From positions 85,126,001 to 85,190,000 of the forward strand of contig CM097886.1 in assembly GCA_044892525.1 (NCBI GenBank): a stretch of 64,000 bases of DNA, given 5' to 3'. Positions within the stretch are counted from its first letter, which is position 1. Each line of letters opens with the position of its first letter. The DNA comes from Schmidtea polychroa (Eukaryota). The notes under the pieces were generated by a model. The model was not told the origin of the DNA and made no database searches. It was given only the letters and a program-made list of their open reading frames with translations. Shown here piece after piece: positions 1 to 64,000 of this stretch. A program made the position numbers and the translations under genes.

Positions 1-1945
1 GCGGATTCAGTAGATAAAAATTAACTCTATATTCTAGATTTTCGATATTAGGTCGACTCACGATAAGACCACTCAATACACTCGATCGACTGCCGCCTTC
101 CTCAATCGACTCATTAGATGACTTTATCAAATTATCAGCCGATTTTCCCCGTCGAAAATTTATCTGGCCCTGGGCAACTAATGATTCTCCTATCGCTATT
201 GATATCTTCACTCGGACTCACGGCAAGTAATTTATTCCCTTATCAAAAAGTTTGTTTACTTTCCCATTTTAGACGAGCCGCTGTCAACGTCAAACCAAAC
301 TTTATCAGATATTCAATGTCAAGCTAAAGTCTAAATTAGTCAATGAATGGGTTTACTCGCTAATGTCCCTGCAATGTACCTCTCGGGATTCAATTTTTAA
401 GTGCTTAGCAGAACTTCCGGTGAAAACTCTAACAATTCATCGTCCATCCCTACTCAGACATCTATCGATATTCAACGGAAAAGCAAATTTTCCTGACAGT
501 AACGAACTACTGATCTCAATCCGAAAAATTGTCTCCGACTTTGGAAAGTTACATTATTTGCTCTGAAACTCCGGCGTGAAAAAAAAAACGAAAGATCCTC
601 TATCAGATCGCGCTCGATGTGAGAAATTCCATTTTCAACAGTATTCCACCTGCGGAGTCTCCTCACCCCTCATGACCCACCCAAGAAGGCAATCATCTCT
701 GCCGCCGTTCTTGCATCGTCATGAGGGACCGTTCGACCCGTTTTCACAAAATCAACATTTAATATACAATTTATGAATAATAAAATGAATGAATGAATCA
801 AATAACAGCAAATGAATCAATAAAAATAAATGAATCAATAAAGCTCACCCGGCGACCCTATCATTTGGACTCCAAGTATGATGTTATTCATTCCACACAA
901 CCGCAGCCTCATCATACCCTTGGTAGATCTCTCATATGATAAATATCCTTCTCTGCAAATATCACATTCTCATTTTCAGCATCTTCGGGATTTCTTATGA
1001 AGGTCAACCTTCCCACTGTCGCGTTCTCTACCGTGGTACATTTCCAACTCGTCCACATCATACTGGGAGCTCTCAGATGGTACAGTCGCCGGCACCATGA
1101 AGAAAAGGCCATTTGTATTTCAATAAATTTATTTTTCGAAATGAGTTTTGTTTTTCATCATTAATAAATTAACCAATACATATAAATCAATCAGCCTACC
1201 GATAGTTTCAAAAACTGGAACGAAATCGAATTTAAACTAAAGGTAAGTTCTGAAAATCTCTGGAATTAGCGTTTGCGATTCTAGTCCTGAATTCGGTGAA
1301 ATATCTGAAGTCTATGCTCTGTAATCGTGAAAAATTAAAAGTGGTTCTAAGTTTTTTCTAAAATTTTACCTGTAATCGTGAAAAATTAAAAGTGGTTGTC
1401 GTCTAATTTTTCACGTTACATATATAGTATTTTTCGTCCAATCAGGACGCTACCTGCTTGTATTTTTACTATTTATTATTATTTTTATGTTTTTTATTAT
1501 AATATATTAGATTTTAATGACTTAACTTATTTCTTATTATTATTTTATTTATTTTCTTATTTTTATTATTTTCCTCCTATTTTTCCTGTAGGTTTATTGC
1601 TACTTTATTGTAATATAATTTTTTGTTTTAATTAGACTTAAAGATAGTTTTATTTTTTATTTATTTCTTAAATTTCTCTTTTATTTGTTGTCACTTTTTT
1701 ACTTATTTTATTCTATTTCATCTGCTGGGTCCTAAATCGCTTTATTTCTAAATCTCAAGGGGTTTATTGGGTTTTATTTAGTTTGTTTTACTTATTCTTA
1801 TTCTCTTATTGATATTTTATTGTTCCTTTTTGATTTATTAGCGAGAATTTGATGGTACTTTATATTTTTATTTTATTTCGTTTATTTTTCAAGGATTACT
1901 TTTCTATTCGCTCCAGTTTTCGAAACTCCACGTTTTAGCCCAACA
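1..1945 (-). repeat. 3' LTR, truncated by the window start
   Basis: Matches 26408-28353; by eye the only difference seen is A10 vs A11 in a homopolymer near 580/26990; ends GCCCAACA on + (TGTTGGGC on -). Confidence 0.95.
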
Positions 1946-2176
1946 AATCACTCCGGGGCCCGTTAAAATTGCGCCCCGCAATTCACATAATATCATGCGT
2001 TTAACTCATACCTTTTTTCGGCATAACAACTAATTCCACGGTCAACATTCACACAAACATAAAATTAAAATAACTAAATAATACTTTAATTAAACAGATA
2101 AAAGGACAAATATAAGCAAGCAGTGGCCACTTTAGGTGACCGGATTTATACACACAAAGTTTATGAATGGTCGATG

Positions 2177-2803
2177 TCACATGATCTCAAGGTTCGGAAT
2201 GTCTTGGTTGGTTGAATTCTGGGTCGGATGGCTGGTTGAAGTTGTTATCGTGGGGAGCTGGATTGTAACAGGCATTTGGTCAGGAGATAGATTTTGTTGC
2301 ATTTGGTCGGGTGGGTTTGGTTGTTGAAAATGTACTGCTCGTTTATGTTTATTTTTCGATCGTGGGTTCTTTCTTTCGTGTTTTTCGGATAGTGACTGGT
2401 TTCTTCTCCATGTTCGATGAATATCATACGCTTTCCAGATGACTAGTGCGCAGATGATAAGGGTTTCACTGATGGTAGTATAGAGTAAGACTTGGCTTTC
2501 TTTTACTTCCTTCTTCATGATGATTTCCTTCAAGGATTGTTGGGTGGTTTGTTCTTGTAAGAGAATTTCGAGCTGTTCGATTTTTTGGGTTTGTAGGTGG
2601 AGTTGCATTTGAAGTTTTTGCCAGACGGCTTTGTTCCAGCATTGTTTCGGGATGTAGTTGGAGAGCTTTCTTTCGCTTTTTAGTTTGGTTAACGGGTTTT
2701 GCTGTTTCTCGGGATTCTCCCAGAGTGTTGGGATTGGCTGCCACATGGGTATTCCGTTTATCGCTATCATCATTATTGTCACCAGGGTTGCTTCGAACCA
2801 CAT
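2177..2803 (-). CDS. Accessory 208-aa membrane protein (signal, coiled coil, TM, basic tail)
   Basis: MWFEATLVTIMMIAING; LQMQLHLQTQKIEQLEILL; TLIICALVIW; last ORF before the 3' LTR. Confidence 0.72.
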   Translation of the reverse strand: MWFEATLVTIMMIAINGIPMWQPIPTLWENPEKQQNPLTKLKSERKLSNYIPKQCWNKAVWQKLQMQLHLQTQKIEQLEILLQEQTTQQSLKEIIMKKEVKESQVLLYTTISETLIICALVIWKAYDIHRTWRRNQSLSEKHERKNPRSKNKHKRAVHFQQPNPPDQMQQNLSPDQMPVTIQLPTITTSTSHPTQNSTNQDIPNLEIM

Positions 2804-2858
2804 ACTGCTATACGAAAATTTTTATTTACAATTATTTACATTGATCATTCATCTTTAA

Positions 2859-3560
2859 TTATTGCCGGGTTTTCTTTTTACGGGTTTTCTCGGATGTTCT
2901 CATCACTCTCGTTTCTGCTTTTATTACTCGTTTTCTCAATTCGGGTAGTACTTTTAATTGTTTGTCTCTTTCGTCTAACTGTTGCCTTAGGGTTATTATT
3001 TTTTCTTTTAGTGCTTTTATTTCTTGTGTTGCTCTTTCGAGGTTTCTATGGTTCATTATCTGTAGAAAATCATTTTCCCTTTCCCCGTCTTCTTCGTTGT
3101 CTATTTCCTGGTATTTGTTGTTCATTCGTCTCATTATCTCACATTCTTTCTGTTTTTGGTGTAGTTGGAGTTGTAACTCTTTCAGGCTTTCTTGGTGTTT
3201 CCGTGCCTCGGTTTTCCAATAGTCACTAATCACTTCGTCGGCCTTTCGACTGGCCCTCTCCTGCCATAATTCTTCCGCGATCTTTTCCCAATTTCTCCCT
3301 CGCTTTCTTTGCTCGTGAAGCCATTCGTTTTCTTCCTCTACTTCTTTCTTTACTCCTTCTAACAAGATATATTCTCTTTTCAATACTTTAATCATTTTTC
3401 GATTATCTCTCCACCTTTCAACTAATCTTTCGTTTTCCTGTCTCTCTTCTTGTAATTCTTCCTTGATAGTTTTCTTCCTCTCCACTTCATCAACTTCAAT
3501 TTCTCCCTCTTCTAACTCGATTATAGATGTTATGCTGGGTTGTCCGTTTTCAGTGTTCAT
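2859..3560 (-). CDS. Accessory 233-aa coiled-coil protein
   Basis: ATG-initiated ORF, heptads, basic C-terminus. Confidence 0.78.
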   Translation of the reverse strand: MNTENGQPSITSIIELEEGEIEVDEVERKKTIKEELQEERQENERLVERWRDNRKMIKVLKREYILLEGVKKEVEEENEWLHEQRKRGRNWEKIAEELWQERASRKADEVISDYWKTEARKHQESLKELQLQLHQKQKECEIMRRMNNKYQEIDNEEDGERENDFLQIMNHRNLERATQEIKALKEKIITLRQQLDERDKQLKVLPELRKRVIKAETRVMRTSEKTRKKKTRQ

Positions 3561-3742
3561 TTTCTATAATATATACATAATTAATAATTGCGCTACAGTG
3601 CGGCTTATACTTATACATTTATATGTTATTTTATAATCAGGGTTACAGTCCCTTTCATACTTTTACTGTACCATTAATTTTTTTTTTTTTTTGGTTGGGA
3701 TACAGGTCCCGATTTTTATATTTTTTATCTTTCCTCTTATCT

Positions 3743-4780
3743 TTATACAAAGGTCTCTTCCTGGCCTACATATCCCTCATCGCTTTCTACTGACGTTTGT
3801 AATTGGAGTGCGATGGGATCAAATGGGATGTAGTACCGGGGAATCTGCGCTCTAAGTTCTTGCACTTCGTCTCTTAGTGCTCTTGACACGTTAAGTTCCT
3901 CGTCCAACAGGTATGTTAGATACCTGGTTTCATCGTCTCTCACCTCTATCTGTTTTTCTAGCTCTTCCGCTTTTTCGCCGTTTTCCCATTTCTTGATCTC
4001 TATCTCCAGATTTTTAAGATTTTCGTTATACATTTTCCTTTCGTTTTCTAACTTTTTGTTTTTCCCCGCCAGTACCATATTTCTCTGCTCCAGAGCTCCT
4101 TGGTATCCGTTGACATCTCGTTCTAGTTCTGCGACCTTATTCACCAGTTCTACGAGTCGTCCTGACTGTTGAAGTATCAGTTCTTCCATTGCGGCATTCT
4201 CGTGCTCCCTTATGGAGATTTTCATGGCTAGATGTCTTTCAAATTCCATGGCTTTGGTCTGCCATGTTTGGCTTCGGGCCGCAATCTTTCTGAGCCGTTT
4301 CAGTTCTTCTCTTATGACCAGATTTTCCTCCCATTTGCCTTGTTCGCTTTCGTATTCTAATCTCATAGGCAATTCTTTCATTTCTTTTTTCATCTCTTTG
4401 TTCTGCCGCTTCCAGTTTCGGGCTTCTGCCAATAGGTGATTCATTTTCCTTCCTTCCTTTTGTTTTTCTGCTTCTCGTTTTGTGTTTTCGTCCGTCAATC
4501 GTTTCCGTGCTTCCTGCACTAACTGTTTTAAATAGTGGCTGTGCGCTTCTTGGCGAGTGTTTTCCAATGATGCCCACTTAGAGGCTCTTTTGCATGCTTC
4601 TGCTTCGGCTCTTAAATTGTTTACTAACCACTGATATTTGTTATTCTCGTATTCCCTGGCCTCTTCGAGATGGTTGTGGGTCTGGTTCGTCAATTGTAAC
4701 ATTACTTTGACCCATTTTCCCTTATGGATTTTATTGACTTTGGTTTCGTGGTTTGGGGCTTCAGTTCCTTCTTGTGTCAT
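3743..4780 (-). CDS. Accessory 345-aa coiled-coil protein
   Basis: ATG-initiated long ORF, E/K/R/L-rich heptads; no family recognised. Confidence 0.8.
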   Translation of the reverse strand: MTQEGTEAPNHETKVNKIHKGKWVKVMLQLTNQTHNHLEEAREYENNKYQWLVNNLRAEAEACKRASKWASLENTRQEAHSHYLKQLVQEARKRLTDENTKREAEKQKEGRKMNHLLAEARNWKRQNKEMKKEMKELPMRLEYESEQGKWEENLVIREELKRLRKIAARSQTWQTKAMEFERHLAMKISIREHENAAMEELILQQSGRLVELVNKVAELERDVNGYQGALEQRNMVLAGKNKKLENERKMYNENLKNLEIEIKKWENGEKAEELEKQIEVRDDETRYLTYLLDEELNVSRALRDEVQELRAQIPRYYIPFDPIALQLQTSVESDEGYVGQEETFV

Positions 4781-5001
4781 CTTTGTCTAAATAATGATAT
4801 CATTAACTTAACGTTGTACGCTTATATCTGGTTTATTATTTATTTATTTTTATAATTCGTTATAGGAGTTGTTTTAGGAGTTTTTCGCTTAAGTTTACCT
4901 TTGGTAGATTTGGGGGGAATTTTTCTACACTACTATATAATATTTTACTGGATATATACGCCGATATTTACAATTTATTATATACAAAATTATTCGTCTC
5001 A

Positions 5002-6390
5002 CTACTCAGTCCTACTCTTCTCATCTCGCCTCACCGCTATTTTTATGTATATAGTGTCGTTTCTCGTCATGTCTTCTACTTTCCGCTGTAGGATGAAATT
5101 TGGTGCTCCAGTTGCTGGTCCTTCTTCTTCCAAGGGCCTTTGGTAACATACGAGGTTTCCCGCTGTATGGAAACTCTGTTCGTGTATACTTTGATAGTTC
5201 ATCATTGCGAGGTCTATTTTTGCTTTGAATGGCCATTCTATTAACTCGTCGTATGGCCCTTTGCACATCAAGAAGAATACTGAGAAATGCGTTCCGTATG
5301 CACTTCCATCCCCATTGGGGTATGCTTTCATTTTCATTTTATACCCGTTTTTCCATGAGTAGAATGCTGGACTTAGTAATGTTGTATCCTTTCCATTTCT
5401 CGCTCTCTGCATCTTCTCTTTTACTCCCGTTATTTTCCATATGTACGGAGCCGTAGGTATTAATTCGTTGAGGTTTAATTCGCTTACTTTTTGATGTAGT
5501 TCTTTCACCATAATGTTGCTAGTTTCTACTAGGTCTGTCTGTATCTTTGTACTTGTTCTCGCCTCTTCAAATGCTTCCTTTTCTTCCAATAGTTCTTTTA
5601 CCAACGCTTTTAGCGAGACTATTTCTCTTTCTAAGTTTTCGGTTTTCCTTTCGTTTTCCTGTAATACCGTTGACCATATTTCCGCGTGTGTTGATACGTT
5701 TTCTGCTAGATGTTGGGGTAATTCCCCTCGGTGTAATTGTTTCGGACATCCCCATTTTCCTAGCACACACGTTATCTTTTTTCTTTCACACTCTTTTAGG
5801 TGTTGAGCGAGTTTTATTACTCCGGGTTTATCGCATTTGTTGGGGCATTCTCCTCTGAATTCTGCGCACATTTTCTCCTCTTGTATGTTGTGATGTTGAC
5901 TGATTAGTTTCTTCCAGGTGTCGTTTTCTCCGCAATACTCGCATTTCTCTAGTCTTTCTTCACATCGACTTTGATGTTCTGCTTCTTCATTGACTTTAAT
6001 CTCTTCTTGGCAACGTTTGCATTGACTGATTTTATACTCACATTGCTCCATATGTTGCCTCACTTCCCATATCCCTCCTCGCCAATTACATGGGGTGTTT
6101 TTACATCCTAGGTTTGCATTCAACATATCCTTTACAGCTGCTTTATCTTCGTTTGTATCTCCCAAACTTGTTATCATTGTTTCTTTGCATACTGGGCACC
6201 ATTGTGGTCCCTTCTTTATTATCTCCTCTACGCATTCTCTGCACATTCTGCATCCACATCTGGTTTGGTGAGGTTCTCTTAATAAGCTCTTGCATATCCC
6301 ACACGTTACATGGTTGTGTATTCGAATTGTGGTGGACTTTCTGACTTGTTCAACAATTTCTTTGAATTCTTCTCGTTGTCGCTTATCCAT
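5002..6390 (-). CDS. Intronless full-length TRAF-family protein (RING, TRAF zinc fingers, coiled coil, MATH)
   Basis: CGICKSLLREPHQTRCGCRMCREC...CPVC; several CX3-4C..H..C fingers; YIWKI...LSPAFYS..GYKM...YPNGDG..GTHFSVFF...GPYDELIEWPF. Confidence 0.95.
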   Translation of the reverse strand: MDKRQREEFKEIVEQVRKSTTIRIHNHVTCGICKSLLREPHQTRCGCRMCRECVEEIIKKGPQWCPVCKETMITSLGDTNEDKAAVKDMLNANLGCKNTPCNWRGGIWEVRQHMEQCEYKISQCKRCQEEIKVNEEAEHQSRCEERLEKCEYCGENDTWKKLISQHHNIQEEKMCAEFRGECPNKCDKPGVIKLAQHLKECERKKITCVLGKWGCPKQLHRGELPQHLAENVSTHAEIWSTVLQENERKTENLEREIVSLKALVKELLEEKEAFEEARTSTKIQTDLVETSNIMVKELHQKVSELNLNELIPTAPYIWKITGVKEKMQRARNGKDTTLLSPAFYSWKNGYKMKMKAYPNGDGSAYGTHFSVFFLMCKGPYDELIEWPFKAKIDLAMMNYQSIHEQSFHTAGNLVCYQRPLEEEGPATGAPNFILQRKVEDMTRNDTIYIKIAVRRDEKSRTE

Positions 6391-6479
6391 TTCTATAATT
6401 ATATATATACATATATTCGTTACTGGTACAGTTTCGTATTTTTATTTACAGTTATTTACATTGCTATTTTAGGTTATAT

Positions 6480-6839
6480 TTATTGGCTGGAAGAGTCGGC
6501 CTCTTGTCCGCCCTCTTCCCTGTTGGTTAACCATTCTGACCAGTCTTCTATCTCCTCTCGCTCCATCTCTTCCGCGATTCTTATTAACTCCTCTTCTTGC
6601 ACCTGGCTGTATCGTGATATTCGGTCTATCTCTCGCTGCATTTGTTCTATTTTCATTCGTTGGTCTTCGATTATTCTTACATAATTGAAGCCTTTATTTA
6701 AACTTTCGACTAAGCTTCTTTGTACAGCGAGTCCTTGTTCCTGTAAATTCGAAATCACTTGAGTTAACATTGCACATTGTTGTTTCCACATCTCCTCGGT
6801 TGTTGTACTGTGGTTTACTTCCTCGCCTATTCGCTCCAT
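6480..6839 (-). CDS. Accessory coiled-coil protein, about 119 aa from ATG 6839
   Basis: ORF between the polyprotein and TRAF; heptad pattern and acidic tail. Confidence 0.65.
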   Translation of the reverse strand: MERIGEEVNHSTTTEEMWKQQCAMLTQVISNLQEQGLAVQRSLVESLNKGFNYVRIIEDQRMKIEQMQREIDRISRYSQVQEEELIRIAEEMEREEIEDWSEWLTNREEGGQEADSSSQ

Positions 6840-7007
6840 TCTTAATTTATATATACTTTTCAATCCTTATCTAATTTTATTTTCATATTAATTATCCCCA
6901 TCATTATATACTATTGATACCGCGCTTATATAAAAATATAGAATACTGTTATATAAATAAATATTTCATACTTACTTTTTACAATCTATATACAGTCATA
7001 ATCCTTT

Positions 7008-8020
7008 CTATATACGTGAGCTTGGAGGGCGCTGAGCATTCCAGGCCTCCACCCACTGTTCCTGCTTGATATTACTTGGTCGTTTTACACGATGTTGAAA
7101 ATTTCTTATTCTGGCCATTTCTAGTTCTCCGTGATGCCGTCTATCTTTGATTATTTTTATTGTCCCCCCCGTTATGATTAAAAAGGCCCCTGTTATTATT
7201 ATGCCGCTGATCCACATCATCTGTTTTATGCTTATAATTTCCGCTTTTTCCTTGCTCGTTATTGTTGATATTGCTTCTGTGCTTTTTAGATTACCGTCTT
7301 TGCCATTTCCTTTCATCATTCCTCGTATTCTTGCTATTTCCTCGTTCATACCTTCCTTTGCCATTTTTTGTATTTTCTCCATCTCCTCCTCGGATACATA
7401 ATTGTCTTGATGTTTCTCACTGTTTTTCTTGCGTTTTCCTTGCTCATCTTTTTCATCATCGATTTTTCTTTTCTTCCCTCTTTTCCCAGGGTATCGTCGA
7501 CATTCTCTCGCTGTATCTTTTCTCCAGATGCATATTGTGTATTCTTTTGGAGGTTGTTGCTGTATTACATATTGTAGACAGTCTTCACCCGGTCTTAATC
7601 TTGCGATGCAGACTTTGTGTTCTTTTCTTGGCTGGAGTTGCGTTATCACTACCTCACCTCCTTTTCCCAGGTGTACCTCCTTCCCTTTGACTTTCGTTAT
7701 TCTCTTTCCTTCTCGATTTCGGTATGCTTCTTGTATTCTTACTTCCGTTATTGGTTCTGCATCTTCATTTTTTAACACTAGTCTCTGATAAGCTCTAGAC
7801 ATACATCTTCCTAATATACACCTTTCTTTTAAATCCCATTCTTCTTTTAGATCCCATTGCTGCTCTTGTACTTGTTTTTTCTTTTCTTGTTTTAGTTCTT
7901 CCTCTTTGTTGTCCTTATTTTCCGTTTCTTTGGCTTCTTTTATCGTTCTCATTCCTCCCTGGGCTGTTATCATTTCCACCATTGTTAGTACGAGTATCAT
8001 TATCATCATATTTGTCTCCA
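7008..8020 (-). other. C-terminal type I membrane protein (signal-like segment, Cys-containing FN3-like ectodomain, TM, short tail)
   Basis: MMIMILVLTMVEMITAQG; VVITQLQPRKEHKVCIA; WISGIIITGAFLIITGGTI. Confidence 0.55.
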
Positions 8021-11000
8021 TTTCTTTGTTGGTAAAAAGTAGGCATACCCTCTGTTTTCCACTATTCGTCTTTTCTTCTTGCTTTATTCGGTTTCTCGGG
8101 TTATTTTCCTCTTTTTTCCTACTCGCGTCGTTATTTTCTTGATTATTCTCCTCTGATTTCTCTTTCTCTTTATTCCCGTTTCGACCTTTTTCATTATTAT
8201 CGTCGTCTTTATCGTCTTTATCGTCTTTATCTCCCCCGCTATCGTTTAAAATGTCGTCCTCGACATTTATATCATTCAACAATCTGCGGTATGCCGTTAG
8301 CACTCTGTTTCTTGCTAATTTTGCTTCGAGTTCGAACTCCTTTCTGCCTGTTGCTACATGTCTCTTTCTATTCCATTCTTTCACTAATTCTCTTAATTGT
8401 ATCCGACGATGTTTCCCGATTCGCTTTTGTTCGTTTAGATTCTGCGTGAATTTGAGATCTTCCCTGTTTAATACGATCATTATGATTTTCGGAGTTCCTC
8501 CTTTTGTTAGTGTATTTTTAACCATAGCATTTTCTCCGTTTTCGTAGAACTCATTTATATTTATTGCATATTTATTGCTTTGTGGTATTCTCCATGTTAG
8601 CAGCAACTTCATGGCTTCTAAGTTCATCCGTATCGTGTTCCATTGGAACTGTGACGTGTTTTTACAGATATTTTCTACCTCAGTTCTTGTAGCATTTTTA
8701 CAAATGAATCTAATCATTTCCAAGTTTGGTTGTATTGTTGCCCAATCCATGGTAGAATTTCCTTCGTTTGATCTTTCGTCAAGTCTCGAACCTGATTGAT
8801 GTAGTATATGTAATGTTTTCGGGTGTATATTTGTTATGGCTGCATACATCATTGCTGTTTCCCCTTGTTCATTTTTTGCATTAGATTCTTCTCCGAAGTC
8901 TCTGAGAATTCTTATGATGGTTATTGCTCTGTTCTCTTTTGCTGCTAAAATGGCTTGTTGTAATGGTGTTCTTGAGTCTTTTGTTGGTAAGGTGAATGCT
9001 AGTGGTATAAATGTTTTTATTTTTCCTATGTCTAGATTTGTGGTCTGATCTCTTGCGTAGGTGTGTACTGTTTTGGTTATTTTTGCTAGTATCGCTTCAT
9101 CGGATAGATCTTGCATTTCTTCAAAGAATACTTCTTTAGCCTTACGTACTACTATCTCTTGGTCGGAGTTTATTGTCTTTGGTTTACTTATTGTTGCTAT
9201 ATCGGTTATTGGTTGATCGACTTGTTCCTCAGACTCTCTTGCTTTTACTTTCTTCATTTTTATCTTTTTCTTGTTCGAACTGTTAATGCGTTCCTCTGCC
9301 GTTAGAACTTGAATAATACTTAGGTAGTTTTCTCGAATGTTGTTCATAGTTTCCATCATATGTAAAACACTCACGGTGTCCCAAAATTTTACTTGTACTT
9401 TATCGGTAAATTGAGATATAGCTTTTTCGAAGTTGGTAATTCGTTTTCTGATTAGTTGTTCGTCTTTGTGATTTGAGAATTTTATGCCACGTTGTAGTAG
9501 TTGATTTGGAATTTCGAATAGGTGATGTCCTCTCATCGCTTCTCTCATCAAGGTGTTTTCTCCTTTGGTAAATGTTTCGTTTATATCTACCATATAGTCG
9601 TTTTTTATCGGGTTCCTCCATGCAATTAGTATTCCAGTAATTGTTGTTAATTTCTCTTTGATTGCAGTTAATAGCCCGTCATACATGTTTCCTATCTCTC
9701 TATTATCCTCGTATGATATTAGATCTACTAAGATTATGAAGGCTTCCGTACTTTTCCCTTCGATTGCATGATGTAATGCATTTTTCTGGTTGTGATCTTG
9801 TGTGGTTATCTTTGACCCAGTTTCAAGTAATGCGATGATAATATCTCTAGCTTTATCCCGATTGGCTGCTATCATTAGTGGAGTGTAACCTTGGTTGTTT
9901 TCTTGATCTGTCGAAATGTTACAATCGCGAAATGCTTCAATTGTTTCTAATATCTGTTCGTTACTACCCACCTTTAAAAGCTTGTGCAGGGGTGTGTCTC
10001 CGTAATGGTCTGTGATCGTGAATAATATAGGCCATTGACTTTTAACTACCCTGAGCAATGGGTGTGTTCTTTCTCGGTTTGCATAATTTTCGATCATTGT
10101 TAGCAGACCTCCCAATATCTCAAAATCTAATCTGTCTTCTGCCCATCCGGGCATTTTAACTTTTACTTCCTTTATGATTTTCTCGGCTTCTGATGGTTGT
10201 AACCCTAATCGATTACCTGTTGGTTCGTTTATTTGCTGTAACATGTTTATTCTATACGTTTGTGATCTTGTCGTTAGTGTACGTCCTTCTGGCTGACTGG
10301 TGGCGGTTTTCGGAATTGGCTTACATCGTGCAACATTTACGTATATTGGTCTTGTAAAAGGGTTGTTCACTAATCGTACTCTTACATTAGTTTCTCCGAC
10401 GAATAGAATCTCATACGGCCCTTTACCGTTTCGTTGTAATTTTTTGGTGGTTCCTGGAATTAATTCTGGTGTTTCAATCATCACCCAATCGCTTGTTTGA
10501 AACGTATGCTGTTTGACGTTTTTCTTTCTATCATGTAACTCTTTGTAACTTTCTTGATAAAATTTTATATTCAATCCTGCGGTTTCCCAGATTTCCTGCA
10601 TTCTTTCCTTGAACTTAGTTACATAATCGTCTATTTCCATGTATTGTGATATCGGTGGCTGATATTCTAAATCCATTGGCATATTGCATTCTCTGCCGTA
10701 CATCAACTTGAACGGACTCATCTTTGTGGACGCGTGAATCGACATTCTGTAAGCCATTAGACATAATTTTATATATTCATCCCAGTCTCGTTGATGACGA
10801 TCGACATAATTTGATAACATTTGAATCAGTGTTCCATTGAATCTTTCTGTCATACCATTAGTTTGTGGATGGTACGGTGATGTTCTTAATTTTGCGATCT
10901 TGAAGTAGTTGGTGGGGAATTTTGTCAAATAATCTGTGATTACCAATATATATATATTTCCTCTATCTGATTCTGGTAGTGGACCGACTACGTCCATTGA

Positions 11001-14000
11001 TATCATTGTCATTGGTTCTGCTGGCACTGGCATTGGCTTTAATGGTGCCTTCCATTTTGTTCCCGTGTTTTTTCTGGTTGCGCAAGTTATGCAATTTTTC
11101 ACCCATTCCGTTACATCCTCGGTCAATGTAGGCCAAAAATATTTTTGTTTCATTCGTGCCAACGTCTTTTTAGATGACATATGTCCTCCGAGTCTTCCGT
11201 CATGGTATTGTGTTAGTAGATCTTTACGTCTATTCTCGGGAATGCACATCAGTCTTTTCTCGCCATCCATTATCAATAACCAATCTTTCTCGATAATATA
11301 TCGATGTCGATGTTTATCCATATGCTCCTTCAATTTTTGATCTTTCCCATATACCTCTGCTTTCCCTGTTTTCACATATTCAATGATTTGCTTCAACTCT
11401 GTATCCTCTTGTTGGTCTTTCCGTAATTGGCAAAAATCTAAATCTTCTGCTACCATCAGACATATTCGTTGCATTTCGTGATCTACTAAATCCGGAAAGA
11501 TAAATCTGGACATACAATCCGCATTGGCATTCGCTCTTCCCGCTTTGAATTTTATGAACGGTGAATATTCTTGTAACTGCATTGCCCATCGCATCAATCT
11601 ACTTGAAGCTTCTTTGTGTTGACCAAGCCATACTAATGGTTGATGATCCGTGGTGATACATATTTCGTGTCCCCATAACAAATATCGAAAATGTTTAATT
11701 GCTTGTATGATTGCTAACGCTTCTCTCTCGGTTACGGAATAGTTTTTCTCATGCTTTTTAAACGTTCTACTGTAGTATCCAATCACTCTTTCTTTTCCTT
11801 CTTCGTCGAGTTGTCCCAATATTGCTCCGGCTGCATATCCACTTGCATCTGTTGCTAATAAGAACGGTTTCTTGAAATCAGGATGTACTAGTATTGGGGC
11901 TTCGATTAATTTATCTCGCAATGTCTCAAACGCTTTTTGTTGTTCTGCACCCCAAATAAATGAAATATCCTTTTTCACTAATTCCTGTATTGGTTTCGCA
12001 ATACCTGCATAGTTTTTGATGAATTTTCGATAATATCCGCATAGTCCGAGAAATTCTTGAACTTGGGTGACAGTTTTTGGTGCTGGACATGTTTTTATTT
12101 TTTCTAGGTTTCTTGGATCTGGTTCTTTGCCTTTTGCTGACACTATGTGTCCTAAGAACGTAACTTTTTCTTTTGCCCAATCACATTTGGATGGTTTAAG
12201 TTTCAGTTTCCATTGTCGTAATCGAACGAACACATTTCTGATATCTTCCAAATGTTGTTCGAATGTTGCTGAATATATTAATAAATCATCAATATATACC
12301 ATACACTGCTTGATCCCGTGTGTGACAAAATTCATACATCTCTGGAATGATGCTGGGGCATTGGTCAGTCCGAACGGCATTTTCCTGAATTGGTATAGAT
12401 CTCGGCCCAATGTGAATGCTGTTTTCTCTCTCTCTTCCTCCTTGACTTTGATCTGCCAATATCCACTTTTTAGATCTAAAGATGTAAAATATGCGGCCCC
12501 CTGTAACATAAGTAACATCTCATTGATGTCTGGTAACGGGTATGTGTCTCTTTTTGTTACTGCATTTAATTTCCGATAATCGATACAGAATCTCTGAGTA
12601 CCGTCTTTTTTCTTCACCATGACTACTGGAAATTGCCATGGCGAACAACTTGGTTCGATCACTTGTGCATCTAGCATTTTTTGTACTTCGGCTTCGGCTA
12701 TCTCTTTTTGCTTCTCTGCTAGTTTGTATGGACGTAGTGCGATTGGAGTTTCGTCTATTAATGGTATTGCGTGTAATGTAACATCGCATGCTCCCAAATC
12801 TAAGTCCGAAATTGCGAATATATCTTTATATTCTATCAATAATTGTTGAAGTCTCTCCTTTTCTTTTTCCGTTAGCAAGGTGCTATCAATTATCCATAAT
12901 TCGTCCGCTTTCGTTGTTTCGTTGGTGATTTTTGGTAATTCGATGTCTATCATGGGTGTCAATCTACCCAATCTTTCATTTTCATATATGATCTTGTCTT
13001 CTTCCTCGAAATTTGTGATGTTAATTGGTATTTCCCCGTCTTCATTTATTGTTATTATTTCTCTTGCTAATGGTAATTCTCGTCGTTTTTCGAATGATTT
13101 GCTTGGCTCAAAAATGACTTCTCCTTCCATTCCTGCATCCACTTTTATTTGACATATCATCTGTGATTTTGCGGGTACAATTATTTTCTCCGGACATCTA
13201 ATTATTGCGTTCATCTTGCATATTCTACCCATTTTGTCTTTTAGACACATTGTTGTTAAATCGATTACTACTTCCTTAAACAATTCCGGCATTAAATCCG
13301 TTCCGATTATACATGGTTCACTCAGTTTGGGTATCACCGCTAGATACGTTTCAATTTCGTTATCCTGATATCGTAACGTAGTCCACCATCTTCCTACTAC
13401 GTCGACGGTTTCTTTACTGCATGCAATAATATGGATAGTTGTTTGTTCGATATCTTTCCAACATTTACTGGGTATTTGGTTTATTGCTATTGCTGATACG
13501 TTTGCTCCGGTATCTATCATTGCGCTTGTCTCTTTCCCGTTGATTTGGATCATGACTGTTACTGCCGCACCTCCTGGTGAACTCATCACTGCTATCGTTC
13601 TTACGTCGTCCGCTTGGTCTACACTTTTCGTTCTTCGGGTCGGCATATAGTTCATCCCTGGTTGACTTGGTAACTGTGGATACATATTTTGTGTCATGGT
13701 CAAAGCTGTTTGTTGTCCAACGATATCTGGTGGTACGTAACTTCCGTTGGCTATCCAGGTATTTGTTTTTTCTTTCTCCCAATATGGTGCTGTTTCTATT
13801 GGCTTTTCATTCGGGTTTCTACTTGGATATGGGTATTTGTCATTCCCGTTGTCGTCATCATCACTATCGCTGCTGTTTGATCGATTCCTAAATCTGTCTA
13901 AGAATTTTGGTTTGTTCTTTTTCAGTTGCGTCCTTGTTGCTTCATCATACATTGTTTTCCGAAATCGTCTACCGACTTCCTCGTCAGTTCCTTTTATTTT

Positions 14001-17000
14001 TGTCAGTATTTTGATCAATCGTTTTATTCTGTGTATGTCTTTAGAATGACCGTGCAACACCATTGTTTTTGCCAAAAATGGTAGAAAGCCTACTATCAAT
14101 TTCCAATTTACCTTCTTTTCTCTCTTATAGATATCAAAACACGCTAACATTTGAGTTAATATTACTCTGACAATCTGGATAATAAGAATGATTCCCAATA
14201 TTCCTGCCATCATTTGACCGAATACTAGAAATCTTCCCCACATTGCTTTCATCATGTTTGACGTGGCTTGTTGAAAATGATCAGGTGACAATAATAGTTC
14301 GTAATTGGGGCCTGACTGGAAATTCGTTCCCCCAGTTATGGTAACCATATTCGATAGAATGGATTCCCGTCTTGCTGGGAATAATACGTTTAATCGTGCC
14401 GTTTCTAAATCCTCTGGTGAGTACATACCTGCTTTTGACACATCAATTGGTTTGAAATCTTGTTCTGTTGCGAGTTCTATTAGTCCAAACTTTTTAGGCT
14501 CTTGTACTTCGGTTTTTACTGGTAACATTATCCATTTCCCATCGGGTTTTTCGTATAACGGTCCGTATGCATTTGAACAGTTAAAGGTATTCGGGTAAAA
14601 TCCAATTGGGTTCATTATCCTAGTGACGGGTTGAACGAATCTGTTTCGCCCCTTGTAACTAATTTCTAACTCGTTTGCACATTTCCCTGGTGGAATTGTG
14701 GGCTTTCTTGGCAGTCGCGCAAATGTCTTGGTACATGCATACGTATACATTACCTCTCCCACCATTCTACCAAAATGTCCATCCGGTAACGGGAGTGATG
14801 GCATTGTGTTATCTGGGTGTGTTATTGCGATGGCTAATTTTGTTTTTAGTATCTCTTTATTCAATGAACAGTCATTTTGTATAAGATCGTAATACACTTT
14901 TTGCATTGTCGTTTGTCCTCGGTGGAACAAGAAGTCCATCTTATTATTGGCATACAGGTACAATTTTACGTCCTCTGTTGCTACCTTTCCCACTGCTCGG
15001 TCTATTACTTGCCTTGACATGTAGATACCTGCGTAGTTCGTCCGGTATACTATACTGTCACATTTGGTGGTCTCTTTTTCTCTAATGAATCTCATGCCGA
15101 TATCTGGGTCATCTGTAATTAATGCCGTTGGTGTTTTTTGGGTTGTGAGTCTCTTTTCTTTGGGGGATGGCGGAACTGGTTTCCCATTTCGCATCCTTAC
15201 GTTTCCATTCTCTTCATCGTCGTCCTCGTTTTCGTAAATTTCTCCTTTTACTTCATTGAATAGAGCACTTTTTAACAATTGGAGTCGGCATTTTTGGGTG
15301 TTAGCTTCATATATTATAGTCGAAATTCCCGTTCTACACACGTTTTCCGTAGCTCTGCATGCTGGGTTGGTTTTCATTTGATAGTTGTTCGCGTCGAATT
15401 GTGCTTCGTATTCCTTCAACTCTACTGTGTAGGACTCAATTACTACCACTCCTGATATCACCTCTCCTCTGATCGTATATGTGCCTCCGTTACATGATCC
15501 ATCAGTTGATTTTACTCGTCCGGCTACATAGATACTTTCCGTCTTGATCATTCCGCTTTGTCCGTGTATTGTTACTCCATCCCTGATTCTCATCGCTCCG
15601 GTTCTAAAAAGCTCTTTACAGTCTTCCCGTTGTATAGGTACTATTTCTTTATCTAATCCAGGTAATATGAGGGTTGAATATGAGTATTGTCCACAGTAAT
15701 ATGCCAACACTTTCTTCGATACTACGCATTCTCTAGCTTGCGTTCTAATGAAATCTGATTCTTGGTATACGTGATAGGAGACTTTCTTCTTTACTATATC
15801 TAATTTATTCGGAGACGCCTGTCTACATTCCTCTATATCTCTCAGGGAGTATCTTTCTCCTATTATCGAATTGTCACAGTCGTAAATAGTAAATCCCGCG
15901 GCTCCACTGGTGCAGAGCATCCATATCATCATGGTCATCATTAGTGAATTAATCGACGCTTTTCTGCTGGCTGGGTCTTTCAATGGCAATTCCCATTCTA
16001 GCTCGTTTAGTAACTTCTTCAACCGAATTTGCATTGATCTCTCTTGCTCGTTTTTTCGTGGCGCTTGTATGAGTCTTTTCCACCCACCGGCGCGGATAAT
16101 ATGTGGTTCGATTGTATTTTCAATGATTGTGACGGTCATTTCTACATGATTTGCGAATTGTTTGTTAGGTATTTTCCTTGCTGCTAATCCCATCAAATTG
16201 TACATTAGATACGTTAATACTACTAAATGATGTTCGTCGTCGTTTGCGTTTAAAGTTAATTGTTCAATCACTCTTCTTGTCTCTTCCCAATCGGTTTTAG
16301 TGGTTTTTGTCTTCTCTTTGATTAATTTCGGAATTATTCCGGATATTGTATTCCATAGTTGTCTGGCGTCTACGCTTGCTACTTTTCGTTGCCATAACCG
16401 TCGCAATTGTGGGTTCGTTATTATTAGCATATCTTTTACTAGCTCTCGTATCCATTTTTCGCCTCTTTCGATAGTTGGCTGGGCCTCCTTTAGATCCCAC
16501 ACTATTTTATCCAGTTTCTCTAATCTGACTTGTCCTTGTTCTTGTTTCAGTTGTTCTCTAGTTTTAAATTCCGGTTTTTCTCCTTGCTTCTTGGGTCTCC
16601 CTTTTGCCCGTTTTTCCATCATTGTTCCGGCTTCCCTTGTATTTTCATAATTCGGGTTTCTCTCGTTATCCGTTCTTGGCAATGAGCTATCGTTGTTTCT
16701 CAGCCATTCGTTCCATTCGTCTATTATTTTGTCCGTTTGACCTTCTGGTGTTGCTTTCGTTGGTCCTTTCTGTCGTTGGAATTGTTCGTCGGTTTCGGTT
16801 TCTGTTGTATTATCGATAATCTCCTCGATACTCAGCTTATTTGGCTGCTGATAGCTAGTTGACGGTTGGCTTGTTGTCCATATTTCGGCTCCTGTCGGCC
16901 ATCTTACCAGGATTGGTGATCTTTCTCCAGCTCCTTCATCGCTGTCTTCCAATATAATTTCCTCGATTTCCTCGGTTTCATTCGTTTTACTTGCCACTTT

Positions 17001-20000
17001 GTTAGGGCTTGGTGTACTCAAGCTACCTTTCGTAGGTTTACTGGATTTGCTCTTTCTTTTAATCGGTTTTCCCAATGTTTCTGCCATTGTCAATACATTG
17101 ATCTCCCCCAATCTCATGGGTGTTATTCCGACATCTGCATTATCATCCAACGATTTTCCGAATAGTTGTAGGTGAAATGGAGTTTCGTATGCTAGTTTCT
17201 TTTTTAACTCTCTGATCTTTGTTGTTGGATGTACTTCTGTATCCTCAATGCTTTTGTCGGGATACTTGACTCGGATACGATACCTTTCCTGGGTATCTTG
17301 TGCCCATTCTTGGTTTCTCCATTTCCTAATAATTTGTTCTAGCTGTTCTGGGTACCATTCGTTATATTGTCTGTATTCCTCAATCGCTTTCGCCATTTCT
17401 CTTAGATTGTGGATATTCTCTGATGTCTTTAGGATGATGTTAGCCAATGCTATTACTTGACGTTTTTGATTTTTTGTTCCCGTTGCTAAGATATCACCTA
17501 ATTGCTTATATCTTTCCTTCTCTTCTCGTTCTCGAGCTTCCATCGCTTCTTCGCTGTCCATATCGGCATATTCGCGTTCTTTCTTTCTCATCGCATGAAT
17601 ATGTCTGGTTTCCGTTTCACTTTCTGATGTAACATCCGTTTCGCTTTCGTCGTCCGATGTCGATTCTATTTCGTCCTCTTCGTATTTTGGAGGTTCATCT
17701 TCCTCTTCTTCTGATTCGCTTTCTATCTCACCAATGTCTGTTTCCACGAAAATCCCTTTCCTGATTTCCCATTCTTTGTTTTCCGCATTCCACGTCCTTT
17801 CCCATGGGGTTCGTCTGCAGGATCTAACACTTAGTTTCTTTATTTTTCCTTGAAGCTCTTTTTCTCTTAGCCACTGTTGATGAATTTCAATTATCTCTAC
17901 TGATTTTTGATATAGCGTTTTCATCCTGTCTCGTATTTCTTTCTGGTATGTTATATCTCTTGTTCGGAATTCGTCCATGGGCAATATTCTGATGATTTGA
18001 TGATTATCCCACATTCCCATTTCGCTTAGCGAGGTGTCGTCTTCGGCCCGTAATATTATTTTATCGTACATCATGACTACGTCATCTATCATCCCGTCGC
18101 TACTCTCGCTTCGTACTTTTTCCGTTATCTCTTGGTTTATCTTGGTTACTAAGTCATCCACCGTACTCTGATTAGTCATCTTTATTCGTCGTTTCTCCTC
18201 GTTTGGTAACCATATGGTTATTTCTAATTTCTGCGGTTGCGTTTCTTTCAACCTTCCATATTTGTGGATCAAATTTATGGTTCTCCAATCGCTCATCCTG
18301 AGCAATTCTGTATCTCGTAATCGGCTCATTAGTTCATGCATGTCTGGAGTTCGTCTTGCTATGAGTAAATCCCAGTTATCTTCGACTTGTTCTTGAATTT
18401 GTTTGATTAATTTATCTAGATTTCGTCGCAAGGTGCATTGTTTTATTTGTTCCAGCTTCAGCTTGATGTTAAAATCATACTCGGCCTTGGCGTCTTTAGC
18501 CCATTCGTGAATATTTGCTGGTTGCTTCTCTTTATACAATTTCAATATTTGAGTTTCTCCTGGCCAGATCAATGCATCTATTAGGTGCATGTCTGGCTTA
18601 ATTTGTTCTCCTTGATATTGATATAAATACTCTTTCTTTCTCGAGTTGCCCAAATGTTCTCTTATCCAATCAAAAAGCTCGTCTGTGACTGCATTTTTTA
18701 TCCATATTCTCTCGAGTCCTTTACTCGTTCCGATTTTTATTACATAGCGTGTTGTCTCCGCTTGTTTCATTTTTTCCATATACTTCTTTATTATCGCTTT
18801 TTCCTCGTTTGGTATTAGATCTTTTTCGTTTCTTTCTAGTTTCATTATCTTTTGTAAGAAGCGTTTATATGGTATAAGGTCGATGAACTCCTGGTTTCTT
18901 ACTACCACTGGAAGTATTTCCTTTACTTGTTTTATCGCTTCTTCTCTTTCTTTTCTCAATTTCATTTCGATATTCTCGTCTTCGCTTTCGCTTGTCACGT
19001 CGCTTTCTCTTTCATCCTCATCTGCTCCGATCTTTTCTCTTAGTTGGTCGATATTTTCATTTAACTGTAACATTTCTCCACCAAGGCTACTCACATAATC
19101 CTCATCGTCATCTGTTGACAACACCTTCTTTGTTGTCCTCATCATATTAATTCGTAAATTTCTCATTCTTGGTACTTTCTTTAACTTTTTGTTCTCGAGT
19201 ATCGTTAGCTCCTCTGAGTCTAATTCTCGTATCATATTATGCTTTAGATGATTAATCTGTTTTCCATTTTCGTTATTTTCTGCTTCGGCTTCTGTTTTTG
19301 TTTGCTCATTTTCTCTTTCGATTTTATCTTTTATCTTTTCCCAAAATATTTTCTGAATTCTCTGATTTCCTTTTAGCGGTGTTGTTGAATTTTCCTTTTT
19401 TGCTGCTGGAATTGTTTCTTTCGGTTTCTCTGGTTCGCTCATAGGTACAACTCTTGGATTTTTACCGTAATTGTAACAATATTGCTCCTTTATCTCCTTT
19501 ACCATCCTCATCATATTTATTCGTAGTGGTTGTTCTTGTCGCTGCTGAATTCGCTCTCTTTTTATCCTTTCTTCTTCAGCTTGTAGTCTTTGCCATTCTT
19601 GTGCATGTTGTTGCACTTCATAATTGTTAAGATTCTCGGTGCTTCTCATCATGCGTATATTCTGGGTTTGTTGTGGTACTTGCTCTTGTCTCGGTCTCAT
19701 CATTTGTTGCATCATCTGCTTCATTTGTGAAATTTCTTGCATCACATTCATTTGCTTTCCCTCACTAGGATTACTTTGTCGTTGCGGATTTGGTGCATAG
19801 TTATTATTTCGCTGTGGTGGTCGTTGCTGTTGGCTCCTTTCTCGACAGTCTCTTGAGATATGACCTGGTTGCCCGCAGTTAAAACATCCTCTCGATTGGC
19901 ATATATTTTCCGTGTGTCCTCGTCGTCCACACCTATTGCAATTTGCGTTTCGGTAACAATCTCTATCCCAATGTCCTGGTTTACCGCATGTTCGGCATTG

Positions 20001-21302
20001 TTTGTTATCGTTCATATTTCGTCGATTATTAAAGTTGTTCCCATTGTTCGAGTTGTTGCGTTCACTGTTATTCCCGTTTGATCGTCCTTGTGGTGGTTTG
20101 AAAATTTGATGCGCACCTGGTATAAACTGATTCATCTTTGGTTCATGATTATTGTTATCTCCATTTTCCGTTTTCACCGCTGCTGTTGCGATTCTTCCTT
20201 CCTCTTGCATGACATTCATTTGTGCCGGGAGGTGTAGTTCGCATCTTGTGGCCCAATCTATAGCTTCCTCTAGTGTTTTACACATTTGACATCCCACCGA
20301 GGCCCTTACCTCTTCTCGGCGTAGTCCTTCTATGAAGTACCCAATTAAGTTTTCCTCCGGCAAGTTTCCGTTCATGGCCTTCTTTGCCAATCTTCGCAAT
20401 TCACTTGCGTATAACGTAATTGACTCGTTTGCTCTTTGTTTTCTACTTGCCAGTTCACCTAACGCTTGATTTATCGGTTTGCTGGCTCCGAATGTTTTTC
20501 TCAAAAATGTTTTGATGTTTTCCCAATTGTCTAATTTCGTATTTCTTTCTTTTGCTTCCAGATACACTTCGAGTGCGCTATCGCACAAAAACAGAGGCAT
20601 TCGTTTACTAATTGCTTCGGATGTCCATCCACACACATCGATATAGACTTCAAAATTGGTTATGAACGTTGCCAACTTGTTCGCATTCCCGTTGAACGGT
20701 TCGCCTCTAAATTTTTCTTTATATTCGTCGGTTTTTGCTACATTCATCTTGATTGGTTCTTGAAATGCTAAAATTTCTTTTAAATTTTCTAATGATGTAG
20801 CTAAATTATGGATGGATAATTCTTCTGTTGACCCGGTTAGGTTGTTTGTTATATCGGATAGACTTTCTCTACTTCTAGATCGACTGGGCGTATGTCCGGC
20901 TGTGGGGTTTTCTTGATCGTATATCGGTGTTTTGTGGGGTCTTTTTGCTCCTTGTGATATTCCTCTCTGCTGCCTAAATGATCGTCCTCTTTTGAGTTGA
21001 TCTAATTCGTCTCCTGAAAATAATACGTCTCCTGGCTTACTTGAAGATCTAAGGTTGGGTTTATCCGTGATTTTCCTTTTACTCTTTTCTGTCTTTTCAC
21101 GTGGATTTTCTACGGTTAGCGTCTGCTGAATTGGTCGAGTTCGGTTTTGATATTGTCTTCCTTTGTGCGGGTTCTGAATTGCTTTTCCTGGGTTGTTTGT
21201 ATATTCTCTAGATTCCTCTTGAGCTGGTTCTGAATTGACTTGGTTGGATTGATGTCTACAATGAAAATATGATATCGTGTTGCCTTTGCTTACACGAATC
21301 AA
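7008..21302 (-). CDS. 4764-codon Gag-Ubl-Bcl2-Env-PR-RT-RH-IN-ANK-membrane polyprotein (first in-frame ATG at 20747)
   Basis: Uninterrupted ORF of 14.3 kb with the motifs listed in the sub-features. Confidence 0.95.
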   Translation of the reverse strand: MIRVSKGNTISYFHCRHQSNQVNSEPAQEESREYTNNPGKAIQNPHKGRQYQNRTRPIQQTLTVENPREKTEKSKRKITDKPNLRSSSKPGDVLFSGDELDQLKRGRSFRQQRGISQGAKRPHKTPIYDQENPTAGHTPSRSRSRESLSDITNNLTGSTEELSIHNLATSLENLKEILAFQEPIKMNVAKTDEYKEKFRGEPFNGNANKLATFITNFEVYIDVCGWTSEAISKRMPLFLCDSALEVYLEAKERNTKLDNWENIKTFLRKTFGASKPINQALGELASRKQRANESITLYASELRRLAKKAMNGNLPEENLIGYFIEGLRREEVRASVGCQMCKTLEEAIDWATRCELHLPAQMNVMQEEGRIATAAVKTENGDNNNHEPKMNQFIPGAHQIFKPPQGRSNGNNSERNNSNNGNNFNNRRNMNDNKQCRTCGKPGHWDRDCYRNANCNRCGRRGHTENICQSRGCFNCGQPGHISRDCRERSQQQRPPQRNNNYAPNPQRQSNPSEGKQMNVMQEISQMKQMMQQMMRPRQEQVPQQTQNIRMMRSTENLNNYEVQQHAQEWQRLQAEEERIKRERIQQRQEQPLRINMMRMVKEIKEQYCYNYGKNPRVVPMSEPEKPKETIPAAKKENSTTPLKGNQRIQKIFWEKIKDKIERENEQTKTEAEAENNENGKQINHLKHNMIRELDSEELTILENKKLKKVPRMRNLRINMMRTTKKVLSTDDDEDYVSSLGGEMLQLNENIDQLREKIGADEDERESDVTSESEDENIEMKLRKEREEAIKQVKEILPVVVRNQEFIDLIPYKRFLQKIMKLERNEKDLIPNEEKAIIKKYMEKMKQAETTRYVIKIGTSKGLERIWIKNAVTDELFDWIREHLGNSRKKEYLYQYQGEQIKPDMHLIDALIWPGETQILKLYKEKQPANIHEWAKDAKAEYDFNIKLKLEQIKQCTLRRNLDKLIKQIQEQVEDNWDLLIARRTPDMHELMSRLRDTELLRMSDWRTINLIHKYGRLKETQPQKLEITIWLPNEEKRRIKMTNQSTVDDLVTKINQEITEKVRSESSDGMIDDVVMMYDKIILRAEDDTSLSEMGMWDNHQIIRILPMDEFRTRDITYQKEIRDRMKTLYQKSVEIIEIHQQWLREKELQGKIKKLSVRSCRRTPWERTWNAENKEWEIRKGIFVETDIGEIESESEEEEDEPPKYEEDEIESTSDDESETDVTSESETETRHIHAMRKKEREYADMDSEEAMEAREREEKERYKQLGDILATGTKNQKRQVIALANIILKTSENIHNLREMAKAIEEYRQYNEWYPEQLEQIIRKWRNQEWAQDTQERYRIRVKYPDKSIEDTEVHPTTKIRELKKKLAYETPFHLQLFGKSLDDNADVGITPMRLGEINVLTMAETLGKPIKRKSKSSKPTKGSLSTPSPNKVASKTNETEEIEEIILEDSDEGAGERSPILVRWPTGAEIWTTSQPSTSYQQPNKLSIEEIIDNTTETETDEQFQRQKGPTKATPEGQTDKIIDEWNEWLRNNDSSLPRTDNERNPNYENTREAGTMMEKRAKGRPKKQGEKPEFKTREQLKQEQGQVRLEKLDKIVWDLKEAQPTIERGEKWIRELVKDMLIITNPQLRRLWQRKVASVDARQLWNTISGIIPKLIKEKTKTTKTDWEETRRVIEQLTLNANDDEHHLVVLTYLMYNLMGLAARKIPNKQFANHVEMTVTIIENTIEPHIIRAGGWKRLIQAPRKNEQERSMQIRLKKLLNELEWELPLKDPASRKASINSLMMTMMIWMLCTSGAAGFTIYDCDNSIIGERYSLRDIEECRQASPNKLDIVKKKVSYHVYQESDFIRTQARECVVSKKVLAYYCGQYSYSTLILPGLDKEIVPIQREDCKELFRTGAMRIRDGVTIHGQSGMIKTESIYVAGRVKSTDGSCNGGTYTIRGEVISGVVVIESYTVELKEYEAQFDANNYQMKTNPACRATENVCRTGISTIIYEANTQKCRLQLLKSALFNEVKGEIYENEDDDEENGNVRMRNGKPVPPSPKEKRLTTQKTPTALITDDPDIGMRFIREKETTKCDSIVYRTNYAGIYMSRQVIDRAVGKVATEDVKLYLYANNKMDFLFHRGQTTMQKVYYDLIQNDCSLNKEILKTKLAIAITHPDNTMPSLPLPDGHFGRMVGEVMYTYACTKTFARLPRKPTIPPGKCANELEISYKGRNRFVQPVTRIMNPIGFYPNTFNCSNAYGPLYEKPDGKWIMLPVKTEVQEPKKFGLIELATEQDFKPIDVSKAGMYSPEDLETARLNVLFPARRESILSNMVTITGGTNFQSGPNYELLLSPDHFQQATSNMMKAMWGRFLVFGQMMAGILGIILIIQIVRVILTQMLACFDIYKREKKVNWKLIVGFLPFLAKTMVLHGHSKDIHRIKRLIKILTKIKGTDEEVGRRFRKTMYDEATRTQLKKNKPKFLDRFRNRSNSSDSDDDDNGNDKYPYPSRNPNEKPIETAPYWEKEKTNTWIANGSYVPPDIVGQQTALTMTQNMYPQLPSQPGMNYMPTRRTKSVDQADDVRTIAVMSSPGGAAVTVMIQINGKETSAMIDTGANVSAIAINQIPSKCWKDIEQTTIHIIACSKETVDVVGRWWTTLRYQDNEIETYLAVIPKLSEPCIIGTDLMPELFKEVVIDLTTMCLKDKMGRICKMNAIIRCPEKIIVPAKSQMICQIKVDAGMEGEVIFEPSKSFEKRRELPLAREIITINEDGEIPINITNFEEEDKIIYENERLGRLTPMIDIELPKITNETTKADELWIIDSTLLTEKEKERLQQLLIEYKDIFAISDLDLGACDVTLHAIPLIDETPIALRPYKLAEKQKEIAEAEVQKMLDAQVIEPSCSPWQFPVVMVKKKDGTQRFCIDYRKLNAVTKRDTYPLPDINEMLLMLQGAAYFTSLDLKSGYWQIKVKEEEREKTAFTLGRDLYQFRKMPFGLTNAPASFQRCMNFVTHGIKQCMVYIDDLLIYSATFEQHLEDIRNVFVRLRQWKLKLKPSKCDWAKEKVTFLGHIVSAKGKEPDPRNLEKIKTCPAPKTVTQVQEFLGLCGYYRKFIKNYAGIAKPIQELVKKDISFIWGAEQQKAFETLRDKLIEAPILVHPDFKKPFLLATDASGYAAGAILGQLDEEGKERVIGYYSRTFKKHEKNYSVTEREALAIIQAIKHFRYLLWGHEICITTDHQPLVWLGQHKEASSRLMRWAMQLQEYSPFIKFKAGRANANADCMSRFIFPDLVDHEMQRICLMVAEDLDFCQLRKDQQEDTELKQIIEYVKTGKAEVYGKDQKLKEHMDKHRHRYIIEKDWLLIMDGEKRLMCIPENRRKDLLTQYHDGRLGGHMSSKKTLARMKQKYFWPTLTEDVTEWVKNCITCATRKNTGTKWKAPLKPMPVPAEPMTMISMDVVGPLPESDRGNIYILVITDYLTKFPTNYFKIAKLRTSPYHPQTNGMTERFNGTLIQMLSNYVDRHQRDWDEYIKLCLMAYRMSIHASTKMSPFKLMYGRECNMPMDLEYQPPISQYMEIDDYVTKFKERMQEIWETAGLNIKFYQESYKELHDRKKNVKQHTFQTSDWVMIETPELIPGTTKKLQRNGKGPYEILFVGETNVRVRLVNNPFTRPIYVNVARCKPIPKTATSQPEGRTLTTRSQTYRINMLQQINEPTGNRLGLQPSEAEKIIKEVKVKMPGWAEDRLDFEILGGLLTMIENYANRERTHPLLRVVKSQWPILFTITDHYGDTPLHKLLKVGSNEQILETIEAFRDCNISTDQENNQGYTPLMIAANRDKARDIIIALLETGSKITTQDHNQKNALHHAIEGKSTEAFIILVDLISYEDNREIGNMYDGLLTAIKEKLTTITGILIAWRNPIKNDYMVDINETFTKGENTLMREAMRGHHLFEIPNQLLQRGIKFSNHKDEQLIRKRITNFEKAISQFTDKVQVKFWDTVSVLHMMETMNNIRENYLSIIQVLTAEERINSSNKKKIKMKKVKARESEEQVDQPITDIATISKPKTINSDQEIVVRKAKEVFFEEMQDLSDEAILAKITKTVHTYARDQTTNLDIGKIKTFIPLAFTLPTKDSRTPLQQAILAAKENRAITIIRILRDFGEESNAKNEQGETAMMYAAITNIHPKTLHILHQSGSRLDERSNEGNSTMDWATIQPNLEMIRFICKNATRTEVENICKNTSQFQWNTIRMNLEAMKLLLTWRIPQSNKYAININEFYENGENAMVKNTLTKGGTPKIIMIVLNREDLKFTQNLNEQKRIGKHRRIQLRELVKEWNRKRHVATGRKEFELEAKLARNRVLTAYRRLLNDINVEDDILNDSGGDKDDKDDKDDDNNEKGRNGNKEKEKSEENNQENNDASRKKEENNPRNRIKQEEKTNSGKQRVCLLFTNKEMETNMMIMILVLTMVEMITAQGGMRTIKEAKETENKDNKEEELKQEKKKQVQEQQWDLKEEWDLKERCILGRCMSRAYQRLVLKNEDAEPITEVRIQEAYRNREGKRITKVKGKEVHLGKGGEVVITQLQPRKEHKVCIARLRPGEDCLQYVIQQQPPKEYTICIWRKDTARECRRYPGKRGKKRKIDDEKDEQGKRKKNSEKHQDNYVSEEEMEKIQKMAKEGMNEEIARIRGMMKGNGKDGNLKSTEAISTITSKEKAEIISIKQMMWISGIIITGAFLIITGGTIKIIKDRRHHGELEMARIRNFQHRVKRPSNIKQEQWVEAWNAQRPPSSRI
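8330..10200 (-). other. Two tandem ~340-aa modules, each containing ankyrin repeats
   Basis: YGDTPLH, QGYTPLMIAA, NQKNALHHA; DSRTPLQQA, QGETAMMYAA, EGNSTMDWA; matching C-terminal INETFTKGENTLM / INEFYENGENAMV. Confidence 0.85.
10270..11440 (-). other. Integrase with HHCC, first D and E, GPY motif; catalytic core internally deleted
   Basis: YHDGRLGGH...CITC; ISMDVVGPL; TKFP joined directly to TNYFKIAKLRTSPYHPQTNGMTERFN; KGPY. Confidence 0.88.
11500..12780 (-). other. Reverse transcriptase and RNase H
   Basis: RFCIDYRKLN, LDLKSGYWQI, MPFGL, YIDD at 12285-12296; TDASGY, EREALA, TDHQPL, NANADCMSR. Confidence 0.95.
13230..13580 (-). other. Aspartic protease
   Basis: AMIDTGANVS (DTG at 13506-13514) and CIIGTDLM. 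Confidence 0.92.
14050..15950 (-). other. env: Envelope glycoprotein, class III fusogen of chuvirus/mononegavirus type, with internal signal peptide and TM anchor
   Basis: Signal LMMTMMIWMLCTSGAAG|FTIYDC; ECVVSKKVLAYYCG; GSCNGG; CDSIVYRTNYAGIY; FGRMVGEVMYTYAC; CANELEISYKG; TM FLVFGQMMAGILGIILIIQIVRVIL. Confidence 0.8.
16060..16520 (-). other. Bcl-2-like helical domain
   Basis: About 150-aa helical block ending EPHIIRAGGWKRLIQ (BH2-like W/HIxxxGGW); degenerate BH1-like region TRRVIEQLTLNANDDEHHLVVL. Confidence 0.6.
17085..18760 (-). other. Three putative ubiquitin-like (beta-grasp) domains at about 18530-18760, 17980-18235 and 17085-17285
   Basis: Each ~70-80 aa with an N-terminal beta strand, a T(V/I)xxL helix and a late G/Q/D-x-x-L-x-D pattern, e.g. 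YRIRVKYPDKSIEDTEVHPTTKIRELKKKL...LFGKSLDDNADV. Confidence 0.5.
19845..20747 (-). other. gag: Gag: capsid-like region plus three CCHC zinc knuckles
   Basis: PFNGNANKLATFITNFE...MPLFLCDSALEVY; CRTCGKPGHWDRDC, CNRCGRRGHTENIC, CFNCGQPGHISRDC. Confidence 0.92.
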
Positions 21303-21974
21303 TCATTCCTTTTTGCCACATTCAAGCACAGACACCGTTTTAGGGCCTCTGTTATACTTCTCTTCATTTCCCCTCATACACTTCTTCGCGGAATATAATT
21401 ACCCATCAACCCATATTTTTCGTCGATTTTAAATTATCTATTTGGGGTAGTAACAATTATCTATATGGTCGTATAAATTATCTATAGTTATCATTTATAA
21501 TATCGATAGGTCGTCGTCAGTTGCTGCTTATTACCTCCCATATTTTCTTAATCCTTTTACGCGGTTCCGCTATTTTACTTAATCTTTCATCTCTATTTCC
21601 CCTTATTTGGTTCTACTCTGTAACCAAAACAAAATTCGTTTAACCGGTTTAAACCAAAAAAATTCTGTAGAACTTTGTCTACTCATCTGGGATCCCTTTT
21701 AATTAATTAATCACCTTCCTCTTTTACTCATCATTTATTCTCACTTATTCTTTATTTTCATTATCTCTTTAATTCATTTTCCTTTTCAGTTTCTCTTTCT
21801 CACTGGAAAAAAAAATTTCATTATTACCTCCCACGAGCTCGTTTAATCCTTTCTAAATTCAAATACCATATTTCAAACTCACTTTGCTTCTAGCTAGCTT
21901 TAATATTCCATCTCACTAGTAATTTAAATGTTATCAACTTGTAGCTTGAATGCTATCTCACTATTACTTTAGGC

Positions 21975-22660
21975 CTTTACGACTGGCTGGCACTTTTCAA
22001 CAGCTCAATCTTCTTCTCCTGACCGGTTGGACTATTCAACAACTCGATCTTACGACTGGCTGGCACTATTCAACAGCTCAATCTTCTTCATCTCCGAACT
22101 GGCTGGACTTTTCACAGCTCAGTTTTAATTTTTCCTGGCCGGCTGGACTTTTCCAACAGCTCGGCCTTAATATCTCCGACTGGCTGGACTTTTCACAGCT
22201 CAGTTTTAATTTTTCCTGACCGGCTGGACTTTTCAACAGCTCGGCCTTAATATCTCCGACTGGCTGGACTTTTCACAGCTCAGTTTTAATTTTTCCTGAC
22301 CGGCTGGACTTTTCAACAGCTCGGCCTTAATATCTCCGACTGGCTGGACTTTTCACAGCTCAGTTTCAATTTCCCTGACCGGCTGGACTTTTCAACAGCT
22401 CGGCCTTAATATCTCCGACTGGCTGGACTTTTCACAGCTCAGTTTTAATTTTTCCTGACCGGCTGGACTTTTCAACAGCTCGGCCTTAATATCTCCGACT
22501 GGCTGGACTTTTCACAGCTCAGTTTTAATTTTTCCTGACCGGCTGGACTTTTCAACAGCTCGGCCTTAATATCTCCGACTGGCTGGACTTTTCACAGCTC
22601 AGTTTCAATTTTTCCTGACCGGCTGGACTTTTCAACAGCTCGGCCTCAATATCTCTAAAC
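21975..22660. repeat. 80-bp tandem array (about 7 clean units plus degenerate copies), each unit made of two ~40-bp halves
   Basis: ATCTCCGAC recurs at 22172, 22252, 22332, 22411, 22491, 22571; core GGCTGGACTTTTCA(A)CAGCTC alternates with two fixed linkers. Confidence 0.95.
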
Positions 22661-23232
22661 TCTGCATGCTTCCGTTCCTTTTCTGTCTTTATTCTATACT
22701 GTCATCTTCCTATTTTTACTTTTATTTGTCGACTTAATCTGTACCGCTTTGGAAGGTTTCCCCTTTCCCCCCTTGCTTAAAACGCAAAACGATCGCATTG
22801 ATCCATTTCTACATTGGTATGGTGATCAGCCATACCGCAGAAACTTTTCAATATTCGCGATGGTACCTCGCCTTACATCTCTTACTCGGGGTGATCGGTT
22901 GTCCCTTCCCAAATGGTTCCAATATCGTACCTCCCGAAGGTGGCTCGGTTTATTCCCCCTTTAACACTATGATGGGACTAGTTCCACTTTAAATAATCAA
23001 TTTAAATTTTTAAAATGCCCTTTCTTCATGGTGAAAATTATAACAACACAAATCAATTTATAACTTCGTATAATGAATACACAAAAAGGATTTATTAGTT
23101 ATTTACTCCACATTACAGATAATATATGCTATCATTATAAAACATTACCGAATTAAATCAGAACAAAAATATCAAAATGTTTAATCTAATTGTCAATCAT
23201 CCAATTTCCCTCACCGAGCGACGATCGCATAC

Positions 23233-23712
23233 CTAACTGAAGTAGATGGTGTGCTTCTCTTTTATTACACATGTGCACATAGAACAACGGATTAAACCGG
23301 CGGCGCATTCGTCACAATGGCTAAGGTGCCCACAAGGTAGAATCAGAATTTTGACAGGTCGCATCTTGCAACTGTTACAAGTTCTCAAGGCCGCTGCTTT
23401 CTCTACTATTGATGTTCGTATCCGCTGAGACAGAGTTTTGACTCGTTCGCGTAACCTCACATATTCGATGTTCAGAGCGGGGTCGTCGAGACGTTGCTGA
23501 AACCATTGGTAATGAATAGACAAGTCGGTATCGGTATTTGTTGATCCTAATCTGTCGGTTAGAAAGTTTTGTTTGGATATCAGCGGTGCGTTGTGGCTTT
23601 GTTGTTCTAGCAGTTCTATTTGTTTCAGTTTTTCTCTTAATGTTTTTATTGAATCATTTTCTATTTCGATGAACCGGCTTAGCTGTTGTAGATGTTGTCT
23701 AGCGTCTGACAT
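23233..23712 (-). CDS. 159-aa coiled-coil plus IAP-type C-terminal RING protein (no BIR)
   Basis: CNSCKMRPVKILILPCGHLSHCDECAAGLIRCSMCTCVIKEKHTIYFS* has the IAP/MGRN-type RING spacing and terminal xxFS. Confidence 0.85.
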   Translation of the reverse strand: MSDARQHLQQLSRFIEIENDSIKTLREKLKQIELLEQQSHNAPLISKQNFLTDRLGSTNTDTDLSIHYQWFQQRLDDPALNIEYVRLRERVKTLSQRIRTSIVEKAAALRTCNSCKMRPVKILILPCGHLSHCDECAAGLIRCSMCTCVIKEKHTIYFS

Positions 23713-24163
23713 ATCTAAATGAATGTGTTGTTATTATTTGTTCTTACTAGTATTAGCAATAATATTATTACGTTGTATTTAATATTCGTTTCTCTTTTAT
23801 TTGTTATTGTTTCTAGCTTTCGTATTTTATTTAGTCTTTAACAATCCCCGTCGTATTTTTGACTTTAATCATTTAATTTTATTGTCATTACTTTCTTTTG
23901 TCTCCCCTTTTTAATTTAATAAATTAAAATTAAACAAAGTAATTAATTCCCGTTTCCTTCTCTCATCATACTCTATCATATACATTCATACTCATTTAGG
24001 TTCGTTTCATTCACCACATGCTCTATTTCAAACTCAGACAGTTCGTATCATTTTATTGCACTATAATTCGTTTCAACCCCGATTCCGTTTTTATCATAAT
24101 TAATTAAAATGTTAATCTAACACATCATAACACAAAATTAGACAATCAAACAAATCAATATAC

Positions 24164-24181
24164 ATCCCGGCTGAGCCCCCA
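24164..24181 (-). promoter_or_regulatory. Primer-binding site, tRNA-Pro type
   Basis: Plus strand ATCCCGGCTGAGCCCCCA matches the vertebrate tRNA-Pro 3' end ATCCCGGACGAGCCCCCA at 16/18; lies 7 nt inside the inferred LTR end. Confidence 0.8.
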
Positions 24182-24724
24182 AAAATCATGTTGGCGTATG
24201 TGGGGGAAAAGAAAATATATAGGCATGATTATCATACACATCAGGTATCATTATTCTACTCAGACCATTCCCTCACACACTCCAAATGATCATTCGCATA
24301 TTCCCACGTATGAGCCCGTGGTGATGTTCCACGTTGGTACTGCTCACACGGGTTGGAAAGAGTTAGCAGGTGAGCCCCTGCCTTAGGACTACTCCTAACC
24401 CTTTCTCGGTTCGGGTTCTACGGTGCCTTAGAAGGTCTTACCCATTCTTTACGCATCATTCGGTCCGACCCTGGTCCAAAAGGTACGACATTTAAGTTTC
24501 TACTATATATTCATGATCCTTCTCTCATGCAATTCAACCGTAGCAAATCATACATACAATTAACACAATCAAAGAAAATCGAACAGTTATATTAGAACGG
24601 AACATCAAACTACATTCAGCATTGTTTAAATAAATACAAAACATTAAAGATTAGTCACGAGATAACGTCGCTTCTTCAAGTTCGTTCGTAATAGCAGGGG
24701 AATCGAGACCCGAGAGAGAATTGG

Positions 24725-25489
24725 CTACGAAAATGCTTCTCCTTCTGCGAGCATCTCGTCGATGTCAACGGGCAACCGGCGGTCTTCGAGGAATTTGATA
24801 CTGTCGGCCGGAACTACCCGGAATACTTCCTTTGTAGGGATGGAATGGGTAACTGTAATTTCCTTGATAGTCGATTTGGCTGCAGATAACGATGCTTCAA
24901 GCGCGGCCATGGCATTTCTCCGCTTCTGATTTTTTTCCGAACGCGTCAGCCGCTTACGCTTTCGATGGGGGAGTGTAGCTTCTGCTGGGGGCTGAATGAG
25001 GTGTGGCACGAGTACTGGAGCCAAGATAGGGTCCGATGAACCGCCAGCCATAGGTCGATAGCCCGAAAGAACTGGGGCGGGAATTGGCGGCATTTGTGGG
25101 CCATGCCCTTTACAACTGGATGTTGATGAGGTTTCAGCTAATTTGTGGTGCATTGGGAACACGTTAGTCCCATCTTGTATCGGGTACTCGCGAACTCGCT
25201 TTGCTAGTTCTGATTCGGAATACACCTTGTGCAGTGCCTCTGATTGGGCCTTTATGGTTAGCCTCTGGCACCTGCTTTCTTCCAGGAGACTGTCACGGCA
25301 GTGCTCCAAACGCAGAATCTTGCTCTTCTCCTCCTTCATTTGTGGTGGGGAGAACCACGTTCCCTCATAGAGGTCAATTCTCTTCTTCAATTCCCCGATG
25401 TACAAGTGGAGCTGTGCGATATCGGCATTTTTATCAGCACAGGAAAAGCAAGGTCTGAGGGTTTTCCCGGAACTGGTTGAGGTATTCAT
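24725..25489 (-). CDS. LTR-encoded 254-aa protein: CxxC plus coiled coil, Pro-rich segment, basic NLS-like stretch
   Basis: ATG-initiated ORF preceded by TTAACAATTTAG; PCFSC then heptads; HRKRKRLTRSEKNQKRR; no family recognised. Confidence 0.72.
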   Translation of the reverse strand: MNTSTSSGKTLRPCFSCADKNADIAQLHLYIGELKKRIDLYEGTWFSPPQMKEEKSKILRLEHCRDSLLEESRCQRLTIKAQSEALHKVYSESELAKRVREYPIQDGTNVFPMHHKLAETSSTSSCKGHGPQMPPIPAPVLSGYRPMAGGSSDPILAPVLVPHLIQPPAEATLPHRKRKRLTRSEKNQKRRNAMAALEASLSAAKSTIKEITVTHSIPTKEVFRVVPADSIKFLEDRRLPVDIDEMLAEGEAFS

Positions 25490-27775
25490 CTAAATTGTTA
25501 AGAAATTTTCATTTTTAAATTAAGAAATTCACTGGGGTATTATTCATATTTTCGGAAAACGGAATTTAAGATCTTCCGACCAAGTTATCCAAGAGTGGCC
25601 TACCAATCTACCCCGTCGGCAAATTCTCACCTCCATGCACTCTCAAACATCCAAACTAACCCATGTAATCATTACTACTTTATGAGAAGAAAACGGGCTT
25701 CATGAAAATAATTCATTATGCTAGCTTTTAGGTTTACTTTATGGGTTTGACTATTTTTAACTACTGCATGACTGTTAATTCGTTACTATGAACGCTATTA
25801 TCTTAATTATCGTTGTTATATTTTAACAATTATATTTTACTCATTTTGCTGCTACGTCATTAAATTCTACGCGTGCTGTATGATGAACGGAAAATCGGCA
25901 ATCACCGGGACACCCCGTCTTGTATGTAGACCCCTCGGGTTTGTAAGAAAATCATAATACTCTCGCCTAAATTTTTATCATGGATTATAACTTAGTTATT
26001 TCAAATTTAACGCCATAAACATCGTCATAGCGACGCTTAAATCGGGCGCAGTTATGTGTTCATTTGATTATCTATCTCTACCATCAACTATCGACGGGTT
26101 CGTTACGATGCATGTTGGTGCATTTAACTAGCGACTTGCACACTGACGGAAAAGAAGATTCTCGTCGCACTGCCATTTTCTCTGACGCAATCTAGTGGTC
26201 TACTAGCAGATACAAGTTTACGACTCTCTCCCTATGGTTAGGTAATAATGATATCCACATGTGCACTGTGACCTAATCTGAGTGTGATGCGTGTGTACAT
26301 GTGGGCGAGCGATTAATAGAGGTAGAGTTGTAGATAGATGCTCCAGTCGAGACGGACACTCAGTTGGGGTGTTCAGAACTCAAGAAACTCGATTGTGTGA
26401 GTGACTTGCGGATTCAGTAGATAAAAATTAACTCTATATTCTAGATTTTCGATATTAGGTCGACTCACGATAAGACCACTCAATACACTCGATCGACTGC
26501 CGCCTTCCTCAATCGACTCATTAGATGACTTTATCAAATTATCAGCCGATTTTCCCCGTCGAAAATTTATCTGGCCCTGGGCAACTAATGATTCTCCTAT
26601 CGCTATTGATATCTTCACTCGGACTCACGGCAAGTAATTTATTCCCTTATCAAAAAGTTTGTTTACTTTCCCATTTTAGACGAGCCGCTGTCAACGTCAA
26701 ACCAAACTTTATCAGATATTCAATGTCAAGCTAAAGTCTAAATTAGTCAATGAATGGGTTTACTCGCTAATGTCCCTGCAATGTACCTCTCGGGATTCAA
26801 TTTTTAAGTGCTTAGCAGAACTTCCGGTGAAAACTCTAACAATTCATCGTCCATCCCTACTCAGACATCTATCGATATTCAACGGAAAAGCAAATTTTCC
26901 TGACAGTAACGAACTACTGATCTCAATCCGAAAAATTGTCTCCGACTTTGGAAAGTTACATTATTTGCTCTGAAACTCCGGCGTGAAAAAAAAAAACGAA
27001 AGATCCTCTATCAGATCGCGCTCGATGTGAGAAATTCCATTTTCAACAGTATTCCACCTGCGGAGTCTCCTCACCCCTCATGACCCACCCAAGAAGGCAA
27101 TCATCTCTGCCGCCGTTCTTGCATCGTCATGAGGGACCGTTCGACCCGTTTTCACAAAATCAACATTTAATATACAATTTATGAATAATAAAATGAATGA
27201 ATGAATCAAATAACAGCAAATGAATCAATAAAAATAAATGAATCAATAAAGCTCACCCGGCGACCCTATCATTTGGACTCCAAGTATGATGTTATTCATT
27301 CCACACAACCGCAGCCTCATCATACCCTTGGTAGATCTCTCATATGATAAATATCCTTCTCTGCAAATATCACATTCTCATTTTCAGCATCTTCGGGATT
27401 TCTTATGAAGGTCAACCTTCCCACTGTCGCGTTCTCTACCGTGGTACATTTCCAACTCGTCCACATCATACTGGGAGCTCTCAGATGGTACAGTCGCCGG
27501 CACCATGAAGAAAAGGCCATTTGTATTTCAATAAATTTATTTTTCGAAATGAGTTTTGTTTTTCATCATTAATAAATTAACCAATACATATAAATCAATC
27601 AGCCTACCGATAGTTTCAAAAACTGGAACGAAATCGAATTTAAACTAAAGGTAAGTTCTGAAAATCTCTGGAATTAGCGTTTGCGATTCTAGTCCTGAAT
27701 TCGGTGAAATATCTGAAGTCTATGCTCTGTAATCGTGAAAAATTAAAAGTGGTTCTAAGTTTTTTCTAAAATTTT

Positions 27776-27850
27776 ACCTGTAATCGTGAAAAATTAAAAG
27801 TGGTTGTCGTCTAATTTTTCACGTTACATATATAGTATTTTTCGTCCAAT
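27776..27850 (-). promoter_or_regulatory. Candidate LTR promoter (inverted CCAAT, TATA) followed by a short leader and 5' splice donor
   Basis: ATTGG at 27846-27850, TATATAT at 27828-27834, CAG|GTAAAA with GT at 27777-27776; same at 1368-1442 in the 3' LTR. Confidence 0.45.
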
Positions 27851-28505
27851 CAGGACGCTACCTGCTTGTATTTTTACTATTTATTATTATTTTTATGTTT
27901 TTTATTATAATATATTAGATTTTAATGACTTAACTTATTTCTTATTATTATTTTATTTATTTTCTTATTTTTATTATTTTCCTCCTATTTTTCCTGTAGG
28001 TTTATTGCTACTTTATTGTAATATAATTTTTTGTTTTAATTAGACTTAAAGATAGTTTTATTTTTTATTTATTTCTTAAATTTCTCTTTTATTTGTTGTC
28101 ACTTTTTTACTTATTTTATTCTATTTCATCTGCTGGGTCCTAAATCGCTTTATTTCTAAATCTCAAGGGGTTTATTGGGTTTTATTTAGTTTGTTTTACT
28201 TATTCTTATTCTCTTATTGATATTTTATTGTTCCTTTTTGATTTATTAGCGAGAATTTGATGGTACTTTATATTTTTATTTTATTTCGTTTATTTTTCAA
28301 GGATTACTTTTCTATTCGCTCCAGTTTTCGAAACTCCACGTTTTAGCCCAACAAAATCAAGAAATAATACTCAAAGACCGGAATGAAGAGTGTATTGTAT
28401 ACACGAAGAAGATGACGATAGATCAGAAGAATTGATAGAACCAGTCATGCATAATGTTGAGAGAAAAAAACCCCAAGAAGACCCGGTTGTTTACATTTTG
28501 TCAGT

Positions 28506-30290
28506 ATGGTTGAGACAGTAAATGAGTTTAAAAAACGAAATGTTGTAACGAAGGATGTGATGTTTAAGAAGGATGATGATAGGAAGTTGAGTGCGATGGA
28601 AATAAATGAATTTTATATTGAAATGCTATGGGATTCAGGAGCTTCAATCAGTGTGATGAGTGAAAAATGTTGGAGATTGATTGGCAGTCCAACATTGTTA
28701 GAAAGCATTTTGAGTGGAGTATTTCAAAAGAAGACGAGAAACCTCTTGGAAGCGTAAATATCGTTGCAAAATGGAACAACAAATGTTGAGAATGGAATTT
28801 TATTATTGTCAGAAAAATTCATTCAGATTTCATAGGAGGGGTAGACACCATGAGAATATTTGGCACGGAGCTTAAAGAAGTCAATAATATTGATGCCGCA
28901 TTGGTTACTAAGAGATTTACAGATTCTGATCAGTTAGAGTTTACGTTATCGACGCTCAAGTTGAACAGGAATTCAAAGTTGGGTACTTTAATATCTAAGT
29001 TTAGTAACATTTTTATGGCATCCAGTTTTGACTTAGGTCATACAAAAGTAATAACACATGAAATAACGACTTTAGGTCCTCCGATTTTACAAAATCCCAT
29101 TTTATTAGAAGTTGGAGTTGTGAGAAAATGTCAAACTCCGTGGAACACACCACTTGTGATAGTTGGAAAACCAGATGCTTCTATAAGAATGTGTCTAGAT
29201 TTTAGGCTATTAAATTCAGTCACAGAAAAGTTTTCATTTCCGATGCCAGACATGCAGTTGTTATTGGATTTTCTCGGTAAGTCAAAAATATTTTCATCAA
29301 TTTTCAGGCCTATTATCAGGTAGAGTTGCATGAAAAATCTCAAACCAAGACGGCATTTAGTACAAAAGAGAGATAGTTCTGTTTTAACAGGTTGCCATTT
29401 GGTTTTTCAACAGCCCCTGCCACTTTTCAGAAATTGATTCGTCAGATATTGGAAGGATTAATTTTTTAAAGGAGTGGTTGTATATCTTGATGGCATTTTA
29501 ATATATGAGGAAAATAAGGAAACTCATGATAAACTTCTATTTGAAGTATTAACACGAATAAGAGAAGTCGGTTTGAAAGTTAATCCTGAGAGATGCGCGT
29601 TCTATAAAAGCGTATTAAATTTCATTGGACATACAGTGAGTGAAAATGGAATTCAAAAAAATAAAAGAAAGATTTCAGAAATTAAAAATGCAACCGAACC
29701 AAAAAGTGTCACAGAATTGAGATCATTCGTAGGTTTAACGAATTATTATCGACGGTTTATTAAGAATTATTCAATGATAGCAGCACCTTTGTATGCAGCA
29801 ACGACAGGTAAAGATAAAATGATTGTTTGGACTGAAGAATGTAGAAAAGGTTTTATCAATTTAAAGAAACTTTTGTGTGAAGCACCAATATTAGATTTTC
29901 CAAGGGATGAGCGACTATTTATCCTTGATACGGATGTTAGTTTTGGAGCCATAGGTGCAGTTTTATTTAGATTAAGGAAGACGGTACTAAAGGAGTGATA
30001 GCATATGGTTCAAGACATTTGACAACACATGAAATGGAATATTGTGTTACTAGAAAAGCGTTTTTGGCACTCCACAAGTTTATTGTACATTTCAGACAAT
30101 ATTTATATGGAAGAAGATTTGTAGCCAGAACAGATCACAAGGCATTGGTGTTTATGAACGCGACAAAGAAACCAATAAGCCTACAGTTTCAAACATGGAT
30201 GGCAAATTTTTCTGAATACGATTTGAGTTACAATATAGGAAGGGAGAAGAACATGGAAATGCAGATGTTATGTTTTTGGGCATTTCCAGA
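28506..30290 (+). pseudogene. Decayed Ty3/Gypsy pol (PR, RT, RNase H fragments)
   Basis: MLWDSGASISV; RMCLDFRLLN; VYLDGILIY; LDTDVSFGAIGAVL; RTDHKAL; broken by stops and frameshifts. Confidence 0.9.
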
Positions 30291-31793
30291 ACATTCCATA
30301 TCTGATATATTTTAGTTTAAAAATAAAAATTCAAAAAAAGAATTCATAAAAAACGATTCTAAAAAAAATTAAATTATTTATTTTTGTTAACTTTTATTGT
30401 TTTGAATGGCATCCATGATGGATTTCGACATTTTTATGGATTGTTCTAGGTTTTTTGTCTAGAATTCTCTCTTATTTTAGATTTTCTACAGTTTCGACTT
30501 CATTCGAGTTCGTTTTTGTACTTTTGTGTTTTTCTGTTATATTTGAGTCAATTTTTATGTGGTACTTCTTGCATCGTGTCTTGTTATATTTTTTAGTTTA
30601 GATGTTTTATTTTCTGTTATTTTTACTTTAAATTATTATTGTTTAATTGTTGTTGCCTATTTTCTATTTAACTAAACTTAATGCTAGTTATGTGTGTTAT
30701 GTGCCACCACATTTCGTCACATTCGCAAGATTTTGGGTCTAGATTTCAGTTCTAGCCCAACACATGACAATAATCTAACAATAGAATAGATAATGAATAA
30801 TGACGTAAGACCTTCTATCGGCAGTCCAGAACCTGAAAATGTCATGAGTAGTTTTAGCTCATGGATTTTCAACCATTGTGTACAGCACCAACATGGTTAT
30901 CACCATGGGTACACAGATGGCATAAAGACAATAATCATGAATGCGTTTAGGAAGGAGTCGCTGAAACAACCATAAATACCTCTAACACATTTTAAATGAC
31001 ATACCCCTAAGCGATGCAACAAAATGATACCAACACAAATCTTCAAGCGAGATCAACAGCAAATGTCAATATAACTAAGTCACTATTGTAGATTCAGGGT
31101 TAAAACGATGCTACATAAACATAAATAGGAATAATGCGAGAAGAGGATTCCGTCATTTCATGCAACTTTTACTAGGGCCCCAGTGTTACAGCACAGGGAA
31201 CCCGTAAACAGTCACCCCGATAAAGATCTTGCGAAACAACACTATTTAATATTTGCCCAACCTATGAAATTAGGATGATTATTATACCCATGACAAATCA
31301 ATGAATCGATCCGACACGACTGCCAATGTATACGTGGTATATCACGAGTCGATCTAAAGGAATCACCAAAAGTTGAAGGCAATTCTTTGTAAACCTGCAA
31401 GCGATTGTAGACATTAATGGTCATTTTTTAGCAAATAAATATAAAAACGAGATAATTTGTTAAAACCAAATATAAATTTATTTTCTCACCATTGGTTCAA
31501 AGAGCAAGGAAATAAAAGAAAAATAAATAGACAGGGAAAATTATAAACAAAAATCTTTAAATGTCAAAATTTTCCCAGTTGACGCGTTAGGTTTGAATTT
31601 TCTAAAAAAATCATTCGTCGTATCGTTCAGAGTTCATCTTGTAATATAAAACCATACCACATGTAACAGTTTATATAGAACTTATATTCTTTATGACATA
31701 AATAAATCACTATTATGTTTTCTAAATTTTTTTATCTTCTAATTTTAACTAATTAAAATGAAAATATTATCAAAATTTTTATTTGCAACAATA

Positions 31794-34700
31794 TTAAACA
31801 ACATTTATTGTAAATTGGTATTCCTGGTCGCAACCAAGATAGGAATCTGACATGAAATACAAAGTGTATTCATAAGAGCCTGATTTTCGAGGAGCATCAA
31901 AACTTAAAGACACTTTTTCAGTTGGAGAGCTGAGCAATTTTATCGAAATTAAATGACCTTGATTTGGTTCCCCAACAACCAGCCACCAGCTTTCCTCTCG
32001 TTTCTAAAATTATGAAAAAAAAGAAGCAAATTATAACTTGGAGAAAAACAATAAAATCATACATATGGGAAATGATTTGCGTATACTGAAGAAATGTTAT
32101 CTTCATCTCTAGCCAAATGTATCACCACGGAAACCTGACCACCAGGATTCACACTTTTGCTTACTTCATATGTCAAATCGATATTCGGGTAGCATTGAAA
32201 GAATCGTGCAACATCTTGCAATTTGTCGTCAGGAAGATTCATTAGAGCTAATTTCTGTTCATCTTCCAGCTCCATTACATCAAATACGGTTTTCACGCCA
32301 GCTGCTTCACATCTTTCGAGTAATTTCGGCTCATTAAAATGGGGAATTTGTTTCAACAGCGAATCTCTGTGCCATTGAGCTTGAGTAATCATTTGTGCCA
32401 ATTCCATAGCTGCCAGGGCAGGACCCAACCAACGATTGCTCGATAAAACATCAACACAAGCTTGGATCAATCTAACCGATTTGATTAGAATCTGATTGAG
32501 ATCTTCCTTCAATTCAGCAGCTTTGATGGGAACTCGAGACAAATAGGCTTGCAGTAAAATATTTGCCTTGGTTCTCGGATCACTCAGTCGGCGATCTTCT
32601 GATATCGGTAATCTCAGTGATTGCTTTATCCTCGTTAAAATGACATCTTCTCCATGCCTCAGTGGTAAATCTTCGAATTCGTTGGCATTGCAGATCAGTT
32701 CCAACAACACACGGACTTTAGAATTCGGTTTCAATGATAGAGAAAACATTTCGATTGTTGTATAGTGGATATAGTAAAATGTTGCGATCATTCCCAGATT
32801 GATAGCGGACACATCGATATCGTCTTTAATTGCAATACATTTCGAATTTTCCAAATCCATTAATGTGTTCTCGACAAGTTCACTCAAATGGTCGCTTAAA
32901 TGACGATGAGTAACTCCTTTCAAATTGTAATAATTGGGATTTCTTGTCATTCGGTAATACAGGAATGTCCACGTTAAATAATCAACCGCATCTTGTTTGT
33001 TTTCGATGGTTTTCGTAACGATTTCCGCATTGAAATGGTCATGCAGTTGGTGGTCAAGATGAGACTCCAATGGCAACGGTTCATGAAGAAACTTTTGAAT
33101 GAAATCTTTCTTATTGGTCTGACACATGATCACTGATCTAGCATCGTCCATTGAGGCGTGGTTTGCTCGTCCGACCATTTGAATTAGATCCACTGCTGAG
33201 TAGTCATCGTACATGCAATCCTTCCCATTGTATACCTGTGTATCCATGACAATCACCAGATACGCATCGGATGGGATCGACCAGCAAAGGGTATGACTGA
33301 CCACTAATATCTGAATAGATTGACTAGAGAACAACTCCAACATCAGATTGCGTTCATTGATCGATAGAGCTTCGTGAATAAACCCAACACCGCAAGATAA
33401 AGTCTCAATCAGAATTTCATTGGATATATTTCTCATATATTCACTGACAATTGCTTCACTTGCTCGACCGAAATTTTTCTTATCCGATAACGCGTAACCC
33501 ATCAATAGGAAAGCGATTTCTTCGGTTTGCTTCATTGTCGGAACAAATACAATCACCGGACTATTCGGTGACAATTTCAATATCGTTTGATATACGGGTT
33601 TACTCATTGCAGCCAATCGGGTAGCGTTGTGGGTGATATTGAATGTTTGGATTTCAATTTCCAACGGACGGTGTCGAACACTGGGATTGAAATTGTACGT
33701 TGCTGTATGATGACAATCCAACCATTCACCGACATCTCTGGCATTGGTTAGTGAATAAGACAATCCGATAATTCTGATTGGACTCTCCAGTTGCGAACTC
33801 ATATATCTCGTTCTTGAGCAAATTACTTCCAAAGTGGTTCCGTTATGTTGACTACCAATCAAATGGAGATCATCAACGATAAATAACTGGATATTTTGGA
33901 TAGCCTTCTTCTTTTTCCATCGCCTAGACAACACATCCCAATTTTCAGCGGTCGATACGATAATATGTGCTTTGGAAATACTCTTATTATCCATGTTGGT
34001 GTTTCCGGTCAACTTGATAACGGTTTTCCCCAATGCGCCGAATGTTTCCGTCCATTCGTTGAATCTTAATTGCGCCAAATCATTCAAAGCAGTCACATAA
34101 ACACATCGAGCATCTTGGCGATTGGAGAATAATCTCATGATTGCAATCTCTGCACAAACGGTTTTACCGCTGCCCGTCGGGGCTCCAATGAACACATTCT
34201 CATCCGAATTGTATAACGACTCGAAACACTGGGTTTGTATTGCATTAAAAAACGACATTTTCTTTTGATAAATCGATTCGTACTCTTCATTTCTCAGTGC
34301 TTTGTAAGGAAGTTTTTGTAAATCGAGAAGCTCTGTTAATGGATGATTTTTCTCCGGCAGTAAAACTTTAAAAAACACGATTGGAATTTCGGTTTCTGAT
34401 CCGATCCATTTATCGGAAACCGCTCTAATGTAATACAACGGTGGCAACGGATCATATATCGAAACGTAGAATTTCAGAATGTGATCATCGTTTTTAAATT
34501 TCTCCTTCAGCAGGAAATATTCGTAATGGAGAATGTTCTCTTTCATGACGTCCTCGACAAAGATCCAGAATCCCTGAGAAGATCCGTGGCTCTTCGGACA
34601 CCACTCAAAGTCCGGAGTAATTGTCAATTCCACTTTCATAGTGCTCCTCGTTATTGGTTGTAAATGGATTTTCAGGTTCAATTTGGGAATCTGGTGGATA

Positions 34701-37700
34701 TATTTGTAAATGGTTTTCCCCATTTTATGGTTATTCACCAGTTCCCCTAATTCGTGATGTTTCTGCTCGATTAACCTTTCGAATGGAATGTTTTTCTTTT
34801 CCAGCTTTTTGATTATTTCCCACGGCACCTTTTTGAATTGTCTCAACGGGCACGAGCATGCCCACATTCTCTGTTCGACTTCTTTGCATGTTTCATGCAC
34901 TGTTGCCGTCAAGCTGGACCATTTTTTAGACAAAGTCACCTCGAACATCGCTCGCATCAAACGGGCCGCTGATTGGGATATATATGCGGTGTCACTGGAC
35001 AGGGTAAATCGCTCTAATTTCAACTGGGAAATGTACGCTTGCAACAGACAATTGATTTTTGTCGGTGGATCTTCTGCACCCTCTTTTATCGGAACCGGTA
35101 CATTTTCCAGCAGCTTTTTAATCTCAATTTTATCCTCTTCTCGAACCGTTATATTACGAAACTCGGCACATTTTGAGAACACTTTAAACACTTCGATGTC
35201 ACTCATTGATTTCTTGAGGAACTTTTTCAATATATCCATCGTTTCGTTTGTGCAATAATAATAAGCAGCGATTCGACCGATTTCGTTCGAGAGGAATTCT
35301 CCAGATCTTTTGTCAAAATTTATCATTTCTGCCTTTTCGAGAATACTGGCAGCGGTGTAAATCAAATTGCGGCAATGATTTTCCAGTGTTGGATCATCGA
35401 TTAGCACGTTTTCAACCCCATACAAAGACGGGTTTTTACGCATTCTAATGTACAAATATGTGTAGCGCAACCATTCAATGGATTCCTGGATGTTCCTAAC
35501 GGTTCCCATTACTATTTCTGCATTGAGGTTATCGGCTAATTTACTGATCAATTGACTCTCGATTGGTAGCTGTTCATTGAGCAAACTGAGATAATATGTT
35601 AACTCGTTCTCATTCGTTATCATGATACCGACACCTTTCGTGTCATATTGTGGTCTCCCGGCCCTGCCGAACATCTGCATGACATCAAGAGCACTCAGCT
35701 CAGTCCACTCTCCTTTATCCGGTCTATAGACCTGTGTCAATCAATATTATCCATATTCGGGTGGGAAATAATAGTTACCTGAGTTCCTTTGATTATTACA
35801 ACGTGTGCCGGTAAGTTCACCCCCCAAGCTAGAGTAGAGGTTGATACAAGCACTTGGATGTGCTTATCAGTGAATAATTCCTCAACAAAGTTCCTGTCAG
35901 TGTAAGCCAATCCAGCGTGGTGCACAGCAAATCCGTATGGCAGCAAGTCTTTCAGGTCGTGATTTTTCACCTATGTAATTATTAATTAAAACATTGAACT
36001 AGTAATGTGAATAAATAAATGTTACCTTATCCAAATCCTGCTGTAGAACTAGAGTTGAAGCTTTCTTGTCTCGGAGAAATAGCCCAAGAGTGTCGCGATT
36101 TAAACATTTTTCTTTGATCGCTTTTGCAGTATTCACGGTTTCCTTGCGGCTGTGTACAAATATGAGCACTTGATGCTTGCCAGCATATTCCATTACCTTT
36201 TCATATACCAAATCATTCATCAATTCTATCCGTTTCACGGCCTTGCGTTCATTAATGCCGAGATATTCCTGCTCCATTGGCACTGGGCGATAACTGGAAA
36301 GGAAAACATTTCATTAAATACAAATATTCAGTGGCAACAAATTGATACCTGCTATCAAATTTAAACAGTCCCCTGTGTTTGTCAACATGGATAAATTCCG
36401 CGATATCCTCGGTATTGGGAAGTGTAGCTGACAATCCAACAATTCTCATATCGATATTGCTATGCGAAGATTGCATTGCTCTCATTGTTCGAGCTACAAT
36501 TGCTTCTAGCACTGGACCTCTTTCGTCGTGCAATAAATGTATTTCGTCGATAATGAGAAGTTTTACCAATTGAGTGTACGTTTTTTCACTCGACTTCCGT
36601 GAAATAATATCCCATTTCTCGGGAGTGCAGACGATAATTTGAGTTTCACTAATTTCTTCTCTGCTTAAATGACTATCTCCACTCAACATTGAAACTTTAA
36701 GATTGTAACTTTTCAACCGTTCAGAAAATGAATTGGCCATTTCATTGACCAATGATTTCATTGGAGCAACATATACTATCTTGAAATCGTCCTTTCTAAT
36801 CGTACCATCTGTATTTATGTGTTTTCCTATTTCCCTCATCATTGTAAGCAGTGCTACATTAGTTTTACCGGCCCCAGTCGGAGCACAAAGTAAAATGTTT
36901 TCGTCACTTTCCAGTGCAGTCTTGTATACTTTTGATTGTATCCGATTGAGAGTTTTGAATTTTTCAAAAGCAGCTTTTACATAAGACGGTAAATCTGAGA
37001 TTTTCACCAAATTCTCATCGGCTTCTAAAGGTTTTGGCTTTGGTGCAGGAACACAAACGAGATTATATCCAGGTTTGGTTTTCCGAAATGACCCGTCTGG
37101 CAATTCACAATTTTTATTTGTCATCAAGTGACTACCTTGTGTGAACGTAATATTCTTTAAATCTAACATATCGACACTTCCATAATTAGGTATTACGTTG
37201 CTATCTTCCATTTCTATGTCGGCTTGGATTTTTGCAGATCTTACCTGCGTCTTCCGATTTCTTTCAGCCGTAACTATGTCTTCTTTTCGGTCAATATTTC
37301 TCAAATCAGTTAGAATTCTATTTGATTTTGGATCAGATTTCATTTCAGCTTCAATCTTGTTTCGTTCTTCTGGTGTTTGAGCACAACACAATTTGGTGCA
37401 GTAATAAATCATTAATCTATTTTCTCTTAACATTCGCACCAAATCAAATCGATCGACCCCAACAATTCGAAGTAATTTATTTTCTAATTCTTGATCATTC
37501 TTAGCAATTTTCAATACTTCCAAAATATCTTTCGTTCGCTTTTGACATTCATTGGGATCGGTAAAATGTTTACTAAGTGTTCTTTGTAGCCAAAAGGCAT
37601 CTATATCATTGACGTTCAATTTTTCACTATTTCCAATATTCTTTTGTTGAATAAGGTATCCACAGTACGGTAAAACTGTACTTGTACCAGGAATTTGAGA

Positions 37701-38438
37701 AATCGTACCTGCAGCAAATTGAGAAATGTTTAAAGTCGTGTTTGTGTCTGCTTCAACACCTCCATCGTCAGATTCTGAGTCTTGTACTTCTCCATATACA
37801 TCATCTTCTTCTTCTTCCTGATCATCATCAATTTCAATATGCAAATCATTCGTATCGTCATTATTTTCATTTGTAAATAACTTCGGAGCTTTATAATCAG
37901 TTAGCTTAATTGACAAGCTAACTAGACTATTGTATTGAGTGTCAGTCAAACTATTTCCTAGAAGTTCCTTAGCTGCTTTCTTTCTTTCTTTATCTGATAA
38001 ATTCGTATTTTTTAAATCAATGAGTAATTCATCAGTAGTTTCTTGAGTTATATTATGCATATCTGCTTCTGGAAGAACATTATTAACTATATTCAGCATT
38101 GTTTCATATACTGATTTAGTTTCGGCTGTTTTCGGAGCATAGTTGAACTTTTGCTGTATAACATCTGAAGTGAGAACACTTTCAGTTTTCTGATAATCTA
38201 AGGTTCTATTTGATTGGTCTCTTTTCGTGCGTTTATCCTGTTTCTCTTCCATACAATCAGGCTTACGCTTTAACACTCTAGAACCCATTTTTTTCGGATC
38301 TATATCTTTAATTGGTAAAACTTCACCAGTTGGCTCATCTTTAGATCTACGATCAATCAAAGTTCTATCTGCGGTCAAAACTAAATTTGAGTTCATTTTG
38401 TACTCAAATTGCATCGTTCGAGCTATGTTATCAGCCAT
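31794..38438 (-). CDS. SNRNP200: U5 snRNP 200-kDa helicase Brr2; exons 38438-36349, 36293-36026, 35970-35779, 35731-32063, 32003-31794 (2142 aa)
   Basis: [21 protein letters not shown] start, [12 protein letters not shown], second helicase cassette, two Sec63 domains; GT-AG introns of 55, 55, 47 and 59 bp join in frame. Confidence 0.96.
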
Positions 38439-41400
38439 GATTAAATCTAAAAAGTGATAAATAAATTAATAATTGTATATTATTTAAACTAACTGATGTT
38501 TTTATTATATCGAAACTTCAACTAATTTAATTTACAAATTTAAACAATATGGACATAAAGCTTTTAAACTTTATTTCAAATGTTAAGTATATTCCGAAAA
38601 TAAATTAAGGGCAAGTCAATTGCACCAATGCAAAGGTTTATATATTTAATTTTATTTAATTTTTTAATTGTAGTTTTCTACTGTAATGAGTTATTTCAAA
38701 AGTGATTTTTAAATAATTTCATAATCAATTAAAAAGTTTTTAATTTAATAAAGATTTTTAAAATAATTTTTAGAATTTATGATGGAATTAAATAAAGGTA
38801 AGATATTTATAAAAAATGGAAAACACTCGTCAGCAATTCAATCAGGTGATTCTTTTCTTGATTCATTTTAAAAGTCTTCCGTATTTATTTGTTCAATTTC
38901 GTTTAGAATTTCTGTTTTTTCTTTTCAAGATTTCTTTTGTTGATTTTTGTTTTTTTAGTGTGTGTTTTCATTTTTAAATTGTTCGGGTATTTATACTCCT
39001 GTTGTGTAAAACAGATAGGAGTCTACACTACTTGAGTTTATTGTAGCTTTCTCTCGAGCACCCGATTATCCGTTGAAAACTGAGCTCAAATAGGTGCCAT
39101 TGATTCAGCACTAACATTTCATTAATGAAAAAAAATAATGACTTTATCAAAGGTCAAAAAATAAAAAATGATAAATTTTTAAGGTTTGTTTGTACCCTAT
39201 TCCTTGTCCCCTCATTGGGGTTAAATCGTCCAATATTTTTGTCACTCGATCTCCATTGCTTTCTTTATCGGTGATTCTTTTTCCGAGCATCTTCTGTTAC
39301 TTTTTGAGTTTTTATTTTTCCTGTTATTTCTGCTTTTTCCTATGAACTGTTGATGTCGATGGCTGATTTCTTTGGCTTTGTTTCAATTTCATTTTTCAAC
39401 TTTTATTTGTCACTGTTGACTCTATTATATTTGAGATTTTGTATTTCAATTTTTCATATTTTTTTTTCTTCTTTAAATTAGTATTTGCTTTCTTTTCGTT
39501 TCCCTAAGTTTTAAGCTTTTATTGAGGTCTCAATATATGAGATTCCCAACGTTGCACTGGTAACTATATAGGTCAATCAAATATGAGAACAAAGTCGGGT
39601 TAATGAAATATTTATTTAAAAACACAAAATATTATCAATTACAAATTCCGACTAAAATTTATTCCGTTGAAAGATGGTGCATGCTATATAAGTGTTATAT
39701 GTTGTATATATGCATGTTATATTGTTTGTGAAATTTTGAACGTTTTTGTTTTTGTATTGGTCGAATGTAAAAATTAATAAGGATCTTTCCTTTTTAGTTT
39801 ACATTAAAAACGGTAAAATTTTTGGGCTACCACTACTGATTTAAGGTTGCTATTTATAATTATTTTTTATACGTGCTAACATATGCAAATTTTATTTATT
39901 TATTTAAATATTGACATATATCGTAAAATCGTTATTGAAGAATTTTTGTTTAATTAAATAAATGTTTTTTTAATGAATTATGTTTTCCATGTATAAAAGA
40001 ATTAAATAAATATTAAATTTGTTTAATTATTGCGAAAAATTATAATGTTTCCTTAAAAATTACTATTTAATTTACTTTTCATTTTCAACATTAAAATGTA
40101 TTTGTTTATTTAAGTTTTTCAATGTTTATCCTCATTGCTCAAACCGAGCTGTTGCCAAATTCAATTTGTTCACTCCGGCAGAGCTGTTATTTATTTTATT
40201 TGAACTAAAAATTAAACTTAACTTAACTTATTTTTATTAAATTAATTAAAAAAAACTTGTTATAATTTATAATTTGAAAAATCTCCCCTTTTACATATAT
40301 AATTAAGTGTTACATAAATAAACCATAAATATAAAAACGACATCGATAATAAATTGTTCATTATATATAATTAAGTGTTCACCGATAATAAATAAACCAT
40401 TATTAAATAAGATATAAAAATAGTGGTGACATTGATAATAGGCTCATTCATCAACAGTTTATATATTTATTCTGCAGGAGGATTAATCGTATTTCAACAT
40501 TTGATAGTCTATCAGAGAAATAATTTTGCTTTAAACAATGTTATTATTATAAGTAAATAATTTTCATTAGGACATTGTATTCGATTTTGTATAGTTGATT
40601 TTGTATATCTTATTGACTGTGTATTATATGACTGCATATTTTATTTAAATAACCAATTTCATTTTAGATACATTTTCTTTCATCATAATATTTAATTTTT
40701 TGTAAAAAATAATAATAATTTTTAATAGAAATCCATTTAATCGAAATCCGTTTCCCGAACAAACACTCTTGCATTTAGTGCTATGAAAAGTAAACAATGA
40801 ACAAACACTATTGCACTTAGAGCAATAAAAGTAAACAAACTGCTACCAAAAAGGTAAATTAATTTTTTTGTCAAATTGTACCACTGTGAACTAATAATAA
40901 TTGTAGAATTAATTTCCTCAATTGAAAATATTTTCACAAAATAAACAGTAATTTGGAAAGACCTTAACAACTATATTTGATCAAAATATGTTGATTCATA
41001 AATTAACAAATGATTTCCGCAATAGAGATTTTATAATAATAACAAGATAGATAATACCAAAATAATAATAATAATAACAGACAACAAATGATAAATAATA
41101 ACAATAAATAATAATAAACAACGATAATATCAAATAAATATCATCATTTTCTATACGTTATTTTTTTATCGACAAATTTAAAATAAAAAGTTGAGGTATA
41201 TTATAATAAACCAATAAATTAATAAAAACAAAATATATAATTCCAGCTTGATAACATAAATAAATAAATTGATTAATCACATCCAAATTGTTAATAATTA
41301 AATATAAATTATTATCACAATATAATAATGTTTATCCCACTGTTGAGGATATCTAAATAACAATTTATAAAGAAATAAATCTTTTAAACCTGTGTTATAC

Positions 41401-41613
41401 ACAAATGCTATTCCTCACCGAGTGTTGCAATAAGCATTGTATAGTCACCAAGCAGAGTGTTGAATTTATTGCCAGTGTAAAGAGAAAGATTATTTGTAAT
41501 TAGCAATAAAGATTTCTGTTGTCAAGTGTTATTTGTGAATGGTATAAAGACACGCTTGGAGTCAGAGTAACATTTAAAATTATCACCAACTCAATAACCC
41601 AACACCACTAATC

Positions 41614-43666
41614 CAGTGGTCACCAACCTTTTAGTACAGAAGGGCACATTCCAAATTATCGATGGTGTAATGGGAACCATCTATTTTTTCAAGGTATATT
41701 TATAGTGACTTTCAAATTAACACTTTAAAGGCCGGCATTTCGCAAATCCATACAACAATGACGTGAATTCGAGTCATCGGCCATTGAAGTGTTAATAACG
41801 CAAATAATGTACAAAACAACATATTTAATTTAACGTATATTACCTTTATTCAATATAATTATATATACATTGTATATCTATAAAAAACTAAAATTACAAT
41901 ACCAAACAACTTTTATTAAGTCAATGTGATTTTTGGCACTGAGTATCAGTGGCCATTGTCTCATAATTAGGGATGTAAGCTGATATTCCTGTTCGCAGAC
42001 GATCATCAAGATGCTCGTCGGTAATTCGAGATCTGTGTTTAGATTTTATTATATTCATTGTTGAAAACAACGATTCGCATAAATATGTGGAACCGAAGAA
42101 CGATTTTATTTTATATGCCGCAATTTTTAACAATGGAAACTTTTTTTGTCAACTAAGTTCCAAAATTGTTCATCTGTTACATACAATTTCAGCACAATAT
42201 CAATTTTAAGATATAAATTCTCAAGTTCCAGATGCTCTGCTATTTCTTCAGTAAGTATTCCAATTGATGTCGCTAATGCTGTTACATTTTCCTGACTATT
42301 AAATGGATTTACAAGAAAGATGACTATTGGTTCTATAATAGCAAACTGTTCAAATCTTTTTTCAAACTGTTCTTTCAGCGTTTCAATGTTTCTTTCAATG
42401 TTTCACTTACCAGTTTATGCATATTTGGGAAATGCATGATGGATAAAATTTTCAAATGAGATATCCATAAATACAGCTTCGATTTAAATGAATTGATAGA
42501 TCCTATCATTGTAGCAACGTGTTTTCTTTTCCCTGCAGTTCCAAGTTTAAAGCTTTCAATTTGTTCATGATATCTGCGAGGAATCCCAAATCCATTAACC
42601 AGGAAGGATCGTGCAATTCATCAAAGTGTTAATTTTTAGATTCGAGGAATTTTTTTATTTCATCTATCAAACTTAAAAATCTTGTAAGCACTTTGCTTTT
42701 ACTGAGCCATCATACCTCTGCATGCAAGATAAGATCGGAATGTTCATCTTCAGTACCTTTCAGTACGGCCCTGAACAGTCGGTGTTGTAAAGGCGCTGCT
42801 CGAAAAGAGTTAACAATTTTCATTACGATCTTCATAATGTGAGCAAATGAAAGTATTTTACTGCACAATACTTCCTGATGGATAATACAATGGTACGTCA
42901 TAAAGTTGGGAAAGCATTTATATTTCTTGCGCAGGGCGACAAATTCGTTGATACTACCCACCATTGCTGGTGCCCCGTCAGTGGTGATAGCAAATAGCTT
43001 GTGGAGTATTCGTCCTTGCATTGGTAATATTTTCAACAGCTCTTATTTTATAGTGAAGTCATTAAAAACCATTCTCGCCAACTGTGCTGTATCTGATATG
43101 CCAGCTGAGTCGTCAAATTGCAAAGCAAACCAATCACATATTTCTAAGTCATTTTTTAGTTGAGTTTGCATGTCTGTTGAAATTGAATGTATTCTTCTTA
43201 TAACCGTATTGCCTGACAACTGTAAATCTTGTATTGCTGACATAATTTCAGGCTTGTTGGAAAGTCCCTCAAATAAGCACTCAGCGCCAGCAAGAAATGC
43301 TTCTTTTATCAGCTCTAGGTCTTGGTATGGTTTTTTCTTCTTTGAGAGCATATGGGAAATTTTAAAAGAAGCAATGGTGGCATTTTTAGATTTTACCAAA
43401 TGTCGATTGAAAATCGATTGCTGGCCAGATAAATTTAATTTAAGGTTTCTAATTTTGTTCTTTCTAATTTCTGATTTAACTGGATAATGAGTATCAAAAG
43501 TGCAATGGTTAGAATAGAAATGACGTTCAACATTATGTTTTTTTGCCACTGCAACTGTACTACCACACAATAAACAAACACATTTATCTTTAATACTGAC
43601 AAAACAATAGGATTCATCCCAATCTGTGTTAAAATTATACGTTCGTTGTCTTTTACTTGCACTCAT
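41614..43666 (-). mobile_element. hAT (Buster/SPIN-like) transposon remnant with disrupted transposase
   Basis: TIR-like CAGTGGTCACCAACC at 41614; BED-finger N-terminus CVCLLC...RHF, ITTDGAPAM, HCIIHQE, FGSTYLCESLFS split over several ORFs; partner TIR not found. Confidence 0.85.
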
Positions 43667-44469
43667 TTTAGAATTAAATTTTTTTTCACTTTTGTCATTA
43701 TAACCTTTCAACTGAATGATCAGAGAAATAATAAATTACAAGTTGATACCTAAATTTAATCTAATTTAAAAACAATAAACAATTAGTGGTCTCGCAAGTG
43801 TACAGCAAAATAACAAATTTAAAATCAAAAGAGGCGAGTACCATTATGAAAACAAAAGATTAATAATAAATAAAGAAAATATATAAACACAAATTACAAA
43901 TAAACCACATTTTTAGATGAAGGAGTTGACCTTAACATTAATTTAATGGTTTTTAAGGATAGAGAATTTTTTAACAGTTAAATCCATCTTTAGATCCATC
44001 TTTAAATTTGCAGCAAAAATCTTGAAACTAACAATATATATTTAATCAAAGAATTTATAAATAACAAGTTTTAATTAATTCACAAAATCCGCAAATTCCT
44101 AATTATTCAAACAACAAGCTATCTAACTTTAACCATATTTTTATAAACAACGAGGAAAGAAAAATTATAAAAATATTCTTATTATTATCTTAAAATTTCG
44201 AAATCTATCGATTTTAATTTTATTTTTAAATTAAAAAATTTCAATTATTTTGCTTTATTTACTTTTTTCTGGTAGCACACATAAAACAGCTGCCGGGCCT
44301 CAATTTCGTGTTTCTCGGGTGTGGGTGTGAGAATACGACAGTGAACCTTTTTCTACACCTAGACGATGCGGTCCGAGGGCAGCTTTTGAATACAACATGA
44401 AGTCCGCTGGGAAATAATACGTTAATTTTTCTGACGTTGATGGCGTCTGAACTTCATTAGTTGGCATGG

Positions 44470-45650
44470 TTTAAGGCACTAAGGTCATTGACAAAGCGGA
44501 ATTATCCGATTGAATGTTTTCAAATGGTGGATCAGAAGTCGTTGAAGCTGTCTGAGGTTGTACTACTACAGGTGAAGATTGGTCAGAAACTGTAGGCGTT
44601 GATAGAACTGATACTTCGAAGTAGAAAACTACTCCTGAATGAGAAATTAAGGACTCAGATTGCGCGGAACCTTCAGTGTTGCTTCCTGAAGTTGAAGGAG
44701 CAGGCCTATCGGTCACCGTGCTGGTGATGAACACATTTTCGGCAAAAATGTTTCTGTTCAGAGGAGATATACTTGACACCCTAAAGCCAGATGAAATATA
44801 AAGGGGTATCATTACTCACAGATACGCCTCTCCCACCAGTTGTGCCATTTTATAAATTGATATAGGCTTGCAAGGATGAAGAGTCATCCAATCACCAGCT
44901 GCTTGGTTGTAATCATTTTTGAATGACCCATAAACTGTTCTGTCCAGCGGCTGTCTTAGGTGAAATGGCCAACATCACAACAAAGTTTGCTACATCTAAA
45001 CTGACATGGCTTTCATGATTGTATAAAATTAGAAGGGCTTTTTCATCGTCGCGCGGATTGCAAAATTGAACAAAGTGATGCATGAATTTAAAAAATAAGG
45101 GTCCTGTCATCCATCCACTTACAAAAGTAGTTCTACCACTTCGAGGAGGTGCCCCTTTCAACATATTTAGTTGCCAATTTACCCTAGGAAAATATAAAAT
45201 AGGGAGGAATGTCTTTCCCTGCTGCATTTATGCTTTCACACACAGGCAGTAGTTCGCCTTTCAGCGGAGTTAATTTTACTAACCTGCTTTGTACCTTTAA
45301 GAGCAATGATTTTTTCAGGCTTATGAATATCTTTTACCTCGATCTCGCCGATATTCCAGAACTTCGCGCAATTTTTTGAGAACAAATCTGATACATTATG
45401 CTTGTTTAAAGCAGTTGGTAAACTTAAAATGGTTGCTTCTGGTGCTTGTAGTGAGAGCCAGCTATTTTCTTTCATAAAATTTGAGTACCAGCAATCGCCA
45501 GGCTCTCCATTAGCCTCTCAAGGCGGAGGATACTTTTTAGTTTTAGCCCTTACGTACTCATACGTTAGTTTTTTATACTTTTTTCGCGAGAGACCATAAT
45601 ATCTTGCAGACATATTTTTTAGAAAGTTGCCTAAATCTCCACAGTTCAGG
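44470..45650 (-). pseudogene. pogo-like (DDE_1) transposase relic
   Basis: LSLQAPEAT; KPEKIIALKGTKQV; SGWMTGPLF...LLILYNHESH with catalytic residues lost. Confidence 0.75.
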
Positions 45651-45753
45651 GTCATTAACCTGCCTGGTTGTAGCTCCAACTTTTGGTTTATATTTATTTG
45701 GCATTACTTAAAAAATCAGTTTTCCTAAAATTTCTTAAGTTGTTTATGTAGGA

Positions 45754-46100
45754 CAGTGGTTATCAATTAATATAAAAGCACGGAACAACATTCACATAAT
45801 TTTTTTACGCATAACACTGACAAAAAATTACTTGTCCACAATAAGTGACCAATCACAAATTACTATAAATCTGTCGTAAACGTAAGTAATGCCTTCTTAT
45901 AGGCAAAGAAAATACCACGCGCAACAATAACAAGCAATAAAAACACTTTTATAATTGTATGTTTATGTATCTGTGTAACGGCTTTCTTATTGAATCATCT
46001 TATAAAAAAATTAATTGAGGTTTTTGATGATATGTATGTTAAATGCAAATTTAAAGATAAAATGTCATTTTTTTTCGCGGAACACGGTTGAGACCCACTG
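45754..46100. mobile_element. 347-bp non-autonomous hAT-type MITE
   Basis: Ends CAGTGGTTATCAA...TTGAGACCCACTG; exact 8-bp TSD ATGTAGGA at 45746-45753 and 46101-46108. Confidence 0.88.
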
Positions 46101-47061
46101 ATGTAGGATATACAAATACACAGAATAGTGTCACTCATGAGGATACAGACTTGAGCCTATATAGACACAAATAAGAATGTAACTTCAGATTTGCAAGGAG
46201 ACTTGATCCAGGATCATATCTCCCATTGTTTGAAGAGATCAAGTCTCGCTGTTTAAAGAAAGTGTCACTGTAACCAAAGTCTGATACTTTTCTACAATTT
46301 TATTTATTGTTAATAAAAAGCAATAAATAAAAGATTTACTAAATTTATTTTAAATAAATGTTTGATATTATGTTGTATAATAAAAAAGTTCACTCACCAA
46401 AAAATCAAGTCAACAGTACGTGTAAATTCAAATTAACCTTAACACAAGTTTCGTCGTAAACAGCTCTTTGATATTTGGTTTCAATTTGGGTGTGTCAACA
46501 TCAAAATCGATGAAAAATAACCAAAAATAATGAAAATGTAAAATTTGAATTGGGAATCAAGTGTCCCACATCTCCCTTACTTTTAAATCAATACTGGTTA
46601 TTGTATTTTATGCTTTCATTTTATCCTTCAATTAAATTTTCCAATTTATATATACTAAATTAAGCAAGTAATTATTTTATAACATTTTATTATTATTGAG
46701 TGGAACCAGTACCATCACCATGATCTATACCTGGCACGTCTCACCGTTCAACTCTAATTGTGACTTTTGTTACCTGCTTCCAATCTTTTAAGAAATTTTA
46801 GACTAATAACATCAACAAACATTATCGTCACATACGTTTAGTATACTGAACTCACTAAGTTTCAAGGAAATATTTCTGTTTGTGTCTCTGTTCACTTTGT
46901 TGGATTTCTTTTCTTTTATCTGGTAAACAGATCTTCAACAGCAGATAATTCACTTCCGGTATGTGCAGTATCAGCACAAAACCACTCGTTTCTTGGTCAA
47001 TGTAGGACTTCAGAAGATTATTACCTTTTTTTTGCTAATTTATAGACAATACGCACAACTC

Positions 47062-48048
47062 GGTATAAGTATACAATAGGGGGGCCACTTTTTTATAAAT
47101 AAATATATATAGATATAAATATATAAATATAATATATAAATATATAAATATATAAATATAAAATATAAATATAATATAAATAATATATATGAACAATTAC
47201 AAACGGAAGTTTTTTTTGTAATTCAAAACTGCATATTCGTGAGCTTTTTCTATTGATGTATTTTTGGGGCGCGGAATGCTCCATTAAACAAGTTCAGCTT
47301 TTCACCGATATTTCCAAAAAAACTATAATTCAATGGTACCAGTATTTCAGAGATATTGCCAGTTGGAAGTTAGTATCTCAACCTTTATTGTTTGGTGGAG
47401 TAGATCATATAGTGCAAGCGGATGAGTCCAAGTTAATGAATTTGCTGCATAATCGTGGCGAACCGAGAGGGAATGCCCGCAGTGGGTGGGTTTTCGGAAT
47501 TCTAGACTATACTACGAAGAATGTACATTTTGAATTCGTTGATAATAGGACCCAAAAAGAAATTTTTCCGATTTTTTCGCGTGTTGTACTTCCGGGAACG
47601 ACTATTTGGACCGATGAATTCTCGACCTATACTGGTGGTCCCCGACGAAACCCAAATGCATCTACACCTTTAGCTAGACTGGGACCGTATGTACACCAGT
47701 GGGTGAATCACTCGGAACACTTTATTGATCCCCTAACCGGCGTTAACACCAATGGAATAGAAGGTTCGTGGGCCTTATGTAAAAGGAAATTTAAGTATAT
47801 GTTTGGGACTAGATGTAGCTTCATTCCTTCGTACTTAGATGAATTCATGTGGAGAAGAAGATTTTGTCGAAATGAGCGTGCGTTTGATGTATTAATCAAT
47901 CAAATACGTGAAAAATATGATTTTGGTGGTGTGTAATACCAAGTAAATATAAACGTAACTATGTTTTAATTACTTTAATATATTTAAATATTTATATCTA
48001 TATATCTTTATTTATAAAAAAGTGGCCCCCCTATTGTATACTTATACC
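47062..48048 (+). mobile_element. Merlin (IS1016/IS1595-like) DNA transposon, 987 bp
   Basis: TIRs GGTATAAGTATACAATAGGGGGGCCACTTTTTTATAAATAAA; exact 8-bp TSD CACAACTC at 47054-47061 and 48049-48056. Confidence 0.93.
47256..47936 (+). CDS. Merlin DDE transposase core, N-terminus apparently truncated
   Basis: VQADES, IWTDEFSTY, VNHSEHFIDP..GVNTNGIEGSW, YLDEFMWR. Confidence 0.8.
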   Translation: MYFWGAECSIKQVQLFTDISKKTIIQWYQYFRDIASWKLVSQPLLFGGVDHIVQADESKLMNLLHNRGEPRGNARSGWVFGILDYTTKNVHFEFVDNRTQKEIFPIFSRVVLPGTTIWTDEFSTYTGGPRRNPNASTPLARLGPYVHQWVNHSEHFIDPLTGVNTNGIEGSWALCKRKFKYMFGTRCSFIPSYLDEFMWRRRFCRNERAFDVLINQIREKYDFGGV

Positions 48049-48484
48049 CACAACTCTTCATAATGAAATTGTTTTTATCATTAGTTAGTCTTGTCAACTT
48101 ACTTTTTAGCCCTAATAAGTGATTAATTCATGCTTTGGTTGTAATTATTCCTCTAGTAAATTGGCTGGTTTACTCGTTATATCTAAAGCATTTAGTACAA
48201 ATTCTAATGCTTTTTAATACCCCAATATTCATCATTAACTGTACAATCATATCTACTGAAGAAGATAATATTGGCAGTAATACATTTTGAAAATATTATG
48301 AATTCGATTGCGTTAAAGTATTTAAAATTTTCATATTGATTCTATATTACTAAATTATATATGCTCATTTAAGGTTACCCATCCTGATATATATGAAGAA
48401 TACAAACAAACAGAGAAATACCAAATATTATATATTTATAACATTATATTATTGACACTAAATCACGCGTAAGCAAATGAAGAA

Positions 48485-48707
48485 CTATAAATTTTCTAAA
48501 ACAAATGGTTTTGATGCCTGCGCATAATGTTCCCTTTGCATAAATGTTATTTTCATGCCCAAGAGTTGCCCCAATTTCTTTAACTTATCCCTTCCGACTT
48601 TGACGTCAATCATGAAAAAGTGAATGGGAAATTCGTAATTACTGAGATAGCCGAATAACACCATGATCATTAGCAATAATTTATCTTTTTCATCTTTTCC
48701 AACTTGT
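48485..48707 (-). CDS. Paralogous alternative terminal exon of the RPA49-like gene
   Basis: Same length (223 nt) and phase as exon 50499-50277; 47/74 identical aa by manual alignment; same end ASKPFVLENL*. Confidence 0.65.
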
Positions 48708-50276
48708 CTTAACAAATTTTTTTAACATAATAACTCAAAAAAAATTCGAAATGCAAAAGAAATTCATTTAAAGGTTCGCAATAGATAAAAAAGCTACCGA
48801 GTTAATCTGTGTGTTGAAAAGCGACAATAATTTCAAGGTTTAATGATAAAATCAAACAAGTAAAATTTTTAACAAATTTAAAGAATATTTTTTATTGGAA
48901 ATTGACTTATGGATTATCGAATAATTTATATTAAATATATTATTTGCAGCAAAAGACTTAAATTATCATTTAATTGTTTAACATTTTAGTCATCGTAACT
49001 TTATACTTTCAAAAGGCCTGAGTCGGACAAAATACTTGGAAATACGGAATTTAGCTAGAATAAATGAGAAAATTGCCAAATCAATTGACAGAAGCAACCC
49101 ATATGACTCCACCTCCCCCACCTCTTACAGTGGAGTTTCACGAAGAGATCCCAACCCTCGAATTCCCCAATAAATTCGACCTAGATGCCTTATTGGCCAA
49201 AGTTGAAAGAGAAGGGCGGTAACAACCTAAGTCATTGTCATCCCGTCATGTGAATTATAATGAACTTTTGGCTCGTTTGCCGTGCCTTATGTTGTGTATA
49301 ACTATAACATTCAATGATTTGTCGTTTCTTTTCCTTTGAGAGCAGGGTTGACACAACTGAACACCCATCTAACCGCACCAAGAGATAATTAAGGCGTAAG
49401 ACCTTCTATCAGCCGCCTAGAAACCGAAAGGAAATTTGTGGGGCTGTAGTGTTAAGATAGACGCCCACCTACCATGTAATTATCCACGGAAGTTTAGCAG
49501 TACAATCCTGATCTCAGTCAGGGGTTCTCTGTTCGAAATAACGTAAAATCAAGTGCACATGCATATTGAGACCACTGCTAATATTTTATCCCCCAATCGC
49601 CAACAGAAGCAGCATTTTAGGATAATCCGAAAGATGTCTAAATAAACAGACAAAAACATTCCACCCGAGTTTTAGCACAGACAATATAGAATACATAAAT
49701 AACAAATTTTTGAATTTAATAAATCAATGTTAAAAAATCGATTTTAATAAATAATTGTTTATTGGCATTTTTAATATTTTAATAAATATTTCTAAACGGA
49801 TTGTTACTATTACTATATATATATCTATATAGGAAATGACAAGTGAAGATGAAAATTGAGACCTCGGCAGCAATCGATATAATAGAATGATTAAAATAAT
49901 ACACGATTACCAAATTGAATCTACCAATACATAATAAACTCAAAACTAAGAGATCATTTTCATAATGATGTTTGTAGAACCGGATGTATTTCACTTTCGC
50001 TTGTATGTCACTAGTAAGTGTGTGTGTGTGTTTACATTAATTGTATACATTAAGAAATCAATCAGCTGGTTCTACTATATGGAAACGCATGACACGAAAG
50101 TATGCAGAATAAGGCTGATACAAATGAACACCAATCTAACCGTAGCAGGAGATAATAAAAACGCAAGACCTTCTATCGGGCAACTAGAATATCCACAATG
50201 TATCGTTTCAAAAAATAAAAAGACAAGAAAAATTGAAATTATTATATAATATATTCAAGAAAGTTCAATATCTGCT

Positions 50277-50639
50277 TTACAAGTTTTCAAGGACAAATGG
50301 TTTACTGGCAACGGCATGATGTTCTTTGTTAATCATGGTTATCTTGATATTTACAAGCTGTGTAATTTTTCTTAACTTATCGCGGCCAGTTTTCATATCA
50401 ATCATAAGACTCGAGACCGGGAAATCATAATTACTCAAATATGCGTAAAGAATTATAACCATCAATGTCAATTTATCCTTTTCTTCTTTACCGATTTGAC
50501 TAAAAGATTTTTTAAATATATAATATAAAAATGACAAATAGAATCTATTTTTAAAAATAAAAAAAATTTCAAAAAAATAATTAAAATTTCTAGTCTTTGA
50601 AAATTCGCAATCATAAACTATTATTTATAAGTAGGTCAC

Positions 50640-50673
<34 letters not shown>

Positions 50674-51835
50674 TTATTAAATATAGTTATTTGAACAAAC
50701 AAGATTAAAAAGATTTTGATAAATTTCTTTTATAAAAAATAATTTAAAATACGAAATTAAATTTTTATAAAGAATTGTAGTTTTAGACAATAAATCTGAA
50801 GTTCAAAATCTAGTATTCATAAGTAGGTCATATAGAAGTTTAAATAAAATATATGTGTTAAAAGATTAAATACTAAATAACTTATAAAAGTTACACCTTA
50901 ATGGTTTTTTTATAATCCTTTTTATTTATAAAATAATAAAAATACTTACATTGATGGTTTTCCACCTTCAACTAACATCTGCTTTGAGTAATTCATGACA
51001 AGAAATTCAGTTGTAACTTCTGGACAACCTTCAATTGGACGCTTGGAACGAATTTTTTTAATAGGTAAACCATGGAATCGAATCATATACTCTAATAAAA
51101 TACAGAGCTGTAATTTTTTCATTTCAAACTTGGGCCATTTTTTCAATAAATCTAAAATACATTTGTGGAAAGACAAATCACCGCTGAGCTTTTCAATTTC
51201 TTCATAACTCATGATAATAATGGATTCGGCTTCTAACTGTAAACTTTCTAGAACTACTTGAGGAGCAATTGTGGAAAATTTAATACAATTATCCGCATCA
51301 ATCAAGCTTGACATAGAAGCTGTACATATGCTGCTGTCAAATGAACTATCCAATCTTTCAAGTTTGTTTCCTTTGGCTGCCTCTATTTTTTCATTTTTCA
51401 ATGCATCCCTATGAACGTCTTTTAATGTTTTGGTAGCTTCTTTATTAATATTAAGTTTTTCCTTTTCTCTTAACTGCTTTTGTGCTTTAGCAGATCCAAA
51501 CTCTCTAGTTAATTCAGCAAAGGAGTGGCCCAAATTGCTGTTAGTTTCTTTAGGCTTCACTGAAATCATTTTAAAAAATATTAATATGATAATATAAAAA
51601 TTATTGTTACATTTTTCTATTTCTGGATAAAATTTTAATGGTTTGCTTTCATAAAAATGCATCTCTTCGCCTGTAATTTTATGTGTTAGTGTTATGCGAA
51701 CATTTGAAGTTTCGTTTTCTTGTGAACTTTTAAAGAGAACATTATTTAAAGTAAACGACTATACAATTTTATATATACTTTAATAATTAAAAGTAAACAT
51801 ACGTAAACATTGTCTTCAACTTTCATGTCAGTCAT
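50277..51835 (-). CDS. POLR1E: RNA polymerase I subunit RPA49/PAF53; exons 51835-51803, 51758-51611, 51559-50950, 50499-50277 (337 aa)
   Basis: ELTREFGSAKAQKQL resembles A49 FGTKKAKKA; C-terminal DKLTLMVIILYAYLSNYDFPV winged-helix pattern; GT-AG introns join in frame. Confidence 0.75.
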
Positions 51836-52864
51836 TTCATTTTTTTTACCCAATGTTTGAGGGGCAGTAGGAAATTCGCCTGAAAAATTATATTATATGG
51901 ATATATTTTAATTAACAATACTTACATCGATGCATGATAATTTTTTATTTAAAACATCAATATTTAAACAAATAATTTTTTTGTTGTAGTAAGTCGTTTG
52001 AAATTTAATAAAAATTTTTTAACTGATGCAATAAAAATTTAGAACAAATTTATCCATAAAAATTTTTTAATCAAAAATAATTATTTAAATAATTAAAATT
52101 TGTTCAATTTTAAAATAGGAAAATTATTTAAAAAAAAATAGTTATTACATAAATTTATATAAATGTAAAAGAATTCTAACTTAAATATACTGTGACAAAC
52201 AAAGAAGATTCATTACTTGTTTTCATTAAGATTGTAACATATGCCCCATTTTGAATTAAAAGTACCCCATGAATACCAAATTAACATGAAATTAAGGATT
52301 AATATATAAAAATGTATTATTAAATTAATAATTATAAAAAAATTAATTTACTGGAAAAGTGACTCTAATAATGAAGTGTACAAATAAAAATTAAATTAAT
52401 AAAATATTAAAAATTAATAATAAAATGTTTTTTAATTTAATTCAAAAATATTATAAATAAAAGAAATTTTTAGAATCAATATTTAAAAGTTACAATTATA
52501 ACTCCAAGTTAAAATAGAAGACATTCATGATTTGTTTTATTAAGACGATAAGACATATATTTGCACAGGCACCAAATTTGGATTAGATTTACTTCACCAA
52601 TACCAAGTAATCCAAAGTACAAACACAATCTAAAGAAATTAGCAGGAAAACGTGTGCTCAAGTAATTGAATTGCTGAAACACAAATTACTTAATTTTTGA
52701 TAGAGATTCAAACATCTGGAATTATTTAGGAATCAGGGAATACAATTACGCACTTATTGCAACTTATAAAAATGTTGGTAGTTTAGAGGTGTGTCATCTT
52801 ATTTTTAAATGTGTTAGGTGTAATTATAGGTGTGGTGGGTTACTGATGATCAAATATTTTGCTC

Positions 52865-53090
52865 ATTTGTGCTGTTACCAGCGTAACCCAAGATACAAAT
52901 AACATTTTTCTCCGCTTGATACCCGTTGAGTGATCAACGTTGGTACTGTATCAAGGAGGAGTGCTTGCAAGAAGTGAGCGCGTTATCCACACTATAATTG
53001 TCGGACACTCCTTTGGGTTCTCGGACTACCGATAGAAGGCTTGCGTCAGACTTTGCCTGGTCCCTTCACCAGATTGTCTTCCCAATATCA
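52865..53090 (-). repeat. Dispersed repeat (possible LTR fragment), inverted partner of 57180-57390
   Basis: Shared blocks GCTGTT(A/T)CCAGCGTAACCCA, TTGATACCCG.TGAGTGATCA, CACTATAATTGTCGG, GGACTA.CGATAGAAG, ATTGTCTTCCCAA. Confidence 0.8.
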
Positions 53091-55042
53091 TGCCTTATTC
53101 ATCCCGCTTATCTCCCACACACATCATTTTCATCAATTCAGGCACACATGCAATCATTTCCTGGCAACTTTCTAGTGAAAGTTAATAATTATTTATTAAA
53201 ATACCACACATAAGTCATGTTTATGTTGAGTTAACTTACCGTTCAACACTGATAATTATTACTTAATTTCAATTCAGACTTCAATTCAGATTTCAATTCA
53301 AAGTTGAGTTTAATTATCCAGATTTCGTTCCCCTTTAAAATTAAATTTTCAATTAATAATAAAAATAAAATTTTGATCCAAGATGTTTAAATCACCTATT
53401 TATAATTTTTTATAATGTTACCAATTGGTACTTACTCAAATAATAATTTAAATTTGTAATTTTTAAAATTTCTATTTTAATTTATGATTTTTATATTAAT
53501 AAAAAATACAAAATATAATTAATAATCAATTAAATTACCTTAGGTCATTAACCTAAAAAATCATATATATAATTTTTTAATATTAATAAAATTTTCAATA
53601 ATTATTTATATTAATTAAATGAAGAAATTTTTGTAAATTATATTTTTTAGAAGCAAGAATGCGACAAAAACCTCACCAGCGGCCAGCACCATGCGCGGTT
53701 CGCTTTTGGTTTCAAGTTTGGAAATATTACCTATAATTATGAGAGGAATAACGAAAGGGTAATAAATATTTTATGAAATATTTATAATTATAATTTATGG
53801 ATTCACTGCAGAGATCCACACCCTCAGGAATGACAGCTATCCGTGCTCGAGACTTTAAAGCTTATTAGAAATTTTGAACATCTGATTTAGTTTGTACTGT
53901 GAAATAAATTTAGATTTTCGGCTTTTAATTTACATTTAAATTTTCATTTACCATTTAATGTAATTTTATTTTCTGGGGCACTTATTCCAATCTATTCAGA
54001 TCACTTATTATTACCAGAGAGCCTGAAACCTATTTGATCATGCCATGCGAATCCTTTCATCTGATGAATTATAGATCCAAAGGGTTTGATTTTCTGGATT
54101 ATATTTAATACTCAGGTAATGATTTGTTCTCTCCCGCTTTACACATTGTTGTATAGTGATCACAACAATAACTCCAACAACAACATTGAAATGGGGTAAG
54201 TTCCACTTATAGGTAAATTGGCTAAACTGTTCGCATCATCCTATAACCTGGGGCGTATTTATGTAAAACTGGAATTTATAATTTTGAAAATTTGATATAG
54301 ATATATCTACGCACGTACACACACATATATACATATATACATATATACATGTATACACATATACATATACCTGTATATGTATGTAATTTAAATTATTAAT
54401 ATTGATGTCGTCTTCGATCATTATTTACCATTATTTACCTTAGTGATTTGCTTTAATATTATTGGGTGTAAATGTTCTAAAATTAAATTTGTCATTACAG
54501 GAATTCCAAAATCGATAATTTTGTTTAAAATTTTATTTTTAAGAAATCGTAATTACTTTAATCATATAATCAGTTTAGTGGGGAAAATAAAATTAATAAG
54601 ATTAATCATGATAAAGTAATGATAACAATAAATGTAAGAGTAGTAGTACTAATGGTAGTAGCAGTAATGTTAAAATAATAATATCAATAATGATAAACGG
54701 CTAATGTACCTTGATATTTTTATGAAATTACCACGGGTATACAGCTTGGGGGTCATTTAGGAATTTTTAGAGTTGTCATTTTAAAATCAAATAATATAAT
54801 TTTCATATATACACATATATATATATGTTTTGACCCCCTTTGGGTATTGCTCACAAGAGTACCACTCACATTCAACATGTCGCAATGATACTGATCATAA
54901 AGGTACTAGTATTTGATTTTAATGCTTTTATTTGAATGATTATTTAGGCAAATTTGTTGTACAAGTACATGTGAATTAATTTTAATATGATGACCTACAA
55001 ATATTTTTTTTTTATAAATGTCAGCGTTGGCCAATTTTTTAG

Positions 55043-55152
55043 TGTTGGCGGATTGTCGTGTTGGCAGATTGTCTGTTAGCGGATTGCCATTTGGCGGATT
55101 GTCGTTTGGCGAATTGTCGTACTTGCTGGATTGTCGTGTTGGCGGATTGTCG
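55043..55152. repeat. Degenerate 15-16-bp tandem repeat
   Basis: About 7 copies of TTGGCGGATTGTCGTG variants. Confidence 0.85.
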
Positions 55153-55459
55153 GAATACGTTTATTCTTAACCCTTACTTATAATTATATATGATTGTATT
55201 ACCATACTCATAAGTTTTGAACCTATAAATATCATATTATGGTTACCTCTAATTTTATTAAATTTTATTTATCAAGTTGTAATATTTTATAATGCCAAAA
55301 TTCATCTGTAATCTTTATAAAATCGAGGCTAATGATTTTATCATATAAGTATTCATATAATTTATACTCTCATATTAACATTACATATTATCTATAATTA
55401 TAAATTTATAAGCTAAATTTTATAAATTTCCCCATGATATATATTCGTATTAATATTAC

Positions 55460-55464
<5 letters not shown>

Positions 55465-55529
<65 letters not shown>
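55465..55529. repeat. (TA)n microsatellite; shorter one at 50642-50670
   Basis: Pure TA run. Confidence 0.95.
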
Positions 55530-55531
<2 letters not shown>

Positions 55532-57179
55532 CCTAATCCATTATTTATAAATATAAATTTATTGATCTTAGATCTTATAAATCACCCCCTATAGCCCAGT
55601 GATATCTAAAAGTCATACCACTTCTACTTAAATCTGTTACTGATGTACAAAAGAATTTACAGTTAAAAAAATTTTATAAATTGAAATTTTGTAAAATCAC
55701 CCCCCCCCCCTTTTTGATTCTATGTATGTATATATCTATATCATATTAATAATTATAACGTACTTATTATTTATACATCCAAATTCTAACTGTAAACTTT
55801 GACAACAAAACCCTTATATGTCTATACATATATCATACTAATAAACATCCCGTATATATTACGTATAAATTAAAATGACGACTCCTAATATCGAGAAACG
55901 ATCAAATCATAATTCCATATATATACTTCTAAGTACTATTGGTACTTTATTTGCAGAGTCAAACTTATAATTTAAATTTTATAAGAGATCCCCTTCGGAT
56001 TATATAACCAGCCACAATTACATATATTCAGACGGCTCATTCATAGTAAATATTATACCTTCTTCTAAAAGTAATTTCTGCTGAAAATCTCATCGCGCAT
56101 ATGGGTTGTGAACAGGTAGTAGCCCATCGAATTGTATTCAGGGCGATTGTTTATTCCCCTTACAATTAAAATAGTTACGTGGAAAATTACAAGTAGCAGT
56201 AACACAAGCTTTATTAATAACACAATTTGAGCTAGCTCAAGCTCAGCTCCAAGCGGTCGAAGCTGGTAGGCCTATCGAAGAGGCCGAAGTCGAGCCACTC
56301 CCCGAGAAAAAACGCGGTAGACCCCGCAAGACGGCTCCGCGAAGTTGAATGCGGACCTGTGATTTTGACTTCGATAACAGCAACAATCTTTTGTGATTTC
56401 TTTTGTTTAATTGCATCATAATGACTTCTTAGTTTTTGTTATATTCATTATTAATAAATAAAATTGTTATACTCTTTACAACGAATTATTTTCTTTTAAT
56501 TTGGGCACAGAGATTTAGCATGCGTGTGAGAAATTAATAACTGTTATATATCTATGGAGAGCTGAGTTTTGGGAATGCCTTCAGGCGGGAGGGGGGAATA
56601 ACAGGTGGGAAACCCCTTTAATGGTGTTATAATTTAGTGTACAAGCTATTCGAGGGCCTCCGAAAAGATAGAGAGCAGGCCAACAACAGGTCGAGCGTCT
56701 ACAAGGCAGCATCAATAAGTTCAAAGAGCGATGCCGAGAAATGGAGCAGACTTGGTTTCGTCTCGAGGTAATGCACAAACGCCTGAAGCAAATTGAACAA
56801 CTACAACTCCAGAGCTCTCAGGGTAAAACCGAAATACGCGCCCTGAAACTGCAGATGCAAGCAATGGAAACACGGCTGAACCAGAAAACGATAGACGAAC
56901 ACTTCACGGCAGCCATCCGACCAATGTCTACGTAGTTGGCCGAAATCCACCCAGCCAAAACCACCAAGACCAAACGCAAGCGTCTAGGCAGAGATGGCAG
57001 AGAGTGACTGAAACGACCGCGGTTGGCCGAACAAGGACCGTTGGTCGAAACAGGATTGTCGCAACTGAAACCGCTTTGTGAACAATGAAGAAACAATATC
57101 ATTAGTTCATGAATAAAATTATAGTATTTCTGACACAGGTGATGCATGTTAGTTTGATAAGGTTGAATGAAAATTGTGT

Positions 57180-57390
57180 GATTTGGGAAGACAATAGAGT
57201 CAAGAGACCAGTGAAATCGGATGTACATCTTCTATCGATAGTCCGTGGATCCAAAGAGTACCCGACAATTATAGTGCTCACTTTTTGCGAGTACTTACCC
57301 AGTTGATACATTACCAACGATGATCACTCATCGGGTATCAATTGGTAGGATCATCATTGTATTCTGGGTTACGCTGGAAACAGCACGAAA
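57180..57390 (+). repeat. Dispersed repeat, inverted partner of 52865-53090
   Basis: Reverse-complement similarity over about 200 bp; shares the CTTCTATCG core also seen at 30802, 49394 and 50161. Confidence 0.8.
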
Positions 57391-59596
57391 GGGTAAGATG
57401 TTTGACTAACTGTAACCTACCAATTGTTTACATCTCGTGTAACTATAATAAGTAAAATTGACCAAGGCTATAGCGAGCTTTTAGTTTGGTTGTAGCTCTA
57501 AGATCTCTATATAACACTAAGGGTTCACCGTACCGAGTCCAGTAAGCCAGTTCGACGAACAACTTGAATAATTAATGACCTATGGTGCAATTTGACTACA
57601 CATCTAACATAAGATTTAACCATAACTACTTATCAGACCCTAGGAGTTCGTTTCTCAAACGTCTTGTGGCCTGAGAGAGACAAACAGATAACGTACACAA
57701 ATCACAATAATTGTCTCACTAAATCATTTTATGAAGTTAATATAGCATTTTAATGATTTCAGTTAACGAGAATTATAAGGAGATCCCTTCAATATTTTAA
57801 AGTTTGACCAACTTTATTAGTTCATGAAAAGTGTCAAATTTGCTGTCCACATGTAATGTTTTGCATGAGAAATGACAAATGATAGAGCAAGACTGGAACT
57901 ATTCAATCTAATAAAACCTTGCAGGTTTAGGCGATGTATTCATTATCAAGCTGCAGAATTTATAACTATAAAAATCATGTTGGAAGAGCGCCACACTGGA
58001 CCCATACGGGAGGTAGAGTTATGGTGTCACATACTTCGCCTGTCACTGAGACTACCACTCACGGAATTAGGCGTTGGAACTCTTGCGAGCCTCCACCATC
58101 CAGTCCAATGAAACGTGATTTCAATGTCCATAAAAATAAAAAAATAATTTCTTGCTTCATGAAAACCATCAATTTTGTAATCATTAGAGCAAAAATGAAC
58201 GGCTGTTAATTTTTTAAAAAATTATTAATTTTCCTTATGAACATTATAGCGAATATCATAATACAAAAAAAAACAAACATTTTAAACTATTATAATCAAA
58301 AATATCTTACTGAATCGTGCGGATTGTAGTAAAAATTTTCTAAAATTAATAATAATAACGAGAATTTGAAGTTTTGATAAAGTAAAAAATTCAAATTTTT
58401 ATAAGATTATAAATAATTTGCCGAGACGTCAGCTCATATAGTTATTTGTTGATTTGCTCAACCAATCAGGATTGACAACGCCTACGAATTTCGATCAATT
58501 TAATCTTAGAATTTAGATTTAAATTTCAATAAATTTGATTGATCTATTTCAATTTTTTGTTTTAATTGTTGATTTCATATTTTGATTTTCTTATTTTATC
58601 TATTTTCCTGATTGATTGACTAGTCGCCTTTTATAACAGTCTTATGGATAATCTGATATATTTTTGCTATTTTGTGTCTTTACGGTGATATTTTTGTTTT
58701 TTCTGCATTAAATTGTGTTTCTTGTGCAACTACTTGAGCGTATCAATTAATTATTTTTATTTAATTTAATTTTTTGTTATGATTAATTTTGTTTTACTTG
58801 ATGTTTTTTTTAAATTTAAATAACTTTCTGCGATTTTTATGTTATGTAGCTTCGTCTTGGCATATTATCCATGCTTATTCTCGATTTACTTTTTAATCAT
58901 TTTAGTTAATTTTATATTTGGGTCCCTCCCTTCGAAGATTCTATTTATTCCTCACACGATTCAGCCCAACAAAATGATTGAAAAATTGAAAAATACTTAA
59001 TAAAAAATGAAATCAAAAATAGCTGTTATTTAAATAGCACAATAAAATTTTAGAATCTTTCTTTAGTGACAATTAACTGATATATTTCTATTTTTCTAGT
59101 ATATTATCTTATTAATAGAATTAGGAATTTTTTTTGGATATAGTATTTGTTTTAATAAATCAGTTTTCTCTAACCTCTTTATAATATTTGATAAAGTAAC
59201 CAAGTATTATTAAACTAAGAAGCTACTTTCAATCCTTCATTTAATTGAGAATTATGAATTAGTTTTAATCGAGCTGAGATGAATTTTTTAAATTTGCTAT
59301 GTTAAATTGAATATTTAAACATTTTCAATATTATATTTTAATCTCAATGAGTTTATAAGTAAAAAAGTTTTCATAGAAGTTTGATTCAATGATTCAATGA
59401 TCCAAATTTTTCAAAATCAATCGATTTCAATATCAAATAATGTATGTAATATATCACTAAGTTCATTTATGAACCTACATCAGGATGTGTATATTGAGTT
59501 TTTTTAACTGATTACACTATTAATCATACCAATCGAAATTTATAATAACATTTTATTGAAGCACTATTCATTATTTACTTTAATTACATCAATCCA

Positions 59597-60307
59597 ATGA
59601 ATGACAATGAATTGAATCAATATCTATCAACAGATGTGAAAACATTTGATTTGATTGGATTTAGGGGTCGAGAATTTGTGTCTAAACTCATAGTTCACAT
59701 GGAAAGGAAAGCCATAAGCAATAAAGATATTCATATTGATCCGAAAATTTCTCATGTAGGAATTGTTGTAGAAGGCAGAGATTTGCAAGAATATCACGAT
59801 TGTTCTCTTGCCAATGCTATTGATGTAAATAAGTGTTATATATTTGAATCGACAGCAACAGGCAGAATAATCGACAAAGTTAAAGATGTATATGGGAAAT
59901 ATTTTTTCGGAGCTCAACTGAGAGACTTGAAAAAAGTCATTTCCAGCTATAAAGGATGTGTTTTTCATTCTTCAAAACTTTTCCCAGTTAATCGTGAACA
60001 AGTGAAACAGTTCGTCGAATTTATTCAGGAATATAATCATCGGCCATATGAAAAATCTTTTAGATCTCTATTTGGAAATATTTGTCGATGCATTGAAATT
60101 CGTGACAATACAGATAGTGTTTTCTGTTCAGAATTAGTCTGCCTGGCTTTAATTAAGAGTGGTGTTCTGGCAGAATCCATCAATCCAGAATTAGTTGTCC
60201 CGCTAGATTTTTATCCAGATCCCATCAATATTGGCAAAACTCTTGATGTTGACGGCGAAATTCCTTTAATATATAGCGATCCGGTGACTTTGAAAAAAAA
60301 TTACTAG
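59597..60307 (+). CDS. Intronless 236-aa permuted papain-like NlpC/P60 protein (YiiX/YebB, poxvirus G6R type)
   Basis: DLIGFRG, ISHVGIVV (His) upstream of VFCSELV (Cys), YIFEST, HRPYE. Confidence 0.8.
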   Translation: MNDNELNQYLSTDVKTFDLIGFRGREFVSKLIVHMERKAISNKDIHIDPKISHVGIVVEGRDLQEYHDCSLANAIDVNKCYIFESTATGRIIDKVKDVYGKYFFGAQLRDLKKVISSYKGCVFHSSKLFPVNREQVKQFVEFIQEYNHRPYEKSFRSLFGNICRCIEIRDNTDSVFCSELVCLALIKSGVLAESINPELVVPLDFYPDPINIGKTLDVDGEIPLIYSDPVTLKKNY

Positions 60308-60950
60308 AGTTATTATTTTTATTAAATTATATTTTTACATTCAGTCTTTAATATTTTTATCTTTATTTAATTGTTACTGTAAGGTGATATAATACTAATT
60401 TATAATAGAATAATTTTATTGCTAGGTCACCATGACCTTGGTGCTTGGCAACCGATGCGAGAGTATTTGTGTGGAATAAAGTGAAATATGTAAACCTAAT
60501 TCTGAAATACATCAGAAACCACTCAGATACGTTTCCTAAAACATAAGAAAAAATACATACTTTGATTTCACGCCGATGTTCTCACTGATAATGCAATGAG
60601 ATTCGCATTACACTATCGAAATCTTAAAAGTGGTAGAAAAATTAAATACTGCATACAAACACAACACATACACCTAAATCCAGAATATAAAAGTTTCTAT
60701 AATCTAAAAAAAAATCGATAAAATTATATTATAGCAACACACAAACTTACCTGTGTGCAAAAATTTAATGTTCCGAATGTTAAAAGTTTTATTATAGGAA
60801 TTGAGAAAGTGACAGAAAAATAATTTTACATACAAACACAGCACACATAATATAAAATACACGCAAATTTAATATAGCTTTTTTTATTCCGAAAGTAGAG
60901 AGTCATTAACATATTGTTAACATATCATTAATTTAAAATTATTAAAATTC

Positions 60951-61426
60951 ATGGCTGAAAAAAATTTGGATTTTGAATCTGACAACTCAACTTTGAGTTT
61001 TCGAGAAATGGATGACAAAACATCGTGAAATCTATTTATAAAATATTTTTGAAGTTAATATTTCTTTAGATGTTCAGATATTTCTTTGGAGACATTTCCA
61101 TTTTTCGAAGGTGAATATCTGACAATGTAAGAATTTTTTTATTTAATTACAAATAATTAAAATATTTTACAGCATATCAGATATTTCTAGTCAAACGCCG
61201 TTGTGTGAAGATATTCAACAAGTTCCATCGACATCTTTGGAATTGAAGAAAAAAATTCGAAAATCGTAAATTTTAATAACTTATTTTAAAAAAATAATAT
61301 TTTCAAAGAATTTCAGAAAATGACAAAATCCGTCTCATCAATGCATATGAAAATGGAGAAAATTATAAAGATTTTGGAAGATTACTGGGAATCTCCAAAA
61401 AATCGATTGGAACCATTATTTCTTAA
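60951..61426 (+). CDS. Small 4-exon gene (113 aa) ending in a helix-turn-helix; exons 60951-61024, 61070-61126, 61173-61265, 61309-61426
   Basis: Three GT-AG introns of 45, 46 and 43 bp, all phase 2, give one open frame; ISENDKIRLINAYENGENYKDFGRLLGISKKSIGTIIS. Confidence 0.6.
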
Positions 61427-61846
61427 AAAAATAAATGTGTTTGGTGATTATTTTATTTCTTTTTAGTTAAAAATATATATAACTTACATTTTATTGAAAT
61501 AATTCCAAATTCATAACATATCATAAAATACCTAAAAAAGCACCTGAAATTTAATTATCAATATATTATAAATATATTATAAATGCTGATTACAAGTAAT
61601 ATTTAAGAGCTTGAATAATGATCTCATAATTATATAAAATCAAAATTCAAGCCTTAAAATATACTTAAATTTAAAAAACTTACTTCTAAAATCATAAATA
61701 AAATTGAATTGAAAATCAAAAAATGAAATAAACTCTCATAAATGGTGAGTCATCGATTGATGAACACACCAACATGTATTATAGAGACTTTTAACATGTG
61801 GAATTAGGTGTACTATAAAACACATGCAAACTTTATATATAGAAAT

Positions 61847-63010
61847 TAGGGATCGCAATCCTGGAGCCTTTTTTCAATCCCGGGATTGGCTTTTGTTGAT
61901 CCCGTCGGATTAACCTAATAGAATTTTGTTATTATTTATTTGGAAAAACTGAAAACATTGTACAAAATATTTTTATAAAAGTTTTTTTTATTTAGACGAA
62001 AAGGAGAAAACATTACAAATTAAATTCACAAAATTCATTATTTATTATTATTATATTATAGATATAGAAAATATGGTAAAAAAAAAATATATTTTTTACT
62101 GACTTAAAAATGTTTATTTTAAATTAGTTTCTTTTTGACTGTTAGTGAAAAAATCCTCGAAGGAAACACAATGAATCGACAGTATCGTCATTTAAACGTG
62201 AACGAAACTTAGTTCATAAAATTCCGGCAGCTGAAAAAGCTCGCTCCGAATCTACACTTTGTAGGTGGAATGGTTAACAAAAATTTATACACCATATTTA
62301 AATTAACACCAAGAGCACCTCCACTTTCATAAATTACCATCTCTCTTTTTAAAAATAGATTTAAGTTATTTGCTGATGATCCAGATGGCATTGGTGATTT
62401 TGCTAATCCTTTCTCAATTGCTAATTGTAGTTGATCCTGCATTGGTATTGTCGTTATAGTTTCTGATGTATCATTCAAAATTGGAGATTCGGCTCTTCTG
62501 GCCTCTGTGGTTGAAAAAGACACCTTTTCCAGAGTATTCTGAACAAATTTCCGTATACATAATTTGAATGGCATCTTAAACACACCGAAATCTTCATCAA
62601 TGCTGCTAGACTTGTGTAAATATTGTAAGACACCAGAGAGTTCTGGACTAAGTCGTTCTGTAATGCATAATTTAAGCGCTTGTGACATTTGTTTACATAT
62701 TGGTGATCCGTTATTGTCAAGATTTTGTAGCATGGACTGTAGTGCTGGTGTTGCGGTTAGTAAATATGAGTCCTCACGACACAATACTTCTAATGTCAAC
62801 TTCACGGGCTCCAGGGTCGAAATAATATCGAGGATGCTGTTAATCTCTTCATTTGAGAAATAAATTGGAGATTTCAAATCTAAAAGACATTTCTGAATAG
62901 AAATCTTGAGAAAATTAAAATATTTTTCATTTTTTTTAGAAATTAATTAATAATTAGAATGGTTTTTCCGGGATCGGGATTTGGGATCTTAAATCCTGGG
63001 ATCCCGGGAT
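61847..63010 (-). mobile_element. hAT transposon remnant with C-terminal transposase fragment (62209-62877)
   Basis: End TAGGGATCGCAATCC and clusters of GGGAT/ATCCC; LEPVKLTLEVLC, frameshifted LLTIPPTSVDSERAFSAAG dimerisation motif. Confidence 0.75.
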
Positions 63011-63207
63011 AGAAATGCGCCGATGAGATATGTTTCTATAATAACTTAATTTTAGATAATTTTGAGAAAAAAAGATCGCTGAAAATGTTTTTAAATGTAT
63101 TTTTAAAGAAACTACGTTAAATTGTCATGAAAATGACGAAATATCATTGTAGGAATTATTTTTAAGTTAAAATTTAGTTAAATATTCATTAGATCTTGTG
63201 ATATTTA

Positions 63208-64000
63208 TGTTGGGTTTTTAATGTAAGTCGGTGCTACGGTCTGACTCCTCTGTGTTCTTTTTCAAAATAAATAAATAACCCAACACAAAATCTTTATTAA
63301 CACTGATGCAGTTACACTTTTACACTTTTTATTAGTTTACTCACACTTGACACAATCAGGTTTTGTCTGAACTTTTCAAATTGCCAACAAATCTCAATTT
63401 TAATATTTCTTTTTTCGCTCTCGTTACTTCGACTTTCTTTTCTTCGACCAACTGGCAGTTTTGTTTTCTTGCCAGTTGCTTTTATACCCACTTGGTAATT
63501 GACTTTATTTTTGCCTATTAGTTTTGGTCTTACTTCCCCCCGGGTTTCCTCTTGGAGGTCTAACTCAATTTAAGGGAATTGGCTCATTTTTCTTTGACGG
63601 CTCTTATCACTTTTATTTTATCCGGCTAAATTAATTGCCTTCCCAAAATTGGGTTTCTCAATTCGCTCGGGTTTCCCATTGTCTCGGGTTTCTCATTAGC
63701 TCGGGTTCTCCATTAGCTCGGGTTTCCCATTAGCTCGGGTTTTCCATTAGTTAATTAATTTTTAATTAATTTTTGTTTTTTCTAATTTATTCCTTTTAGG
63801 GACCCCCCATTGATTTTATTTTATTATAGCTGAACTCGTCTCATTATTTAGCATCCGCCCATACCAGTTTCCCCCATAAAATATTCATTTTTTAAAATTT
63901 TTGATTTTTAATTAATATTTTGTACTTTAAATTTTTATTTTGAATTTGGTGTTTTTGTCAATTTTCACCTCATTTTTGTGCCTCTCTTGTTGAACCCCAA
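63208..64000. repeat. Possible solo LTR cut by the window end
   Basis: Starts TGTTGGG at 63208, T-rich body, window ends CCCCAA (would complete CCAACA). Confidence 0.35.
63665..63750. repeat. 17-bp tandem repeat, 5 copies
   Basis: CTCGGGTTTCCCATTAG and variants. Confidence 0.9.

Follow-up and report, generated by a model that had tools for sequence, protein, structure and literature searches.

How an LTR retroelement could express many cargo open reading frames (ORFs) while keeping a genome RNA of ~27 kb intact is the puzzle raised by the locus described here. The window, by which we mean the whole 64,000-nt stretch of Schmidtea polychroa DNA that was analyzed, contains on its minus strand a giant, young Ty3/gypsy element of the Burro type in a planarian host. 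Burro elements rank among the largest LTR retrotransposons. The two LTRs (26408-28355 versus 1-1947) are 99.95% identical, with one gap, and enclose Gag followed by PR-RT-RNaseH-IN in Ty3/gypsy order; among solved structures, the RT is closest to Ty3 (E 1e-48 to 1e-47). The window begins within the 3' LTR, so the far end of that LTR and the TSD lie outside its scope, and with one end beyond the window, the element measures at least 28.35 kb in total and at most 24.5 kb internally. No clear PBS or PPT candidate was seen by eye, and the window contained no tRNA genes. The host expected of a Burro element was recognized from an Rfam match to mir-753 at 61600-61661 (E 1e-15), a family that we take to be planarian.

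The polyprotein carries an Env-type fusion protein (PF24664, E 6e-72, aa 1869-2208) ahead of PR and has an in-frame gap in its integrase region near 10885-10905, while its Bcl-2 (E 0.022) and ubiquitin (E 0.04) matches both fell below the cut-off. Seven accessory ORFs, A to G, accompany it (Table 1). The spacers of the 3' cluster, from the polyprotein to ORF G, measure 168, 89, 221, 182, and 55 nt, and the A-B and B-gag spacers 1,012 and 2,485 nt. Exact look-up recovered none of the eight element proteins, and an atlas search with ORF A was uninformative (best score 0.83). For ORF D, a word-based search gave 12 matches with E ≤1e-20 (none of them a near relative, at 23-29% identity) and HMMER 6,326 matches with E ≤0.001.

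Table 1. Features of the element, with positions in the window
Feature	Position	Strand	Description
5' LTR	26408..28354	-	At least this length
Predicted core promoter	27828..27850	-	Inverted CCAAT 27850-27846 and the LTR's only TATAWAW-type box, 27834-27828; putative function
U3/R-border hairpin	27780..27827	-	12-bp perfect core 27823-27812 / 27796-27785; predicted start ~27806-27801 in loop
Candidate major splice donor CAG|GTAAAA	27772..27780	-	GT at 27777; CAG also acceptor-like
51-nt unit	27727..27777	-	Ends in second copy of the 27-nt block preceding the donor; possible mini-intron
Candidate LTR poly(A) signal AATAAA	27536..27541	-	236 nt past donor
ORF A, 254 aa, with acceptor 25490	24725..25491	-	No family; AG-to-ATG gap 0 nt
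ORF B, 159 aa, with acceptor 23715	23233..23716	-	C-terminal RING, Pfam zf-C3HC4_3 E 6.6e-7; gap 2 nt
Poly(A)-like hexamers 23185, 23096	23030..23190	-	U/GU-rich downstream; close A-B cluster; ranks 2 and 3 of 103
80-nt tandem array	21977..22655	.	~7.5 copies
Leader zone before gag-pol	21618..21885	-	Two 8/9 donors (21882, 21714); strong acceptors 21803, 21687, 21618
Open frame upstream of gag ATG, 177 codons	20748..21278	-	Polyprotein frame; acceptor-like AG 21256
Polyprotein, 4579 aa	7008..20747	-	Gag, CCHC knuckles, Env-type fusion protein, PR, RT, RNase H, integrase, ankyrin repeats; weak ubiquitin-like and Bcl-2-like matches
Strong donor AAA|GTAAGT	6970..6978	-	GT at 6975; heads 3' cluster
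Nine PUF-type UGUAHAUA motifs	2823..6994	-	6994, 6460, 6450, 6411, 4986, 4972, 3577, 2840, 2830; five 3' spacers
ORF C, 119 aa, with weak acceptor 6841	6480..6842	-	Gap 1 nt
ORF D, 462 aa, with acceptor 6393	5002..6394	-	TRAF-like (RING, zinc fingers, MATH); gap 2 nt
ORF E, 345 aa, with acceptor 4787	3743..4788	-	No Pfam family; gap 6 nt
ORF F, 233 aa, with acceptor 3564	2859..3565	-	No Pfam family; gap 3 nt
ORF G, 208 aa, with acceptor 2808	2177..2809	-	Second AG 2805; gap 4 nt
ATTAAA	2025..2090	-	U/GU-rich downstream; ~140 nt before 3' LTR; closes C-G cluster; rank 1 of 103
3' LTR	1..1947	-	Truncated by window edge

A preliminary description of this DNA had held that each accessory ORF starts just after a 3' splice acceptor and that a donor lies about 50 nt past the TATATAT of the LTR. 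All seven AG|ATG contexts were found at the claimed minus-strand positions, as was the donor, and the acceptors exceed chance. With a 6-nt window that was picked after inspection of the data, TAG precedes six of the seven accessory ATGs, compared to 20 of 135 non-coding ATGs of the element (P 6.5e-5), 38 of 464 internal ATGs, and 75 of 1,014 ATGs in the host flanks. Shuffling, which the preliminary description had proposed as a check, agreed: dinucleotide shuffles of the 50 nt upstream of each ORF yielded an expectation of 1.12 (P 7e-5). The looser YAG gave P values of 2e-4 to 7e-4 against shuffles and non-coding ATGs. When an acceptor score with weights trained on seven host introns was applied to 358 non-coding AGs, the seven sites ranked 1, 3, 6, 11, 19, 38, and 42 (Mann-Whitney p 1.4e-5; p 2e-4 against 57 local AGs). 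Five of them were the top-scoring AG of their own spacer, with the sites of B and C being weak. A hand-set acceptor filter, passed by 21 of 743 YAGs, was set aside because its thresholds were chosen post hoc. On sequence statistics, the case for the seven AGs as functional 3' splice acceptors is good, and at that level, the element has the acceptor before each downstream ORF that is typical of complex retroviruses.

We consider the best reading of these sites to be one in which a short leader from the LTR is alternatively cis-spliced onto the ORFs, although we hold it tentatively, at slightly under an even chance. A single transcript would start ~25-30 nt past the LTR TATA box, and cis-splicing would link a moderate LTR 5' donor to one of some eight alternative acceptors. 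Each acceptor lies immediately ahead of an ORF, whose own ATG would thereby be the first AUG in the message. Unspliced RNA would serve as the genome. This reading is favored because acceptors are enriched near the accessory ATGs and because the predicted leader lacks ATGs (ATG-free gap 27829-27589) and ends at the only AGGTAA of the LTR. Six of the seven accessory ORFs are preceded, at a distance of 18-47 nt, by an extra ATG that in every case lies 5' of the AG, and splicing would discard these decoys. The stretch before gag also favors cis-splicing: every frame lacks ATGs between 21306 and 20747, and the 508 nt between acceptor 21256, which is weaker than the accessory set, and the gag ATG are ATG-free (6.3 expected, P 9e-4). 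Acceptors farther from the LTR score higher (rho 0.67, n = 8, one-sided p 0.04), as expected if sites compete for one donor, but the trend is weak and confounded by composition. As precedents, the env of Tor3a is spliced from the LTR transcript (PMC4402516), and an Echinococcus LTR donor is cis-spliced to a spliced-leader (SL) acceptor, with donors said to out-compete the SL (PMC4558846).

The proposal that a leader ending at 27778 feeds every ORF held up less well. The donor itself is present, matches the consensus at seven of nine positions (host donors, five to eight), and is the best placed, but another LTR donor may serve instead. It is only modestly above chance (element densities per 100 nt of 0.03 for AGGTAA, 0.10 for AG|GTA, and 0.17 for AG|GTR) and is tied with five other sites among the 131 GTs upstream of ORF A. 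Its CAG ranks 12th of 358 as an acceptor, and the duplicated acceptor 51 nt downstream, ranked 13th, could absorb it, since host introns span 44-59 nt. The preliminary description had overlooked this acceptor, the five equal donors upstream of ORF A, the stronger donor 6975, and the hairpin described next. Cis-splicing to C-G would also require introns of 21-25 kb that bypass stronger donors and acceptors, and the 55-221 nt spacers of the 3' cluster suit flatworm operons equally.

Donor 27777 lies at the foot of a hairpin whose core is the longest perfect inverted repeat (loop ≤60 nt) in 1948-28355. The hairpin has a predicted energy of -16.3 kcal/mol (z -7.3), and none of 200 shuffles was as stable. 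The start at ~27806-27801 was placed by typical TATA spacing, and the fold is predicted to form only upon U3 read-through, in a foamy-virus-like manner (-16 to -18 kcal/mol if U3 is included, -4 to -6 if it is not). In the partition function, U3 read-through paired donor positions -3/-2, but short-start RNAs did not leave the GU clearly more open, so the masking switch stays a model. The hairpin suggests a possible second role of donor 27777 in poly(A) control: through U1, the donor could keep the poly(A) signal of the 5' LTR from being used, and the hairpin could mask the donor in the 3' LTR.

Of 103 poly(A) candidates, the top three for U-rich downstream DNA sit only at cluster ends, which fits shared 3' ends; the AATAAA of the LTR is sixth by downstream U content. 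Under cis-splicing, messages would have shared ends behind ORF B, behind ORF G, or within the 3' LTR, and the front of each 3' spacer would be a 3' UTR with putative PUF sites. UGUAHAUA occurs nine times in these spacers (0.72 expected, 0 of 4,000 shuffles) and nowhere else on the element's sense strand; seven of the nine lie 14-30 nt past a stop codon. A role of UGUA as a CFIm poly(A) element is disfavored, as planarian poly(A) sites lack upstream UGUA (PMC5068929). Neoblasts require planarian Pumilio (PMC5855632), and the motif clusters suggest a possible link to neoblast regulation.

Host SL trans-splicing at each AG of an operon-like C-G cluster, possibly at all ORFs, with upstream 3' ends made in the spacers, strikes us as unlikely but as a serious rival. 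The five 3' spacers lie within the 300-nt same-strand criterion for flatworm operons (PMC12582326), which A-B and B-gag exceed, and spacing in Macrostomum peaks at ~100 bp (PMC8629364). AATAAA ends 13-48 nt before four of the five acceptors of this cluster, GTRAG is absent from four of the five inter-ORF spacers, and PUF motifs trail the stops as they would in separate 3' UTRs. The adjacent host BRR2 gene is alike, having an AG 8 nt before its ATG after 40 AG-free nt. SL genes are present in Schmidtea (PMC10899757), Cer1 makes an SL1-spliced subgenomic RNA (PMC3315495), and in parasitic flatworms, 597 loci with a partial SL coincide with repeated mobile elements, chiefly LTR and LINE. Against this, the AATAAA in the spacers is at chance (7 versus 6.7 expected), absent from E-F, and lacks U-rich downstream DNA; we dropped it as proof of internal cleavage, also in view of 20 U3 copies that need read-through. 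The SL ends in AUG, and just three of seven ORFs are in frame with it (2.3 by chance); the others would acquire overlapping uORFs of 11-113 codons. The start Met of ORF D is common to three aligned relatives, picked from the best 150 of the 6,326 matches for co-terminal N-ends and 39-42% identity, but the AG of ORF D is out of frame with the SL AUG, so the shared Met says nothing on the SL. Strong donor 6975 lies 135 nt ahead of acceptor C, and the genome RNA would have to evade about eight independent cuts. A 10-nt match between the LTR and the planarian SL exon (26468-26477) was attributed to chance (3 matches with ≤1 mismatch, 2.4 expected).

Donor 6975 would be central if C-G were driven by an internal promoter located where the polyprotein gene ends, with this donor cis-spliced to their acceptors and the LTR donors serving only A, B, and gag-pol. 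We regard this as improbable. Donor 6975 matches the consensus at eight of nine positions, is one of seven such sites in 26.4 kb, and is upstream of all five acceptors; foamy virus (PMC3694450) and the env of Oikopleura Tor3b/4b (PMC4402516) provide precedents for internal promoters. However, the sole promoter evidence is a TATAWA pair at 7014 and 6992: a start 28-33 nt past 7014 would leave a first exon of merely ~6-11 nt, 6992 would start past the donor, and the spacers show no excess of GTRAG (1 seen versus 1.74 expected). Least probable, to our minds, is that nothing is spliced; the AGs would then be coincidental or left over from gene capture, and their own promoters or re-initiation would account for expression of the ORFs. 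There are just seven sites in AT-rich spacers, the pattern was defined post hoc, B and C score weakly, and TATA-like runs precede C, D, and F. Yet P values of ~1e-4 to 1e-5 across several nulls and the host-trained score argue otherwise, the decoy ATGs speak against scanning or ordinary 5' UTRs, and the TATA-like runs, 12-19 nt before the ATG, would place start sites inside the ORFs and were dropped as too near. A sigma-70 promoter scan was not applicable to a eukaryotic host. The preliminary description had traced the ORF messages to either a leader exon or SL trans-splicing; its acceptors are well supported and planarians have the SL capacity, while the leader at 27778 is weaker than claimed. 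From sequence, a cis-spliced leader and SL resolution remain the two best readings.

If cis-splicing is correct, a gypsy lineage would have reached retrovirus-grade splicing complexity; SL resolution would be a new route for mobile elements to acquire genes. Burro1 is reported to promote stem-cell survival via a captured anti-apoptotic gene (PMC13465017). A bolder synthesis, which we think doubtful, is a retroelement that adopted host operon grammar, in which the SL would free five to seven cargo genes, among them the ubiquitin-signaling RING and TRAF genes, from a ~27-kb RNA, PUF-controlled 3' UTRs would be tuned for stem cells, and a U3/R hairpin switch would guard the genome-RNA ends. The literature searched, which comprised papers other than the main Burro papers, yielded no precedent for an SL-resolved polycistron in an LTR element. 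New here are the donor-foot hairpin, the U-rich poly(A) sites at cluster ends, and the nine PUF-type motifs limited to the 3' spacers.

As described in a review (PMC6431247), Burro/GYPSM1 elements of Dugesiidae share with ours a planarian host, an internal region of ~24 kb, accessory ORFs, and a single giant polyprotein in which Env stands between Gag and protease; three CCHC knuckles, ankyrin, and TRAF/MATH recur as well. Their Bcl-2-like and ubiquitin/SUMO-like segments may have counterparts in our element, where the matches are weak. The section of the review on Burro does not treat expression of the accessory ORFs. Burro elements reach 25 kb internally and >30 kb in total, compared to the bounds given above for ours, which ends outside the window, and their polyproteins of ~4,900-5,100 aa with Env in frame are matched here by 4,579 aa plus the 177 open codons upstream. 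Here, TRAF has an ORF of its own (ORF D) past the end of the polyprotein, and MATH is confined to that ORF, whereas Burro1 proper has MATH/TRAF and BIR inside ORF1 and D. tigrina has TRAF upstream (PMC6431247); in our element, we found no BIR match in any of the eight proteins scanned and no dUTPase match at E up to 1. Prototype foamy virus offers a parallel for the U3/R hairpin (PMC3694450), but the likeness is one of layout only, with R being predicted here; our RT is Ty3-like, about eight acceptors span 25 kb, and neither a Tas-like protein nor an internal promoter is established. Flatworm SL operons likewise place their ORFs on one strand at distances of ≤300 nt, with an acceptor directly preceding the ATG (PMC12582326, PMC8629364), but the cases described there are host genes, whereas a retroelement also needs an uncut genome RNA. 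Cer1 of C. elegans and the Oikopleura Tor elements are gypsy-type and make cis-spliced, SL1-bearing, or internally promoted subgenomic RNAs (PMC3315495, PMC4402516); each is described with one subgenomic product, whereas here seven ORFs each have their own acceptor.

The window holds one LTR retroelement, which runs on the minus strand from ~28354 to past the window start. Its two LTRs (26408-28355 and 1-1947) are 99.95% identical, so the insertion is young, and between them lie eight long ORFs, a polyprotein and seven accessory ORFs (A to G). The polyprotein contains, in order, Gag, CCHC knuckles, a viral fusion-protein domain, protease, RT, RNase H, integrase and ankyrin, with weak matches to both Bcl-2 and ubiquitin, and the nearest solved structure to its RT is that of Ty3. 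Relative to foamy-virus integrase, ~45 residues are missing in frame from the integrase core near 10885-10905 (minus strand), despite the near-identity of the LTRs. Probably, either another copy's enzymes inserted this one or it was damaged after insertion.

Features of the element and its host flank (acceptor, position of the G of the AG)
Feature	Coordinates	Strand	Length	Acceptor	Remarks
ORF A		minus	254 aa	25490	
ORF B		minus	159 aa	23715	RING
80-nt tandem array	21977-22655				between ORF B and gag
Polyprotein		minus	4579 aa		between ORFs B and C
ORF C		minus	119 aa	6841	
ORF D		minus	462 aa	6393	TRAF-like
ORF E		minus	345 aa	4787	
ORF F		minus	233 aa	3564	
ORF G		minus	208 aa	2808	
Very A-rich predicted U3	27870-28300	minus			20 AATAAA copies; read-through required in 3' LTR
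LTR region	27156-27520	minus			66-codon ORF (27520-27320), then 7/9 donor (27256) and element's most U-rich 100 nt
Transposase-like remnants	41900-43735	minus			broken; Spin-doc zinc finger match
DNA transposon	47062-48048		~1 kb		89-nt terminal inverted repeats; ISXO2-like transposase ORF
RNA polymerase I A49-like gene	48485-48721, 50277-50500	minus			apparently two diverged last-exon copies
Intronless ORF	59597-60307	plus	236 aa		no Pfam match; no AG shortly before ATG
mir-753 precursor	61600-61661	minus			planarian family

The preliminary description placed a 3' splice acceptor just ahead of each accessory ORF, and every context it quoted is exact in the sequence. TAG is also in excess over dinucleotide-shuffled upstream sequence (3000 shuffles per ORF), being present at six of the seven ORFs vs. 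1.12 expected (P = 7e-5). Of the accessory ORFs, 6/7 have a TAG no more than 6 nt before the ATG, compared to 20/135 other non-coding ATGs of the element (P = 6.5e-5), 38/464 internal ATGs and 75/1014 host-flank ATGs. Because this 6-nt window was chosen after the data had been seen, we added an acceptor score with weights from only seven host introns, whose coordinates yield open BRR2 (2143 codons) and A49-like frames. Among 358 AGs ordered by this score, the seven take ranks 1, 3, 6, 11, 19, 38 and 42 (p = 1.4e-5, or 2e-4 when compared with the 57 local AGs), and five are the best in their own spacer. Each of the seven follows 13-43 nt that lack AG, and TAG also ends three of the seven host acceptors. 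We conclude that the acceptor-before-ORF pattern is a real feature and, from sequence context, that the seven AGs are very probably functional acceptors.

The polyprotein also fits this pattern. Its frame is open for 177 codons ahead of the first ATG, and ATGs are absent from all frames over the 508 nt past an acceptor-like AG at 21256 (6.3 expected, P = 9e-4); this AG is weak and would rank 54. An SL (spliced leader) AUG joined there would be out of frame. Three of the 19 leader-region donors scoring at least 6/9, including an 8/9 donor at 21714, have an upstream ATG in matching phase, so coding may begin in a short first exon.

The donor proposed at GT 27777 does exist, 50 nt past the LTR's sole TATAWAW box, but it is one of six equally scoring sites among the 131 GTs before ORF A. 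It is the LTR's sole AGGTAA; the chance of a donor-like site is 0.03-0.17 per 100 nt, depending on strictness. The 27 nt preceding it recur 51 nt downstream, and both copies end in an acceptor-like CAG (ranks 12 and 13), so its nearest partner would make a host-sized intron (44-59 nt in flank host genes). Both LTRs retain this 51-nt unit, from which we infer that the packaged RNA behind the present copy was unspliced there. A hairpin is predicted for the 50 nt between TATA box and donor (-16.3 kcal/mol, z = -7.3, 0/200 shuffles), and no other perfect inverted repeat of the element with a loop of at most 60 nt is as long as its core. Transcription usually starts 28-33 nt after a TATA box. The predicted start falls in the loop, and the hairpin would thus form only on 3' LTR read-through (predicted -17.8 kcal/mol vs. 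-3.9 to -5.9 for short-start RNAs). Ensemble calculations freed positions -3/-2 in short-start RNAs but did not make the donor GU more open, so foamy-like masking of the donor may be regarded only as a lead. Ten nt of the LTR (26468-26477 and 61-70, minus strand) match the planarian SL exon, which was regarded as chance.

AATAAA occurs in the six 3' non-coding stretches at chance level (7 vs. 6.7 expected). When 103 hexamers (102 from the element, one host) were ranked by downstream U content, the top three, at 2090 after ORF G and at 23096 and 23185 after ORF B, all exceeded the host BRR2 signal, suggesting that strong poly(A) sites end each ORF cluster, not each ORF. Donor-like GTs lie directly after the ORF B stop (23232, with another at 23214) and after the polyprotein stop (6975), and could shield nearby poly(A) sites via U1. 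All nine sense-strand UGUAHAUA motifs of the element are confined to the five 3' spacers (0.72 expected, 0/4000 shuffles, a post hoc test since the motif was found via repeat family D7), seven of them 14-30 nt past a stop codon. Because planarian poly(A) sites lack UGUA (PMC5068929), and the PUF consensus is UGUANAUA (neoblasts need Pumilio, PMC5855632), we read them as putative 3'-UTR PUF sites. The motifs do not discriminate between cis- and trans-splicing.

How the acceptors are used is less certain. Cis-splicing from an LTR donor has close to an even chance: genome RNA would be retained through one control point, the candidate poly(A) sites would be shared within ORF clusters, acceptors farther from the LTR score weakly higher (rho = 0.67, one-sided p = 0.04), and the literature offers broad precedent (Tor3a, PMC4402516; foamy virus, PMC3694450) and a donor-first rule (PMC4558846). 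It would nevertheless need introns of 21-25 kb and has the 51-nt sink next to donor 27777. Resolution of the ORFs by SL trans-splicing, which we consider rather unlikely, would suit spacers of 55-221 nt, within the flatworm operon definition (PMC12582326, PMC8629364), the SL genes of Schmidtea (PMC10899757) and the Cer1 precedent (PMC3315495). It would also suit the identical layout of the neighboring host BRR2/SNRNP200-like gene (minus strand, 2143 codons, four introns), where 40 AG-free nt lead to an acceptor-like AG situated 8 nt ahead of the ATG (38438-38490), a candidate host SL or 5' UTR splice site that serves as a built-in control. However, the terminal SL AUG shows no frame preference (3/7 in frame), the other four ORFs would gain long overlapping uORFs, spacer hexamers are only at chance level, and a strong donor is present at 6975.

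That donor combined with an internal promoter is an improbable source of the transcripts, and the lack of any splicing is slightly more so. In 6/7 accessory ORFs a second ATG lies 18-47 nt upstream, each time 5' of the AG. Ahead of ORFs C, D and F the closest TATA-like runs stand just 12-19 nt from the ATG. Both observations count against simple internal promoters or scanning. Since flatworm acceptors are often common to cis- and SL splicing (mean 66% of SL sites, PMC12582326), a mixture of the two is plausible.

The Burro family and spliced subgenomic RNAs in related elements are already known. In the literature passages searched, neither the structure of Burro transcripts nor a polycistronic LTR element resolved by SL splicing turned up; both may already be covered by Lee et al. 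2026 and Grohme et al. 2018. The element agrees with the description of the Burro family in PMC6431247, and tandem repeats like its 80-nt array also appear on Burro maps, whereas Burro1 itself differs in carrying its TRAF and BIR motifs in ORF1. In foamy viruses, according to PMC3694450, the donor lies within R, upstream from the poly(A) signal, being U1-bound at the 5' LTR and structure-blocked at the 3' LTR, the same layout as that predicted for the element's donor and hairpin.

Follow-up and report, generated by a model that had tools for sequence, protein, structure and literature searches.

Why does a planarian retroelement carry a complete TRAF gene, where did this gene come from, and does it matter to the element or to its host? 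These questions are raised by a stretch of 64,000 nucleotides from Schmidtea polychroa, referred to here as the window. An earlier note had described in it an intact, intronless TRAF 3′ of pol and had proposed a retro-captured host gene acting as a signalling decoy or modulator. The features of the element are listed by their positions in the window; its own family is called W, and W2 and B are sister families.

1..1945, minus strand: 3′ LTR (4164 bases, 2219 of them before the window start)
2177..2803, minus strand: 208-aa accessory ORF without convincing Pfam match
2859..3560, minus strand: 233-aa accessory ORF without Pfam match
3743..4780, minus strand: 345-aa accessory ORF without Pfam match, with a homologue in W2 and B and under purifying selection
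5002..6390, minus strand: full-length TRAF accessory gene (462 aa, single stop-free ORF)
5032..5445, minus strand: MATH domain (TRAF-C) of the TRAF, residues 316-453, with L-V-C in place of the serine triad
5461..5673, minus strand: predicted coiled coil (TRAF-N), about residues 240-310, from alignment to the TRAF3 chain and heptad count
5788..6105, minus strand: four TRAF-type zinc fingers, residues 96-201, from the ligand pattern
6187..6303, minus strand: RING, residues 30-68, from Pfam PF00097 and alignment to the TRAF6 RING
6391..6479, minus strand: AT-rich spacer of 89 bases with tandem TGTAAATA/AATAAA and, two bases ahead of the TRAF start, a TAG
6480..6839, minus strand: 119-aa accessory ORF upstream of the TRAF; its homologue in family B, in the corresponding position, is an ORF of 151 aa
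7008..20747, minus strand: polyprotein of 4579 aa (gag-env-pol plus ankyrin repeats)
21977..22655, no strand assigned: tandem repeats of about 80 bases in the leader, from the repeat pattern
23233..23712, minus strand: upstream accessory ORF of 159 aa that encodes an IAP-type RING
24164..24181, minus strand: primer-binding site, 7 bases from the LTR, which we take to be tRNA-Pro-like
24189..28353, minus strand: 5′ LTR (4165 bases, TG...CA ends, 4-base target duplication AAAT)
24725-25489: 254-aa ORF within the 5′ LTR, without Pfam match

The RING, the zinc fingers and the MATH domain are indeed intact, as the ORF, Pfam and the finger pattern bear out. In Pfam the RING matched PF00097 with 22.6 bits (cut-off 21) and the MATH domain matched PF21355 (E 2.8e-25) and PF22486 (E 2.2e-25); a zf-TRAF_2 match at residues 167-230 (E 0.0015) stayed under the cut-off. 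Four complete C-x-C-x-H-x-C fingers are formed by residues 96-117, 124-143, 150-175 and 182-201. The coiled coil is predicted from the alignment of the TRAF3 coiled coil and MATH chain, which starts at residue 244 (E 1.7e-28), and from a modest heptad pattern. Among solved structures, the coiled coil and the MATH domain were best matched by TRAF3 and TRAF2 (E 1e-27 for the MATH domain), the RING and the fingers by TRAF6 and TRAF5. The RING has the sequence CGCRMC and can be aligned, free of gaps, to that of TRAF6 (CGHRFC), whose spacing it shares; it has eight Cys ligands, with Cys47 in place of the His of the C3HC4 pattern. Of 58 distinct family W copies, 57 or all 58 retain the ligand at each of the 26 zinc-binding positions. 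No antisense ORF of at least 100 aa covers the gene body within the window, and a homologue search by words returned distant proteins only (17 matches, 23-29% identity).

Together with the neighbouring stretch, the window holds an element of 30,572 bases. Its LTRs differ by four one-base indels and 0 substitutions, so the insertion is young. The polyprotein comprises Gag, CCHC knuckles, a weak Bcl-2-like region, a fusion glycoprotein of the Monjiviricetes type and the protease, RT, RNase H and integrase domains, and it ends in ankyrin repeats. Its env lies in frame, after gag and ahead of PR-RT-RH-IN. The match of the Bcl-2-like region is weak (E 0.13), and a comparison with solved structures gave none. 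A MATH remnant was searched for in the window polyprotein and is absent, and Pfam detected no BIR domain among the ORFs of the window copy. The TRAF starts 618 bases 3′ of the polyprotein stop, with one ORF of 119 aa in between. As matched by the published description of its layout, the element is a Burro-type Gypsy: Burro elements likewise exceed 30 kb, have multi-kb LTRs and a polyprotein of about 4600-5100 aa in which gag and pol are separated by env, and contain ankyrin repeats, tandem repeats and accessory ORFs (PMC6431247).

Some further observations concern the element and its surroundings. The integrase core of the window copy is shortened in frame by 47 residues relative to two other copies (at about 10890-10900, near polyprotein residue 3283), despite the nearly identical LTRs. 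The 345-aa ORF (3743-4780) occurs as two very different alleles, with saturated dS, among copies with close TRAF genes, suggesting that subfamilies have recombined just 3′ of the TRAF. Elsewhere in the window lie a host BRR2/SNRNP200 helicase gene (32057-38438, minus strand; two very long frames of 728 and 1207 aa), a small DNA transposon (47062-48048) with inverted repeats of 89 bases and an IS1595/ISXO2-like transposase fragment (226 aa), a Gypsy pol fragment (28850-29323), transposase-like fragments (42710-43666) and a 17-base tandem repeat (63652-63750). Pfam gave no match for an ORF of 236 aa (59597-60307, plus strand), whose His and Cys motifs may resemble those of a permuted papain-like enzyme.

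The TRAF is a fixed gene of the element, found at a constant place in three families, and not a peculiarity of the window copy, which the earlier note had named as a refuting outcome. Family W has 110 copies by exact 18-mer (control: 0), and a protein search scored 92 loci with 91-100% identity. We examined 90 family W copies: 70 of the 92 scored loci (the 30 best and, bar two, the 40 lowest-ranked) and 20 of the 21 loci missed by the protein search among 100 18-mer matches listed. The 119-aa ORF precedes the TRAF in all of the 70, both flanks are intact in 68 of them, and in each of the 20 further copies the polyprotein end adjoins the TRAF. Sixty-five of the 90 are open, 15 frameshifted, 7 stopped and 3 truncated; that 25 are broken is what selection on replicating lineages would predict. 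Families W2 and B carry their TRAF at the same place, 3′ of pol. The W2 protein is 69% identical to that of family W (at least 92 scored loci; element context in 10 of 10 checked), that of family B 33% (at least 91 scored loci; element neighbours in 12 of 12). Over the three families this gives at least 293 element TRAF loci, some of them on small contigs and possibly assembly duplicates. Among the W, W2 and B copies examined, none lies outside element context. Family B (for example at G000:C1:21526001-21566000) has, in addition to the full TRAF 3′ of pol, a second MATH domain inside its polyprotein and, immediately after the TRAF, an IAP-like BIR-RING gene of 392 aa.

The gene is kept by strong purifying selection. 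In 65 of 89 family W copies, those with dS of at least 0.05, dN/dS against the window copy was 0.06-0.15 (median 0.10) up to a dS of 0.76; with the window copy as common reference, these values are not independent of one another. The 24 closer copies had a mean dN of 0.006 and a mean dS of 0.033. The 20 copies missed by the protein search, and thus selected irrespective of protein score, had values of 0.06-0.19, so the signal was not made by the search. Among the 58 distinct copies, variants common to at least four copies had a pN/pS of 0.13 (RING 0.07, fingers 0.15, coil 0.21, MATH 0.09), compared with 0.28 for private variants (Fisher p 3e-4). For the sister families, dN/dS was 0.13-0.18 (12 copies of family B) and 0.15-0.24 (9 copies of W2); between the W and W2 TRAFs synonymous sites are saturated. 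Constraint on the TRAF equals or exceeds that on the polyprotein end. Neutral evolution, which the earlier note had named as one way in which its reading could fail, does not agree with dN/dS values across copies, broken ones included. Purifying selection tells that the protein matters and is silent on what it does.

The origin of the gene was approached by comparison with the TRAFs of the host. A TRAF family search gave 1551 candidates, of which 150 were scored; frame length and match span sort these into 56 host, 13 polyprotein MATH, 80 family B and 1 W2. Of the roughly 56 host-type loci, 33 were checked by sequence. The Cys of the RING, taken at first as an oddity of the element TRAF, turned out to be ordinary: CGC[RK] is present in all 26 distinct host RINGs that the motif matched, and the RING of Dendrocoelum lacteum TRAF-2 is also of the Cys type. 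In 168 proteins the RING was of the Cys type in 21 and of the His type in 74, with 73 giving no motif match. In nine host TRAFs a single frame covers everything from RING to MATH, and in 18 the gene is divided between two frames. As both traits occur among host TRAFs, neither the Cys RING nor intronlessness is special to the element; we reject the CGC RING as element-specific and intronlessness as proof of retro-capture. The probable capture from a host TRAF has other grounds, namely the nesting of the element TRAFs within those of planarians. They form one clade in the quick tree of full-length sequences (SH-aLRT 99) and in the tree of RING and fingers (98/98; without three rows that lack the RING), and one clade with the polyprotein MATH domains in the MATH tree (98/94; without five host rows missed by the cutting motif). 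This clade sits within the planarian TRAF clade with supports of 95/90 and 100/98. A single clade inside the planarian TRAFs suggests one old capture, and from these trees it is likely that the TRAF was captured once, from a planarian host TRAF. Two alternatives passed AU tests on 156 MATH columns without being rejected: family W placed together with the host cluster genes (p 0.119), and an independent capture of the MATH domain in the polyprotein (p 0.274). None of the three trees singles out a sister group of the element clade among host TRAFs, or a donor lineage. Four unnamed database proteins fall into the element clade, none of them close to sequences of this genome (best 37%, P0021), so the gene is probably present in elements of other planarian data sets.

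Host TRAFs also occur in dispersed clusters at about 105-124 Mb and 1-5 Mb of G000:C2, with dozens of closely related two-frame genes. These form a clade of their own (99/95 in the RING-finger tree), with a strongly altered MATH groove.

Candidate signals for expression of the accessory genes lie in the spacers. The accessory ORFs stand head to tail at 2177-7007 and 23233-25489, separated by 55-220 bases of AT-rich sequence with TGTAAATA/AATAAA and, immediately ahead of the start codon, an acceptor-like YAG. The window copy has TGTAAATA five times in its internal region, always on the sense strand and always in a spacer. The spacer in front of the TRAF contains a candidate poly(A) signal and a candidate splice acceptor. 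Of 16 accessory ORFs in families W and B, 12 have TAG or CAG within 6 bases before the start codon, compared with 2.7 after shuffling; 0 of 20,000 shuffles were as high, for a pattern picked after the data had been seen. Before the 345-aa ORF the site is TTTAG or TTCAG, depending on the copy. The YAG enrichment and the spacer signals point to sub-genomic mRNAs generated by cis- or trans-splicing, and the accessory ORFs may form an operon-like array that is resolved by splicing or by spliced-leader trans-splicing. Internal promoters are a possible alternative source of accessory mRNAs. Among the matches listed for contigs of four public runs over positions 4400-24350, no joints or loose ends were seen at candidate acceptors, and coverage by the best-covered putative RNA run was as even as that of DNA.

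Hints at the activity of the protein come from residues with known roles in vertebrate TRAFs. The receptor-binding hot spots of TRAF2 include a serine triad (PMC6125299). TRAF2 F410, L432, F447, F456, R393 and Y395 align to F, L, F, Y, K and Y of the element TRAF, so that hot spots 1 and 3, hydrophobic and polar, are largely kept, whereas the serine-triad hot spot is lost: S453-S454-S455 align to L413-V414-C415, and L-V-C is found in 56-58 of 58 distinct family W copies. The P-D before the triad is lost as well; most single-frame host TRAFs, like the polyprotein MATH, retain P-D and the first Ser. The peptide groove (beta6-beta7) is remodelled in all element 3′ TRAFs. In TRAF6, the exchange I72D/L74R stops binding of Ubc13, R125 and R146 are required for activity, and TRAF RINGs form heterodimers (PMC5702613). 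The element RING half keeps I72 and R88 and has Lys at R125; in the window TRAF, L74 corresponds to K34 and R146 to W108, and in W2 L74 is replaced by Glu. The family B TRAF keeps basic residues at the R125 and R146 equivalents, and in host planarian TRAFs the residues matching L74 and R146 are highly variable, which makes weak ligase activity uncertain and a hint only. With the serine triad and two catalytic residues of TRAF6 changed, a re-targeted modulator appears likelier than a normal ligase.

We therefore consider it probable, as judged from residues and gene context, that the element TRAF is a re-targeted modulator which mixes or competes with host TRAFs in death and innate-immune signalling of cells with an active element. 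The common ancestor of the families would have captured a host TRAF, and a second MATH domain would later have entered the polyprotein of family B. The protein would be translated separately, from a sub-genomic RNA that is opened at the acceptor-like AG in front of the start codon, would trimerise via coiled coil and MATH domain and could then mix or compete with host TRAFs, with a client range changed by loss of the receptor-binding serine triad. On its own the family W TRAF would have little TRAF6-like K63 ligase activity, its RING being kept for dimer contacts or for another E2. The net effect might be survival, or a muted response, of the cell in which the element transposes. The apoptosis-type company of the gene counts for a modulator, namely the IAP-type RING and the weak Bcl-2-like region of the window element and the BIR-RING gene of family B. 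RNAi of host planarian TRAFs leads to more cell death (PMC7586133), TBK1 restricts expression of foreign nucleic acid and induces TRAFs (PMC13563047), and SMEDWI-3 piRNAs degrade many traf mRNAs (PMC6824462), which may be linked to element TRAFs. BURRO1 is expressed after smedwi-2 RNAi, and knocking it down by RNAi left the smedwi-2 phenotype no better (PMC8532177), so that no strong effect of Burro on cell fate is apparent there. A bolder version, which we regard as speculative, is a virus-like anti-death cassette in Burro. A re-targeted TRAF, an IAP and a Bcl-2-like protein would be encoded in an operon-like 3′ array cut at acceptors, possibly by spliced-leader trans-splicing, and a selfish TRAF-IAP complex would keep transposing stem or germ cells alive.

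After the re-targeted modulator, our order of preference is an element-internal adaptor and then an active amplifier. The TRAF could serve the element as an adaptor or ubiquitin ligase in particle assembly, budding or turnover of polyprotein products, and not act against host signalling. The groove that is remodelled in all element 3′ TRAFs could mean element-encoded clients, the RING is strongly conserved, and the element has an env-like gene. However, to our knowledge ordinary Gypsy elements need no TRAF, and the gene travels with apoptosis-type genes. RT-RNase H of W2 and B is 97% and 90% identical to that of the window, compared with 69% and 33% for the TRAF; a protein that diverges so much faster fits better with a host-facing role, and we consider the internal one rather doubtful. 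It is less likely still that the TRAF is a working E3 driving pro-survival, proliferative or pro-death signalling, for which iridovirus ORF111L, acting via TRADD and caspase 8, is a precedent (PMC3352826). All domains are intact, the RING has TRAF6-like spacing and the I72, R88 and R125 equivalents are kept or, for the last, basic (Lys), but L74 and R146 are replaced by Lys and Trp in family W, L74 by Glu in W2, and the serine triad is lost.

Two further explanations were considered. Selection could act at host level, with the copies as extra host TRAF genes and the element as vehicle of the planarian TRAF expansion. The at least 293 element loci indeed outnumber the roughly 56 host-type loci, and the AU test permits a link of family W to host cluster genes. 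Yet no host locus examined in the three trees is nested in the element clade, no copy was found away from its element, and single insertions decay; we consider this explanation very improbable. The suggestion of the earlier note that element-borne copies account for part of the TRAF expansion is weakly supported: copies exceed host genes, but the roughly 56 host MATH loci among the 150 scored stand in clades of their own. The host expansion is mostly separate, and the element is rejected as its main source. A recently captured passenger without function is the least credible reading of all. The broken copies (25 of 90) would fit, though such decay is normal after insertion, and dN/dS near 0.1 up to a dS of 0.76, retention across families down to 33% identity and the conserved zinc ligands speak against it. 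The selection data reject a neutral passenger unless overlapping constraint mimics selection.

Burro1 (GYPSM1) and Burro2-4 of Schmidtea mediterranea and a Burro-like element of Dugesia tigrina have been described (Jurka 2007 and Grohme et al. 2018, via PMC6431247). MATH_TRAF_C, BIR and BCL2-like motifs are already listed in Burro, and interference with apoptosis and ubiquitination has been proposed (PMC6431247). In the published elements, as far as the text compared describes them, a MATH_TRAF_C domain only is found, in the polyprotein (Burro1) or in an upstream accessory ORF (D. tigrina). The window element, in contrast, has a whole RING-to-MATH TRAF as a separate gene 3′ of pol. The family W polyprotein lacks a MATH domain, whereas family B has both the polyprotein MATH and the TRAF gene and resembles Burro1, by layout only. 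The parts of PMC6431247 used here give no TRAF copy numbers, selection or phylogeny. Likewise, a full-length element TRAF, its selection or its origin did not appear in the portions compared of the literature on Burro, planarian TRAFs and captured retrotransposon TRAFs; the ORF may already appear in Grohme et al. 2018 or in Fig. 2A of PMC6431247. The parts compared of PMC11410931 make no mention of TRAF, and those of PMC8797187 hold nothing pertinent. Thus MATH_TRAF_C in Burro is already known, and a full-length, separate TRAF under selection is apparently new.

A viral parallel is ORF111L of ISKNV and other megalocytiviruses, likewise a TRAF of host origin that sits on a mobile genome, combines a RING with coiled coil and MATH domain and is closest to the TRAFs of its host group (PMC3352826). 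ORF111L belongs to a large DNA virus, has 296 aa, binds TRADD and promotes apoptosis, while the element TRAF belongs to an LTR retroelement, has 462 aa with four fingers and is present in hundreds of genomic copies. With host planarian TRAFs (Dendrocoelum lacteum TRAF-2; Smed-TRAF-1/2 and -2A/B, PMC7586133) it shares domain order, the Cys-for-His RING and the clade, but search scores and trees set the element TRAFs apart as a distinct sub-clade with 25-33% identity to host genes and a remodelled beta6-beta7 groove. Vertebrate TRAF2/3/5/6 differ by the His ligand; the serine triad and the TRAF6 residues L74 and R146 are absent from the element TRAF. For S. mediterranea 121 MATH domains have been reported, in the text compared without a link to Burro (PMC6109357); 99 MATH transcripts of this species have been published.

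Until now the host-signalling cargo of Burro consisted of domain matches and guesses. One such cargo is a whole TRAF gene under strong purifying selection in at least three families and about 300 loci, which opens such guesses to RNAi tests in planarians. Retroelements rarely retain an immune-signalling gene as large DNA viruses do, and this is one that does. TRAF counts from unmasked genomes would be inflated by element copies, and planarian TRAF counts, RNAi targets and 'genic' targets of piRNAs need to be checked against the element-borne copies.

Follow-up and report, generated by a model that had tools for sequence, protein, structure and literature searches.

The window, the whole 64,000-nucleotide stretch of DNA analysed here, carries on its minus strand a giant LTR-bounded element of ~30.57 kb whose polyprotein holds an envelope glycoprotein (Env) in the same frame as Gag and Pol. 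This is very probably a young Burro-type Ty3/gypsy element in which an in-frame Env of the chuvirus family, kept under purifying selection, likely acts as a class III fusogen for cell-to-cell spread. What is new here is that env is kept in 146 of 150 copies with a dN/dS of about 0.04 and that the embedded envs form a single branch; on these three observations, Env is likely to be a fusogen that works and that was acquired in ancient times.

The giant element and its polyprotein

The features of the element, in the order in which its minus strand is read, were as follows.

24189..28353, minus strand: 5' LTR, ~4.17 kb, with TG...CA ends and a 6-bp terminal inverted repeat
24164..24181, minus strand: primer-binding site (PBS) for tRNA-Pro(TGG), 7 nt after the LTR
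23236..23730, minus strand: accessory ORF upstream of the polyprotein, encoding a RING finger (Pfam zf-C3HC4_3, E 7e-7)
7008..21302, minus strand: polyprotein frame, stop to stop, 4,764 codons, likely start Met at 20747
19842..20597, minus strand: Gag capsid and three CCHC knuckles (Retrotrans_gag E 1.4e-9, zf-CCHC E 2e-10; knuckle motifs)
17043..17315, minus strand: ubiquitin-like module, weak (Pfam ubiquitin E 0.02, below the cut-off; E 6e-4 in family B)
16080..16289, minus strand: Bcl-2-like module, weak (Pfam Bcl-2 E 0.02, below the cut-off; E 1e-4 in family C)
15894..15971, minus strand: predicted internal signal peptide of Env, aa ~1778-1803, from hydropathy
14238..15893, minus strand: ectodomain of Env (552 aa, 14 Cys), a member of the chuvirus/gB-type fusion glycoprotein family
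14157..14213, minus strand: predicted transmembrane (TM) anchor of Env, aa 2364-2382, from hydropathy
14055..14111, minus strand: second, weaker hydrophobic stretch past the Env TM, aa 2398-2416, predicted not to span the membrane
13281..13556, minus strand: aspartic protease (PR) with DTG (RVP E 2e-7; IDTGA motif at 13517)
11565..12617, minus strand: reverse transcriptase (RT) and RNase H (RH) (RVT_1 E 1.6e-35, RT_RNaseH E 5e-39)
10383..11243, minus strand: integrase (IN), with a 47-codon in-frame gap in its core at 10913/10914
8802..9947, minus strand: ankyrin repeats (Ank_2 E 7.6e-16)
7164..8009, minus strand: second predicted type I membrane protein, from hydropathy, ending the polyprotein past the ankyrins
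5005..6441, minus strand: downstream accessory ORF, TRAF-like (RING, zf-TRAF, MATH; MATH_2 E 2.4e-25)
1..1945, minus strand: part of the 3' LTR, the remaining ~2.2 kb extending past the window start

The two LTRs were 99.93% identical over 4,174 columns (0 mismatches, 3 gap bases), a 4-bp target duplication, ATTT, lies at both flanks, and the window copy is young. The element has the Ty3/gypsy Pol order, PR-RT-RH-IN, together with LTRs and a primer-binding site, as expected of an HSV/gB-type GAG-ENV-POL errantivirus. In other copies the polyprotein frame runs up to 4,817 codons; an assembly artefact was considered as the source of the single frame and rejected because dozens of separate loci carry the same frame. 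The integrase gap, measured against another copy (L075), is present in the window copy despite the absence of LTR substitutions, and Pfam rve was found in L075 but not in the window copy.

A pattern that included 15 nt of the complement of the primer-binding site matched tandem tRNA genes, which ARAGORN called as tRNA-Pro(tgg). These genes stand in a long tandem array with a period of ~475 bp (L080, on contig C1 of genome G000 near 130.9 Mb), and the pattern gave 1,580 matches genome-wide, tRNA-Pro(TGG) being the primer tRNA of the giant element. Three further downstream ORFs of 347, 234 and 214 aa (2180-4786, minus strand) and a 254-aa ORF within the LTR (24728-25489, minus strand) gave no Pfam match over the cut-off, and units of ~80 bp lie in tandem in the 5' untranslated region (21977-22655). 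The insertion adjoins a host Brr2/SNRNP200 helicase gene with long exons (32060-38465, minus strand), and two stretches bounded by inverted repeats (47062-48048 and 52833-57422) are probably DNA transposons.

An earlier note on this DNA had described an internal signal peptide, a ~550-aa cysteine-patterned ectodomain starting FTIYDC and a TM helix upstream of the DTG protease in one ORF, and had read them as a chuvirus-type glycoprotein fused in frame between Gag and protease. Both the description and the reading hold on the minus strand: the ectodomain matched Pfam PF24664 (Monjiviricetes_fusion) with an E of 2.4e-74 and a score of 251 bits where the cut-off is 27, well outside what chance would give, with Gag upstream and PR-RT-RH-IN downstream. 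The signal-like segment is preceded by a basic stretch and ends in an A-x-G pattern, after which FTIYDC begins at 15893; the ectodomain has one N-glycosylation sequon. The Env TM is the top 19-residue hydrophobic window in the entire polyprotein ORF and is flanked by five K/R residues after it versus two before. As in HSV/gB-type errantiviruses, an ectodomain with conserved cysteines thus sits between a signal peptide, here predicted from hydropathy, and a TM. A second TM span downstream of Env was considered and rejected on hydropathy; the Hessa-scale sum was 6.9 for the second stretch versus -0.14 for the Env TM. The second stretch is conserved in families B and C, described below.

A class III fold is predicted for Env from profile homology to the chuvirus G, rhabdovirus G, gB and gp64 families. 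Its ESM Atlas neighbours were PF24664 clusters (0.97), rhabdovirus G (0.95), a cluster that includes herpes gB (0.94) and a cluster with baculovirus gp64 (0.92), although the recognition value of 1667 falls under the Atlas mark of 2300, which makes this score weak evidence. Borna G was a weak match in one database relative (P0014). An AlphaFold2 model built from an 8-row alignment (pLDDT 31, pTM 0.20) had, at that low confidence, extended strands over its first half and one long helix (330-358), a pattern compatible with the class III fold but no proof of it. PDB sequence searches returned chance matches or none, with no sequence match for Env. In the passages of PMC13524379 covered here, the Env type of GAG-ENV-POL elements is modelled as a gB-like trimer, and an AlphaFold model is given for Smed_errantivirus_3, which belongs to the same cysteine class.

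Retention and selection across copies and families

Three families in the genome, that of the window and two we call B and C, share env in the same place, with the envs of B and C ~38% identical to that of the window. Family B has one 3,334-aa frame in the order Gag-Ubl-Bcl2-Env-PR-RT-RH-IN, and family C holds a knuckle, Bcl-2, env and PR within one frame. All 14 Env cysteines were invariant in eight sequences spanning the three families at ~38% identity. Families B and C, too, have a hydrophobic segment at the position ahead of env. Env and RT ranked the families alike (89/70/38% identity by env and 97/84/53-58% by RT, the family C RT slice containing one stop).

One family C locus (L067, on contig C52 of genome G000) has a 1,433-aa frame that runs from env through the C-terminal membrane protein and gave no RT, RH or IN match; it is a Pol-less derivative that retains both membrane proteins. 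The env of family B (L064-L066, L070-L074) was near-identical, by eye, to that of Smed_errantivirus_2, in contrast with the window's family, which is distant from the closest published row. This likeness would hint at between-species transfer if the host is another species.

We chose copies by RT alone; out of 9,811 candidates 150 were scored, with identities of 97-99% throughout. Of these, 146 kept at least 90% of env (65 with a full env upstream, plus 56/60 and 25/25 of the remaining 85), so that env, whose absence or decay in most family members the earlier note had raised as grounds for doubt, is instead nearly always retained. The Gag-Env-PR order that the same note had proposed looking for in other copies was also recovered, with CA-Bcl2-SP-env-TM-PR-RT present in 55/60 and 25/25 copies, and env was unbroken and free of stops in 40/60 and 25/25. 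Open frames of at least 4,700 aa enclosed 74 of the 150 RT matches and 39 of 79 env matches. The four copies without a full env comprised one at a contig end (L014), two with internal deletions (L008 and L048) and one, L041, whose similarity to the element ends immediately upstream of RT.

Env is under purifying selection. In all three comparisons with the sister subfamily its dN/dS was 0.03-0.04, as was that of Gag, and these ratios are rough because dS was near saturation (1.4-1.75). Domains with saturated dS were left without a ratio, and the rows for the C-terminal ectodomain of L050, L055 and L032 were excluded because these loci stop short of the region.

Topology, function and origin of Env

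The simplest reading of the hydropathy is that the polyprotein is threaded through the ER. The ribosome would make Gag in the cytosol first, the internal signal peptide would then direct the chain into the ER, with signal peptidase cutting before FTIYDC, and the TM helix, followed by basic residues, would act as a stop-transfer. PR-RT-RH-IN would thereby be back in the cytosol, where the protease of the element itself would cut it free. For Pol to be cytosolic, the second hydrophobic stretch (aa 2398-2416) cannot be membrane-spanning, and it would lie along the cytosolic face instead. Flavivirus and alphavirus polyproteins use the same threading logic.

A single frame would yield Gag, Env and Pol at 1:1:1, which is odd for particle assembly barring splicing or some other control. 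Most Env might instead be translated from a message that is spliced or begins internally and places the signal peptide near the start, with full-length threading minor and the in-frame fusion serving to keep Pol readable. Such a message would ease the 1:1:1 problem, in-frame Met residues occur shortly ahead of the signal segment and within it (aa 1757 and 1788-1795), and spliced RNA is the normal source of retroviral env. However, Pol lacks a separate frame, which means that a Gag-Pol product still has to read through env or splice it out, and we regard this reading as rather unlikely. Four contig sets compared with the element gave no listed joint bypassing env, a result that does not show that such joints are absent. 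The literature passages covered describe neither fusion nor particles, and the glycoprotein could have ceased to fuse membranes for spread and been kept for another job, for example membrane tethering of assembly or a superinfection block, given that selection shows use and not which use. The full-length ectodomain, all cysteines, the signal segment and the TM are nevertheless kept across families at 38% identity, and we think such a change of function improbable.

The origin of env was addressed with a profile built from eight envs, which returned 2,081 relatives. The top relatives were long chains, in 9/11 of the long ones scanned env precedes PR and/or RT in one chain, and a hydrophobic segment lies directly before env in most long relatives. 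Word-index homolog searches found none, and scans of metagenome and viral contigs for loci found none. Among the relatives, P0002-P0005 and P0014 are chains in which at least two protease-like stretches come after env, and P0144 has Ig domains fused upstream of a PF24664 glycoprotein. A midpoint-rooted FastTree tree of 54 rows was built from four of our eight envs, 16 chosen long matches and the first 34 of the 90 stand-alone-length matches found among 150 listed of the 2,081 relatives. The 16 top-scoring embedded envs, including that of the window, formed one branch (SH 100, stem 0.64) separate from the 34 stand-alone matches, with four other long rows placed among the stand-alone proteins, although clustering of embedded envs was favoured by choosing the tree rows with a profile of the same envs.

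The earlier note had proposed an independent capture of an RNA-virus glycoprotein. On this reading the element's own lineage would have taken env from a chuvirus-like RNA virus in fairly recent times. In keeping with this, the best family is Monjiviricetes_fusion and the Atlas clusters are mostly negative-strand RNA viruses. A nematode study (Sacco et al. 2022) reportedly refers in its title to capture of an RNA-virus glycoprotein. In the passages covered of PMC13524379, moreover, the Pol tree does not unite the GAG-ENV-POL elements of different phyla in one clade. An independent capture may have occurred basally in the flatworm lineage. Capture by the window element itself, however, found no support: env occupies the same place in the three families and in six S. 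mediterranea elements at 31-64% identity, 9/11 of the long relatives scanned embed it, the embedded envs stand apart on their long-stemmed branch, and the same passages of PMC13524379 argue for an ancient acquisition. We hold such a capture to be very unlikely. A single branch of embedded envs fits a single old capture shared by the lineage, and env most likely entered an ancestor of the planarian Gag-Env-Pol elements a single time in the distant past.

The second membrane protein and known systems

Past the ankyrins, the polyprotein of the window ends in a second predicted membrane protein, with a signal-like segment at 8009-7953, a ~245-aa ectodomain and a TM at 7220-7164; it is under selection, with a dN/dS in the window's family of 0.09, and it gave no Pfam or Atlas match. 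The polyproteins of families B and C likewise end in a signal-like segment, an ectodomain and a TM, their C-terminal ectodomains being 37% identical to each other, and the loci with such a protein at the polyprotein end, besides the window, were L062 (4602-5750, minus strand), L067 and L082. The family B ectodomain gave a weak model (pLDDT 45) with a best Foldseek E of 2e-4, mostly to FN3-domain proteins. Apart from an FN3-like motif, this FN3 reading is not transferable to the window protein, because no homology was detectable between it and the B and C proteins (hhalign probability 0.4%; tblastn).

These planarian elements might thread the polyprotein through the ER twice, in flavivirus style, with a gB-type fusogen before Pol and an FN3-type attachment protein after it forming a two-part entry machine. 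We put this forward tentatively and consider it doubtful; if true, it would answer how gB-type errantiviruses enter without herpes gD/gH/gL. The literature passages covered do not describe the second protein in their text, and figures may show it. If the second protein is the binding partner, it would address the entry question left open in the passages of PMC13524379 covered.

The closest described relative is Burro/GYPSM1, whose published account (PMC6431247, seen in part) gives an element of more than 30 kb with LTRs and one ORF of ~4,800 aa (the range used for this comparison being ~4,800-5,100), with Burro1 having a single ORF of 4,873 aa. Like the window element, Burro/GYPSM1 has a Gag with three CCHC knuckles, Ubl and BCL2-like modules, ankyrins, and an in-frame env, placed after the BCL2-like module and ahead of PR, that gives matches to mononegavirus fusion proteins (PMC6431247). 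A MATH/TRAF module is present in both, in the window element as a separate downstream ORF, unlike in Burro/GYPSM1, and the BIR and dUTPase modules of the latter had no Pfam match in the window element, the published dUTPase call having used HHpred. The second membrane protein that ends the window polyprotein is not mentioned in section 7 of that account. Burro RNA rises in somatic tissues after smedwi-2 RNAi, according to the part of PMC8532177 covered. The likeness to Burro was drawn from the published description of its features.

Anakin carries its env downstream of pol. It is an LTR element with a glycoprotein of the same family, on a BEL/Pao backbone unlike that of the window element (PMC12440569, PMC13524379, both in part). 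The non-canonical nematode ERVs, as presented in the covered part of PMC13524379, resemble the window element in being Ty3/gypsy with ENV before POL, and differ in belonging to another phylum and a separate Pol clade. According to the same part, nematodes, bryozoans and flatworms all harbour GAG-ENV-POL elements with a gB-type env, and S. mediterranea contributes six; these, Smed_errantivirus_1-6 (HSV/gB-type, cysteine class C1a), have the same gene order and env type as the window element. By eye, the window env is colinear with that of Smed_errantivirus_5 across domains I-II; the cysteines agree, and about half or more of the residues are identical. Likeness to the published S. mediterranea env rows suggests a planarian host. 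Smed_errantivirus_5 is listed with one intact copy, whereas the window's family has at least 150 RT matches. The main text of PMC13524379, as far as covered, does not discuss polyprotein topology and has no single-frame or in-frame wording.

The earlier note had stated that the env genes of retroviruses, errantiviruses, Cer and Anakin-type elements lie downstream of pol; these accounts show that an env upstream of pol has precedents. The Gag-Env-Pol layout is genuine, yet it had appeared in print before, in 2019 (PMC6431247) and in 2026 (PMC13524379), in the parts of both covered here, so the window element adds no new concept. Planarians are a place to test cell-to-cell spread of a gB-type retroelement.
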